DNA of 64,000 bases, taken from NCBI GenBank assembly GCA_001179505.1, contig CDMY01000283.1, forward strand, positions 62,001 through 126,000. Reading direction: 5' to 3'. A program made the translations under genes and the position numbers. Each line of letters begins with the position of its first letter. Position 1 is the first letter of the stretch. Source of the DNA: Vitrella brassicaformis CCMP3155 (Eukaryota > Protista > Chromerida). The notes beneath the pieces are model-generated. The model did no database searches. It worked only from the letters and a program-made list of their open reading frames with translations, and was not told where the DNA came from. This document shows positions 1 through 64,000 of the stretch, piece by piece.

Positions 1-1214
1 CGGAAATCAATGTTGACGTGGCAGTTGCCAACGGTGAGCGGAATGCTGTGGGCATCAATTAACGGCTGCATAGACGTGTGTGTGTGTGTGTGTGTGTGGT
101 CATCAGGTCGCGATGCCGAGCTGTTTGCTGCGATTGAGGAGCATCTGGTGCCGCGTGTGGGCCGCCTCGTGGAGGTCATGACGACCAGCCAGGATGTCGA
201 TACCAAGCGGGGGGCGATGAACATGATCGGCTGCATGTTCTCCCTTGCCCACCCATCGTATGAGAAGCACTACGCCAACTCGGCCATCCAAGCGCGTGTC
301 GATGAAGGTACATGAGTCTGCGGGAAGCCGATGCATCCTCATGTGTGTGTGCTGCTGTGTGTGTGTGATTCAGTGCTGAGTGAGCCTGTTCGTGTGTTGC
401 TGGCGCATCCATGCGCCCTCAAGACCATGGCCTCACTGCTCAAGACGGCCGGCGCTGCCGTGGACGTGGATGATGAGCAGGCCGTGACATTCAACATTAT
501 CGACCCCATGTTTATCCCCGTACACCTGTCCGGTGGGCAAGTGAAGCCAGACCTACCCACACACACACGCACACACACTCATGAAGAGTCCATTGATGAG
601 TGGACTTGTTTGTGCATGTGGGGATGGGTTTGTGTACAGAGCCGTCCTTCCACAAGCATGCCAAGGAGCACGTGCATGCAGCCATCGAGGCGGGCTTCGT
701 GCCCGCCATTGTGAGTCTCATCCGCGACGACCGGCTGCTCAAGATGGAGAGACTCACGAAGCCTTTCCTGATGGGCTGCACCAACGGCCTGCTCAAAATG
801 TCCCAGTGTGACGAAAAGGTGAGGAATTAGTAAAGCCCTCACTCGCCAAGACACATAGCTCGTTCGTCTGTGTGTCTGGATGGATGTGTGCAGGTAGCGC
901 GCGACAAGACGGTCGCGTCGGTTTGCTGTGACCTGCTGGCCAAACATGCCCGCGGCGACATCGACATACTCATGACCAGTGACGACACCAAGGTCCTGCA
1001 GTCGCCCCTCAACAACATCATGTCCATCATCAGCGAGTTTGTCGCGTAAGCAACTCACACGCACACACACTCACACACACACGCCATGATGCGGCTCTTG
1101 TCTACCTCTGTTTATCCATCCGTGCAGCTATGGCGACCGTCAGGTGGAGCGAGGCAAGATCGCCACCAACGTCTTCCGCATCTACGTCTTCAAGGTAAGC
1201 GAGCCTGCAGAAAA

Positions 1215-1249
<35 letters not shown>

Positions 1250-1265
1250 GCCTTTCATGTGTCCA

Positions 1266-1298
<33 letters not shown>

Positions 1299-1582
1299 CT
1301 ATGTGTCTGTAAACTTGCCAGCTGCCGTCAGTGCAGGAGCTCAGGGCAATGCCACGCGACGGAAACAAACTGCCCGACAAGGTAATCTTACAAAGCCCGG
1401 AAGGCATGCACGTCTGTGTGTGCCTGCAGGTGTTTGAGCAGTTGGATTTGTTGTACAAGGAGCCCAGCAAGTACCGTGAGGAGCGAGACGCCATCCGCAC
1501 TGCAGACGCAATCACTGCGGCGTTCGCCACTGGCCAATTCGGGCCCCACCGTGGCGGGTCATTCTTCACTTGTCGGCCGTGA
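1..1582 (+). CDS. 3' part of a spliced gene, probable armadillo/HEAT-like repeat protein (5' end outside window)
   Basis: GT-AG exons at about 107-307, 374-532, 640-818, 894-1046, 1129-1194, 1322-1381 and 1429-1582 join into a plausible frame ending FFTCRP*. HVHAAIEAGFVPAIVSLI resembles an ARM-repeat helix. Confidence 0.6.
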
Positions 1583-2139
1583 CTAACTGACTGAGGCACA
1601 ATTAGCCACGTTGTGTCTTCGTGGCGTGTGACTGACGTGTTGCCGTCTGCATAGATATAGATAGATACACGTTTTTGCCGCTCTGTAAATATGTATGTCG
1701 GTCTGTGTAGGTGTTTGTTCTGTGTAGTGGGCAGATGTCCAGTCCAGTGTGTGTGTGTATATCCCGATTGACGTGAATGCGTTCATTCACACCATAACAA
1801 CACACGCACGTGACGATCTGTCTCCTGGCACATTCGTGCACTCTCACCCACTCACTTTCTGGTTCGTCAACACCTACCTGTCGCTCATCGGTCCATACAC
1901 AAATCGGCAAATCTCCTCTCACTAAGAAACAGCCCCCCTCACGCACGCAACACATCACATGCACACAAAAATCGTCCCAGCCTGTCTGTCTGTCTGCGAC
2001 AGACGTCGAAAGTCATCCAACCAGCCATCTATCTCGCCCACCCGCCCCTCTCCCCCTCTCTACACACACACACACACACATACACATACATATCAACACA
2101 AAACTGAGCCCTTCGGGCGGGCAGCCACACACGTGTATG

Positions 2140-3960
2140 TCATTTCGCTTCAATGAGCTCTTGGATCGAGCTCATGGCCTTGTTGACACTCGCAGTGAAA
2201 ACCTCTGCACACACACACACTCACCAGACAAGCCCGTGTGTATCGGCGCACATGTGTGTGTGTGTGTTGCTGTGTGTGGCGTGCCTGTGTCCTGCACGGG
2301 AGTGGCTATGTCCCCGGGCGCATTCGACAGAATGAGCGCCCCGGCAGCGACGCCCACAACCAGCAGACCAGCCAAAGATGGAAGCACGCCGATCGACGGA
2401 CCGCCAGACACCTACACGGGCAACATTCACGTAAGAGTGAAGGGGTGTGTGTGTGGTTGTCTGGCGTGTTGTGTGCACACCTGCACGCCCTTGCTCGTGC
2501 CAGATGCTGTCTTCGCCGCTGGCTTGGCAGGTGCAGGTTGCTTGGACACCACCACACGCGCCTTCTTGATGGGCTGCTTGGTGTCGGGTGACCAGTAGCC
2601 CTGCTCCACGACAGAGAGGACGGTGCCCGGCTTGACGTCACGGCGCTCCTTCTCCTCAGCTTTGTCATGCAAAACCGGGTCGAAGGCATCACGCACGGCC
2701 TGCAAACACATACACCACGGGCTGATGGATGGAAATATGTGTATGTGTATGTGTGTGAGCTGACTGACCGGCACGAGTGGTTGGACGTTGAGAGTCGTGA
2801 GAGTCTCGTTCAGCAGGGACAGCACCTGTGGGTAGTGAGAAAAAGAGACAAAGAAAGAGAGACAGAGAGAGAGAACACGACATGCGAACGGATTGGCTGA
2901 CGTGCATCCATCTGTCCATCTATCGGTCCATTGGTCCTGACCTGTTCAGCCTCTCCCTGTGTGACGCTGTCGATGACCTGCCCGCCCAGCACTTTCCGCA
3001 CCCCCTCCCACTCAGCCGCAAGCACCCTCTGGGGCACACTGTCCACCTCGCCAACAGCCTACTCAACACACACGACACACATACGCCGATCCAACAATTC
3101 GTATCTATGAGTGTGGCTGGGTACCTTGTCGTATTCCCGCTTCAGCTGCTGCATCATCACATCACGCTGCAGAATCGCTGCATGCCCACACACCCCACAC
3201 AATAGACAGGGAGGATACATCAACATGCGCCTGTGTGTGTGTGTGTATGTGTATATGCACCTGCTCTGTACGACTTGTTTGTTCGCTCTAGAGCGGCTAT
3301 TTTCTGGACGGCACTGCACACACACAATGCGTGTACATCCATCCACGTGTACACTCACGTCTCGGCATACACCAACCATACCTGTCGTCTTTCTTTGCCA
3401 CCTCCTGCTTGGGCACAGCGGCAGGTGCGGCGGGTGGTGCTGCCGGGGCCGCCTGTGCCTTGCTGGCTGCCTTCTTGAGCTCATCCTGCAGCTGCTTGTA
3501 CATGACCTCTCGCTGGAACAAAGCATTCTTCAGCCTGTCATCGGCTGCAGAGGGGAGGGATGAATGTAAAGAAGGGACACACCACACCCGTCCGTGACAC
3601 ACGTACTCACGCAGGTTGCTTCTTGCTTACGAGATGCTGTTGAAGGATCTCTCGCCACGAGCATTGTGGTGGGCCGGGACGACTGCACACACAGAGGACA
3701 GAAGAGATGATGGAGGCGAATACATCATGTCCGTGTCTGCCTGTAGATGTGTGTCTGTGCTGACCCGTTGCATGTGTGCATTGCTGCCGGTGCGCTCAAG
3801 CAGAGATGGCAGGGGCCCCGGCTGCCAACCACGAGCACACAAACAGTGCACAGGCAGAGAGATGATCTGCAGTCAGATCTTTTCAGATCTCTCTTGCATG
3901 CCGACTTACCTGGAATGCCTCCGCGCTGACGATGGCAGACAAAGCCAAGAAGCCAAGCAT
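2140..3960 (-). CDS. grpE: GrpE-like Hsp70 nucleotide-exchange factor with bipartite (signal + transit) presequence and C-terminal hydrophobic helix
   Basis: Spliced frame: MLGFLALSAIVSAEA-FQPGPLPSLLERTGSNAHMQRSSRPTT...; coiled coil RLKNALFQREVMYKQLQDELKK / AILQRDVMMQQLKREYDK; GrpE C-terminal signature AFDPVLHDKAEE...PGTVLSVVEQGYW...IKKARVVVSK. ATG at 3960 is preceded by an in-frame TGA; stop at 2140. The last intron may need a GC donor. Confidence 0.75.
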
Positions 3961-5713
3961 CGTGCGTGAGAGCGGAGATCTGCTTCAAGCTCGCAATGAC
4001 GGCTAAGCTCGCAGGCGGAGAAGGGGAAAGAGGAAGCAAGGGAGACGAAAGGCAAACGACAATGCATTCACCGTGGCTGTCGTTTCTTCCTCTTTACTCT
4101 GTCGTGCAGGTCGTCTTTGAGAAGAAGGAAGAGGACAGGACGGGCGTGTGATGGAAGCCTCCCCCCAGGCCAGATACGTTCATACGCGAGTTCACACGAG
4201 CGGTGCATGACTCGCTTCCTCCCCCTTGACGGGCCCACACATCAGGCGCAGCGATGAACGGACGCATCGATGGGCTCACACAGGTCGGAGTAGTGAATAA
4301 GTTGGGGCTGTCATTCAGTCATTGGATGGCTTCCATATGGATGTCACGTCTACAGGTTCACGGGGACGGCGAAAGGCATCGCCAGGATGAGACAAAGGCA
4401 TTCCATCCAACGGCACCCGTCATGGTATGCTCAGGACAGCCGTGCACGTCATGCGATGGCTTCTGTGATCGCATGTGTATCCTCTACCCTTTGCAAGTGG
4501 CCGGCAGGCAGTGCGTGAGGACTGATGGTTCTGTCCCGTGTCGGCCGACGTCAACAGGTTGGCACACAAGAAACACAATGGACGAGTACCAAGCATGACA
4601 CACACAAGCCGAACATACAGAAACCTACCTCTCTCTCTTTGTCTGTGTCAGGAGAGGTGCGGCCCATGCGAGTGGTTTTCACAAGACAGTCATCATCCCC
4701 CCAATGTGCTGCTGAGGAGACCTGCTCGTGTGTGGCTTTGGTCGGTATGACCCTATCGACTGAGCCAACGTGGGTACAAACGCATGGACACATGACACTT
4801 GCCACCCAGTATTCGCTTCCTTCCCTTTTCAGTGCAGGGCACATGGGTATTTACATAAATGAGAGGGAAACCCACCGATGTCGCTGCTCTCACGTAAGCA
4901 ACATGACACACACGTGAATCGTTCGTCGAATAGCCAGACACCTGCTTTGTCTGTTGTCTGTGTGTCAGGACTCCGCGTGATGGGGGAGTGGTCGGCTATC
5001 GAGGATGGCGAGCGCCGGTCGGTCCGTGTGGCCTCTTTCCTGGCTCCTTGTGATCGACGTTACCCAATCGATTGAGCCACTGTAGCCTCACCACAATGGG
5101 TACAGACACAAGTGGGGCTCGGCGGTCGCCGGTCTTCACTGACTAACATCTCACGTTTCGTGCAGGGCATATGGGTAGACACATGAGGGAGAGAAGGGCG
5201 TGGATGTCACTGCTCTCACTGCTCTTCTGTCGTGGCTTTGGTGGCTAATCTATCTTGTCTGGCGCCGGCCATGCCATCGCTGTGTGCCAGGTGTTGAGTA
5301 GGCATGATTGGTGCATGTGCGTCTGGACTGTTGATGTCAGTGAGGCGATCCCATTTTCGAGGCCATTCCATGGAGCTTGAAGGCATCCACTCAGTGCCAG
5401 TGAAGGTGAACACCATCTCACCATACTCACACACATGCAAACCATGGCGTGAACTCGTCGCTCTGCAAAGGTCAACAAGAAATCGAGCTGTTCCGGTCCA
5501 CAATGGCTGGCTGGTCGAGTGCTTTGAGCCTTGCTGAGGACGCACTAGAGGGCAATTGAAGAACCTCTGCACCCAGACAGGCGCATCTCGGCGTCGGACC
5601 GCCATCCGGCCAGCCGAAAAGTGAAAACAATTCCATCAAAGTGACCGGATTTCACGTGATCTGACCTCATCTGCGGCAGCAGCAATCCTCTCTCCCTCTC
5701 TCTGCCTCTCATG

Positions 5714-6999
5714 GCCTCCCGTTGTCCGCAGAAAACGAAATTCAAATGCGGCGAGATTTTTGCGAGCTGAGACGGAGACAAAAACGATTTACGAGACTGC
5801 GGGCCGTTTTTCACATTTTCCGTCCCAGTTCGGCTTTGCAGCCTTGTTTTGGCCACATTTCCTCCAGTTCTTTTCCTTTTTGGCTGGTTGTTGGCTCGTG
5901 TTGTCCGCCGCATCTCCCTCTACCCCTCCCAACTCGTCCGGATGTCGCCCGCCACTTTTTTCCACCGCCGTGCCCCGGGTGAGGCCTCGTTTGGTGGCGC
6001 CCTGCCTTCTGCTGAGCGGCTGGCGTCTCCCTGGCGCCTGCAGAGTGCGCACGCACCTTCCTTTCGCCCAAACCGACCTCCACCAGGTGAGTACATATGA
6101 GTGTGGCATCGTGCGTGATGTCTCTTGGGTGCGGTGATGGTGTGGTGTGTGGATGATGTGTAGGGATGAATGTGTGGTGCATTGCGTTGCCATGGGTGTA
6201 TTCAGATGCCTCCTGTTGCCGTGTTCGTACGTGCAGATGAACTGGTGGTCTTTTTCGTTCCCGTCTCATGTTCTCGACGCATTTCTCTTTAGGTGGGTGA
6301 GGTGGGTGTGTGCCTCACTCAGTTTGGTGTTGACGCGCACGTCAGATTCCCTGTCTGCCTCCCGTTGTCCGCAGAAAACGAAATTCAAATTCGGCGAGAT
6401 TTTTGCGAGCTGAGACGGAGACAAAAACGATTTACGAGACTGCGGGCCGTTTTTCACATTTTCCGTCCCAGTTCGGCTTTGCAGCCTTGTTTCGGCCACA
6501 GATCCTCCGTTTCTCTTTCTTTGCCGCTGGCTGTTGGCTTGTTTTGTCCGCCGCATCTCTCTCTACCCCTCCCAACTCGTCCGCATTTCATCCGCCACTT
6601 TTTCCTCCACCGCCGTGCCCCGGGCGAGACCTCGGCTGGTGGCGCCCTGCCTTCTGCTGAGTGGCCGGCGTCTCCCTGGCGCCTGCAGAGTGTGCACGCG
6701 CCTTCCTTTCGCCCACCGAGCTCCAACAGGTGAGTACATATGAGTGTGGCCTCGTGCGTCATGTCTCTTGGGTGCGGTGATGGTGTGGTGTGTGGATGAT
6801 GTGTAGCGATGAATGCATGGTGCATTCCGTTGCCATGGGTGTGCTCACATGCCTCCTGTTGCCGTGTTCGTACGTGCAGATGGACTGGTGGTTTTTTCTT
6901 TTTGTTCCCGTCTCCTTTTCTCGACGCGTTTCTGTTGAGGTGGGTGAGTTGAGTGAGTGCCTCATTGAGTCTAATGTTGACGCGCACGTCAGATTCCCT
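5714..6999. repeat. Two-copy direct tandem duplication, period about 643 bp
   Basis: gcctcccgttgtccgcagaaaacgaaattcaaat starts at 5714 and 6357; the units align through gacgcgcacgtcagattccctgt. Confidence 0.9.
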
Positions 7000-8002
7000 G
7001 TTTGCTGCTTCTCAGAAAGGCGGTCCTTTGGTCCGACGAAAAAAAAGCGAGAAAAAGAGACAGATTTAGAAATTTGCCGAATCATGTTTGTGTCTTGCAG
7101 CCAGCTGAGAAGTTTTCCCAACGACGACATCCTCCTGACCAGCTAGAAGGCATGCGTATGGAAGCCATAAAGGTAGTCGCGTGCTCACGTGCACTGTCAG
7201 AAATTCAGGATGCTCACTGATTTCTTCAGCAGAAAAACGAGCTGTGTTTTCAGACAAATGCGGAGCTTCTGAGTAGGCCAGTCGCCTCATTTGCGCCGCC
7301 ACCAAGGTCTCTATATATCTTGACGAAGACTCGACATCTATCCCTTTTGCCTTCTCTTTCAGCTCAGCGAAAGAAGTCTGGCGGCAGCGTTGCCCTCAAG
7401 CATTATCCTGAAAGCCACTCAGGTACGCATGAGTAAGGGAGAAAAAAGAGGAAAGAGTATATATTTGCTCATGTCTCCTCTGTATTTCCTCTCTTTTCAT
7501 ACTTGGCCGCTTCGGCGGCCATCGATCGGCCCAAGCTGCAGCACCGACTGGTAACCCCCGAATATGACATCCATGCATACATGTGCAGACCCTTGTGGGT
7601 GGCTGGCTGGATCGTGCAGCTGGCTGCTCCCCCGGTCATCGGCGTCAGGCCAGGCCAGGCCGTCAGGAGCCCTTCACTGGGTGAGCTCAGAACAAGTGCA
7701 CTATCAGACATATTTAGACGTCTCAGTCTATGTCGCCGCGATAGCCCGCAAGACGGCCAAGGAGGTAAGCTGGTGAGGATGTGGACAGGGAGGCAGGGAG
7801 GGAGGAAGGGAGCCTGACTTACAGTGGGAGAGTGGGAGAGTGGGTATTTTCAGGCGTCGTTTGGATCGTCAGATGAGAGACGTCAACGCCGCCGTGTGTG
7901 TGTGTGTGTGTGTGCAGAAGTGCATTGTCGGTGTCGGTTCTTCGGACAAGGCCACCACTACGCCTGTCGAGCCCTCTGGTCCGTCCCGTCCGCTCGTGCG
8001 TG

Positions 8003-10027
8003 ATGGGTGGTCGTGCTCGTGGTCGTGGTCGTGGTCGTGGTCGTGGGCCACCTCCCCAGAAGGAGTGGCGTGAAAACGTCAAGGTATGTGAAGCGAGGGA
8101 GGGTGACGAGGGAGAGAACAGGGAAGGCGAAGGCATGTCGGGAGGCATTTCTGCTGTCTTGATCTTTCGCAGGCCGTCCAGGAGCCCCTCTCCCCGACGG
8201 CTACCACCACCACCAGCAGCGACGGCAGCGACACGGTGCGCAGAGTGCCGCACACACACTTGCATTCACGCACACACAGATGCTTGCACGCCTGTCCATG
8301 TCCGTGTGTGTTGGTGTGCTCTGATCACAGGATTCCCACTTCGTCAAGGATGAGGTGAGTACGACACACACACACACACAGTTGACGAACGGAGATCTGA
8401 TGAGTTGTGGCTGGGTGTGTCTGACAGAACTACCCCATATTGCCGGGCTCCCAGGACAACCCAGTGTTGAGCGCCGACAAGGTATGCAAAAGTGGCACAC
8501 CCGGAAACCAGCAGACGTGTACACAAATGCAACTATCCTCAGGGAATGTGGAACCGCCAGTCCAAAAAGGTCATGGAGCCACCCAAGATGACCGCCAAGA
8601 CTAGCACCAAGAAGGTGAGCACGACGTACGTAAAGCTCTCACACAGAAGTCTGATAATTTGCTGCTGTGATCATCGACGTACATCTATCCCACTGTGTGT
8701 AGGTTTGCACCAGCCAAGGCCAACCCGCGCCCAAGTTCGACACCGTTGACGTGATCACGTGTTTCCTGGTGGCCGTCCTCGTGCAGCGACGACTGACGTT
8801 CGTGCTCCCGCTCCACTCCACAGCCTTTCGGAAGGCCAACCGCCACATCTCGGCCAACCGCCACATCTCGGCCCTGAGAGCGAGCGAGGAGGCTCCTCAA
8901 CCCGCCGCGTCCCCCACCAGCCAGCACACTCAAGAAACCGAAAAGGTCTGCCGGAACGATCAAAAGACCTGCTCAGCCTTCCCAATGTGCTCTCCCTATG
9001 TGTTGTCGCAGAGCGCTCTCCCCTGTGGTTCCCAGTTCACCGGACAAGGACGTCGGGGTGTCTGGGCGTGTGTGGGCTTGCCACCACCAACACTAAAGCC
9101 TACACGTTCTCGAGCCTGCTCACAGCCTCGCAGTTTCTCATCTTATCACCACGACGCCGGCCAAGGTATGCAGGAATGGCACACCCGAAACCAACAGACG
9201 GTACACACATGCAACTGTGCACAGAACAAGAGTGTGTGGGACAACCCTCCAAGAAGGTTACGGAGCCCGACACCCCGACCGGCAGCACCAAGACTACTGG
9301 CACCGAGGGCAGCGCTAAGGTGCGCACAGTGACACTCACGCACACGATGTCTGCATGGCTGTCCATCAACGTGTGTGTGTGTGTGTGTGTTTGTGTGTCC
9401 CAGGAGGCCAAGGTAGAGCACGCACACACAAGTCTGATGATTCGCTGCTGTGATGCATCGACGTGAATCTGTGCGTGTATGTGCAGGGCACCCACCGCCA
9501 CCACCTGCTGACCTACCTGAACTACTAAAAAGGCAACAACAAGGTGCGCAGGCAGCACACACACGCATCCATCCACCCAGCCCCCACATTGTCTGCATAT
9601 CTCTCTGCGCATATCAATGTGTGTGCAGACGGACAAGTGCTACCATTGTGGCTGCCCGGGGCACGGCTACAAGCAGTGCCCAAAGCTCGCCGCCGCGCTC
9701 GCTGAGGCCGCCGAGGCCGCCAAGGACGTACGTAAAGATTTGACGGACATCTACACATACACACACCGACACACACCCCCTTAGATGCCCGACATGGCTA
9801 ACTGTGTGGACGTGTGCAGGACCCGCGTTTCCACATCGTGACTGCCCCGGGTACCGAGACTGCCGAGACCGCCCAGAAGACGACCGAGACCGCCAACAAG
9901 AAGACGCGCACACACACGACCAAGGTACGTAGATTGACACAAACATCCACACACATTCACACATCCACTCATTTGCTTTCGCACACCATTTGTGTGTGTG
10001 TAGAAGTGGGTGCCTGTCGCGCGCTAA
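8003..10027 (+). pseudogene. Family A zinc-knuckle gene copy, disrupted
   Basis: Exons MGGRARGRG...KEWRENVK, AVQEPLSPT, NYPILPG, GMWNRQSKK, a foreign insert at about 8745-8945, EAK micro-exon, in-frame TAA at 9526, knuckle TDKCYHCGCPGHGYKQCP at 9629, DPRFHIV exon, terminal KWVPVAR*. Confidence 0.7.
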
Positions 10028-10129
10028 GCGCACCACACACCCACGCCACCACACCCACCCACCACTCACCCCCCCCACACACACACAAATGGTGTGCGAA
10101 AGCAAATGAAGAACAAGGCAAAGCGAGTT

Positions 10130-10770
10130 GAACAACAAGGTCAAGGCAAAGCACACATACAGAAGTCTGATGCTTCGCTGCTGTGATGCATCGACGTGTG
10201 CACGTCTGTGCGTGTGTGTGCAGGCGTGTCCCAACACCCGCCACCCCGCGGCGGTCAGCTTCACCTTCTTCAAGGGGCGCAACAAGGTGCGCAGGCAACA
10301 CACACACACGCATCCATCCAGCCACCACATTGTCTGCATATCTCTGTGTGCGCATATCAATGTGTGTGCAGTTCATCAAGTGTTTCTGGTGCGGGGAGTA
10401 CGGGCATGGCTACCTCGACTGCCTGGATTTCCGCGCGAAACTCGCCTCTGCCAAGCCCAATTGAGTACGCAAAGACCAGACATCCACACAAAGATACGCC
10501 CACACACCGACGCACACACCCTTAGATGCCCGACATGGCTGTCTGTGTGTGTGCAGAACCCATTCTGGATCATCGAGGCGCCCGCCGTGACGGCTTTCGT
10601 GCTGACCCTCAAGCTCGAGCCCGCCAAGCCCGAGCCCGCCATGCCCGAGCCCGCCAAGCCCAACAAGAAGGGCAAGAAGGTACGCACATGGGCACACACA
10701 TCCACTCATTCACTCGTTTGCTTTCACACTGTGTGTCGGTGTGTAGAAGTGGATGCCGAAGAACGCCTAG
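10130..10770 (+). pseudogene. Family A second (type-2 knuckle) cassette with nonsense codon
   Basis: Exons ACPNTRHPAAVSFTFFKGRNK, FIKCFWCGEYGHGYLDCLDFRAKLASAKPN* (TGA 10462), NPFWIIEAP..., KWMPKNA* (10747-10770). Confidence 0.7.
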
Positions 10771-12089
10771 GCCGGCAAAGCCATGCAGTAGGTGGCCAGA
10801 GCAGACCGACTAACTCGTCTGTATGCCCACCGGCCTGTTTGTCTGCAGGCGGTCCATCGCTGCTTACATTTTATATTCGATGGGCATCTTTCCCCTTCAA
10901 CGCTCCGCATCATGTGTGAGCCGCTTAAGGACGTCGATCTATCGGTAGACACGTGTCTCTTGTGTGGCCCTGTGCCGTCTCAGGAGAAGTGGCTCAACCA
11001 CGAAAAGACTTGTCTTCTGTCCTCTTCTCTCTGTGGCTGGGTGGTGTGCAGATCGCTGGCTACATTTCATTTTTTGATCGGCCGATGACAGCCCCCTTCG
11101 ACCGCACTGCCTTGCTGGCCGTTTGCAACTCGAAGGTGAGCTGTCGAAGTATTCTTTACTGATCAAGCCGTGTGTACGTGTCTCGTGTCTCTGCGTGTGC
11201 AGATGGATCGCCGTCTCCCTCTGACATCTCCGATGCGCCTGCCTACTTCATCCATTTAGCCTGCCCCCGGGCGGCCCCACAGGTACGGAAGTGAGGGAGA
11301 CACAAAAGAGGCGACAATCAAGATATGCTCATGTCTCTTCTCTTTCGTCTGTCTGTCTGTCTACGCATCTTTGGCCGCTCTGCCGGCCCCCGAGAGACGC
11401 CTCCTCTATCTGGCCCGCCAGTGACACGGACACGGACACAGATGCCTCCATGGCTGTCTATGGCCATGTGTGTGTCTGTGTGTATGTGTGTGTGTCTGAT
11501 GATTTCACGACACCCAGGAGGCCAAGGTATAGCACACACACACAAGTCTAACGATTCGCTGCTGTGATACATCGAAGTGTGTCTGTGTGTGTGCAAGACC
11601 CCAGATTCTACGTGGTGCCCGCCCCAGGTGCGGAGACCGCCCAGATCGCCCAGAAAGCCGAGACCGCCCAGACCGCCCAGAAGGAGGAAGGGCACCACGC
11701 TTTCCTTTTCACTCACCTTTAACTCCCGAGGCGGCGAGAGGGCGGTGCCGTGCACTCCCTCATTCTATCTCTGCTTAGCTGAGTAGCTATAGTCCACCAG
11801 CTTGCTGAATAGTCCACTAGCTTGAGGGGCCCTTACTCACCAACATGACGAGATGCCTGATGAAGAAGTTCTACAAGAAGGCCACGAAGGTACACAGGGA
11901 GGGGGGCTGAGGGAAAGGCACCACGAGGGAGTCGGGGGGAGGCACCTCGGGGAGCTTGTCTTCGTCTGCCTATCCGTGACGCAGGCCGTCGTCGAGGTGC
12001 CGGAGGACCAGCGCCCGCTGTGGTGAGTGGAGCGTGGATGTGGGCTGCCTCACACCGTCCGTCGTCCGTCGCCCGGTCCGTTTATCGTG

Positions 12090-12786
12090 ATGGGGCGTCA
12101 TGGTCAACGTCATGGGCAGTTTCCTTGTAGGAGTGGTCGTCAGCAAGGTCGTGGGCGTGCGGAGCGATGCGAGAAGCAGGTATGCGAAGCGAGGGAGGGT
12201 GATGAGGGAAGATCAGGGAAGAAGAAGGCATGTCGGGAGCCGTTCCTGCGGCTTGATCTTTCGCAGGAGCAGGTTGTCAGAGAGCCGCCCTCCCCGACGG
12301 CTAGCACCACCACCACCACCACCAACGACACCATCACCAAGGTGCGCAGAGTGACACACACTTGCATTCACGCGCATACAGATGCCTTCATGCCTGTCCC
12401 TGCCTCTGTGTGTGTGTGTGTGTGTGTGTGTCTGTGTGCTCTGATCACAGGGTTTCCAGTTTGCCCAGGACAAGGAGGTGAGCATGACACACGCACAATT
12501 GACGAATGGATGTCTTATCGGTTGTGGCTGTATGTGTCTGACAGAACTATCCCACGCTCCTGCCGGGCGTCAAGGACAGCTACACCACTACGCCGCCGGC
12601 CAAGGTATGCAGAAGTGTACACATGCACCTGTCCACAGGGACTGTGGAACAACACTTCCAAGGCCGTGTTCGCCAGGAGCACTTGGACCGCTTTGCCAGG
12701 ATGTTGGACGAGATCAACTGAGGAGCTCAACGCTCAAGAGGGGGAGACCGCCAAATTGAAGGCCAAGGAAGCACAAGAAGCGCGCA
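12090..12786 (+). CDS. Chimeric family A/family C gene, open reading frame across the junction
   Basis: MGRHGQRHGQFP...CEKQ, EQVVREPPSPT, GFQFAQDKE, NYPTLLPG, then fused exon GLWNNTSKAVF-ARSTWT...EELNAQEGETAKLKAKEAQEARKKAKAHE. End coordinate approximate; downstream exons uncertain. Confidence 0.45.
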
Positions 12787-13339
12787 AGAAAGCCAAAGCC
12801 CACGAGGTACTCAGGCGAAACATACATCAGCCGTTGCCGCGCATATGGACTTTGAGCTATGATGCATCTGCTGTTATGAGTGCAGCGTAAGGTAACACGT
12901 GTCCGGATCGCCGTTAAGCGCGCCAAGAATGCCCAGGCACGAGAGGAACAGGAGACGGCACACGTATGAAAGAAAATCGTGTCACTTATCGCATCTGGAT
13001 GGATGGTTTTGTGTATGTCTGCGTGTCTGTGTGCAGCTGATCCGTATCACCTCTGGCAAGCTCGAAGTCCGTCAGCGCATCCACCCCTCCCCAGACACAC
13101 ATCGGCAACCGTATGCGCACACACACCGAGATGCACAAGCACGGTGTGAGAACACGACCGGTCACTGTGAGAGTCATCCTCTTGTGTGTCTGTACTCGCA
13201 GATCGAATCGTTGTCTACGTTTTATATTCGTCGGCATATCTTCGCTTCTTCGCAGTCATGTCTCCGACAGGATCAGACCAAGACCTCGATGGCAAAGACA
13301 TACATGCAATACATCAGGAATACTTTGTCTTCACTTCTG

Positions 13340-14190
13340 TTCTCTCTGTGGCTGGGTGGTGTGCAGATCGCTGGCTACATTTTATATCCGATCGACCAAT
13401 GACGACCCCTTCAACCGCACTGCCTTGCTGGCCGTTTGCACATCGAAGGTGAGCTGCAAAAGTATTCTATACTGATCAAGCCGTGTGTACGTGTCTCGTG
13501 TCTCTGCGTGTGCAGATGGATCGCCGTCTCCCTCTTACATCTCCGAGGCTCCTACCTACTTCATCCATTTAGCCTGCCCCCGGGCGGCCCCATAGGTACG
13601 GAAGTGAGGGAGACACAAAAGAGGTGGTAATCAAGATTTGCTCATGTCTATTCTCTTTCGTCTGTCTGTCTGTCTACGCATCTTTGGCCGCTCTGCCGGC
13701 CCCCGAGAGACGCCTCCTCTATCTACTGGCCCGCTACCCCACTGGCCAGCCCACGGCTTACAGCCTCCGCCCACAGCTGCCAGATGGAGGCAGCTATAAG
13801 GTACGCTGCCTGACGTGATGTGGGTACTCACCTGTGTGTTCCCATCTGTTCTGCGATCCTCAGGAAGTCATTCGTCTCCTTAAGGAGAAGTTGCGCGCCG
13901 AGCGGAACAAGAGGGCCAGGAAGGAGGGCCCTCTAGAGCAGGTAGGAGGGAGAGGGAAGGCGGGCCAATGGCTGCCAACGACCTCTGCTGCCCTGTCTTT
14001 CAGGAGATCCTGAAGTTGTGCCGGGTGAACTCTGAGTTGAACCAGGTAAGATCATCGACTTGAGCACATGCCAATCTGAATGCCGTGTGGTGTGTGCGTA
14101 GGAGCTGACGGCCAAGAAGGGCGACAACCGTCAACTGCTGGAGCAGCTCACCGATAATAACTTCAAGAAACCTGCACGCAAGGTAAGCAT
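13340..14190 (+). pseudogene. Family B coiled-coil gene fragment
   Basis: Exons SLATFYIRSTNDDPFNRTALLAVCTSK, MDRRLPLTSPRLLPTSSI* (TAG), EVIRLLKEKLRAERNKRARKEGPLEQ, EILKLCRVNSELNQ, ELTAKKGDNRQLLEQLTDNNFKKPARK. Confidence 0.6.
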
Positions 14191-14529
14191 GAAAGGAGTA
14201 TGCACCTCCTTCAATCATGCGTTTGTGTGTGTGTGTGGGTTTGTGTGTCAGACGACAGCGACGCAGACGGTATCACTGACACATGGGCAGATCGACGTCC
14301 ATTCTACGTCTGTGTGTGTGGGTGTGTGTGTAGGTCAACGAGCCGAGCGTTGGTGGCGGCGGCGCGGTCCAATCTCCTCCTGCGGTCCAGGTATGTACGC
14401 GCCACCACTCACTCACAAATGGGCAGATCGACGTCCATTTATTCTACGTTTGTCTGTGTGTGGGTGTGTGTGTAGGTCAACGAGCCCTCTCCGAGGCGTA
14501 ATCAACGGCTCCCGTCTGTGTGTGGGTGT

Positions 14530-17500
14530 GTGTGCAGCTGTGTTCCCACCGCCCCCACCTGCTCACCTACCTCAACTACTACAATCGCGTCAAGGTGCGC
14601 AGGCAGCACACACACACGCATCCACCCAGCCCCCACACAGTCTGCGTATCTCTGCGTGCGCATATCAATGTGTGTGCAGAACAACGTGTATTTCCATTGC
14701 GGCTGCCCGGGCCATGGCTTCAAGCAGTGCCCGAAGTTCCACGCCAAACTCGCCGAGGCCGCTGCTGCTGCCAAAAACGTACGCAAAGATCGGACGGCCA
14801 CACACACACACCGACGCACAAAGCCTTAGATGCCCGACATGGCTGTCTGTGTGGCTGTCTGTGTGCAGGACCCGCGTTTCCACATCGTGCCCGCCCGGGT
14901 GCCGAGATCTCCAAGAACCGTTCCACCACGGCAATTTCCCTGTGGGACCGGTCGTCGAGGTCAGCAGCGCCAGGAGCAGTTGCGTAAGGAGTGGCGCCGT
15001 GTCGTCAAGGTATGCGAAGCGAGGGAGGGTGATGAGGGAGGGAACAGGGAAGGAGAAGGCACGTCGGGAGCCGTTCCTGCGGGCTTGATCTTTCGCAGGA
15101 GCAGGTTGTCATGGAGCCGCCCTCCCCGACGGGCAGCACCGCCAGCACCAGCAACGACATCGACACCGACACGGTGCGCAGAGTGCCGCACACTTGTATT
15201 CACGCGCGCACACATGCCTGCATGCCTGTCTCTGTCTGTGTGTGTCTGTGTGGCTGTGTGCTCTGATCACAGGGTTCCAACTTCGACAAGAATGTGAGCA
15301 CGAGACACACACACTTGACGAATGGACATCTGATGAATTGTGGCTGTGTGTGTCTGACAGAACTTCCCCTCACTGCCGGGCGCCAAGGACAAGCTCACCA
15401 CGACTCCGCGAGACACGGTATGCAGAGGTGACAGACCCGAAACCATCAGACGTGTACACACATGCAACTGTGCACAGGGCAAGTGGGAGAAACGCTCGAA
15501 GAAGGTCATGGAAGCGCCCACGCCCACCAACAGCACCAAAAGCACCACCAACGGCAGCGTGAAGGTGCACACAGTGACACTCACAGACACAGATGCCTGC
15601 ATGGCTGTCCATCAATCTGTGTATGTGTGTGTGTCTNNNNNNNNNNNNNNNNNNNNNNNNNNNNNNNNNNNNNNNNNNNNNNNNNNNNNNNNNNNNNNNN
15701 NNNNNNNNNNNNNNNNNNNNNNNNNNNNNNNNNNNNNNNNNNNNNNNNNNNNNNNNNNNNNNNNNNNNNNNNNNNNNNNNNNNNNNNNNNNNNNNNNNNN
15801 NNNNNNNNNNNNNNNNNNNNNNNNNNNNNNNNNNNNNNNNNNNNNNNNNNNNNNNNNNNNNNNNNNNNNNNNNNNNNNNNNNNNNNNNNNNNNNNNNNNN
15901 NNNNNNNNNNNNNNNNNNNNNNNNNNNNNNNNNNNNCCGACATGGCTGTCTGTGTGGCTGTCTGTGTGCAGGACCCGCGTTTCCACATCGTGCCCGCCCG
16001 GGTGCCGAGATCTCCAAGAACCGTTCCACCACGGCAATTTCCCTGTGGGACCGGTCGTCGAGGTCAGCAGCGCCAGGAGCAGTTGCGTAAGGAGTGGCGC
16101 CGTGTCGTCAAGGTATGCGAAGCGAGGGAGGGTGATGAGGGAGGGAACAGGGAAGGAGAAGGCACGTCGGGAGCCGTTCCTGCGGGCTTGATCTTTCGCA
16201 GGAGCAGGTTGTCATGGAGCCGCCCTCCCCGACGGGCAGCACCGCCAGCACCAGCAACGACATCGACACCGACACGGTGCGCAGAGTGCCGCACACTTGT
16301 ATTCACGCGCGCACACATGCCTGCATGCCTGTCTCTGTCTGTGTGTGTCTGTGTGGCTGTGTGCTCTGATCACAGGGTTCCAACTTCGACAAGAATGTGA
16401 GCACGAGACACACACACTTGACGAATGGACATCTGATGAATTGTGGCTGTGTGTGTCTGACAGAACTTCCCCTCACTGCCGGGCGCCAAGGACAAGCTCA
16501 CCACGACTCCGCGAGACACGGTATGCAGAGGTGACAGACCCGAAACCATCAGACGTGTACACACATGCAACTGTGCACAGGGCAAGTGGGAGAAACGCTC
16601 GAAGAAGGTCATGGAAGCGCCCACGCCCACGCCCACGCCCACGACGACCACCACCGGCAAGACGACCAACAAGGTGCGCACAGTGACACTCATGGACACA
16701 GATGCCTGCATGGCTGTCCATCAATCTGTGTATGTGTGTGTGTGTGCAGGTGTGTCCCCACCGCCACCACGTGCCGCTCATCGTGAAGACCAAGGATCGC
16801 GTCAAGGTGCGCAGGCAGCACACACACACACGCATCCACCCAGCCACCACACTGTCTGCATATCTCTGTGTGCGCATATCAATGTGTGTGCAGAACAACC
16901 TGTGTTTCCACTGTGGCCAGCCCGGACACTTCCACTCGAACTGCCCGAAGTTGGCCGCCGAGCTCGCCGCCGCTGCTGCTGCTGCTGCCAGAAACGCACG
17001 CAAAGATCGGACATCCACACATACACACACCGACGCACACACCCTTAGATGTCCGACATGGCTATCTGTGTCTGGCTGTGTGCAGGACCCCAGATTCTAC
17101 ATCGTGCCCGCCCCTGGTGCCGCCACCCAGAAGACCACGGAGACCGCCAACAAGAAGGTGCGCACGCACACCACCAAGGTAGGTAGATGGACACACATCC
17201 ACACATCCACTCATTGGCTTTCACATACTGTGTTGGTGTGTGTGTGTGTGTGTGTGTGTCGAAGTGGGTGTCCAAGACCAAGGCGGCCGGCACGCCTTAG
17301 GCGCACAACACCACCCACACCCTCACACCACCACCACGCCACGGCCAAACTCTAGGCCAACCACTGCGTCAAGGTGTGCAGGCAACTCACACACACACAC
17401 AAACACACATCCATCCATCCATTCGTCTGTCTGTCTACGTATCTCTGTGTGCGCATATCAATGTTTGCGCTGCAGGTGTGCTTCTGGTGCGGGGAACCCG

Positions 17501-18017
17501 GCCACGGATACCTCGACTGCCTGGATTTCCGCGCCAAGCTCGCCGCTGCCAAGCCCAATCCAGTATGCAAAGACCAGACATCCACACAAAGATACGCGCA
17601 CACACCGACGCACATCCTGAGATGCCCGACATGGCTATCTGTCTGGGTGTGTGCAGAACCCGTTCTGGATTATCGAGGCGCCGAGCGTTACGGCCCCCGT
17701 GCTGACCGTCAAGACGGAGCCCGCCAAGCAGACCAAGAAGCCATCGGAGAAGGTAGGCAGATGGGCACACACATCCATTCATTTGTTTTCACGCTGTGTG
17801 ATGGTGTGCGTAGATGTGGATGCCGAAGAAGTCCGCCTGTCCGTTTGTGTGTCTTGTCAGTAATTGGACAGCAGGTTTGCTTGCGTACAGACACCCAAGA
17901 CACACACGCATCTATCCATCCATGCCTTTCCATCCATCTGTCCGTGCAGATTGCTGGCTACATTTTATATTTGATCGACTGATGACAAGCCCGCAACCCT
18001 GCCTTATCCCGCCGTGA
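14530..18017 (+). CDS. Family A head-to-tail multi-unit gene with up to three knuckle exons (spans an N gap)
   Basis: Phase-0 exons: degenerate knuckle NNVYFHCGCPGHGFKQC (14680), fused DPRFHIV...KEWRRVVK exons (14869, 15972), NFPSLPG, GKWEKRSKK, VCPHRHHVPL, NNLCFHCGQPGHFHSNC (16894), ANHCVK, VCFWCGEPGHGYLDC (17476), NPFWIIEAP, MWMPKK...*. The gap flanks may be an assembly duplication. Confidence 0.5.
15637..15936. other. Assembly gap (300 N)
   Basis: Run of n; sequence left of the gap (14830-15636) is nearly identical to sequence right of it (15937 onward). Confidence 0.99.
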
Positions 18018-18499
18018 CGGGGACCCCCGCTTCTACGTTGTGCCGATCGCTGTTAAGCGCGCGAAGAATGCCCAGGCACGAGAGGAACAGGAGACGGCAC
18101 ACGTATGAAAGAGAAAACGTGTCACTTATCGCATCTGGATGGATGCACTCCTTGTGTGTGTGTCTGCGTGTGTGTGTGTGCAGCTGATCCGTCTCATCAC
18201 TGACAAGGCCACTACTACGCCTGTCGAGGCCAACACGGTTCGTCAGCGCCCCGCCCCTCCCCCAGACACACATCGGCAACCGTATGCGCACACACACCGA
18301 GATGCACAAGCACGGTGTGAGAACACGACCGGTCACTGTGAGAGTCATCTTTTTGTGTGTCTGTACTCGCAGATCGAATCGTTGTCTACGTTTTACATTC
18401 GTCGGCATATCTTCGCTTCTTCGCAGTCATGTCTCCAACAGGACCAGACCAAGACCTCGATGGCAAAGACATACATGCAATACATCAGGAATACTTTGT

Positions 18500-19355
18500 C
18501 TTCACTTCTGTTCTCTCTGTGGCTGGGTGGTGTGCAGATCGCTGGCTACATTTTATATCCGATCGACCGATGACGACCCCTTCAACCGCACTGCCTTGCT
18601 GGCCGTTTGCACATCGAAGGTGAGCTCTTGAAGTATTCTATACTGACCAAGTCGTGTGTAAGAGGAGGCCTCTGCGTGTGCAGATGGATCGCCGTCTCCC
18701 TCTTACATCTCCGATGCGCCTGCCTACTTCATCCATTTAGCCTGCCCCCGGGCGGCCCCACAGGTACGGAAGTGAGGGAGACACAAAAGAGGTGATAATC
18801 AAGATATGCTCATGTCTCTTCTCTTTCGTCTGTCTGTCTACGCATCTTTGGCCGCTCTGCCGGCCCCCGAGAGACGCCTCCTCTATCTACTGGCCCGCTA
18901 CCCCACTGGCCAGCCCACGGCTCACAGCCTCCTCCCACAGCTGCCAGATGGAGGCAGCTATAAGGTAGGCTGCCTGACGTGATGTGGGTACTCACCTGTG
19001 TGTTCCCATCTGTTCTGCGATCCTCAGGAAGTCATTCGTCTCCTTAAGGAGAAGTTGCGCGCCGAGCGGAACAAGAGGGCCAAGAAGGAGGGCCCTCTAG
19101 AGCAGGTAGGAGGGAGAGGGAAGGCGGGCCAATGGCTGCCAACGACCTCTGCTGCCCTGTCTTTCAGGAGATCCTGAAGTTGTGCCGGGTGAACTCTGAG
19201 TTGAACCAGGTAAGATCATCGACTTGAGCACATGCCAATCTGAATGCCGTGTGGTGTGTGCGTAGGAGCTGACGGCCAAGAAGGGCGACAACCGTCAACT
19301 GCTGGAGCAGCTCACCGATAATAACTTCAAGAAACCTGCACGCAAGGTAAGCATG
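18500..19355 (+). pseudogene. Family B coiled-coil gene fragment (near-identical to 13340-14190)
   Basis: Same exon series at an offset of about 5.17 kb; truncated by an N gap. Confidence 0.6.
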
Positions 19356-19655
19356 NNNNNNNNNNNNNNNNNNNNNNNNNNNNNNNNNNNNNNNNNNNNN
19401 NNNNNNNNNNNNNNNNNNNNNNNNNNNNNNNNNNNNNNNNNNNNNNNNNNNNNNNNNNNNNNNNNNNNNNNNNNNNNNNNNNNNNNNNNNNNNNNNNNNN
19501 NNNNNNNNNNNNNNNNNNNNNNNNNNNNNNNNNNNNNNNNNNNNNNNNNNNNNNNNNNNNNNNNNNNNNNNNNNNNNNNNNNNNNNNNNNNNNNNNNNNN
19601 NNNNNNNNNNNNNNNNNNNNNNNNNNNNNNNNNNNNNNNNNNNNNNNNNNNNNNN
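19356..19655. other. Assembly gap (300 N)
   Basis: Run of n. Confidence 0.99.
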
Positions 19656-19673
19656 TGTGGCTGTCTGTGTGCA

Positions 19674-21741
19674 GGACCCGCGTTTCCACATTGTGCCCGC
19701 CCGGGCGCCGAGATCTCCAAGAACCGTTCCACCACGGCAGTTTCCCTGTGGGACCGGTCGTCGAGGTCAGCAGCGCCAGGAGCAGTTGCGTAAGGAGTGG
19801 CGCCGTGTCGTCAAGGTATGCGAAGCGAGGGAGGGTGATAAGGGAGGGAACAGGGAAGGAGAAGGCATGTCGGGAGCCGTTCCTGCGGGCTTGATCTTTC
19901 GCAGGAGCAGGTTGTCATGGAGCCGCCCTCCCCGACGGGCAGCACCGCCAGCACCAGCAACGACATCGACACCGACACGGTGCGCAGAGTGCCGCACACT
20001 TGTATTCACGCGCGCACACATGCCTGCATGCCTGTCTCTGTCTGTGTGTGTCTGTGTGGCTGTGTGCTCTGATCACAGGGTTCCAACTTCGACAAGAATG
20101 TGAGCACGAGACACACACACTTGACGAATGGACATCTGATGAATTGTGGCTGTGTGTGTCTGACAGAACTTCCCCTCACTGCCGGGCGCCAAGGACAAGC
20201 TCACCACGACTCCGCGAGACACGGTATGCAGAGGTGACAGACCCGAAACCATCAGACGTGTACACACATGCAACTGTGCACAGGGCAAGTGGGAGAAACG
20301 CTCGAAGAAGGTCATGGAAGCGCCCACGCCCACCAACAGCACCAAAAGCACCACCAACGGCAGCGTGAAGGTGCACACAGTGACACTCACAGACACAGAT
20401 GCCTGCATGGCTGTCCATCAATCTGTGTATGTGTGTGTGTCTGTGTGTGTCTGTGTGTGTGTGTGTGTGTGTGTGCAGGAGTGCACCCACCGCCACCACG
20501 TGCCGCTGATCGTGAAGACGAAGGATCGCGTCAAGGTGCGCAGGCAGCACACACACACACGCATCCACCCAGCCACCACACTGTCTTGCGTATCTCTGTG
20601 CGCATATCAATGTGTGTGCAGAACAACGTGTGTTTCCACTGTGGCCAGCCCGGACACTTCCACTCGAACTGCCCGAAGTTGGCCGCCGCTACTGCTGCTG
20701 CCAGAAACGTACGCAAAGATCGGACATCCACACATACACACAACTGCATACACACACACCGACGCACACACCCTTAGATGACCGACATGGCTATTTTTGT
20801 CTGTGTGCAGGACCCCAGATTCTACATCGTGCCCGCCCCTGGTGCCGCCACTCAGAAGACCACGGAGACCGCCAACAAGAAGGTGCGCACGCACACCACC
20901 AAGGTACGTAGATGGACACACATCCACACATCCACTCATTGGCTTTCACATACTGTGTTGGTGTGTGTGTGTGTGTGTGTGTCGAAGTGGGTGTCCAAGA
21001 CCAAGGCGGCCGGCACGCCTTAGGCGCACAACACCACCCACACCCTTACACCACCACCACGCCGCGGCCAAACTCTAGGCCAACCACTGCGTCAAGGTGT
21101 GCAGGCAACACACACACACACAAACACACATCCATCCATCCATTCGTCTGTCTGTCTACGTATCTCTATGTGCGCATATCAATGTTTGCGCTGCAGGTGT
21201 GCTTCTGGTGCGGGGGACCCGGCCACGGATACCTCGACTGCCTGGATTTCCGCGCCAAGCTCGCCGCTGCCAAGCCCAATCCAGTATGCAAGGACCAGAC
21301 ACCCACACAAAGATACGCGCACACACCGACGCACATCCTGAGATGCCCGACATGGCTATCTGTCTGGGTGTGTGCAGAACCCGTTCTGGATTATCGAGGC
21401 GCCGAGCGTCACGGCCCCCAAGCTGACCAAGATGGAGCCCGCCAAGCAGACCAAGAAGCCATCGGAGAGGGTAAGCAGATGGACACACTCATTCACTCAT
21501 TTGTTGTCACGCTGTGTGATGGTGTGCGTAGATGTGGATGCCGAAGAAGTCCGCCTGTCCGTTTGTGTGTCCTTTCAGTAATTGGACAGCAGGTCTGCTT
21601 GCATACAGACACCCAAGACACACGGATCCATCCATCCATCCATCCATGTTTTTCCATCCATCTGTCTGTGCAGATTGCTGGCTACATTTTATATTTGATC
21701 GACTGATGACAAGCCCGCAACCCTGCCTTATCCCGCCGTGA
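19674..21741 (+). CDS. Family A two-knuckle gene copy
   Basis: Fused DPRF/first exon, NFPSLPG, ECTHRHHVPL, NNVCFHCGQPGHFHSNC (20622), DPRFYIV, ANHCVK, VCFWCGGPGHGYLDC (21197), NPFWIIEAP, MWMPKK...*. 5' end lies in the gap. Confidence 0.55.
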
Positions 21742-22249
21742 CGGGGACCCCCGCTTCTACGTTGTGCCGATCGCTGTTGAGCGCTCCAAGGATGCCCAGG
21801 CACGAGAGGAACATGAGACGGCACACGTATGAAAGAAAAGATGTGTTACTTGCCGCATGTGGATGGATGGTTTTGTGTGTGTATGTCTGCGTCTGTGTGT
21901 GTGCAGCTGATCCGTCTCATCTCTGGCAAGGCCACTATCACGCCTGTCGAGGCCAACACGGTTCGTCAGCGCCCCCGCCCCTCCCCCAGACACACATCGG
22001 CAACCACATGGATGGATCTCTTCCTTGTGTGTGTGTGTGTGTGTGTGTGCAGAACTGCGTTGTCGGTGTCAGTTCTTCGGGCAAGGCCACTACCACGCCT
22101 GTCGAGGCCAACACGGTTCGTCAGCGCCCCCGCCCCTCCCCCAGACACACATCGGCAACCATATGCCCACACACACCGAGCCGCCCTGCATCTCGGGGAG
22201 CTTGTCTTTTTCTGCCTATCCGTGACGCAGGCCGTCGTCGAGGTGCCGG

Positions 22250-22504
22250 AGGATCAGGCGCCCGCTGTGGTGAGTGCAGCGTGGATGTGGGCTGCTCACT
22301 CCTCTTTCGTGCACTCTTTCGCAGATGGAAGAGGAGATCAAGGAGCTGGAGCTGCGCAAAGAACAGAAACGCTAGGAGCACTTGGACCGCTTTGTCAGGA
22401 TGTTGGACGAGATCAACTGAGGAGCTCAACGCTCGAGAGGGGGACACCGCCAGATTGAAGGCCAAGGAAGCACAAGAAGCGCGCAAGAAAGCCAAAGCCC
22501 ACGA
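22250..22504 (+). pseudogene. Family C coiled-coil gene fragment with stops
   Basis: AVVEVPEDQAPAV exon, then MEEEIKELELRKEQKR*EHLDRFVRMLDEIN* with a 1-nt insertion before EELNAREGDTARLKAKEAQEARKK. Confidence 0.6.
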
Positions 22505-23079
22505 GGTCTCAGGCGAAACATACATCAGCCATTGCCGCGTACACGGAAGTCGAGCTATGATGCATCTGATGTCATGAGTGCAGCGCAAGGCGACCTGCGT
22601 TAAGCGCGCGAAGGATACCCAGGCACGGGAGGAACATGAGACGGCGCACGTATGAAAGAAAAGACGTGTCACTTGCCGCATCTGGATGGATGGTTTTGTG
22701 TGTGTGTATGTCTGCGTGTGTGTGTGTGCAGCTCATCCGTCTCATCTCTGGCAAAGCCACTACTACGCCTCTCGAGCCCAACACGGTTCGACAGCCGCCC
22801 CGCCCCTCCCCCACACACATCGGCAACCATATGCCCACACACACCGAGGTGCACAAGCACGGTGTGAGAACATGACCGGTCACTGTGAGAGTCATCCTTT
22901 TGTGTGTCTGTACTCGCAGATCGAATCGTTGTCTACGTTTTATATTCGTCAGCATATCTTCGCTTCTTCGCAGTCATGTCTCCGACAGGACCAGAACAAG
23001 ACCTCGATGGCAAAGACATACATGCAATACATCAGGAATACTTTGTCTTCACTTCTGTTCTCTCTGTGGCTGGGTGGTG

Positions 23080-24750
23080 TGCAGATCGCTGGCTATATTT
23101 TATATCCAATTGGCCGATGACGACCCCTTCAAGCGCACTGCCTTGCTGGCCGTTTGCGCATCGAAAGTGAGCTGTCGAAGTATTCTATACCGATCAAGTC
23201 GTGTGTAAGTGTCTCGTGTCTGTGTGTGCAGATGGATCGCCGTCTCCCTCTGACATCTCCGAGGCGCCTGCCTAAATCATCCATTCAGTCTGCCCCCGGC
23301 GGCCCCACAGGTACGTACGTAAGTGAGGGAGACACAAAAGAGGTGATAATCAAGATTTGCTCATGTCTCTTCTCTTTCGTCTGTCTGTCTACGCTTTTTT
23401 GGCCGCTTCGGCGGCCCCCAAGAGACGCCTCTTCTATCTACTGGCCCGCTGCCCCACTGGCCAGCCCACGGCCTCCACTCGCAGCCCTGATGACGCTGCC
23501 AGTGGAGGCAGCTATAAGGTACGCTGCCTGACGCGATGTGGGTACTCACTTGTGTGTTCCCATCTTTGCTTCGACTCTCAGGAGTTGATTCGCCTCCCCA
23601 AGGACAAGCTCCGCGCCGAGCGGGAGGAGTGGGCCAAGAAGGAGGCGATGTTCGAAAAGGTAGGAGGGAGAGGGAAGGCGAGCCGATGGCTGCCAATTAC
23701 CTCTGCTGCCCTGTCTTTCAGGAGATACTAGGTGTCTGCCGGGAGAACTCTGAGTTTAACCTGGTAAGATCATCGACTTGAGCACATGCCAATCTGAATG
23801 CCGTCTGGTGTGTGCGTAGGAGCTGACGGCCAAGAAGGACGACAACCGTCAACTGCTGGAGCAGCTCACCGATAATAACTTCAAGAAACCAGCACGAAAG
23901 GTACGCATCAAAGGAGTATGCACCTGCTTCAATCATGCATTTGTGTGCGTGGGTTTGTGTGTCAGACCACAGCGACACAGACGGTGTCACTGACACATGG
24001 GCAGACCGACGTCCATTTATTCTACGTTTGTCTGTGTGTGGGTGTGTGTGTGCAGGTTGGTGCGTCCGTTGGTGGTGCTGCCAAGGTCCATTCGGTCGCT
24101 GCTGCTGCTGGCGAAATTGGGAAGACCTCGACGCCGTCGCCTGCCGGGAATGTGAGCGCTCACACACATCCACCCACTCACTGACGACATGGCCAAATCC
24201 AAGTGCACCTGCCTCTGTGTGTGGTTTGTGTGCGTGCAGTCTGGTTCGGTCCTCACTGGTGGTGAGAAGGTTGGTGGTGCTGCTGCTCGTCACGGCGGGT
24301 TCCGCGGGAGTTTAGAGAGGACGTAAGCCATCTCAGTTGACTCGATCCGATTGACCAGTAATGATGTGTGTGACGCGGTTGTGTGTTGCAGAACTTCCCG
24401 GTGATTCGGCTATGTCACCACGAGGTATGCAATTGAAGATGAGTCGTGGCACATGAGATCTCACCTGCCGTCGTTTCTGTGACGCATCAGGGCCGCAACC
24501 ACAACCACCACCACCACCCCGGCCGCCGCAACTTCACTCGGATTCCTTTTTGGCGAGACAGGTAGGGTGCAGCCAGTCGAGCAGTTCCTATAATGCGTGA
24601 TGTTCTGTGTTGTCTGTCTGCAGGGATGCGGTTCAGCTACTCCTACGAGCTGCCGGCACAGGAAGACCCCGTCTACTTCCAGCACCAGTGCCCCTTCCCC
24701 CGGCAGCCCCGCCGCCACCACATGCACCCTGGCTCTCGCTGCCAGTGAGC
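23080..24750 (+). CDS. Family B coiled-coil gene, most complete copy (status uncertain)
   Basis: Exons MDRRLPLTSPRRLPKSSIQSAPGGPT, ...SPDDAASGGSYK, ELIRLPKDKLRAEREEWAKKEAMFEK, EILGVCRENSEFNL, ELTAKKDDNRQLLEQ, followed by G/A-rich and H/P-rich exons. Confidence 0.4.
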
Positions 24751-25488
24751 GTGCACTGCGACTCACTGACTAAACGTCGTGGGTGTGCTGCTGGTGAGGG
24801 GATGCGGGTGGATGCGGGGCCTCACACGACATTTGTACAATACATAAAGGAATACTTTGTCTTCTGTTCTCTCTGTGGCTGGGTGGTATGCAGATCGCTG
24901 GCTGTATTCTATATTTGACCGAGCGATGACGACCCCTTCAGCCGCACTGCCTTGCCCCGCCGTTTGCACAGCAAAGGTCAGCTGTCGAAGTATTCTGTAC
25001 TGATCAAGTCATGTGTAAGTGTCCCGTGTCTCTGTGTGCAGATGGATATCGCTGTCTCCCTCTTACATCTCTGATGCGCCTACCTACTTCATCCATTTGG
25101 TCTGCCCCCGGCGGCCCCACAGGTACGTAAGTGAGGGAGAAGGGAAGACGGCACAGGAAATTCATCGTGTCTCTTCTCGTCTGTGTGTTGGCGCATGTTT
25201 GGCCGCTTCGGCGGCCATCGAGAGAGGTACAGTCTGTATGGGCAGCTGGCCCATGGAGCAAGAGAAGACCCCACAACCATGGGTCAATGCTGAACCCGGA
25301 CGAGGTTTGCAGGACCGACACATTACACGCCCTGCGGTTTCCCCCCATATCAATTATGCGCAGGAACAAACATCTTGTCGGGCCACGTGCACTCGCGCTG
25401 CCCGCACTACCTCGTTGACATGGTGGGCAGAGAAAACACGTTCACATCTTTATATGTCTTCATTCCTGACATGGCTGTCTGTGTGCAG

Positions 25489-25984
25489 GCACCCAGCGAC
25501 AACCACAACCGGCCGGCCTCCAACAACCGCCCGGCCGCCAAGAAGCAGACGACAGTGCGCACTGAGGCGCACACACTCACATACGCAATTTGCACATACG
25601 AATCCGTTCATTGCTTTCTTGCTTCGTCTGTGTGCGTGTATGGATGTAGATGTGGGTGCCCAAGCAGACCAATGTTCCCAAACACACCAACGAGACAGAC
25701 GCCAAGGTGCGCAGTGCACTCGACACACGTTCACACATGCATGCGCCGATGCACACTCGTGTCGTATCTCTATCCGTCTTCATTTTGTGCCCAGCGCCCC
25801 ATCAACGCCGCCAACGACCGCGACAAGGTGGGCAGATTGGCACACATCCATCCTCCACAAACGCACCACACACTGCCTGCATGTCCCCCCTCGGTGAATA
25901 TCAATGTGTGCGCAGGACAAGGTCTGCTTCCACTGCCACTGCAAGGGCCACATCCGCGCCAACTGCCCGCTGCTGCGCCGCTAG
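25489..25984 (+). CDS. 3' exons of a family A-related knuckle gene variant
   Basis: APSDNHNRPASNNRPAAKKQTT | MWVPKQTNVPKHTNETDAK | RPINAANDRDK | DKVCFHCHCKGHIRANCPLLRR*; all phase 0 with canonical splice sites. Confidence 0.55.
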
Positions 25985-26177
25985 GCCGCCACACACACCC
26001 CCCACACTCAGCGTGACTCACTCTGTTCCGTGGTCTCGTGTTGCCGGGCATCAAGGTACGTAAGACCTTGGAGGCGATCCCAGTCTGACAGCAGCCAGCC
26101 AGCCAGCCAGCCAGCCAGCCTCGCTCTCCCTCTCTCTCTCCTCGGCGCGTCCCTCTCTGCCATCCATCCATCCGTCC

Positions 26178-27310
26178 ATGGGAGGTCGTGCTCGCCGTTA
26201 TCGTCCTGACTGGCCCGAGTGTGATGGCCTGACGGTATGTCGTCATGAAGGTCGTCAAGGTATCAGTGGCGTGGCAGGTTGTCAAGGTATGTGAAGCGAG
26301 GGGAGGGAGGGTGATGAGGCAAGATCAGGGAAGGAGGAGGCATGTCGGCAGCCGTTCGTGTGGTCTTGATCTTTCGCAGTGGATAGCCAAGGAGCCGCCC
26401 ACGCCCACGGGCAGCACCACCGACACAAAGGTGCGCAGGGTGCCGCACACTTGCAGTCACACGCACACACAGATGCCTGCATGCCTGTCCCTGTCTGTGT
26501 GTGTGTGTGTGTGTGTATGTGTGCGCTCTGATCACAGGGTTCCAAGTTCAAGGACGCCGTGAGCACACGACACACCCACACTTGACGAATGGACATCTGA
26601 TGATGAATTGCTGCTGTGTGTGTCTAACAGGCGTTTCCTGCACTGCCTGGCAGCAAGGACGACACGAACTACACCGCGCCGCGAGACAAGGTATGCAGAA
26701 GTGGCACACTCGAAACCAGCAGACGTGTACACACATGTAACTGTCCACAGGGACTGTGGAACCGCATGTCCAAGAAGGTGCTGGAGCCTTTCTTCGAAGA
26801 AGCTGTTCGAGGCTCCTACAAAGACTACCAGGACCACCAGCAAGGTACGCACACCACTCGCCAGCACAGACGCCTGCANNNNNNNNNNNNNNNNNNNNNN
26901 NNNNNNNNNNNNNNNNNNNNNNNNNNNNNNNNNNNNNNNNNNNNNNNNNNNNNNNNNNNNNNNNNNNNNNNNNNNNNNNNNNNNNNNNNNNNNNNNNNNN
27001 NNNNNNNNNNNNNNNNNNNNNNNNNNNNNNNNNNNNNNNNNNNNNNNNNNNNNNNNNNNNNNNNNNNNNNNNNNNNNNNNNNNNNNNNNNNNNNNNNNNN
27101 NNNNNNNNNNNNNNNNNNNNNNNNNNNNNNNNNNNNNNNNNNNNNNNNNNNNNNNNNNNNNNNNNNNNNNNNNNNNNNCAAGGCACCAAAGAAGGTAGGC
27201 AGATGGGCACACACATCCACTCATTCACTCGTGTGCTTTCACGCTGAGTGTCGGTGTGTGTAGGTGTGGGTGCCGAAGGTGCCCAAGCCCGATGCCGCCA
27301 TGGCCACACA
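26178..27310 (+). pseudogene. Family A copy, frameshifted first exon, interrupted by gap
   Basis: ATG GGA GGT CGT GCT... is out of frame with the ...WQVVK donor; 26600-26878 and 27179-27540 are duplicated at 31080-31340 and 31840-32215. Confidence 0.55.
26879..27178. other. Assembly gap (300 N)
   Basis: Run of n. Confidence 0.99.
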
Positions 27311-27869
27311 GTAGGTGCACAAGACCGACGAACTCGTCTGTTTGCCCACCGGCCTGTTTGTCTGCAGGCCTGAAATCGCTGCTTACATTTTACATTTGAC
27401 CGACTGATGACGACCCCTTCAGCCGCACTGCCTTGCTGGCCGTTTGCACATCGAAGGTGAGCTGTCAAAATATTCTTCACTGATCAAGTCATGTGTAAGT
27501 GTCCCGTGTCTGCGTGTGCAGATGGATCGCCGTCTCCCTCTGACATCTCCCATGCGCCTACCTACTAAATCATCCATTCAGTCTGCCCCGGCGGCCCCAC
27601 AGGTACGGAAGTGAGGGAGACACAAAAGAGGTGATAATCAAGATTTGCTCATGTCTTTCTCTTTTCTCTGTTTGTCTCCGCATCTTTGGCCGCTTTGGCG
27701 GCCCCCGAGAGACGCCTCCTCGATCTACTGGCCCGCTACCCACTGACCAGCCCACGGCCTCCACTCGCAGCCCTGATGACGCTGCCAGATGGAGGCAGCG
27801 ATAAGGTACGCTGCCTGACGCGATGTGGGTACCCATCTGTGTGGTCCCATCTGTTCTGCGATCCTCAGG

Positions 27870-28500
27870 AGATTGCTCGTCTGCTACGGGAGAAGCTGCG
27901 CACCGAGCGGGAGGTGTGGGCCAAGAAGGAGGCCATGTTCGAGCAGGTAGGAGGGAGAGGGAAGGCGGGCCAATGGCTGCCAACAACCTCCGCTGCCCTG
28001 TCTTTCAGGAGCTGTTGCGTGTGTGCCGGGAGAACTCGGAGATCAACAAGGTAAGATCATCGACCTGAACACATGCCAATCTGGATGCCGTCTGGTGTGT
28101 GTGCGCAGGAGCTGAGGGCCGCCAAGCAAGACAACAACCAGCTACTCACGAAGCCAGCAGTCAAGGTAAGCGTGAGAGGAGTGACGGCTTCAATCATGCA
28201 TTTGTGTGTGGGGGTTTGGGTGTCAGACGACAGCGACCCTACCAGAGGGGAGCTGCGTGGCACTTCTCCCTCTACGCCTCCGCCCGTGCCGTCCATCTAT
28301 CCATCCACCCTGCCATCCATCATGGGAGGGAAGGCGGGCGGCAAGAAGAAACAGATGCGCGACAAGGCCGCCAAGAAGGTAAGCGAGGGAGGAAGATATG
28401 GGCGGGAGGCAGGGAGGGAGGCTGATTCACATTGGAGCGGACGCCTGTGTGTGGCTCCTGTTGGCATGCCTTTTTTCAGGCCGTAAGCTCCGACGCACCG
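27870..28500 (+). pseudogene. Family B coiled-coil gene fragment
   Basis: EIARLLREKLRTEREVWAKKEAMFEQ | ELLRVCRENSEINK | ELRAAKQDNNQLLTKPAVK. Confidence 0.55.
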
Positions 28501-28614
28501 TCAACGTCCAGCACCGCAAGTACCGCTAGCGCCATCGAGGTGCGCGAATCATGGGCTCCCCTGACGGCTTGTTGGGTACTCATTCGAATGTTCCCATGTG
28601 TGCTGCGACTCTCA

Positions 28615-29534
28615 GGAGTTGATCCGTCTGCTCAAGGACAAGCTGCGCACCGAGCGGGAGGAGTGGGCCAAGAAGGAGTAGACACTCGAGCAGGTAGGAG
28701 GGAGAGAGAAGGCGGGCTGATGGCTGCCAACACCCTCTGCTGCCCTGTCCTTCAGGAGATCCTGAAGCTGTGCCGCGTTAATTCAGAGTTGAAGCAGGTA
28801 AGATCATCGACATGAACACATGCCAATGTGAACGCCGTGTGGTGTGTGTGCAGGAGCTAAAGGCCATGAAGGACGACAATCAAAACCTGCTGGACAAAGT
28901 TCAAGTGTTGGTACGCGCCACCCACTCATTCACACATGAGCAGATCGACGTCCATTCATTCTACGTTTGTCTGTGGGTGTTGCTGTCATGCAGGTGCGTC
29001 CCGGCTACAACGCCAGCATCAACGGACCCAACAGCGAGGTAGGCGAACAGAATGAGAGGCGGCGGTACATCTACAAAGCACAATCTGATCTGCTTGGTCC
29101 GTGTGAACAGGCGTTCCCCGTGTTCAATCCGGCAGTCAAGTGCGAGCGCCTGCGCCATCAAGTATGTGTGGTGGTAGCAAAGATGTAAGTCTAAAGTGTG
29201 CAGGACATCTCCTTTGTCATTCCTTGTGTTGTGCAGGATCACCACTGTCGCCAGCCGCCCTACAAGTTCAATAAGTGCCCGTGACAGTCGGCGGCAGCCA
29301 TCGGTCAGCGAGACAGATAAAGAGAGAACCATTAGAACATTTCTGGTTTCTGTTTGCCTGTGCAGGCTGCCGCCTGACATACAGGGAGGAGCTCGAGGAC
29401 TTCTGGAGGGGTCGGTGCTTCAACTGCGAGCGGCTGGGCCATCATGGCAGTGTGTGCTGGCACCTCCCGGTCCCTCCCCATCTCCGCCACCCCCGGCCCC
29501 CTGCCCGCTTTGGGGGCTGGGGGAGCCCCTGTAA
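28615..29534 (+). pseudogene. Family B copy ending in a CCHC zinc knuckle, with nonsense codon
   Basis: ELIRLLKDKLRTEREEWAKKE* (TAG 28679), EILKLCRVNSELKQ, ELKAMKDDNQNLLDKVQ, VRPGYNASINGPNSE, and terminal ...FWRGRCFNCERLGHHGSVCWHLP (knuckle at 29416-29457). Confidence 0.6.
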
Positions 29535-29833
29535 GTCGCTTTGGGGCTTTGGTGGATGGCAAAAACATACACATACATACTTACAGGAGTACTTCTCTCT
29601 GTGGCTGGGTGGTGTGCAGATCGCTGGCTACATTTTATATTTTGATTGGCCGATGACGACGACTTGGACCGGACTGCCTTGCTGGCCGTTTGCACATCGA
29701 AGGTGAGCTGTCAAAAAATACTATACTATATAGCTGCATCCCTGCCTGCCTTATCCCTGCCCACAGCCAGCCACCGAGCGAGCCCTGCCCTCTCTCTCTC
29801 TCGTGCGTCCGTCCATCCATCCCTCCGTCCGCG

Positions 29834-31078
29834 ATGGGTGGTCGTGCTCGTGGTCGTGGTCGCCAGCAGCCGCCACCTCCCCAGTATCAGTGGCGGCAGG
29901 TCATGAAGGTATGTGAAGCGAGGGAGGGTGATGAGAAAAGATGATGGAAGGAGGAGGCATGTCGGGAGCCGTTCCTGCTGTCTTGATCTTTCGCAGGCCG
30001 TCCAGGAGCCGCTGTCCCCTACCGGCTGCACCAGCACCAGCACTAGCACTGAAGTGGAGGTGCGCAGAGTGCCGCACACTTGCATTCATGCGCACACGCC
30101 TGCATTCCTGTATGTGTGCGTGGGTGTGTGTGTCTGTGTGCTCTGATCACGCGGTTTCCAGTTCACGAAGGACAAGAAGGTGAGCACGACACACACACGC
30201 TTCACACGAATGGATGTCTGATGACTTTGTGGCTGTGTGTGTCTGACAGAAATTCCCGCTCCTGCCCGGCACCAACTACACGAAGGACATCAACACGATG
30301 CCGAAGGACAAGGTATGCAGAGGTGACACACTCGAAACCAACAGACGTGTACACACAAGCGATTGTGCACAGGGGAGATGAAACAAGCCGTAGAAGGCCG
30401 TCATGGAACCGCCCAAGCCGAAGTCGAGCACCAGGACCACCGACAAGGTACGCCAAGCGACACTCGCGTACACAGATGCCTCCATGGCTGTCCATGGCCA
30501 TGTGTGTGTATGTGTGTATGTGTGTGTGTCTGATGATTCCAGAGCGTCGAGGCCAAGGTAAAGCACACGCACACGGAAGTCTGACGATTCGCTGCTGTGA
30601 TGCATCGACGTGTGCACGTCTGTGCGTGTGTGTGCAGGCGTGTCCCAACAACCGCCACCCCGCGGCGGTCAGCTTCACCTTCTTCAAGGGGCGCAGCAAG
30701 GTGCGCAGGCAGCACACACACACACACGCATCCATCCAGCCACCACATTGTCTGCATATCTCTGTGTGCGCATATCAATGTGTTTTCAGTTCCAGAAATG
30801 TTTTTGGTGTGGTGAGTGTGGGCACGGCTACCTCGACTGGCTGGACTTCCACGCCAAACTCGCCGCTGCCAAGCCGAACAAAGTACGCAAAAACCAGACA
30901 CCCACACAAGATACGCGCACGCACCGACGCACACCCTTACATGCCCGACATGGATGTCTGTGTGTGCAGAATCCGTTCTGGATAATCAAGGCTCCTTCTG
31001 TGACGGCTCCCGTGCTGACCCTCAAGCCCGAGCCCGCCAGGCCCGAGCCTGCCAAGCCCGAGCCCGCCGAGCCCGGCT
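29834..31078 (+). pseudogene. Family A copy with nonsense codons and degenerate knuckle
   Basis: MGGRARGRGRQQPPPPQYQWRQVMK, KFPLLPG, exon 5 ggg aga TGA ... TAG, knuckle CFWCGECGHGYLDW (last Cys to Trp), NPFWIIKAP exon fused to a TG tract at about 31078. Confidence 0.7.
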
Positions 31079-31526
31079 GTGTGTGTCTGACAGACGTTTC
31101 CCACGCTGCCGGGCATCAAGGACGACACGAACTACACCGCGCCGCGAGACAAGGTATGCAGAAGTGGCACACTCGAAACCAGCAGACGTGTACACACATG
31201 TAACTGTCCACAGGGACTGTGGAACCGCATGTCCAAGAAGGTGCTGGAGCCTTTCTTCGAAGAAGCTGTTCGAGGCTCCTACAAAGACTACCAGGACCAC
31301 CAGCAAGGTACGCACACCACTCGCCAGCACAGACGCCTGCATGGATGTCCACCAATGTGTGTATGTGTGTGTGTGTGTGTGTGTGTATGTGTGTGTCTGA
31401 TTATTCAAGAGCGCTGAGGCGACGTCGTCTGGGGAGATAGCCGAGGCTGCCGCCAAGCCACAGAAAGTGCGCAAAGATCGGACATCCACACAAACAGACA
31501 CATCGACGCACACACCCTTACATGCC

Positions 31527-31826
31527 NNNNNNNNNNNNNNNNNNNNNNNNNNNNNNNNNNNNNNNNNNNNNNNNNNNNNNNNNNNNNNNNNNNNNNNNNN
31601 NNNNNNNNNNNNNNNNNNNNNNNNNNNNNNNNNNNNNNNNNNNNNNNNNNNNNNNNNNNNNNNNNNNNNNNNNNNNNNNNNNNNNNNNNNNNNNNNNNNN
31701 NNNNNNNNNNNNNNNNNNNNNNNNNNNNNNNNNNNNNNNNNNNNNNNNNNNNNNNNNNNNNNNNNNNNNNNNNNNNNNNNNNNNNNNNNNNNNNNNNNNN
31801 NNNNNNNNNNNNNNNNNNNNNNNNNN
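31527..31826. other. Assembly gap (300 N)
   Basis: Run of n. Confidence 0.99.
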
Positions 31827-32217
31827 CGTCAACCTCAAGCTCAAGGCACCAAAGAAGGTAGGCAGATGGGCACACACATCCACTCATTCACTCGTGTGCT
31901 TTCACGCTGAGTGTCGGTGTGTGTAGGTGTGGGTGTCGAAGGTGCCCAAGCCCGATGCCGCCATGGCCACACAGTAGGTGCACAAGACCGACGAACTCGT
32001 CTGTTTGCCCACCGGCCTGTTTGTCTGCAGGCCTGAAATCGCTGCTTACACTTTATATTTGACCGACTGATGACGACCCCTTCAGCCGCACTGCCTTGCT
32101 GGCCGTTTGCACATCGAAGGTGAGCTGTCAAAATATTCTTCACTGATCAAGTCATGTGTAAGTGTCCCGTGTCTGCGTGTGCAGATGGATCGCCGTCTCC
32201 CTCCGACATCGCCCATG

Positions 32218-32420
32218 CGGCCGCCAGCTCCTGCGCCCACACCACACGGCATTCAGATTGGCATGTGTTCAGGTCGATGATCTTACCTTGTTGATCTCCG
32301 AGTTCTCCCGGCACACACGCAACAGCTCCTGAAAGACAGGGCAGCGGAGGTTGTTGGCAGCCATTGGCCCGCCTTCCCTCTCCCTCCTACCTGCTCGAAC
32401 ATGGCCTCCTTCTTGGCCCA
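32218..32420 (-). repeat. Inverted ~200-bp fragment of family B
   Basis: Reverse complement of about 27917-28125 (tgggccaagaaggaggccatgttcgagcag...caggagctg). Confidence 0.9.
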
Positions 32421-33000
32421 TGGCTCGTGCTCCTCAGCGTCGTCAGCGTGGTCGTCCCCAGGCCACACCTCAGCGTCAAGAGTGGCGCAAAGTTGTCAAG
32501 GTACGTGAAGCGAGGGAGGGTGATGAGGGAGAGAATAGGGAAGGAGGAGACATGTCGAGAGAGCCGTTCCTGCGGTCTTGATCTTTCGCAGGCTATCAAG
32601 GAGGAGGAGCCGCTCACACCCACGGCCACCACGACCACAAGCACCGACACCGACACGGTGCGCAGAATGCCACACACTTGCAGTCACACGCACACAGATG
32701 CCTGTTCATGCCTGTCCACGTCTGTGTGTCTCTGTGTGTGTGTGTGTGTGTGTGCTCTGGTCACAGGGTTCCGACTTCGTCAAGGATGAGGTGAGTACGA
32801 CACACACACACAGTTGACGAACGGAGATCTGATGAGTTGTGGCTGTGTGTGTCTGACAGAACTATCCCATGTTGCCGGGCTCCCAGGACAACCCAGTGTT
32901 GAGCGCCGACATTGTATGCAGGAATGGCACACTCGAAACAAAAAGACGTGTACACACATGCGACTGTCCACAGGGCAAGTGGGAGCACCCCTTCAAGGCC
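32420..33000 (+). pseudogene. Family A 5' half, truncated in exon 5
   Basis: MARAPQRRQRGRP...EWRKVVK, AIKEEEPLTPT, GSDFVKDE, NYPMLPG, GKWEHPFK, then joined to the leader of the next copy. Confidence 0.6.
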
Positions 33001-33308
33001 GTATTGGGGAGCGCCTTTGGCACGCCCTGTGTGCCGCCCTTTTAGCAGCCAGCAGCCTGCCTCCCTGCCTTTCCGCCACTGCCTGCCTCCCTGCCTGCCT
33101 CCCTGCCTGCCTCCCTGCCTGCCTCCCGTGCCTCCCTGCCTGCTTGCCTGCTCGCCACCTGCCGCTGCGTCGAGGCGCAGCAGCCAGCCAGCAGCCAGCC
33201 AGCCAGCCAGGCAGCCAGCCTCGCTCTCTCTCTCTCCTCGGGCGCCCCTCTCTCGCCCTCTGCCATCCGTCCATCCATCCACCCATCCATCCATCCAGCC
33301 AGCCAGCC

Positions 33309-34976
33309 ATGGGACGTCATGGTCAACGTCATGGGCACTTTCCTCGTGGAAGTGGTCGTCAGCGATGCGAGAAGCACGTATGCGAAGCGAGGGAGGGTGA
33401 TGAGGGAAGATCAGGGAAGAAGGAGGCATGTCAAGAGCTGTCCCTGCGGTCTTGATCTGTCGCAGTGGGTCAAGAAGGACCCGCCGTCTCCGACGGCTAG
33501 CACCACTACCACCACCACCACCGACACCAAGGTGCGCAGAGTGCCACACACTTGCATTCACGCGCACACAGATGCCTGCATGCCTGTGCCTGTCTGTGTG
33601 TGTGTGTGTCTGTGTGTGTGTGTGTGCTCTGATTACGGGGTTTCCAGTTCGACAAGGACAAGGAGGTGAGCACGACACACACACACTTGGCGAAGGGACA
33701 TCTGATGAATTGTGGCTGTGTGTGTCTGACAGGCCTATCCCATGCTGCCGGGCACCAAAGTTGACGAGTTCATGACGCCGCCACGAGACAAGGTATGCAG
33801 AAGTGACACACCCGAAACCAACAGACGTGTGCACACATGCAACTGTGCACAGGGCAAGTGGAACAAGCCGTCGAAGGCCGTGTTCGAGGCTCCCACCAAG
33901 ACCGCCACCACCAAGACCACTGCCAAGACAAGCACCAAGGTACGCACAGTGACACTGACGGACACAGATGCCTCCATGGCTGTCTATGGCCATGTGTGTG
34001 TGTGTGTGTGTATGTGTGTATGTGTGTGTATATCTGATGATTCCACGACACCCAGGAGAACAAGGTAAAGCACACACACACACGGAAGTCCGGCGATTCG
34101 CTGCTGTGATACATCGAAGTGTGTCTATGCGTGTGTGTGCAGGAGTGCGGCCGCCACCACGAGTTGACCAAGTTGAACCTGGACAACAACTGCCGCCACA
34201 AGGTGCGCGGGCAGCACACACACACACACACACACGCATCCACCCAGCCACCACATTGCCTACATATCTCTGTGTGCGCATATCAATGTGTGCAGACGAT
34301 CAAGTGCTTCTGCTGCGGCCAACCAGGCCATCGATGGCAGCAGTGCCCCAAGCTCACCGATGCCGCCGAGGCCGCCAAGAATGTGCGCGAAGATCGGACA
34401 TCCACACACGCACCGACGCACACACCCTTACATGCCCGGCATGGCTTTCTGTGTCTGCAGGACCCGCGGTTCTACATAGTCCCTGCCCCGGGTGCGAAGA
34501 CCGCCCAGACCGCCCAGACGATGAAGCCCAACCACACGACGAAGCCCAAGCCGACCACACAGAAGGTGCGGACATGGACACACATCACACAGTCACTCAT
34601 TCATTTGCTTTCACATACTGTGTGTTGGTGTGTGTGTTCGAGGCTCCCACGAAGACCAAGACCACTGCCAAGACGAACAAGGTACGCCATGCTCCCCCAC
34701 TTCGCGCGGGACTGCCCGGCTCCTCCCCAGACCAAGGTGCGCAAAGATCGGACATCCACACACACACACCGACGCACACACCCTTACATGCCCGACATGG
34801 CTATTTGTGTGTTTGTGGCAGAACCCGTTTTGGATCATCACTGCGGAGGGAGTCGTCAACCTCAAGCTCAAGGCACCGAAGAAGGTAGACAGATGGGCAC
34901 ACACGTCCACTCATTCACTCCTTTTACGCTGTGTGTCGGTGTATGTGCGTAGAAGTGGATGCCCAAGAACGCCTAG
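33309..34976 (+). CDS. Apparently intact family A zinc-knuckle gene (11 exons, all phase 0)
   Basis: MGRHGQRHGHFPRGSGRQRCEKH | WVKKDPPSPT... | FDKDKE | AYPMLPGTK... | GKWNKPSKAVFEAPT... | ENK | ECGRHHELTKLNLDNNCRHK | TIKCFCCGQPGHRWQQCPKLTDAAEAAKN | DPRFYIVPAPG... | NPFWIITAEGVVNLKLKAPKK | KWMPKNA*; no stops in this path. Confidence 0.7.
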
Positions 34977-36419
34977 GCCCGACGCCGCCAAGGCCACGCA
35001 GTAGGTGCGCAGAGCAGACCGCCGAACTCGTCTGTATGCCCACCGGCCTGTTTGTCTACAGGCGGCCCATCGCTGCTTACATTTTATATTCGATGGGCAT
35101 ATTTTCCCCTCCGCCGCTTCGCATCATGTGTGAGCCGCCAAAGGACGCCGATCCATCGGTAGACACGTGTCTCTTGTGTTGACCTGTGCCGTCTCAGGAG
35201 AAGTGGCTCAACCACGAAAAGACTTGTCTTCTCTTCTCTCCTTTCTGTGGCTGGGTGGTATGCAGATCGCTGGCTACATTTTATATTTGACCGACGGATG
35301 ACGACCCCTTTAGCCGCACTGCCTTGCCCCGCCGTTTGCACAGCAAAGGTCAGCTGTCGAAGTATTCTGTACTGATCAAGTCATGTGTAAGTGTCCCGTG
35401 TCTGTGTGTGCAGATGGATGTCGCTGTCTCCCTCTTACATCTCCGATGCGCCTACCTACTTCATCCATTTGGTCTGCCCCCGGCGGCCCCACAGGTATGG
35501 AAGTGAGGGAGACACAAAAGAGGTGATAATCAAGATTTGCTCAGTTTATATTTGTCGGCATATCTTCGCTTCTTCGCAGTCATGTCTCTCGCCTCTGTCT
35601 CTCACCTCTTTCCGCCTATCCTATACTGCCCACCCCCACGCACTCCACCCCACCACACTACTTGTGCGTGTGTCGTCGAATGGATCGACGGGATGGCATT
35701 GGGCAGGATGGCGGGCTTTGCGTGACCTGATTGATTCTGTGGATGACTGACGGATGAATGGATGGATGCGGGAAGGCAGCAGGGAGGCAGGGAGGGAGGA
35801 AGGCCTGCTTTGCGCTTATCCCCATCTCACAGGGTGGGGACACAGACACACATGAGATAGATCGGTAGACAGACATATGGGTGGACGGGTGGATGGCATG
35901 CTTGGTGCAGTGAGGTCGCGATGAGTGAACCCTACCCTGTCGTTGACGCGTTGACTGATTGCCTGCCTGCCTCACACGCGCATTACAGCCAGACACACAC
36001 AGAGAGAGATAGATAGGGAGGGAGGGGCCGTACGTGCACACGCGTGTCGTGTTGGGTGCCTGTATGATATGATAGTTGAGCTGGACAGAGGGAGAGATCA
36101 CAACCCACCCACTGTGGACCTCTCACTCACTCAGACAGACACATGCTGCCTTCCCCGAAGCATCTGAATGACACCACATTTCACCACACACACAGACACA
36201 CATGACCACTCACTCTATCCACTGCCTGCCTTGTGGACACATGGATGGATGGATGGATGATGGATGGATGGCATGCCTTGTCTGCCCGTGAGTCGTCTGA
36301 CTGGCTTGGTGCAATGGCATGGGGTGGGGTGGCGTGAGGTGGTCGGTCTGTCGTGTCATTCATATGATGAGTGAACCCTACCCTGTCTGTTGACGCGTTG
36401 ACTGACTTACTTGATGACC

Positions 36420-36990
36420 CGCACAAGGTGGGCAGGCAGCACACACACATACGCATCCATCCAGCCACCACATCGTCTGCGTGTCTCTCTGCGCATATCA
36501 ATGTGTGTGCAGACGAAGAAGTGCTTCTGCTGCGGTCAACCGGGCCATGGCTGGCAGCAGTGCCCTAAGCTCACCGAGTTCGCTGCTGCTGCCAAAAACG
36601 TACACAAAGATCGGACATCCACACACACCCCGACGCACACACCCTTACATGCCGGACATGGCTATCTGTGTGTGCAGGATCCGCGTTTCTACATCGTTCC
36701 AGCACCCGTGGTCGCCACCCACACTAAAGAGCTCAAGCCGACCGCACAGAAGAAGGTGCGCAGATGGACACACACATCACACAGTCACTCATTCCACGCT
36801 TTGTGTGGGAATGTGTGTGCAGGTCTGGGTGCCCAAGATCCGCGCCAACTGCCCCCAGCTGCGCCGTGGGGACACAAGGGTGACAAGGGCCAAGACATGT
36901 CGATTCATAGGCCTGCTCATGTCTCATCGTTTTGTATTCGGTGTCCAGATCGCTGTTTACATTTTATATTCCGATCGACGTCTTGTTCCC
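36420..36990 (+). pseudogene. Family A 3' cassette fragment
   Basis: TKKCFCCGQPGHGWQQCPKL (36513) | DPRFYIVPAPVV | VWVPKIRANCPQL; the 5' exons are replaced by unrelated microsatellite-rich sequence. Confidence 0.6.
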
Positions 36991-37464
36991 ATCCCCACAG
37001 CAGCAGCTGTGTCTCACGAGTAGGTGCTGACATGCGATGATCGAATGGCGCTGATTCTTTCCTGTCTCTCTTTGCAGACCGCATTCAAGCTGATTATTTT
37101 GCCCAGCGATCCCAAATATCTTCAAGTGGAGGTTGTCCCAGGACTCCTTGTGCGGATCGCTGGCTACGTTTTATATCGGTGGCCGTGTCTCCGTGGCTCG
37201 ATCTGCACTTTGGATGGTACGAGTGAGACACTGCAGACACTGCTCATATGTCTCCAATCTGTATGTCGGTGCCGAATTTCTAGCTATACACACACACACC
37301 TTCACAGACCACACACAGTGTGTGTATGTGTGTGTGTCAGAACGTGATGAGGGCATCAAGGTGCCGGCTCCAGTCAAGGCTGAGACGTCGGTAGCCATCC
37401 ACACACAGAGAGAGAGAGGACTGTATGTGTATCGGAGACAAGCCTGCTATATCAGGACCTGCTC

Positions 37465-37870
37465 AACCGCTTCGATGATGACGAAGTCTTTCAAGAAGAT
37501 CCTCTACAAGAGGACGACCAAGGTACGCAATGACGGGGACTGCGGGAAAGGGACGAGGGAATTGGAGGAAGGCACTTCGGGGGCTTGTGTTTTTCTGCCT
37601 CTGTCCGTGGCGCAGGACGTGGCTGCGGTACTCGATGAGGACATGCCCGAGCCGGTGAGTGGAGCGTGGATGTAGGCCGCCTCACTCCTCATCAGTGTGC
37701 ATTCGACGGAACAGGAGATCAAGGTGAAGCGCAAGGAGCACTTGGACTGATTCGAGATGATGCTAAGGGCGATCAACGAGGAGCTTGACAGTCGAGAGGA
37801 GGCAGCCAAGGCGATGAGGAGCCCATCAAGGAAGAGCAGGAGGCCATCAAAAACGCCAAAACCCGCCAGG
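37465..37870 (+). pseudogene. Family C coiled-coil gene with nonsense codon
   Basis: MMTKSFKKILYKRTTK | DVAAVLDEDMPEP | EIKVKRKEHLD*FEMMLRAINEELDSREE. Confidence 0.5.
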
Positions 37871-38110
37871 TACTAAGCTATGATGCACCCGCTGTGATGA
37901 CTGCAGCACAAGGCGACGGCGTGCTAAGGCGACCAAGTTGCGAGAGGAAAAGGAAACGGAGAGGGTATAAAACAAAACCTGTAGCTTGTCGCATCTGAAA
38001 AGGTCAGTAGAACGAAGCCACTCAGCCGACTTAGTAACGCCTCTCTCTCTCTCTCTCTCTTTTCACGTGTGTGTGTGCAGCTGAGCAACCACTGGAACGT
38101 AAGTATACAC

Positions 38111-38830
38111 ATGAAGACGATCATTCAGGCAAGAGTGATGGCACAAGCGAAGACCAAGACGGTCCGGCGAGTGGAGCAGGAACAGCGCAGACAGAAAAGC
38201 CACGAGCGAGAGGCAGGTGAGTTCGCCAAGGTGTGTGTGCATTGCTGTCATGCGTGCCCGAATCGGTGAGTGGAGCGTGGATGTGGGTTGCCTCACTCCT
38301 CATTCGTGCATTTTTTCGCAGACCGAAGAGGAGCTCAAGGAGCGCAAAGACCGCCGCAGGAAGCGTCACGAGGAGGACGTCGACCGGTTCGCCAAGCTGC
38401 TTGAGAAGATCACTCAGCAGCTCGACGACAAGGAGGGAGAGGCAGCCAAGTCCAAGGCCAAGGACGCCGAGGAGTCGCGCAAGAAAACGAAAGCTCGACA
38501 GGTACTCGGGCGAAACATACATCGGCCATTGCCGCGTACACGGAAGTGGAGCTATGATGCATCTGCTGTCATGAGTGCAGCGCAAGGCGACCCGCGTTAA
38601 GCGCGCGAAGGCGGCCCAACTGCGCGACGAACATGAGACGGCACGGGTATGATTTAAGAAAAAGCGTGTCAATTGTCGCATCAGGATGGATGGTTTTTTG
38701 TGTGTATGTCTGCGTCTGTGTGTGTGCAGCTGATCCGTATCCTCTCTGGCAAGCTCGAAGTCCGTCAGCGCATCCATCCCTCCCCCCCACACACATCAAC
38801 CACATGGATGGATCTCTTCCGTGTGTGTGT
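38111..38830 (+). CDS. Family C charged coiled-coil gene
   Basis: MKTIIQARVMAQAKTK...EFAK | TEEELKERKDRRRKRHEEDVDRFAKLLEKITQQLDDKEGEAAKSKAKDAEESRKKTKARQ | RKATRVKRAKAAQLRDEHET | LIRILSGKLEV...; 3' end uncertain. Confidence 0.45.
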
Positions 38831-41800
38831 GTGTGTATCAGTCCGTTTGCTGATGTTCGCCCCCGTAACTCTTTTCTTCGTAAGGCCTGTCCGTTTTCTC
38901 TCACCATTACTATGCCGGTCTCGTCTGTCAGTCGCTTGGTCCTTGAGCGTCGGGCGTTTTTCTGCGGCTGCACGAGTGCCCCACACATGCTGCTGCGTGC
39001 GCGTCTCACTCCACTGATCGGGGTAGGCAGGCAGGCAGAGAGACCAACACCACCACCACCACCGACCACATAAGATACGTACTCGTATGCTACACTAGAC
39101 ATCTCCTTTCATCTCGTCTCTATCCAGATATCGCGTGGAGAGAGCCTTGCGTGTCGCTACCTGTCCGTCGTCGGTCGATCTTTGGCTTGACATGTAGTGC
39201 TTGATTGCAAGAGAGATGGGTACACCTCCGTGTGTGGCGAGTGTGTGGCATGTCTGCCTGTGGTCAGGGAGCCTTTCGTCTGTCTGTCTAGTCCACTCTT
39301 TCTGTCGGGCACCGGTTTGCGCGAGACAACAAAAGCCAGGACTCAGCCAGCTAAGGCGTTTTCGTGCGTGCGAGCGTGTCCGTATCTCACACCACACCTG
39401 TGTGCAACTGCAACTGCTCGCTCTCACCGTCCTGTCTGTCTGACTCCACACACCTGTGCAATAGGGACAGAAGTGACACATGGGTTCCATGGGAATGAGA
39501 CCTTCGCGTTAATGGCCTTTCCCCACGCTGGGCTTTCTCTCATGTCGCCAACTGCACTGGGGGAGTGCGATGGCCTGCATCGCGGGGTGATGTGAGTCGT
39601 GTGGGGTCACTTCTGGCTGGCTGGCTGGCTGGCTGCATGGATGGATGGATGAACAGCCGGGCTGACGTTTCTTTTGTGTTGATGCGTGGTGAGTCGGGCG
39701 GGGAGGGGGGGATGGCAGACAGCGGCATGGGTGATCAAGTATGATTTGGTTCGGTGTGGTCTGTGCCGATTGATTGCATTGCGTCGATTTGTGTGGTTGT
39801 GCTGCCAGTGATCCATCCCGACTCCCACCCACTCAGTCAGCCTCCCTCTGGTGCATGGCGGGGCGAGCCAGTGTTCCCTTTTAAGGGTCGCGTGTGTGTG
39901 TGGCTTTTGCCTGCTTTGCCCGCCCTTATCTCAGTGGCGCGGCAGACAGACAGACAGACAGGCTGCACGTCAGGCAGTGTTGTGGTGATGGATGGCTGGG
40001 TGACCCGTGTCGCTTCATGGATAGGGGCGGGCAGCAGGGAGGCCGAGAGAGAGACCCTACGCCCACCCACACACATGCCATCGCCCCGCCCCTGTCACGT
40101 GTCGTCGTGTCTGGTCGTTTTCGACAAGCAGTCAGCCCACACACACACACAAACTCATGGATGGCAATGATGGATGGATCATGTCTGTGCGTGTGGGGGC
40201 ACACAAGCATCCTGTCTGTGCGTGTGGGGGGACACAAGGGTGGGACACCGACGATTTTTCTGTGCAATATGGGACACAGGACTGACTGAGAGCGTTTAAT
40301 GGCTTGCCAGTCCCTTGCGGGTGTGTGGGTGCATGCATGGGAGGGAGAGAGTGTGGGAGGAATGCTGATATGAGAGTGAGGGCGATGGAGGAGTGTGGTG
40401 TGCGGTATATCATCGCTGTCTACATCTTATATTCCGTGGGTGAGTGGTTTGTCAATGGATGGACCGGATCGTGCTCAAATGATAAACCCAGTATGTCAGC
40501 CTATAGCAAAGTTGAACCCACCACACCAATGGTAGCCATCGCCAGCACACAAAAAGAAACGGCAGCTCTCTCTACTTCACTCATCTGATCTAACAGAGCC
40601 TTGCGCACACTGCGCTTTCTGAGTCAGACTGAGTGTCATCCAAAGCCCCACATCAGCTGTCGTTGATGTGGGGCCAATCAGTTGACGGCAGCCGAGCTTG
40701 GTGAATCAGCAGCTAGCAGCAGCGCCATGCCGCTGATAGCGATAGTCAGAGCCGCTGGACGCTGATTGGCGGGCTGGTGTGGAGGGCCTCATGAGCCAAC
40801 ACAGCTATCGTCTGCGCCGAAAAGACTGCAACCATCACACACACACGGACATTTGTTCATCGCTGACCTGACCAGTCCTGTTGCCGCAGTAGAGCGCTCC
40901 AGTCACCCTCTCTTGTTCCACATCGCTGCTGCTCCGTCAGCCGCTGACCAGCCACGTCATCACAGCCAATCCCCAGCCGTGTCTGCGTCGTCGAGCCACG
41001 TCCATGCACAATCCGAGAGAGAGATCACTGGTCGAATCTCTCCGCCAATGAATGTCATTCCCTGTGCATCCAATCAGTGATGGAATCTTTGCCCACCGAG
41101 TAGAGCTGACGGGATCTGGAGGGTGCATGAGCCTGCTGGGGGGCAGAGAAAGGCGAAGATCTAAACAATCGACAGCATTGGCTCGTGCTCCCGTGAATTA
41201 CCATCTATCCCCCCTTCCCTCTTCCCCCCTCGGCTCGTCTGCGCGCTTGGCTTGCACACGAGCACGTTTTTTTCCCCTCCTCCACGCCTCCCTCCCCTCT
41301 CCAGGCGTGTTCTCGCCCAACGCGAACGCGAGCGCAAACGCGAACGCGAACCCGAACCCGAGCCCCGCCCGCCCAGGAGCTCGCCTAACGTCGAGCTCGC
41401 TGTCAGAGAGGCTGCTTCAGAGAAAGCGATTCCCCCCGCTCCTGCCTTCCAGAAGATGCCGCGTGGTCGTCACCTCTCGATTCGCACGAGATCTGGCTCA
41501 CTTGATCCGTTGCTCATGCTGCCCAGATTTGCATCCATCTGATGGCTTCTCGTGACCTTCTGACCACATCGGCGCATCAGCGGTGGTCACTTTACTGCCG
41601 AGATCATCAGACGGCCTTCAGCTGCTGCCTCGGCAGTCACCATCTATCCAGCCTTGTTTGCCGTGACGCCACGGCGAACTTGAGGGCTTGAGGACTTCAC
41701 GCGTCGTGACGGCCATCGAGTGAGGCAGCTCTAAGCCCAAGGCAGAGGGCGGATGTGGCTTCAATTCATCCGCGTGGCCTTAGACCAGAGGTGAGAAGGC

Positions 41801-42615
41801 AGAGCACAGTGTGACATCCGTTCTGGTGCGTGTCAGGGCGCAGCAGGCTGTCGTGCCGCTTTGATTGCCTCATTCGTCGCCATGGTCTTCGGCACCAGCG
41901 TGAATGTGTGCGCAGCTGCCCTGATGACCTGCTCGATCGTCTGCAGAATCAAGAGTGTGTGGATGGACGGCATTGGCATTGATAGATCACTGCGGGACAC
42001 TCGTCTGATGATTTCATGCACTCGTGGATGGATGGCTGGATGGTGCGTGGACGGATGCTGCTATGGGACTTGGTCAATACATGGAACTCATTCACTGACA
42101 AGACCACACGCATTCACAAGTGCACGTCAAGTTGCTGCGTCAAGAGACGCACTAGCTACCGGTTGATCGCTGGCTGAGCCTGACTACCAAAAGCCACACA
42201 AACACACACACACAGTGCAGCTATCTAAAGCGCTCACCCATCTATCCATCCATCATCCATCCATCATCCATCCATCATCCATCCATCAGTGTGTTCGCCT
42301 GACTATCAGGATCCACATAAATATCTGATCTACAGGTAAGCGCACCAACTGGTCTATTCACCCTCACGGAACACTGAAGTTGTCACCCAAGGCGGAACCC
42401 CCCATACACAAATAGGCTGGAAACGGCCATTCAAACGCGCGAGTCAGTCATATCCGTTTGTTCTCATACCGAAAAAGAACGCCCATTCATTCGCTGTGTG
42501 TGTGAGTCTGTCTGTCTGTCAGCCGCTCGATGCCCGCCGGACACAAAGGGTGATTGACACCCAACGTGTCCGGTTCACCATCGAGCGGCCGACAGTCAGC
42601 AAACCGACAGACGAT

Positions 42616-43975
42616 GCACCCATCACACGCACCGCACGTCGACAGACAGAGAACGACTATCTGTGTGTGAGTTGAGTGTGTGAAGGTGGACCCTCTCTCC
42701 CTCCCGACATTCACAACCAAAAACCCATCCGTCCATCCGTCCGTCTATCTGCCAGCCAGCCAGTCAGCCAGCGCTCACATCACATCACATCACCTCACGT
42801 CAGTCAGGCCACGGGACACCACAGCAAGCCATGGCGACAAACCACAAACCAGAATCGCTCATTCACCGTCACCCACAGCACAACGACGGACGTCACTCAG
42901 CGACCCACAGCAGACATCGCATCGCACCGCATCGCCCCACATCACTCTCACTCAGACCGCAGCCGGCAGGCAGGCAAGCCATCCGTCCATCCATCACTCC
43001 ATCCATCCATCAACACACACTCTTTCAGTCAGTCACTCAGCACACACTCTTTCAGTCAGTCACTCGGCAAGTGAGATCACTACGTGTGGGTGTGGGTGTG
43101 GGTGAGGTGGCGGGGGGCCTGTCAGTCAGTCAGTCAGTGAGGGAGTGGGTGTGTGGGTGTGGTGCGCCTCGTCGGAAAAGACTCGCGCACAGTCAGTGAG
43201 TGAGTGTGTGTGTGTGCGGTGGGCGGGGAGGCCATACAACGGACGAGGCGGACGAGGCAGACGTGGCAGACAACAGACAGACATCAGACATCAGGGGCAG
43301 CTACGCCGTCGGTGCACTCACACATCTCCTTGTGTGTGAGGTGAGTGAGCTAGTGGTCTGTCTGCCTGCCGCTGTCTGTCTGTCTGTCTGTCTGTGTCTG
43401 TGGCCTCCCTCCCTCCGTCCATCCCGCAACACACCCTCTCCCAGCACCGCACTGCACCCATCACACGCACCGCACGTCGACAGACAGAGAACGACTATTT
43501 GTGTTTGAGTTGAGTGTGTGAAGGTGGACCCTCTCTCCCTCCCGACATTCACAACCAAAAACCCATCCGTCCATCCGTCCGTCTATCTGCCAGCCAGCCA
43601 GCCAGCCAGCCACCGCTCACATCACATCACATCACCTCACGTCAGTCAGGCCCCGGGACACCACAGCAAGCCATGGCGACAAACCACAAACCAGAATCGC
43701 TCATTCACCGTCACCCACAGCACAACGACGGACGTCACTCAGCGACCCACAGCAGACGTCGCATCGCACCGCATCGCCCCACATCACTCTCACTCAGACC
43801 GCAGCCGGCAGGCAGGCAAGCCATCCATCAGTCCATCCATGCATCCATCCATCCATCAACACACACCTTCAGTCAGTCAGTCAGGGAGTGAGATAACTAC
43901 GTGTGGGTGTGGGTGTGTGCGAGGTGGCGGGGGGCATGTCAGTCACTCAGTCAGCGGCAGTCAGTCAGGGAGTGA
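42616..43975. repeat. Two-copy direct duplication of a microsatellite mosaic, period about 838 bp
   Basis: gcacccatcacacgcaccgcacgtcgacagacagagaacgactat at 42616 and 43454; units contain (catc)n, (cagt)n, (cacat)n. Confidence 0.85.
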
Positions 43976-43999
43976 GTAGGTGCGAGGGTGGGTGGCGGT

Positions 44000-45139
44000 C
44001 TAGGCGGTCTTGGCCATCCACACCTGCACACACACATCAACACAAAGCGTGAAATGAGTGAATGAGTGGACGTGTGTGCCCATCTGTCTACCTTTCGAGC
44101 GGTGTTGTGGAACTTCTTGGATGTCTGCAGCTTCAGCTTCACGATGCCCTCCGCAGTTACGATCCAGAATGGATTCTGCACACACAGACAAAGTCATTCG
44201 GGCATCTAAGGGTGTGTGCGTCGGTGTGTGTATGTGTGGATGTCCGATCTTTCCGCACCTCATCCTCGGCGGCAGCAGGGTCTTTCATGGGCAGGTGGTG
44301 CTTGTCGTTGGTGCACTCCTGCACACACAGAGATAAACATACGTCGATGTCTCACAGCAGCGAATCATCAGACTTCTGTGTGAGAGCTTTACCTTGGACT
44401 CAGCGACTTTCTGAAATCATCAGACACAAACACACATACACAGAACCACATACACACATTGATGGACAGCCATGCAGGCGTCTGTGCTGGCGAGTGTCGC
44501 TGTGTGTACCTTGGAGGTGGCAGTGGTGGTCGGCTGCTTGCTCTTGGGGGGGCCGTTGGCCCACATGCCCTTGTTGTTCTGTGGACAATCGCATGTGTGT
44601 ACACGTCTGTTGGTTTCGGGTGTGCCGCTTCTGCATACCTTGGCCGACTGCTTGAATTCCTTGTCGTCCTGGCTGCCAGGCAGTGAAGGGTAGTCCTGTC
44701 AGCCACACACAGCAGCAATTCATCAGATGTTCATTCGTGTTAAGCGTGTGTGTGTCGTGCTCACGTTCTCGTCCTTACCGAACTGGAAACCCCGTAATCA
44801 GAGCACACACACACATACACACACACAGAGGGACAGACATGCAGGCATCTGTGTGCGCGTGGCTGCAAGTGTGTGTCACTCTGCGCACCGTGTCGCTGCC
44901 GGTGCCGGTGGTGGTGCTGGCAGTCGGCGTCGGCGGGTCCTTCTTGACTGGCTGCTGCAAAAAATCAAGACCGCACCAATGGCTCCCGACGTGCCTTCTC
45001 CTTCCCTATTCTCTCTCTCATCACCCTCCCTCGCTTAACATACCTTCACAACTTCGCGCCACTGAAACTTGGGCGATGCCGGCTGCTGGCGACAAACTCC
45101 ATGAGGACCCCGAGGACGAAAACCACCATGACGCCCCAT
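44000..45139 (-). CDS. Inverted family A gene, open frame but knuckle deleted
   Basis: MGRHGGFRPRG...FQWREVVK | QPVKKDPPTPT | FGKDEN | DYPSLPGSQ | NNKGMWANGPPK | KVAESK | ECTNDKHHLPMKDPAAAEDE (exon 7 fused to the tail of the knuckle exon) | NPFWIVTAEGIVKLKL | VWMAKTA*. Confidence 0.65.
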
Positions 45140-48100
45140 CGCGCGACGGACGGACGGAATACGGACGGACGGACGGAAGATGGACGGACGGACAGACGGC
45201 AGAGGGCCTCGCTGGTTGGCTGCTCGGTGGCTGGCTGGCTGGCTCGCGGGATGGCACACGGCTGGCTGGAGAGGGAGAGGGGTGAGAGAGGGAGAGAGGG
45301 ACGCCTGGCTGGCTCAGGCTGCTCACGGGTGTGCACGCGCGTCGCACCTGCCCCTCGAAGGCAGGTAGGGATTCGTCCAGTAGGGTTCTCCGCTGGCCTG
45401 ACCGGTCACTGGCACTGGACTCGGACAACCTTTTAGCCACATCGTGCCTTGATTCGGCGAGGGATCATCCAGTGCGATGGGTAGACCCATCCAGGGCTGA
45501 CAGGAAAGACGGCCGCCGAGGAGAAGCAGGCCGTCTCCCGATCGAAGAAAAGAAGAAGCGCGCAGGTGAGACGAGGGGAAGAAGGAGCTTGGGAGATTCT
45601 GAGAAGCGCAGGCTCGAGTGGCGGATGAGAGCGAGTGGACCAAGTTCTGGCGAGAATGAGGGCTTGACGAATGAGATGGAGAAAGGAGGCAGGCCAGATG
45701 CAGAAGAGGAGCACACGACAGTGAGTGCGTGTAGATGGACAGTGCCTTTCTGTGTGTTCCTTGCCTGCCTGCTGAGCCATTCATCGCTGTTCGTGACTGG
45801 TTCGCTTGCATGACGGACTCAATTTCATGGTCATGGCTTCGTGTCAAGGGTTCTCGCCTCATTGCAACAAATGTCGAGCACGTGAGAGCGTTAAGGACAC
45901 GTCGACATGTTCACAGCCCAGTGGACGTGTCTGTCTTCCACACACAAACAGTCACCTTTCTCTGTGGGCGCCGTGGGGGAGTGCATGTCGACTTTGTCCC
46001 TTGTGTGCGTGTGTGTGTGTGTGTGCGTGGCAGCCGTTTCCAGGGACTACCGATGAGAGAGCGGCCGTCCACTGGCGGCCGCTGCCTCGTCGGTTGGTGT
46101 GCATGGGTTTGCCACGAAGGTGAGTGAGTGGGTGGGCATTTTGGCGTGGCGGCTGACGTTTTGTTTGTTTGTTTGTTTGTTCGTTCGAACGACGAAGTGG
46201 AGTTGATTTTGTTTGTTTGTTCGTTCGTTCGTTCGTTCGATGTCAGCGCCACACCGCCCATTCACATCCATGTGTCTGTCCATTCATCCATTCATCCATC
46301 CATCGGCCTTGCCACAAAACTTAGAGAGCAATGCCCACAAGACAAAAACGCTTCAAACACGACTCATCCCTCTGTCTGTCTGCTATGTATTGTCTGTCTG
46401 TCTGTGTGTCTCTTTGTCAGCTCGGCAACTCCTCTGTCCCACACCCGTCCATCCATCCGTCCATCTTGCGCTCGGCTGCCCTCTATGGCCCCTCCTTCCC
46501 CTCATCCGCCGCTGCAGCTGCTTTTCAGAGGTCCCCTTGTTGATGCTGCCTCGGATGCTCCATTGCCCTAACTGCCGTGGCTGTGCCGCTGCCTAGCGGT
46601 GGCCGTCTTGGGCGAACACAGAGAGCGTGGGGTGGCCGTCAAGAAGAAGGGCGGCGGGAGAGGGAAAAGGGCGGAGAGACACGAATCTCCCGGTGGAGAG
46701 GAGGGCGCACGCTGCTGCTGCGGCTCCTGGTGCTGGTGGTGCTGCCCGTTTTGTTGATCGATCCACGACTGCAGCAGAGAGGAGGCAGCAGCGGATGGCA
46801 CGGATGAATGCCATGCAGACGGCCCCTCTTTCTCCCTCACCGTGGCGGCGCACGGAGGCGAGAGACGCATGAATTCATCCTCCTCCTTTGGCACCGAAGA
46901 AGGCCCTCTTGATAAGGTTGCATTGCCGCAACCGCCGTGGCTGGGTCACTGCCGAGTGCTCGTTGCGCAGAGAGAGGGCGTGAAGGTGGCCATCGATGAG
47001 AAAAGCCGAGGGAAGGGGAGAGGGAGGGGAAATGAGCAGCCGCTAAGGTGTTGGGGGTGCCCCTGCTGCTGCTGCGGAGACATGACCTTTTTGCTGATCG
47101 ATCCCTGACTGACAAAAACAAAAACCGTGCACAAGCGGATGAACTTTTGACCTGCAGCTCCATCTCTCGCTGACCATCTCTTGCTGAGGAGCACAGCCGC
47201 CCGAAATGCATGAGCTCAGTCGGCAAGGGATACTGTAGGTGGAGTTTTGAAGATAAGATATAGCCACCCCACAGCACCTGCCCGCTCGCTCTGCTCGGCA
47301 GGATGCCTGGGATGCATGGCGTCTCATCAGCTGCGTCAAACACAGTCGCCCTCCGTCGTTGCAGCGGTCCGGCGGATGGTGGGGACCTGTTTGCGCTGAG
47401 GGGCTGGCGGGGAACCATGAGGGGGTGCGATGAGTGCGGCCTTGGCGCTCACGAGCCGCCTATGTCCCCGGTGACGGCAGGAGACAACTGAGCTGGCCGT
47501 TGTTCCCAACGGCCTGGCTGTGAATTATTTTGATCCCGACCTATATGGATGGGGGGATGGGGGGATTCTGGGCTTTGACATTTCGTTTCCACCCTTGATC
47601 ATCGGTCTGTGGAGGCCAATCGGCCCCTCCTTTACACGTGGTGCAAGCAGGTGCACGAGATGTTTTCGTGGCTGATGGTCTGCACTTGTGGATGTGGAGT
47701 GCTCACAGACCCTCGTCCGTCCATCCGTCCAGACGCCACCACACGACTTACATGGCATCCTTTCTCCACCTGTCGCTTCATGCTCCGCTGGTGGACTCCG
47801 CCATCTGCAAATTCGGCCGGCGGCCAGGCAGCGACGACCCGGTGCACACTCGACTATCATTGGTACTCGAGTGCGTCGTCACATACGGTCATAAAACCAC
47901 GCACCCATCGAGTATGGCCGACACAACAGCACTAGCGGTCCTTGCTCCCCCCTCTGTCCAGCTGTCGAGGGGCCAGCGAACCTCAGACAGGCTGACAGAG
48001 AGAGATGTATATCTATCAAATCGATGACAAATACCACTCAAACACCACACACAGCGAAAAACAGACACACTCGCCACGCTCGCCACAATTTGCCACATTA

Positions 48101-48459
48101 AGAGCGACCCTGGTCAACCAACCTCCTAGACCGCCACACCACACCGCACCCCGCCTCACAAAGAAAACGCCCCACACCCACTTGCACCACAAAGGCAGCC
48201 AAGCCAAGCCAAGCCCAGCCAGAGAGGGAGAAAAATGGAGACAGTAGGTAGGCAGTATGGTATGTCGGTAGGTCCATCAGCCAGTCGCAGAAAGCACCCA
48301 CTCATTCCTCCCTCTCCCTCTCTCCATCAACACGTGATGTGATAGCTCGTGTGTCGGATTGCCCACCAGCAGGGCAACGGAATAGCGACTCACCACCAAC
48401 GCAAAAACCGCCCCATCCATCCATCCATCCATCCATCCATGGGCATCAGCAACGCGCTG

Positions 48460-49719
48460 TCAGCTCTTCTTGCCGGGCTGGTCTTGCTTGAGGCTGCTGC
48501 CGCCCGCTGCTGCTGGTGGAGGTGGTGGTGGTCGGGGAGGGGGTGGGGGAGATAGGGGCGGCTCCTCGGCCGCCATGTGCTTCTTCTCCTGCTGCTGTTT
48601 GTGTTGCAGCTGCTGTGGGCTGCCAGCGTAGCCATTGAGCCTTGGTGCGGGGGCAGGAGCGGGAGCGGGCTCTTTCTCCCTCTGCTTCTGAGGGGCGGCG
48701 GGGAGCACCTTGTCCGCCCTGTCCGAATGCTGGTGCTGGTCGGCCGCATTTAGAGTGGCATTGTTGGGGAAGACGATCTTGGTGTGCTGGCCGTCCGACT
48801 CGCTGGCATCGAAAGCATTGAGGGCCGTCACCCCACCCAACTCGTTGCGGATGTCGGTCTCCCACTGGGTCGACTGCTGCTCCAGCTCTTGGAGGTTCCT
48901 CGTCAGCTCGTTCTCTCGCTGAGAGGCCTCCAGTGCTGCACACAACAACACACACACAGAGAGAGAGAGAGGGGGAGGGAGAGAGAGACGGGCATTTCGA
49001 CGTGGCTGGGGAGGCGGGGTGTGGGTGTTGGTGAAGGACCTTCGAGGGCTTGCAGCAGTATCGCCTCGTTCTCAGCCTTGGTCTGCTCGAGGAGCTTGAG
49101 CGACATCTCGAGCTCCTCCTCCTTCTGCCGCTTGGCCCCCTCGAGCTGCTCCAGCTGCTGCCGCAGACTCAGCTCCTTCAGGGCGCTCTCCTCCCGCAGA
49201 TCGGCGATGCTCCGCATGAGTGTCTCCTCGCTCTCCATCTTGGAGGCCTCCAGCTCCTTCAAAGCCGACTGGAGGCTCACCTCACTCGTGGTGGACCGCT
49301 GGTCGATGAACAGATGCACCAAAGCATACACATGATGTGTGTGGGCGAGGGTGGGAGAGGGAGGAAGGGAGGGAGGGAGGGGGTGCGTACCTCTTCAAAG
49401 GTGCGTAGGTACTCGAGGAGCTCGTCTTCCTTCTTCTGCTTCTCCACCTCCACGGACTGCAGCTGTGTCCGCAGACGGGCCTCCCTCTCGGCGGACGCCT
49501 ACATGCACACATCGCACCAACACACCATCACACAATGACACACACGGCACTGCATGGTGGTGTGGGTGGGTTGGTTGAAGGGGTACCTACCTGTTCCAGG
49601 TCCATGAGGCTTCTGGTGAGCCGCTCCTCGTTCTCTTTCTTGGACGCCTCCAGGTTCTCAAGGGCCTTCCGCAGCTCAGCCTCACTCGCAGACCGCTGCA
49701 CGCAATGCCACACAACACA

Positions 49720-49753
<34 letters not shown>

Positions 49754-52436
49754 TGTGGGGACGGGTGGATGGACTGATGGGTGTATCCACACACGGACCT
49801 CTTCGTATGAGGCAAGAAACGCCAAGAGCTCCTCCTCCTTCTGCTGCTTCTCCGCCTTCAAGCTCTGCAGCTGCTGCGTCAACTCCGCCTCCCTCTGCGC
49901 ACTCATAATCTCGGCCTCTCTCAGATTCTCCGTCAGCCGCATCTCCGTCTCCCTCTTGCTGGTCTCCAGCTCCTGCAGTGCGAGCCTCAGGTTGGTCTCG
50001 CTCTCCGAGGCCTGCTCCCTGTACTGGTTGAGGAAGGACAAGAGCTCCTCCTCTTTCCGCTGCTTGTCGGCCTCCATGGCTCTGAGCTGGGTCTTGAGGA
50101 CGTCTTCGCGCTTGGAGCTGCTGGCTTCAAGCTGTCTTAGGGAGCTGCTGAGGCGCTCTTCGTTGCGGGACTTGGATGACTCGAGGTCTTGGAGGGCTTT
50201 CTGCAGACTCTCTTCGCGCGCAGAGCTCGCCTGCAGACAGAGAGAGAGAGGGGACAGAAAGAGTGTGTGTGTGAGTGTGTGTGGGGGAAAGAGGGGGGTT
50301 TGCGAGGTAGGGTGAGTGGGTACCTCTTGGAATGACTTGAGGTATGTGGCGAATTCCTCCTCCTTCTTCTGTTTCTCGTCCTCGATGTTGGCCAGCTTCT
50401 TCCGCAGGTCGGCCTCCCTCTCTACAGACACCTGCACCCATACACACCAATCACACACGGACATGTGAGGGCACCACAAACACACACACACACACACACA
50501 CAACGACGAATGCATGGAGGCAGCCCCCACTAACCCACCCACAGGGATCAAGCGCACCCTCTGGATCTCCTGCAGCTGGCCAGTGAGCTTCCTCTCCCTC
50601 TCCGTCTTCTCCGTCTCCAGCGCCGACAGACTCTGCCGCAAGTCGGCCTCCTTGGCGGCACTCGTCTCCCGGAACTCCACAAGCTCCGCCTTGAGCGATT
50701 CCTCCTGCTGCTGCTTGGCTGACTGGAGGGCGGTCATCTGTGACTTGAGCTCCGCCTCGCGCATGGTGTTGATGCGCTGCACCTCCTTGAAGGTCTGCGT
50801 GGCCCGGAGGGACTGGGAGATCTTCATCCTGACACACACAGAGGGAGAGAGGGGGAGAGGGACATATGGGAGGGACACATTGTTCTCTCTCTGTGTGGGG
50901 AGTGGGTGTGCTCGTGCTTACTCGTTGGCTTTCCTCGACGCCTCAAGAGCCTGTATTGCCTGCTTGAGGCTCGACTCAACCACCGTCCCCCGCTCCTCGA
51001 CCTCCTTCAGGCTCGTGTTGAGCTCAGCCTCGATCCGCCGCTTGGCCTTCTCCAACGCCAGATCGCCAGACGGCGCAACAGACGCAGCAGAGGAGAGAGA
51101 GGGGGAGGGAGATGGAGGGGGCAGCCTGTAGGTCTGCTTGGCTGGCGTGCTGGGAGTGGTTGTGGCCGTCATGATCTTGGTCTCGAGCTCTTGTTTCCTG
51201 GCCTCAATGCTCTGCAGCACCGCCTCCCGCTCAGGAAGCGACGGCCGCATCTGTGGCTGGGGGAGGGGGGCCGCCTGAGGGACGATAGACGGGGCGGCTG
51301 GGGGCGCCTTGGCAGCAGGTGCAGGTGTTGCTGGTGCTGTTGGTGGTTTCTCAGCAGCCACAGCAACAGTCGTCGCATTCTGGGCCTCTTCGTCGATGCC
51401 AGTGGTGTCCTGCAGCCGCCTGAATAGCCCGAGAAGGGTCTCCCAGACGGGCCCGCCCTCGATGGGCGAAGAGCCGTGAGAGGCGACGATGCACGTGACC
51501 TCCCAGCTGCAGACGCGCTGCAGGAACACCTGGTTCCTCGCTCGGTATCGGTTGAGCACCCCCTCAACTAGCAGACCAACACGCTCATAGATGCCTGCAG
51601 GCAGCACCACCACACACACACAGAGGTGGGTCGATGAATGGGTGGTTCTGGGGTGCTCACCGATTGCTCGCGCAACGGTGCGTGTGGCGAGTTTGTCGAG
51701 GAAGGGCTGCTGTGAGATGAAGTCCTCATTGATGGTGGCGCAGAAGTCCGTCACAATGAGGGACTTGGACCGCTTGTGGAAGAACACCACCTCCCTGTAG
51801 GTCGACCCCCCATCCAGCACGGCCTGCTCGAGCGTCCGCCGCCACGTGGAGGGCACCTCGTCGGAGAGGATCTCGTTGATGCGGTAGGTGTTGTCTTGGT
51901 CTGGAGGCCGCGCTGCATACACCGGTGCGTCGGGGTATCTGTCGGCGAAGGTCTTGACGTAGATCTGGTGCTCGGGGGCGGTGTTGGCCACCACAATGCC
52001 GGCAACCTTGCCGCCCAGGCTGTTGAGCAGCCGCATGCACTCCCGCGTGGGCGCCACTGGGTTGATCACCAACAGGTCACCGCTACCTGCACACACACAA
52101 CACCACACCCACACATGTGCATCCATCCATTCACCCGCCCATCCATCCATCAGCTGACCTTCCAGCCTGACAACGACCGATCTCAGTCCAGCATTGACCC
52201 CGGCCGCCAGCAGCGGCTGCTCGAGGAAGTAGAGGCCGTCGCCTATTGATCGTAGGATGGTCTCCCGCTCGTAGAAGGGCGGCAGCGAGCTGCGGTAGTA
52301 CCTGTTGAGGTTGGTGGGCTGCACGCGCTGAGTGGCCGCCTCGGCCAGGGTGGTGAACATCTGGTTGGTGGGGTTCAGCAGGAACGTCTGCAGATTGTCC
52401 GTCTGATCTGCAATCATTGCAGACACAGACCGGCAG

Positions 52437-52470
<34 letters not shown>

Positions 52471-53008
52471 TGTGTGTGTCAACTCACTCAGCAGCTCCTT
52501 CGCACGAGTAGTGTTGACGTCGTTCTTGTCAAAAAACTCATCGATCTTGTCAAGCGTCGTCTTCGTGGCGCTGGCCAGCGCCTGGTTGATCCCCTGCTCC
52601 TCGCCAAACTTCTTAGTCGACGTCAGCATGTCCATCACCGCCCCCGCCACCTCCCGCAGCTTCCCCCCAGCAGCCGTGTTCCGGGTTGCCTCAATCGTCG
52701 CCAACGCGCCCGTCGAGAAGGCCAGCAACGGCATATCCCCGCCGCTCGCAAGCGCGATGAGCATGCCCGCCCCCGTGCCGAGGGCGGACACGGCGTATAG
52801 CTTGGACCGCATTTCTTCGGTGGTGTCGCGCGTGAAGACAGTGGGGTCGTCTGGGCTGAGGTACTCGGGGTCGAAGGCGAAGGCCTCGTCGTTCCTCCTC
52901 TCCATTTGGAAGACCCGACGCAGTGGCTTGGCCCACGAGTTGATTGGGGAGGGGGCGGGAGAGGGGGCTGGAGGAGGGGGAGAGGGAGAGGGAGGCTTGG
53001 CTGATGCC

Positions 53009-53045
<37 letters not shown>

Positions 53046-53430
53046 GTGGTTGTTGCTGCTGCGCATTGGCTGCCGTCTTGTCACCACTACTTGACGGTGA
53101 TGGTGCTGGCTCGGATGACGACCCGCCAGCCTCACTGCTGCCTTCCTCAGCTCCTTCAGAACCCTTGGCAGCCGATGAAAGAAGCGGCAAAAGAGAGTGC
53201 CGATGCCTCCTTGAAGCAGGAACAGATCCTCGATAGCCACGCCCACGCACAGGCAGCAAGATCTCCATTCGCCGGCCACCAAAGCCACCAAAGCGCGCCG
53301 AATGGATGAACAGCGCTTCTCGAAAAGGAACCATTGACCCTTGCCATGTCTGCCGCCTCTGGAGGCCGTGAATAGCGAAAACCAAAGGAAGGAGTGAGGC
53401 AAACGCCAGAAGAGCCATCACCAGCGCCAT
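48460..53430 (-). CDS. Secretory/plastid-targeted DUF4336-like (metallo-beta-lactamase-like fold) protein fused to a long repetitive coiled-coil tail
   Basis: Signal peptide MALVMALLAFASLLPLVFA, then an R/S-rich transit-like segment. DUF4336-like motifs GDLLVINPVAPTREC...LGGKVAGIVVAN..EHQIYV..FADRYPDAPVY and YREVVFFHKRSKSLIVTDF. Exons splice in frame through the E/K/L-rich repeats to the stop at 48460. Family assignment is from recalled motifs. Confidence 0.75.
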
Positions 53431-53755
53431 GCTGACTTTGCCACAGCTTCACTGGGCTCGGTTCAGCATGCAGGGAGGGGTGTGGATGGGCGAGAGTGGA
53501 CGAAACATCCGCCACAGCTGCTCGAATGCCTCGACAGATGCCGTTTGCTTCGGTTGTCGGAACGCTGAGATCTCGTTCTTGACGGGTCAGGTAGCCAGCT
53601 GCGATCAACGCCGAGGTTCAATCACGGGGTTACTCAAAAGGCGAGCTTGCACAACATACAAGCTCGCGATTGAAGGGGAGGGAGAAAAAGGCGGGAGGAG
53701 GCCTGGTGCACGCAGGCTTCCTGCTGTTCGCCCATCCACCGATTGCGAGGCAGCG

Positions 53756-54775
53756 ATGCCGAAAGTACCTGCCGGCATGGTAGACAAGGCAGGAGGCTAT
53801 GCGGCAGAAGGCGATGATGATAAGTCCGACCTCAAACGCGTCCGCGGCTGGTCCGTTATCACTGCCGGATTTTGCCTCGAGCTCATCGGGGCGGGGCTAT
53901 CCTTCCCAGTTCTCCCGTACTTCGCGCTTCAAGATCTGGGTGGCAAGGCGACTCACCTGGGGATGATGGCCGGCTTCTTCTCTCTCAGCCAGGCGGTCGG
54001 TGCAGGCGTGTTCGGCGCACTCTCGGACGCCATCGGGCGCAAGCCGCTCATTCTCAATGCGTTCGTTATTGCGGGCTGTGGATGGCTGCTGACCAGCCTT
54101 GCCCCTTCTATCAATTGGCTGATCGCCGCTCGGGGTCTGGCGGGCATCTCGGGCGGATCCATACCCTTCATGCAAGGTGAGTGAGATGGGAGAGAGGTGG
54201 GCCAGCTGCGTTGTGTCTGCGGTCTGATGGTGTTCTGTGGGGGTGTGTGTGCAGCGATCACGTGTGACATGTCTGTTGCCACTGACCGTGCGAGCATGCT
54301 TGCCCTGGTCGGTGCTTCAGTCGGCCTCGCCACCATCATCGGCCCCGCGGCCGCGGCGCTGCTCGAAGCATACCTCGGCCTCAACAGACGGCTCATTCTC
54401 GCCGCATCCGGTGGCTTCGGGCTCACGGCGTTCCTCATCGGCTACTGGTTCTTTGTCGAATCCCACCCACAGGAGCGGAGAAGGCGCCAGCAGTCGCTCT
54501 ATAACAACAATAGCAATAAGACATTGGCACCATATGACGATGCAGAGGCGGCCATCCCTCTGTGTGGCGGGAGGGGTGCCTGGGAGGGCATCAGCTGCGT
54601 GGGGGTGTCCCTGTGCTGCCTGGGGAAGCTCCTGACCATGCTGTGTTTCGCTGTGATGCCTGCCACTTACCCGGCGCTTCTGCGGGACTCCTTCGGGTTT
54701 GGAGATATTGAGCTAGGCCTTATATTATTCTTCGGAGGCGTTGTAGGAGCTATGACACAGGTGCGCTGCACACGC

Positions 54776-54806
<31 letters not shown>

Positions 54807-55476
54807 GACCCTTGCCCATGTGTGTCCGTCTCGCCCTCTCCCTCTTTGTGCAGCTGTGTGTTCTCACCCATCTGATGCACATCGCCGGCCCTCACGGCCT
54901 CGTAGTCATCGGCGCCACCCTACTCGGCTTCGGCCTGGCGCTCGAGCCGCCCCTGGCAGCAGCCCTGGGCTTCCAGGCCCACCTGATGGCCGTGCTGGCC
55001 TTCTCTGTGGGCGTGGCCATCCTGCTGCCCGGGTTCGCCAATCTCGTGTCGCTATACTCCACGGAAGCTCATCAGGGATGGGCGCAAGGTCAGAGAGAGA
55101 TGGGGATGGATGGATGGCCGACAGACGCGTCATGGTCTTGTTGTTCATGTTCATGCAGGTATCCTGAATTCATCCCGTGCGTGTGCCCTCATTCTCGGGT
55201 ACATGTGTGCGGGGGTGCTGTACGACAAGCTAGGGCCCACCTGGCCGTATCTCTTGGGCGGGGTCATGGCCCTCTGCGGCGGGGCGGCGGCATACGCCGC
55301 CCACCTCCTGGCCACCCCAGTCGTAGCTATCGAAAGCATCGAGAAGAAGAGCTCTAAGGTGCGCAGATATCCGCACCGGCAACATGAGCGTTGACACATA
55401 CGTGAGTTGTGTGTGTCAGGGTGTGGCGACGGTGGCTCGCCGCGTCATGAAGGCGCACGGGCTGTGCCGATGCTGA
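53756..55476 (+). CDS. Major facilitator superfamily transporter, TetA/DHA1-like
   Basis: MFS motif A GALSDAIGRKPLIL, motif B ARGLAGISGG, motif C-like GLATIIGPAAAA, about 12 hydrophobic segments; four GT-AG introns give an open frame. Confidence 0.85.
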
Positions 55477-56002
55477 GTCTCTCTCTGCCCTTGTCTGTCT
55501 GTCTGTCTGTCTGCCTGTCGTCGGCCATCGATCGATCCGCCATGTAGATCATAAGGAGCTGATAGTGTGTGCATATTGATTTTTCGGCTGCCTTGCTTGC
55601 TTGCTTTCGCAGAGAGATTTCTGCTTCGTGTGGGATGGATGTGTACAGCCGCATTTGTCACTGTGTGGGGCTGTTGATAGGGAGGGGGCTGGTCTAGGGC
55701 GCTTGGGCGGGGCGTGAGCCATTTGCTTGGACTGAGAGGACCTCAGCGCTGTACAGGGTCGTTGCTTCGGACAAACTCACTATCAACACAGACACAGAGA
55801 GACAATCGGTGTTCCCTCTCCCTTTCGATCGGTGTTCCCTCTCCCCCCCCCTGCCGCAATCATGCACCATACTCCCCTCCCCTGCCGCAATCATGCACCA
55901 TACTCCTGCCCCCTCCCTGTGCCCTTCAGTTCCGGTCAATTTACATCACCTGTACGGGCGAAAATCGTTGATTCCCATTTCTACTGTTTCCCCCCGATCA
56001 CG

Positions 56003-56341
56003 ATGGCGCGTTTGGGTGTCGCTTTGCTGGCCCTCCTGCTGGCCCTGTGCGGATCAATCTGCCAGTCGCAGGACACTGTGGCAGACCAGCTCCAGAGGCT
56101 TATCGGAGATCGTGACGAGGTCACGAGGTTGGCGATGGATGGATTCGACGTCATCCGGGGAGGGCGTGGCGTGCGTAGCGGCAGAGACATTGTCGGCCGC
56201 ACATCGCGTTTTGGTCCGCCTGGGGGCGGCAGGCGGCTTCAATCGGGCTTGCAAGGCTCCCTCCTGGACCACCTTCTCAGCAGACACCCAGAGATCACCC
56301 GCCGTGCGCCCTTTTCGAAGCCCTCGTCCATGTTTGGTTAA
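56003..56341 (+). CDS. Small secreted protein (112 aa), single exon
   Basis: Signal peptide MARLGVALLALLLALCGSICQS; motif DGFDVIRGG...IVGRTSRFGPPGGGRRL shared with the gene at 58550-60437. Confidence 0.7.
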   Translation: MARLGVALLALLLALCGSICQSQDTVADQLQRLIGDRDEVTRLAMDGFDVIRGGRGVRSGRDIVGRTSRFGPPGGGRRLQSGLQGSLLDHLLSRHPEITRRAPFSKPSSMFG

Positions 56342-56855
56342 AGGAGGTTGAGTCGGTAAGGATGGAAGACGAGATGAATGCTCGGCAAGCAGTTTGTTTC
56401 CCTTTTTGTTGTCTCTGCAGGAGGTCGCTGTGTGTGCTGAAGACGGCGATTGCACTCTCCCTTTCTCCGAGGAGTCTTCAACACAATGACCGCGTTTCGA
56501 ATAGAGTGGTGGGCCGCTCGCTGTTGTCGACTGTCTGCATGTATGTTTGTATTAGATGGCTATGGTGGTTCTGTGGTGGAATGCTTCTCTATCCATCATG
56601 GTCGTGAATTTGTCGTGCGTGTATTTGTGGAGAGGACGGATGAATGTTCCGTCAACCTGCATGCCTATGAAACTGAAAGGGATGCTGGCGGCCACTAGTT
56701 GCGTGTCTGCCTGACTATGAATGGACAATTGGTAGGACCGCATGATGACCTTGCGATCGATAGCATTCACGTCAATGCATCAATTGTCCCTCACACACAC
56801 GTATGTCTGTCTGTCTGTCTGTATGTCAGTCCGTCTGACTGTTCCCGCTTGGTCT

Positions 56856-57774
56856 TCACACCATCACGGCTGAGTCATCGCTCTCTGGTTCCTCCAAGGG
56901 CTGAGGCACACTTGTATCGCCATCAGCAGGGGCGGCTTGGTAGACGGGCGGCTTGTAGGAGCCGAGGAGGGAGCGATCGTCGACGCGATGTACGTCGTGG
57001 CTGGGCGAGAAAGCTGATGAGAAAGACATACGCATACATGACAGACACGACACACCACAGATGATTGAGTGGTCCATGTGTGTGCTTTGTATTGATCGAC
57101 CGTGGTGCCATTTGGTCTTCATGTCGGTCTGTGCGTCGTAGTTGAGATTGATGCAGCCACACAGGAGGATGAGCAGCGAGTTTATGGCGATCGACGCGAG
57201 ACACTTGACCACAAGCAACAGACCGCCTGCAAGCAGACAGACGCATAGACACATGCAGGCTTCTCCTTCACACACACACATTCCTTCTCCATCTACTTCC
57301 TACGGATGTCGAGGCTGATGATGAGCGCGACGGGAGCGGCCACGAGCAGGACCAGATATCCGATCACAGCCAACCTGCCAAACCATCATACCATCACATG
57401 CTTCCTTTGCATCCAACGACGTTTGCTCAATACGGTACCACGCCGGAGGCATCACGCCACCCATGTGGAACTGAAGGAGGTGACGCGATTGTGAGCGCGG
57501 AAAACCGTGAACGCCAGCAGAGGTACAGACCAGCCAGCCAGAGGCATCACACCCTGCACGACAGACACAAGCACACACACTCATGCTGATCATGCTGTTT
57601 GTTTGTTTGCTTGTCTCTCTCTGTATGTCTGCATACCGTGCACACATAGTAGATGATGACAGTAAACTGGTAGAGTGCGAGCAGAGACATGGGTTTCTTC
57701 GTCTTCTCCTCGAGCCAGGCCACGCACTCGTCACGGAGCGCACTGAGTCTCACTGACACGGTACAGGCGGACAT
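56856..57774 (-). CDS. Small multi-pass membrane protein of unknown function
   Basis: Five exons splice in frame: MSACTV...LLALYQFTVIIYYVCT | GVMPLAGWSVPLLAFTVF... | LAVIGYLVLLVAAPVALIISLDI | GLLLVVKCLASIAINSLLILLCGCI... | AFSPSHDV...SAVMV*; about four hydrophobic helices. Confidence 0.6.
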
Positions 57775-58549
57775 CGTGACTCAGAAGTCAGGGCAATCAA
57801 TCGAATCAATCAATCGTGTCTCCAGTTGTGCTTTGCTTGCTGTGCTCGGCTCGTTTGACTCACGAGTTTGTCTGTCGTTTAAACGATCGATCGATCGATC
57901 ACATTCACATGTATGTGAAATGTATGTACCTATGTACAATCGATCATGAACGCCCGATCTAACGCGTCAACGCCAAACATCTCTGTCTGTGAGTGTAGTG
58001 TGTCTCCGCACGCCGACACGGCTATCTTTTCTCAGGTGGACGAGAGACAAGCAAGCAGGGCATCCATTTAAATACATGGCACGGACACAAGACACAAGGC
58101 ACACAACGAATCAGAAGGCGCACACTAAATGCTACCTACAGGCCGTATATCCGTATGAACATCTGCAGGCTACGTTTCCCTCCATGATCGATGCCATCCA
58201 CTGAAGGCACGCAGCCACTAAGCATGCACCAATCCCAGGCATGCACTCACTGACAGGTCGACAACGGAAAAGGTCGAGTCAGAAAAGCACAACCTCTACG
58301 TGTGTACCATCCCCTACTACCCGGTTCCTTCTCTCTCCGTATGTGTGTCTATGTGACTGTCCAAAGACTTCTCGTCTAGGTCCCTCAAAAACCATCCATC
58401 CATCGACGGACCCAGGGTCATACAAAGAAAGACACATATAGATCCACGCATCCTTCCATGTACACTCTGTGCCCGATCGAGCCATCGTGTCAACGACACG
58501 ACGCCTGTACGAACAAAGCAACGGCTGGTGTGTACTCAAGACGATCGTG

Positions 58550-60437
58550 TCATGAGTCCTGCCGCGCCAAAACCCGCATCTCAAAAGGGTCGATCACATA
58601 TCGGCAGCAGTAGCTGTCAACACACCCCAGCCTCTCCGGGCATCCCACCTCGTCCACCACAGTGTAGTTCCTGCCCTCACTCGGCAACACCTGCCGACAG
58701 TCACCCTTTGCCGGCACCTCACACACGTCGCCTCTGCTCTTCGCTCCCTCTTCTTCATCTCTCAGCAGCTGTCTCTTTCGCCGCCTGTCGCCCCCAGGGC
58801 CGCCGAAAGGCGATGTGCGGCCGACGATGTTCCTGCCGCCCCGACTGCCCCCGAAGCCTCCGCCTCGGATGATGTCGAATCCATCTCTGGGCGGCCTGAC
58901 GCGGCCGCCACCTCCGATAACCCGCCGTGAGTTGTCGTCTTGGCCTCCAATGATGGGCGTGATGATGCGACTATCATCACCAGGGGCGGGGTTGAAGCCA
59001 ACTGGATGAGCGCAGCGATACACACAGCATAGTCGGGTTCTGTTGTTGGCTCGTGTCTCTGTCTTGTTGCCACTTACCGCATCTGAGTCCGGTCACTCCG
59101 CCGGTCAGTATGAAGCGACAACCATTTGTGCAGCAGTCGGACATAAACCGGCATGTGCCGCCCGTGGGGACGCATCGAGGTGTCGGGGAGACGGGCGGCT
59201 TGATGGGCACCACGATCGGCACAGGCGGCTTGACGACCGGCAGCGTGTCGTTAACTGGGGAGGTGCCATTGATGGGCTCTGTGCCGTTGATGGGCTGGGT
59301 GCCATTGATGGGAAGCGTGGCGTTTCCTGGGGAAGTATCGTTGATGGGCAGAGTGTCGTTGCCAGGGGCCGTCCCATTAATGGGCTGCGTGTCATTCACA
59401 ACGATCGGCAGACTGATGGTGTCGTCGTCATCATCATCATCGTCGTCATCGTCATCATCAACTGGCCTGATAATGATCTGCTCCGTCCCCTGCTGCTGCT
59501 GCCGCGCTGATGACATGGGCACTTCCACCGCTGTCTCCTCTTCTTCTTCTGGGCCGTGGAGACTGCCTGGCTCTTTACAGGGAGGGGATCGCACGGCTCT
59601 GCACAGCACACAAGGCAGGCCAACACAACATCACCATGTATGCTGTCGTCCACCCGTAGCTGACCTACCTGTCACGGTCGGGTCAGGTGGCGGCAGTTCC
59701 GTACTCGCCTTCACGCCCCCATCGTCTCCGTCCTCAGTCCCCATAGAGCAGGGGGGGTTGTCACAGGGAGGAGGATCCTCCCCGCCAGTGCCATCCGGCT
59801 CTCTGCACGGGGGGGAGCCACACACGTCGGTGACTGTCGGGTGGATAAACGTGATGTTGACAATGATGTCGTCAGCAGGCCCGGGGGCTGGTGCTTGTGC
59901 TGGAATATCGTCGATGGCTGTGGAGCATGGCGGCTCAGGACACACCTCCTTGTCCATAGAGCAAGGGGGATGCCCGCAGGTGTCGGTGACTTGGGGGTCG
60001 CCAACATCCTGAATGTCAGCTTCTGTCTGGTCGTCGACAGGCTCTGCACACAATACACAACACAGACGCATTCTTGAGGGCCCCGGGACTGCTGCGTCCT
60101 CCGTTGCTCACCTGGGCATATTGAGCACGTGCTCGCAATGCAATTGGCCTCGGGGTGGGTCAGGCAGTAGTTGCTCACGCCTGATACACACACACGCACA
60201 CACACACGCACACACACACACACACACAGAGAGAGAGAGATGACTGACCCTGGGGGCGTCCATGGCCTTTGTTCTGTGGCTCTCACCAGAGCAGAGTATG
60301 CCCGACTCGCACTCGCACGCCGCATCCGACTCTGTGCAGGCCGTATCCCTCTCAGTCTGAGCATCGGCAACAGCAGCAAACACTGTCAAGGCCAGCAGCA
60401 AGTGGGCGCTTGCTGCCAGCCTCAGGCCGAGCTTCAT
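58550..60437 (-). CDS. Secreted modular Cys-rich glycoprotein (wall/extracellular-matrix-like)
   Basis: Signal MKLGLRLAASAHLLLALTVFAAVADA; 8-Cys N-domain; PPC repeats; poly-Asp; nine N-x-T hexapeptide repeats; C-x6-C-x5-CC-x3-C-x12-C module; RRKR; C-terminal Cys domain. Five exons joined by phase-1 introns. Confidence 0.75.
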
Positions 60438-60571
60438 TTGTGCTGCTCGCGGTCGCGAGACGGTGCAAGATGAAGCTATCAAGGCCGGCGGCCTCTCCGC
60501 TTTGAATGCCCGTTTGTCAACGCTCAAAAAGTCTCGAACCGAAATTATAACACTGCCTAGGGGGGAGGAGG

Positions 60572-61380
60572 ATGTCCCTCTCTTCCTTTGTTGCTGCGAC
60601 GGCGGCCATCCTGCTGGTCGGCCCCTCCCTCGCACAGGACAGCAACCTCAAGAGGCCCAAGCCCCAGGGAACAGTAAGCCAAAATGGCACTCGAGCAGCA
60701 GAGTGTGAACCGACGGCAGGTGGGCATCTCTTTGCACACACACAAACACACGCCATCGCTGGCTTTGGATTCATTCGTTGGTTGCAGAGGCGTGTCGGTG
60801 CGCGGTGGGGTCTGCGTTGTGTAAGACCATTCTGCCCGAGATGGGCCTGTGCGTGCAGGGCGACAGTTGCCTAGTGCCGGCTCTCAGGTGCGAGAGGTGC
60901 AACCAAGGTGAGGAGCCCAGGTGGCCGGGTGGGCTGTTGTGGTGTGATCCAACTCTTCCTGGCTCTTTTCTCTCGGCCGCAGGGAGGAGAGGGACCTGCC
61001 TAACCCCCCTTGGTGGTTGCAACAGCATCGCCGATTGCGAGGAACCCTGTACTAGGTGCTCAGGCAACGGCCTTCTCGCCGGCCAGTGCTGTGAGCAAAC
61101 ATCCCACGCAACACGGGATCATGTGACCCATATCGCCTACGTGGCCTTGTTCTTCTTGTCTGTCTGTCGTGTGTTGTGTGTCTTCCTGTGTCTTTCTCTT
61201 CTGTCTGTCGTGTGTCCAGCTTGCCCAGCTGGCGGCTGCAACCCCGTCTTTCCCGTCCCACCCCCCGACCCTGACCCTGATGACCGTCGCGACAAGGTCA
61301 ACACGAGCAGGACAGTGCGAGACGAGTCGCCGGACGCTGAGGCCACCACACCGCCTCCAGCCGACTCGATAACGGACTGA
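60572..61380 (+). CDS. Secreted Cys-rich protein
   Basis: Signal MSLSSFVAATAAILLVGPSLA; CEPTAEACRCAVGSALC...C...C...CERC; CLTPLGGCNSIADCEEPCTRC; acidic/Pro tail; four exons with phase-1 introns. Confidence 0.7.
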
Positions 61381-62222
61381 GCAAAGATGGATCGGGATGG
61401 CTGTGCGCTTGCTACAGTATGACATGTTTGGACTGTGTGTCTAGTGAATGGGGGGAGGGTGGGGAAGGGTGGGGAATGGGGTGTCTAAAATGGCTCGCCC
61501 GAAGAGGCTGCTGAGGGAGGGGGATACGTACAAGGGATACGTACAAGGGGGAGGGAGGGGAAGTCTTTGATAGTCAGTGCGGTGCGTGTGCATGATGGCC
61601 TGCTAAACCGTCCCCAGCGAGCCTCTGACAGTTTTCCATTTCCCGGGGCTGGGGCTATCGCCCTCCTGCCTGCCTGCCTTGCTGCTTGCCTGCCTGTGTG
61701 AGTGCTGGCTGCCTTGCCTTTCTGTGCTGCTGTCCGATGACAGCTGGACGGATGGCTGTCTTTCTATCTCCTTGGCTGTCTGTGTTGCTACTCGTCCTTA
61801 CGATGAGGCTGGCTGCCCACTTTATGGGGCCTTTTCATCGACCGGTTTGTGTGCGCTGCTGTGTCCTGATTGCATATTTGCATTTGTTTGGATGTATAGT
61901 GAGTGCAGCTGGCTGCTGTGTGTCCGTCTCGAGTGAGTGTGTGAATGAGGTGAGGTCTCTACTTGATCGACTAATGCGTCGGACCCTCTTGTAGCCAATC
62001 AAAGTCTTCATGCGCGACACACACGAATGGTGTCGTCACACCCACGAGCATGATCCATTGACATGTATGTACGTCCACACACGGTGTCTGGTGTCTTTTC
62101 TCTGTGTGTCTGGAGGCACTAGCCAACCCCCACACCACATGCCCCTCCAAAGCAACCAGAAAAAGACCCCCACTCCCCTCCCTCTTGTGTGCCCGCCTGT
62201 CCGCCTGTCTGTGTGTGAGTGT

Positions 62223-64000
62223 CTATCGTCTGTATCTGTATCTCTTGAAGTTGAAGTACAGCTGGAGGATGCCCCGGTCGAACACGCACCTAAAGCCCTT
62301 CTTGTTCTGCAGCTCCCACTCCCGGTTCAAAATCTTGAAGGCCACGTCCTCGTAGGGCGGCCCGGCGTGGAAGCGGATGATGCACGTCTCGGGCGTGTCG
62401 GAGGGCTCCAGGGCGTACGTGGGCGCCTTGGTGGAGTCGAGCAGGTCGGGGTAGAAGAGGTTAAACTACAAGAAAGAGCGATGCAGATGGCTGTATGTCG
62501 TGTGTGTGTGTGTTTGGTCTTTGTGTGTTCTGTACCTTGTAGCCCTGTACCATCTTGGGCGGCGGGTTGTCGTGGTCGTAGTGCGTCTGGTTGTACTTGT
62601 TCCACTCGTAGCCTGTCTTGACGCGGTTGAAAAAACGAGGCTTACGCGGCCTGGATACACACACACACACCGATGACCCGGGCGTGCGTGTGCGTCTGTC
62701 TTGTCTCCCCCTCCCTCCCTCCCTCCCTCCCTCAGTCTCTCTGTCTGTCTGTCTGTCTGTGTGGACCACCGTCCCCACCTGTATTTGTCTTCCCAGTCGT
62801 ACTGCTGCTGTCTGAGTGCGTGCTCGGTCTCGGGCTCCATGACCTGCTCGTCGCTGGCCATGGTCTTCCGCTCCTTGCTCACAAAGTCGTCAAACGAAAA
62901 CTTCTTGACGCCCAGGTCGGCGGCGTCGCCCCTGCCCTCGTGAGACTCCCGCCGGGCCTCCACTGCTGCGGCGGCCAGGCGGACGGCCCGCCTGGCCTTC
63001 TGCTGCTCGATGAGGGCCTGACGCAGCTTCATGCGCTGCTGGTACTCCTGAGACGGCTCCAGAATCTTCACACCAAGCTGCACACACACACACACACACA
63101 CGACAGGGCGAAAGAGGCAGGGCGTGGTGAGAGTGTGTGAGGGTGCGGGGTGGCGTGGCCGTCTATCTATCTGTCTGCCATACTTACCCCCTTGACTTCA
63201 TCCATCGGCCTGACACGAGGGCTGTGTGGCCCGGGACCGACCTCCCTCTCCTCTGCAACCACATCCTCAACACCGGCAGATGCAGCAGCAGCAGCAGCGG
63301 GCGCGGGTTCCGGGGCTGGTGCGGGGAGGGGTGGGGGTGCGTCGTCCTTGTCGTATGGCTCGAGCTCGGGGGAGTATCGCCCGTCGTAGTTGGGGTTGAC
63401 GCCCGTGCCGATAAAGTCCTCAGGCCGGCGGGTGTCCTCCTTCTGCTGGGGCGTCTTGTCGTCACCTGACGCTGCTCCTGGACCTGACGCTGCTCCTGGG
63501 CCGGCCTCAGCATCGGGGATGTTCAACAAACCTGACACATAGACGGATCCCAGCAGGTCGACAGATGTCACTGGTTGTGGTGCGTGTGTGCTTGTGTGTG
63601 TGTTTGTACCAGCGAGGTCCATTTTGAGTGCGGTGTCTCTATGGTGCTGGTCGAGCTGCTGGTCCTTGACCTCTCTTGCCCGTGCGATTGCCTTTGAGTA
63701 CTGGCGGAGGACGTCCGCCTTGGCCCTGAAGAGCGGCAGCTGCGTCTGGATGGCCTCCCAGTAGGCCGAGTCCACCGCCTCGCCGCCGTGATCCAACTTG
63801 CGATTCACCTGACACACATAAGTGGCCACACACACATTGGGTCCCATCTGGTGTGGATGGGTGAGGGGTCATCTCGTTCACCTCTTTCTCCATTTCGTCG
63901 AGTTGTTCAGCCGACTGGCCCGCCAGGAAGGCGTCGATCTCGGCCTTGACGCTCTGCGGAATGCCCGAAGTGGCATCCCGCCTCACCACACCCACACCCA
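62223..64000 (-). CDS. CACTIN: Cactin (spliceosomal C-complex factor), 3' part
   Basis: KPRFFNRVKTGYEWNKYNQTHYDHDNPPPKMVQGYKFNLFYPDLLD...IIRFHAGPPYEDVAFKILNREW...FRCVFDRGILQLYFNFKRYRYRR* is the conserved cactin C-terminal domain; AYWEAIQTQL matches the cactin mid domain. Confidence 0.95.

Follow-up and report, generated by a model that had tools for sequence, protein, structure and literature searches.

The window, a 64,000-nucleotide stretch of DNA from the chromerid alga Vitrella brassicaformis, contains clustered copies of small zinc-knuckle genes, most of which are broken. The cluster is composed of a tandemly repeated 10-exon knuckle gene and two coiled-coil genes, and between copies its introns have diverged about four times less than its synonymous sites. 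The reading given a little better than an even chance is that of an old host family in which recombination between copies homogenises the non-coding DNA, exon variants persist and are reshuffled, and the cluster has largely decayed here.

Among the knuckle-gene copies 610 of 1331 fourfold sites differ (46%) versus 1529 of 12187 intron sites (12.5%), and exon divergence exceeds intron divergence in all of the 63 pairs. The six pairs that have no copy in common give 82/160 (51%) fourfold and 199/1620 (12%) intron differences (p 1e-28), each of these independent pairs showing the contrast separately with p at most 0.0015. The drop in identity falls on the splice sites: introns reach 0.88-0.96, whereas the first codon of an exon has only 0.56-0.61 and is as diverged as the exon interiors. 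The inferred UTR exons (76/802) resemble introns (132/1450), with coding exons being higher (195/931), and the coiled-coil gene presents the same contrast (56/169 fourfold versus 76/1000 intron sites). When dinucleotide runs are removed and gaps are counted the intron difference is 27%, and the most recent duplicates show little contrast (exon 3.9%, intron or spacer 2.3%). A flanking host gene, the single gene available for comparison, shows the ordinary, opposite pattern: its old internal repeats retain 64-66% exon identity, and of the first 18 bases of their introns 3-8 are the same.

The distribution of differences among 413 intron columns (100 singletons, 19 three-state columns) is nearer to a model of young, uniformly evolving introns, which predicts 142 singletons, than to one of old constrained introns, which predicts 36 singletons and 58 three-state columns; however, there are 258 invariant columns against 225 under the uniform model, therefore some intron constraint is indicated. 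In folding analysis the two most conserved introns were not unusual (z -0.4 and -0.1) and three other introns were strong (z -2.5 to -3.4). The Rfam search gave 0 matches, by which snoRNA hosting, at least of described families, is rejected as an explanation for the conserved introns. Low complexity was rejected likewise, since introns of different positions are 0.67 identical, introns of the same position 0.88, and exons 0.71 (with one aligner). An introner-type origin was also discarded, introns of different positions being unrelated except for a weak likeness between introns 2 and 5.

According to the homogenisation reading unequal crossing-over and gene conversion would have both their beginning and their resolution within introns, which are nearly identical, and recombinant products would remain in frame because all introns are in phase 0. 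Synonymous sites would then be old and introns young because selection retained the exon variants, and reshuffling of exons may yield a changing set of predicted disordered RNA-binding proteins, the same recombination having presumably wrecked most copies in this strain. Against this reading stands the divergence of the first codon, since conversion tracts ought to reach across the exon edges. The position of the edges on the splice sites speaks for a rather improbable alternative, in which the copies are young and their exons mutated faster than the surroundings, either because an exon-limited mutator acts on them or because divergent intron-less templates overwrite them; a similar ratio in both gene types and the 1641 of 4882 aligned codon pairs that differ at two or three positions also argue for it. 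However, the inferred UTR exons are spared, the fourfold spectrum follows base composition without a single-base signature, no reverse transcriptase was found nearby in the long frames scanned, and precise intron loss, which is expected from cDNA templates, is absent from every catalogued knuckle-gene copy. A further, doubtful variant is a working cassette, where the broken copies would serve as an in-frame library of phase-0 exons that are recombined through the uniform introns or cross-spliced into one or a few expressed genes; in its other form, an exon-limited mutator would diversify the exons. As for introns of host genes, the first intron of the MFS gene is in phase 1 (by eye) and three flanking host introns are in phase 0.

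Evidence of selection and mosaicism comes from the comparison of copies. Of the 63 pairs, only 3 have a pN higher than pS and 60 have a dN lower than dS, with a median dN/dS of about 0.6; codons of the motifs are under purifying selection, and on the homogenisation reading diversifying selection would probably act between the motifs. The copies starting at 8003 and 32420 share exon 3, intron 3, and exon 4 at 92-99%, with their other exons at 60-80%, while 10224 shares exon 7 with 29834 at 97% and exon 10 with 34953 at 96%. Shared blocks are clear in these three pairs; the exons are short and near saturation, and distances measured in different exons are almost uncorrelated, as a star-shaped, saturated history would also give.

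The sequence-only reading had described at least 12 knuckle exons in genes with about 10 introns; its knuckles, motifs, and basic proteins are correct, but the 12 knuckle exons do not represent 12 genes, and the intron number is lower. Ten exact CX2CX4HX4C knuckles, all on the plus strand (9638, 10381, 16903, 17479, 20631, 21200, 25925, 29416, 34305, and 36522), and two degenerate ones (14680, first Cys to Tyr; 30790, last Cys to Trp) were found, while 100 shuffles of 7400-38830 produced a mean of 0.1 and a maximum of 1 exact motif; half-knuckle relics are present in addition at 25384 and 34698. With a limit of E 0.1 the zf-CCHC profile (PF00098) matches 5 of the 12 knuckle exons, the lowest E being 1.3e-06. 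The motifs WxxVVK, [DN][FY]PxLPG, and W[MV]PK are all found in the knuckle genes, which encode small K/R/T-rich proteins; two spliced models have 194 and 163 aa, pI of 9.9 and 9.75, K+R of 20% and 17%, and T of 10-15% (15% and 10%, respectively). The type gene is indeed intron-rich: its 10 coding exons are separated by 9 introns, all in phase 0. Its product is predicted to be a basic, disordered binder of single-stranded nucleic acid with one knuckle and short aromatic-basic motifs.

An unbroken chain from ATG to knuckle exists for only one of the 12 knuckles, in the 33309 copy. The knuckle at 29416 is the end of a different, broken coiled-coil gene (28322-29540), and the remaining ones belong to fragments or chimeras that lack a start or upstream exons or carry stops or mutated acceptors. 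In-frame stops are located in knuckle-gene exons at 9487, 10372, and 30373, and mutated acceptors at 17262, 20985, and 30153. Four gaps of 300 N interrupt the cluster and are flanked by 97-99% duplicates, which makes the copy number uncertain.

The best knuckle-bearing copy occupies 33309..34976 on the plus strand (annotated as CEL99566) and its 3' end is uncertain. Exons 1-5 are 33309-33377, 33466-33531, 33648-33665 (fallback acceptor), 33733-33792, and 33853-33939; exons 6-9 are 34056-34064 (a 9-nt micro-exon), 34143-34202, 34296-34382 (the knuckle exon), and 34461-34565; the 3' part includes 34643-34736 and 34822-34884 (pieces of another copy) and the last exon 34953-34976. On the minus strand an open 9-exon copy without the knuckle exon lies at 44000..45139 (CEL99568), beyond the coordinates of the sequence-only reading.

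All other catalogued copies are on the plus strand. In the left part these are a 5' half copy with exons 1-5 (8003..8614), a 3' part copy from the end of exon 4 to exon 10 with a stop in exon 7 and the 9638 knuckle (9145..10027), a piece with exons 7-10 and a stop at the end of the knuckle exon (10224..10770), and exons 1-5 in fusion with part of a coiled-coil gene (12090..12671). The copy at 14538..15636 consists of exon 7, a degenerate knuckle exon, a fused exon 9/1, and exons 2-5, followed by a gap; its part 14869-15564 consists entirely of segments identical to one or the other of its two neighbours, and the whole may be either a mosaic made from the two copies that follow or a duplicate introduced by the assembly. 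The copy at 15972..17858 runs from a fused exon 9/1 to exon 10 and then a second exon 8-10 piece, without a start codon and with the last acceptor mutated, and 19675..21576 is its near duplicate, differing at 34/882 exon sites and 22/971 intron or spacer sites. Further right a divergent relic (25364..25984) comprises half a knuckle, an exon 9-like sequence, a WVPK exon, and then a knuckle exon with the stop, while 26178..27314 contains a frameshifted exon 1, exons 2-5, a gap, the end of exon 9, and exon 10. A pseudogene with exons 1-9 (29834..31074) has two stops in exon 5 and a degenerate knuckle; 31094..31977 (exons 4-5, a gap, the end of exon 9, and exon 10) is 97-99% like 26613-27556; in 32420..33021 exons 1-5 are joined to an inverted piece of a coiled-coil gene (32219-32432); and 36513..36900, the start of CEL99567, contains exons 8-10 without upstream exons.

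The coiled-coil genes are interspersed on the same strand. Type 1, with phase-0 introns, is represented at 13780..14390, one of five copies whose core exons are at 13864, 19028, 23582, 27869, and 28616. The charged type 2 gene lies at 37478..38800 with further pieces at 11850-13110 and 22190-22830; its 37714-38000 part is covered by X13 and X16 contigs, and 38318-38498 by the same X13 contig. A 20-nt motif occurs 18 times on the plus strand between 10856 and 40431 (chance mean 0.01) in inferred non-coding exons downstream of genes, and a splice join runs into one of these exons.

Transcript-like sequences support both models named in the sequence-only reading, 33309-34976 and 44000-45139, the latter being the one without the knuckle exon. 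An X16 contig joins exons 5-6-7-8 of the 33309 copy with 0 mismatches, including the 9-nt micro-exon, and X13 contigs contain the joins 34736-34822 and 34884-34953-3'UTR; another X13 contig continues unspliced past the donor at 34682, which makes the C-terminal end of this protein uncertain. In total three copies are splice-supported; the last join of 31094..31977 appears in X13, and transcriptome ORF P0003 covers the last five exons of the 44000-45139 copy. The spliced contigs have a depth of 2.5-4.5 and their source runs are not on record as RNA. Public gene models at the locus are wrong: one represents several copies fused (1120 aa) and another omits the spliced micro-exon.

These data bear on the improbable view that the cluster is dead or dying and partly inflated by assembly, with background transcription only and with the divergence as a fossil of past function. 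The broken context of 11 of 12 knuckles, the duplicates around the N gaps, the neighbour patchwork, and the low depth of the spliced contigs are in agreement with it. However, fourteen knuckle-gene copies cannot be assembly errors because their proteins are only 34-84% identical, the micro-exon is spliced correctly, the open 44000-45139 copy has a transcriptome ORF, and identical and variant pieces of the cluster occur in a sediment metagenome (one wild sample, short contigs).

Concerning the origin, the sequence-only reading had suggested domesticated, intronised Gag or LINE ORF1 genes, an explanation to which only a small probability is assigned here. The knuckle is of the retroviral type, it stands at the end of one coiled-coil gene, and an Atlas feature search gave viral and Gag knuckle clusters at 0.76-0.84 (all below 0.9, lead level only). 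However, the similarity is limited to the generic 18-residue knuckle, which matches retroviral nucleocapsids and host TUT4/7, Air2, and RBBP6 equally; outside it nothing matched among 1.84 billion representatives and no homologue was found outside Vitrella. Pfam searches with P0001-P0005 revealed no gag, capsid, or RRM family, P0005 had no PDB match, and the Atlas models are unfolded (pTM 0.18 and 0.13). LINE ORF1p architecture (coiled-coil and RRM before the knuckles, then ORF2) was sought, and no RRM or RT family was obtained; coiled-coil and knuckle are seen together only in the broken gene 28322-29540. As had been stated earlier, no reverse transcriptase, integrase, or protease was found, here in 77 of 182 long frames scanned at 4000-48300, where a pol split by many introns would escape. 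A knuckle followed by WVPK is present here and had been likened in the sequence-only reading to Sirevirus-type Ty1/Copia Gag; the 10 Sirevirus papers listed contain no occurrence of WVPK. Searches of metagenome contigs with the intron pattern and of viral contigs with the exon-9 profile gave no match. Because no pol, capsid, RRM domain, or non-Vitrella homologue was found, the Gag/ORF1 origin is unsupported.

Transport of the genes as cargo of a non-autonomous mobile element moved in trans is very improbable, although another scaffold (CEM05646) carries part of a coiled-coil gene in which the intron is still similar and the cluster includes one inverted piece and one inverted copy. The left and right flanks share no repeat of at least 120 nt, thus no common terminal repeats or LTR pair, the ends of the pieces vary, a single contig accounts for all knuckle-gene proteins found, and transposable elements of Vitrella sum to only 1.5 Mb (PMC4501334).

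The view of an intron-rich, pol-free, host-resident family without a described counterpart is therefore upheld, no relevant literature on such a knuckle family or intron/exon pattern in Vitrella having been found. It is a birth-and-death family with many paralogues and pseudogenes, as in the wtf genes of Schizosaccharomyces, which are likewise lineage-restricted, intron-containing, and multicopy, with patchwork exons that arise in wtf via non-allelic gene conversion and with exon repeat-length change in both (PMC6526906, PMC13160552). In contrast, wtf genes are dispersed, LTR-associated, and encode membrane poison-antidote pairs of proven function, and the Vitrella genes form a single tandem cluster encoding predicted soluble basic knuckle proteins; introns more alike than synonymous sites are not reported in the passages covered of the wtf papers (PMC6526906, PMC13160552). 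An algal receptor family with LRR/TPR exons, a proposed variability system, shares high birth and death, phase-0 and inactivated exons, and exon-level recombination, but there one repeat exon is shuffled and diversifying selection is shown, whereas in Vitrella ten different exons encode a disordered knuckle protein with dN/dS below 1. Gag nucleocapsid, LINE ORF1p, and host zf-CCHC proteins (PF00098) carry CX2CX4HX4C in a basic context, as in Vitrella, but the nine spliceosomal introns and the lack of capsid, RRM, protease, RT, and integrase set the Vitrella genes apart. The "self-diversifying" character proposed earlier gains from the mosaic exons and homogenised introns, evidence that was not available then, although most copies are broken.

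Introns more conserved than exons are characteristic of MHC loci, snake venom phospholipase A2, abalone lysin, and conotoxins, where, as in Vitrella, the exons of alleles or paralogues have diverged more than the introns beside them. The proteins in those cases are secreted or lie at the cell surface and show a non-synonymous excess in one region, while in Vitrella the contrast covers all exons and nine introns, synonymous sites included, and the protein is intracellular. In summary, nine introns that differ about four times less than the synonymous sites next to them, with edges on the splice sites, represent the usual pattern inverted; the known cases of such inversion mark recognition or conflict genes, and in this chromerid alga it concerns a knuckle protein that is intracellular and had no earlier description. 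If the cassette reading were true, a free-living relative of apicomplexans would gain a variable intracellular repertoire of RNA-binding proteins for defence or genetic conflict.

The knuckle genes of Vitrella form a genuine cluster that has not been described before, and in it the usual relation between intron and exon divergence is inverted, which is unusual and well measured. The cluster is flanked by a GrpE gene on one side and by ordinary genes, including an MFS transporter, on the other. The knuckle positions reported in the sequence-only reading were correct, comprising 10 exact CX2CX4HX4C matches and 2 degenerate ones, while shuffles yield 0.1. The type gene, worked out by reading the sequence, has 10 exons, which encode an RG-rich start with WxxVVK (exon 1), EPPSPT and a Thr run (exon 2), a short GFQF segment (exon 3), FPxLPG (exon 4), GKW..SKKV and a Thr run (exon 5), a micro-exon of 9–18 nt (exon 6), a Cys/His exon (exon 7), the knuckle (exon 8), DPRFY or NPFW (exon 9), and W[MV]PK plus the stop codon (exon 10); all nine introns lie between codons (phase 0).

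Fourteen distinct copies were compared, after exclusion of the near-identical duplicates beside the gaps, the relic at 25.4 kb, the exon at 29416 and two small pieces. Exon difference exceeded intron difference in 63 of 63 pairs, with medians over pairs of 0.49 for pS, 0.36 for pN and 0.125 for introns. Where the codon box had not changed, 610 of 1331 fourfold sites differ, as against 1529 of 12187 intron sites, and six pairs without a common copy gave 82/160 versus 199/1620. The same aligner gave 0.88 for homologous and 0.67 for non-homologous introns; intron difference is 14.6% without dinucleotide runs, or 27% when gaps are counted as well. Identity falls at the first base of the exon, and inferred non-coding exons behave as introns do (9.5% versus 9.1%), while adjacent coding exons differ by 21%. 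The same pattern is seen in a coiled-coil gene (33% versus 7.6%, the pairs not being independent). A coiled-coil fragment is also present on another scaffold, where its intron has remained similar (27/32 residues identical when intron and exon are read through). As a control, the internal repeats of a flanking host gene (48400-53270, minus strand, a long internally repeated coiled-coil region) show the normal order of divergence.

Intron variation consists mainly of singletons and transitions; it falls between the models of young and of old, constrained sequence, nearer to the young one. The motif codons are retained while third bases change, and several pairs share one short block 92–99% alike, with background level elsewhere. 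The simplest account is that of old exons between young introns: recombination between copies would reset introns and UTRs, in-frame phase-0 junctions would allow exons to swap partners, and selection would formerly have kept the motifs and probably also the variety between them. Since the sharp drop at exon boundaries and the missing signal of dN/dS above 1 (pN is larger than pS in 3 of the 63 pairs) fit old exons less well, a mutational process limited to exons is possible, although it would have to spare non-coding exons and never remove an intron.

The proposed 31-kb array (7400..38830) stands as a knuckle cluster, but its intact content is smaller than claimed; only the copy at 33309..34976 (+) is unbroken from ATG to knuckle. 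Its exon 3 uses a fallback acceptor, and its exon 9 is followed by pieces that belong to another copy. The remaining 11 knuckles lie within fragments, fusions or stopped frames, that at 29416 being the end of a broken coiled-coil gene; half-knuckles occur at 25384 and 34698, coiled-coil genes of two types are interleaved in the cluster, and the open copy at 44000-45139 (-) has no knuckle exon. Four N gaps are flanked by 97–99% duplicates, and one of these duplicates can be pieced together exactly from its neighbours; a few copies may therefore be artefacts of the assembly. An unrelated open stretch without Pfam match (8703-9140) lies between 5' and 3' half copies, and VPPHLR after the knuckle at 29416-29530 is reminiscent of the DDX3/Ded1 N-terminal motif.

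At 36823-36900, in the terminal exon of the 36513 piece, WVPK is fused to the end of a 25916-type knuckle exon (compare 25650-25984), which suggests that WVPK was ancestrally followed by a second knuckle. Eighteen plus-strand copies of a 20-nt motif lie within 10856-40431, most of them directly downstream of a splice acceptor in an inferred non-coding exon; one copy (40412) is outside the array. Tandem duplications of 90% identity lie on either side of the cluster, at 5714-7005 (with apparent splice sites) and 42615-43954.

Spliced contigs were obtained from sequencing runs X13 and X16, none of the listed runs being on record as RNA, and they skip introns at the predicted sites. In the 33309 copy exons 5-6-7-8 are joined over 159 nt with 0 mismatches at depth 2.5, a stretch that takes in the 9-nt exon and the complete knuckle; 34736-34822 and 34884-34953 are joined too, together with a 3' UTR intron. 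The end of its protein is uncertain because the 34682 donor is left unspliced in one contig. For the 31827-31977 copy the final join is also present, and the transcriptome ORF P0003 covers the five 3'-most exons of the copy on the minus strand. Run X4 carries the 33309 copy unchanged, while sediment run X9 contains identical pieces and variants at depth 2–3, its contigs on 33864 and 34734 holding exon variants that match none in the window exactly, including a different knuckle-exon end. Long X13 and X16 contigs, deeper than those on the knuckle genes, cover 39127-42644, possibly a long non-coding transcript, whose long frames have no Pfam match.

An origin of the knuckle genes from a Gag or ORF1 element, to which they had been likened, has a low probability. 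Visible pol was indeed absent, with no RT, integrase or protease families in 77 long frames chosen out of 182, and no long repeat common to both flanks was found that would indicate an LTR. Pfam returned zf-CCHC and nothing else on the knuckle-gene proteins, and the knuckle profile fits retroviral nucleocapsids and host TUT4/7, Air2 and RBBP6 alike. The annotated 226-aa model found same-contig proteins only among 890 candidates; against 1.84 billion representatives it gave 13 matches, 3 from the same contig and 10 over the knuckle, and the 4 of these 10 inspected are unrelated multi-knuckle proteins. According to these searches membership in Gag/ORF1 fails, and Gag descent has no support. The exon-9 profile matches four database proteins, namely three V. 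brassicaformis CCMP3155 models, all encoded on a single contig of 136,197 nt, and a transcriptome ORF.

The knuckle protein is basic by computation and predicted to be disordered, and judging from its knuckle it is likely a binder of single-stranded nucleic acid. The literature searched, with subscription journals outside its coverage, holds no description of a Vitrella knuckle family, and the words "CCHC" and "zinc finger" are absent from the main text of the Vitrella genome paper (PMC4501334).

Conserved introns are found in MHC, venom and lysin genes. Patchwork exon histories arising via non-allelic conversion are described for wtf genes (PMC6526906; PMC13160552). The Vitrella cluster is an undescribed case of a known evolutionary mode.
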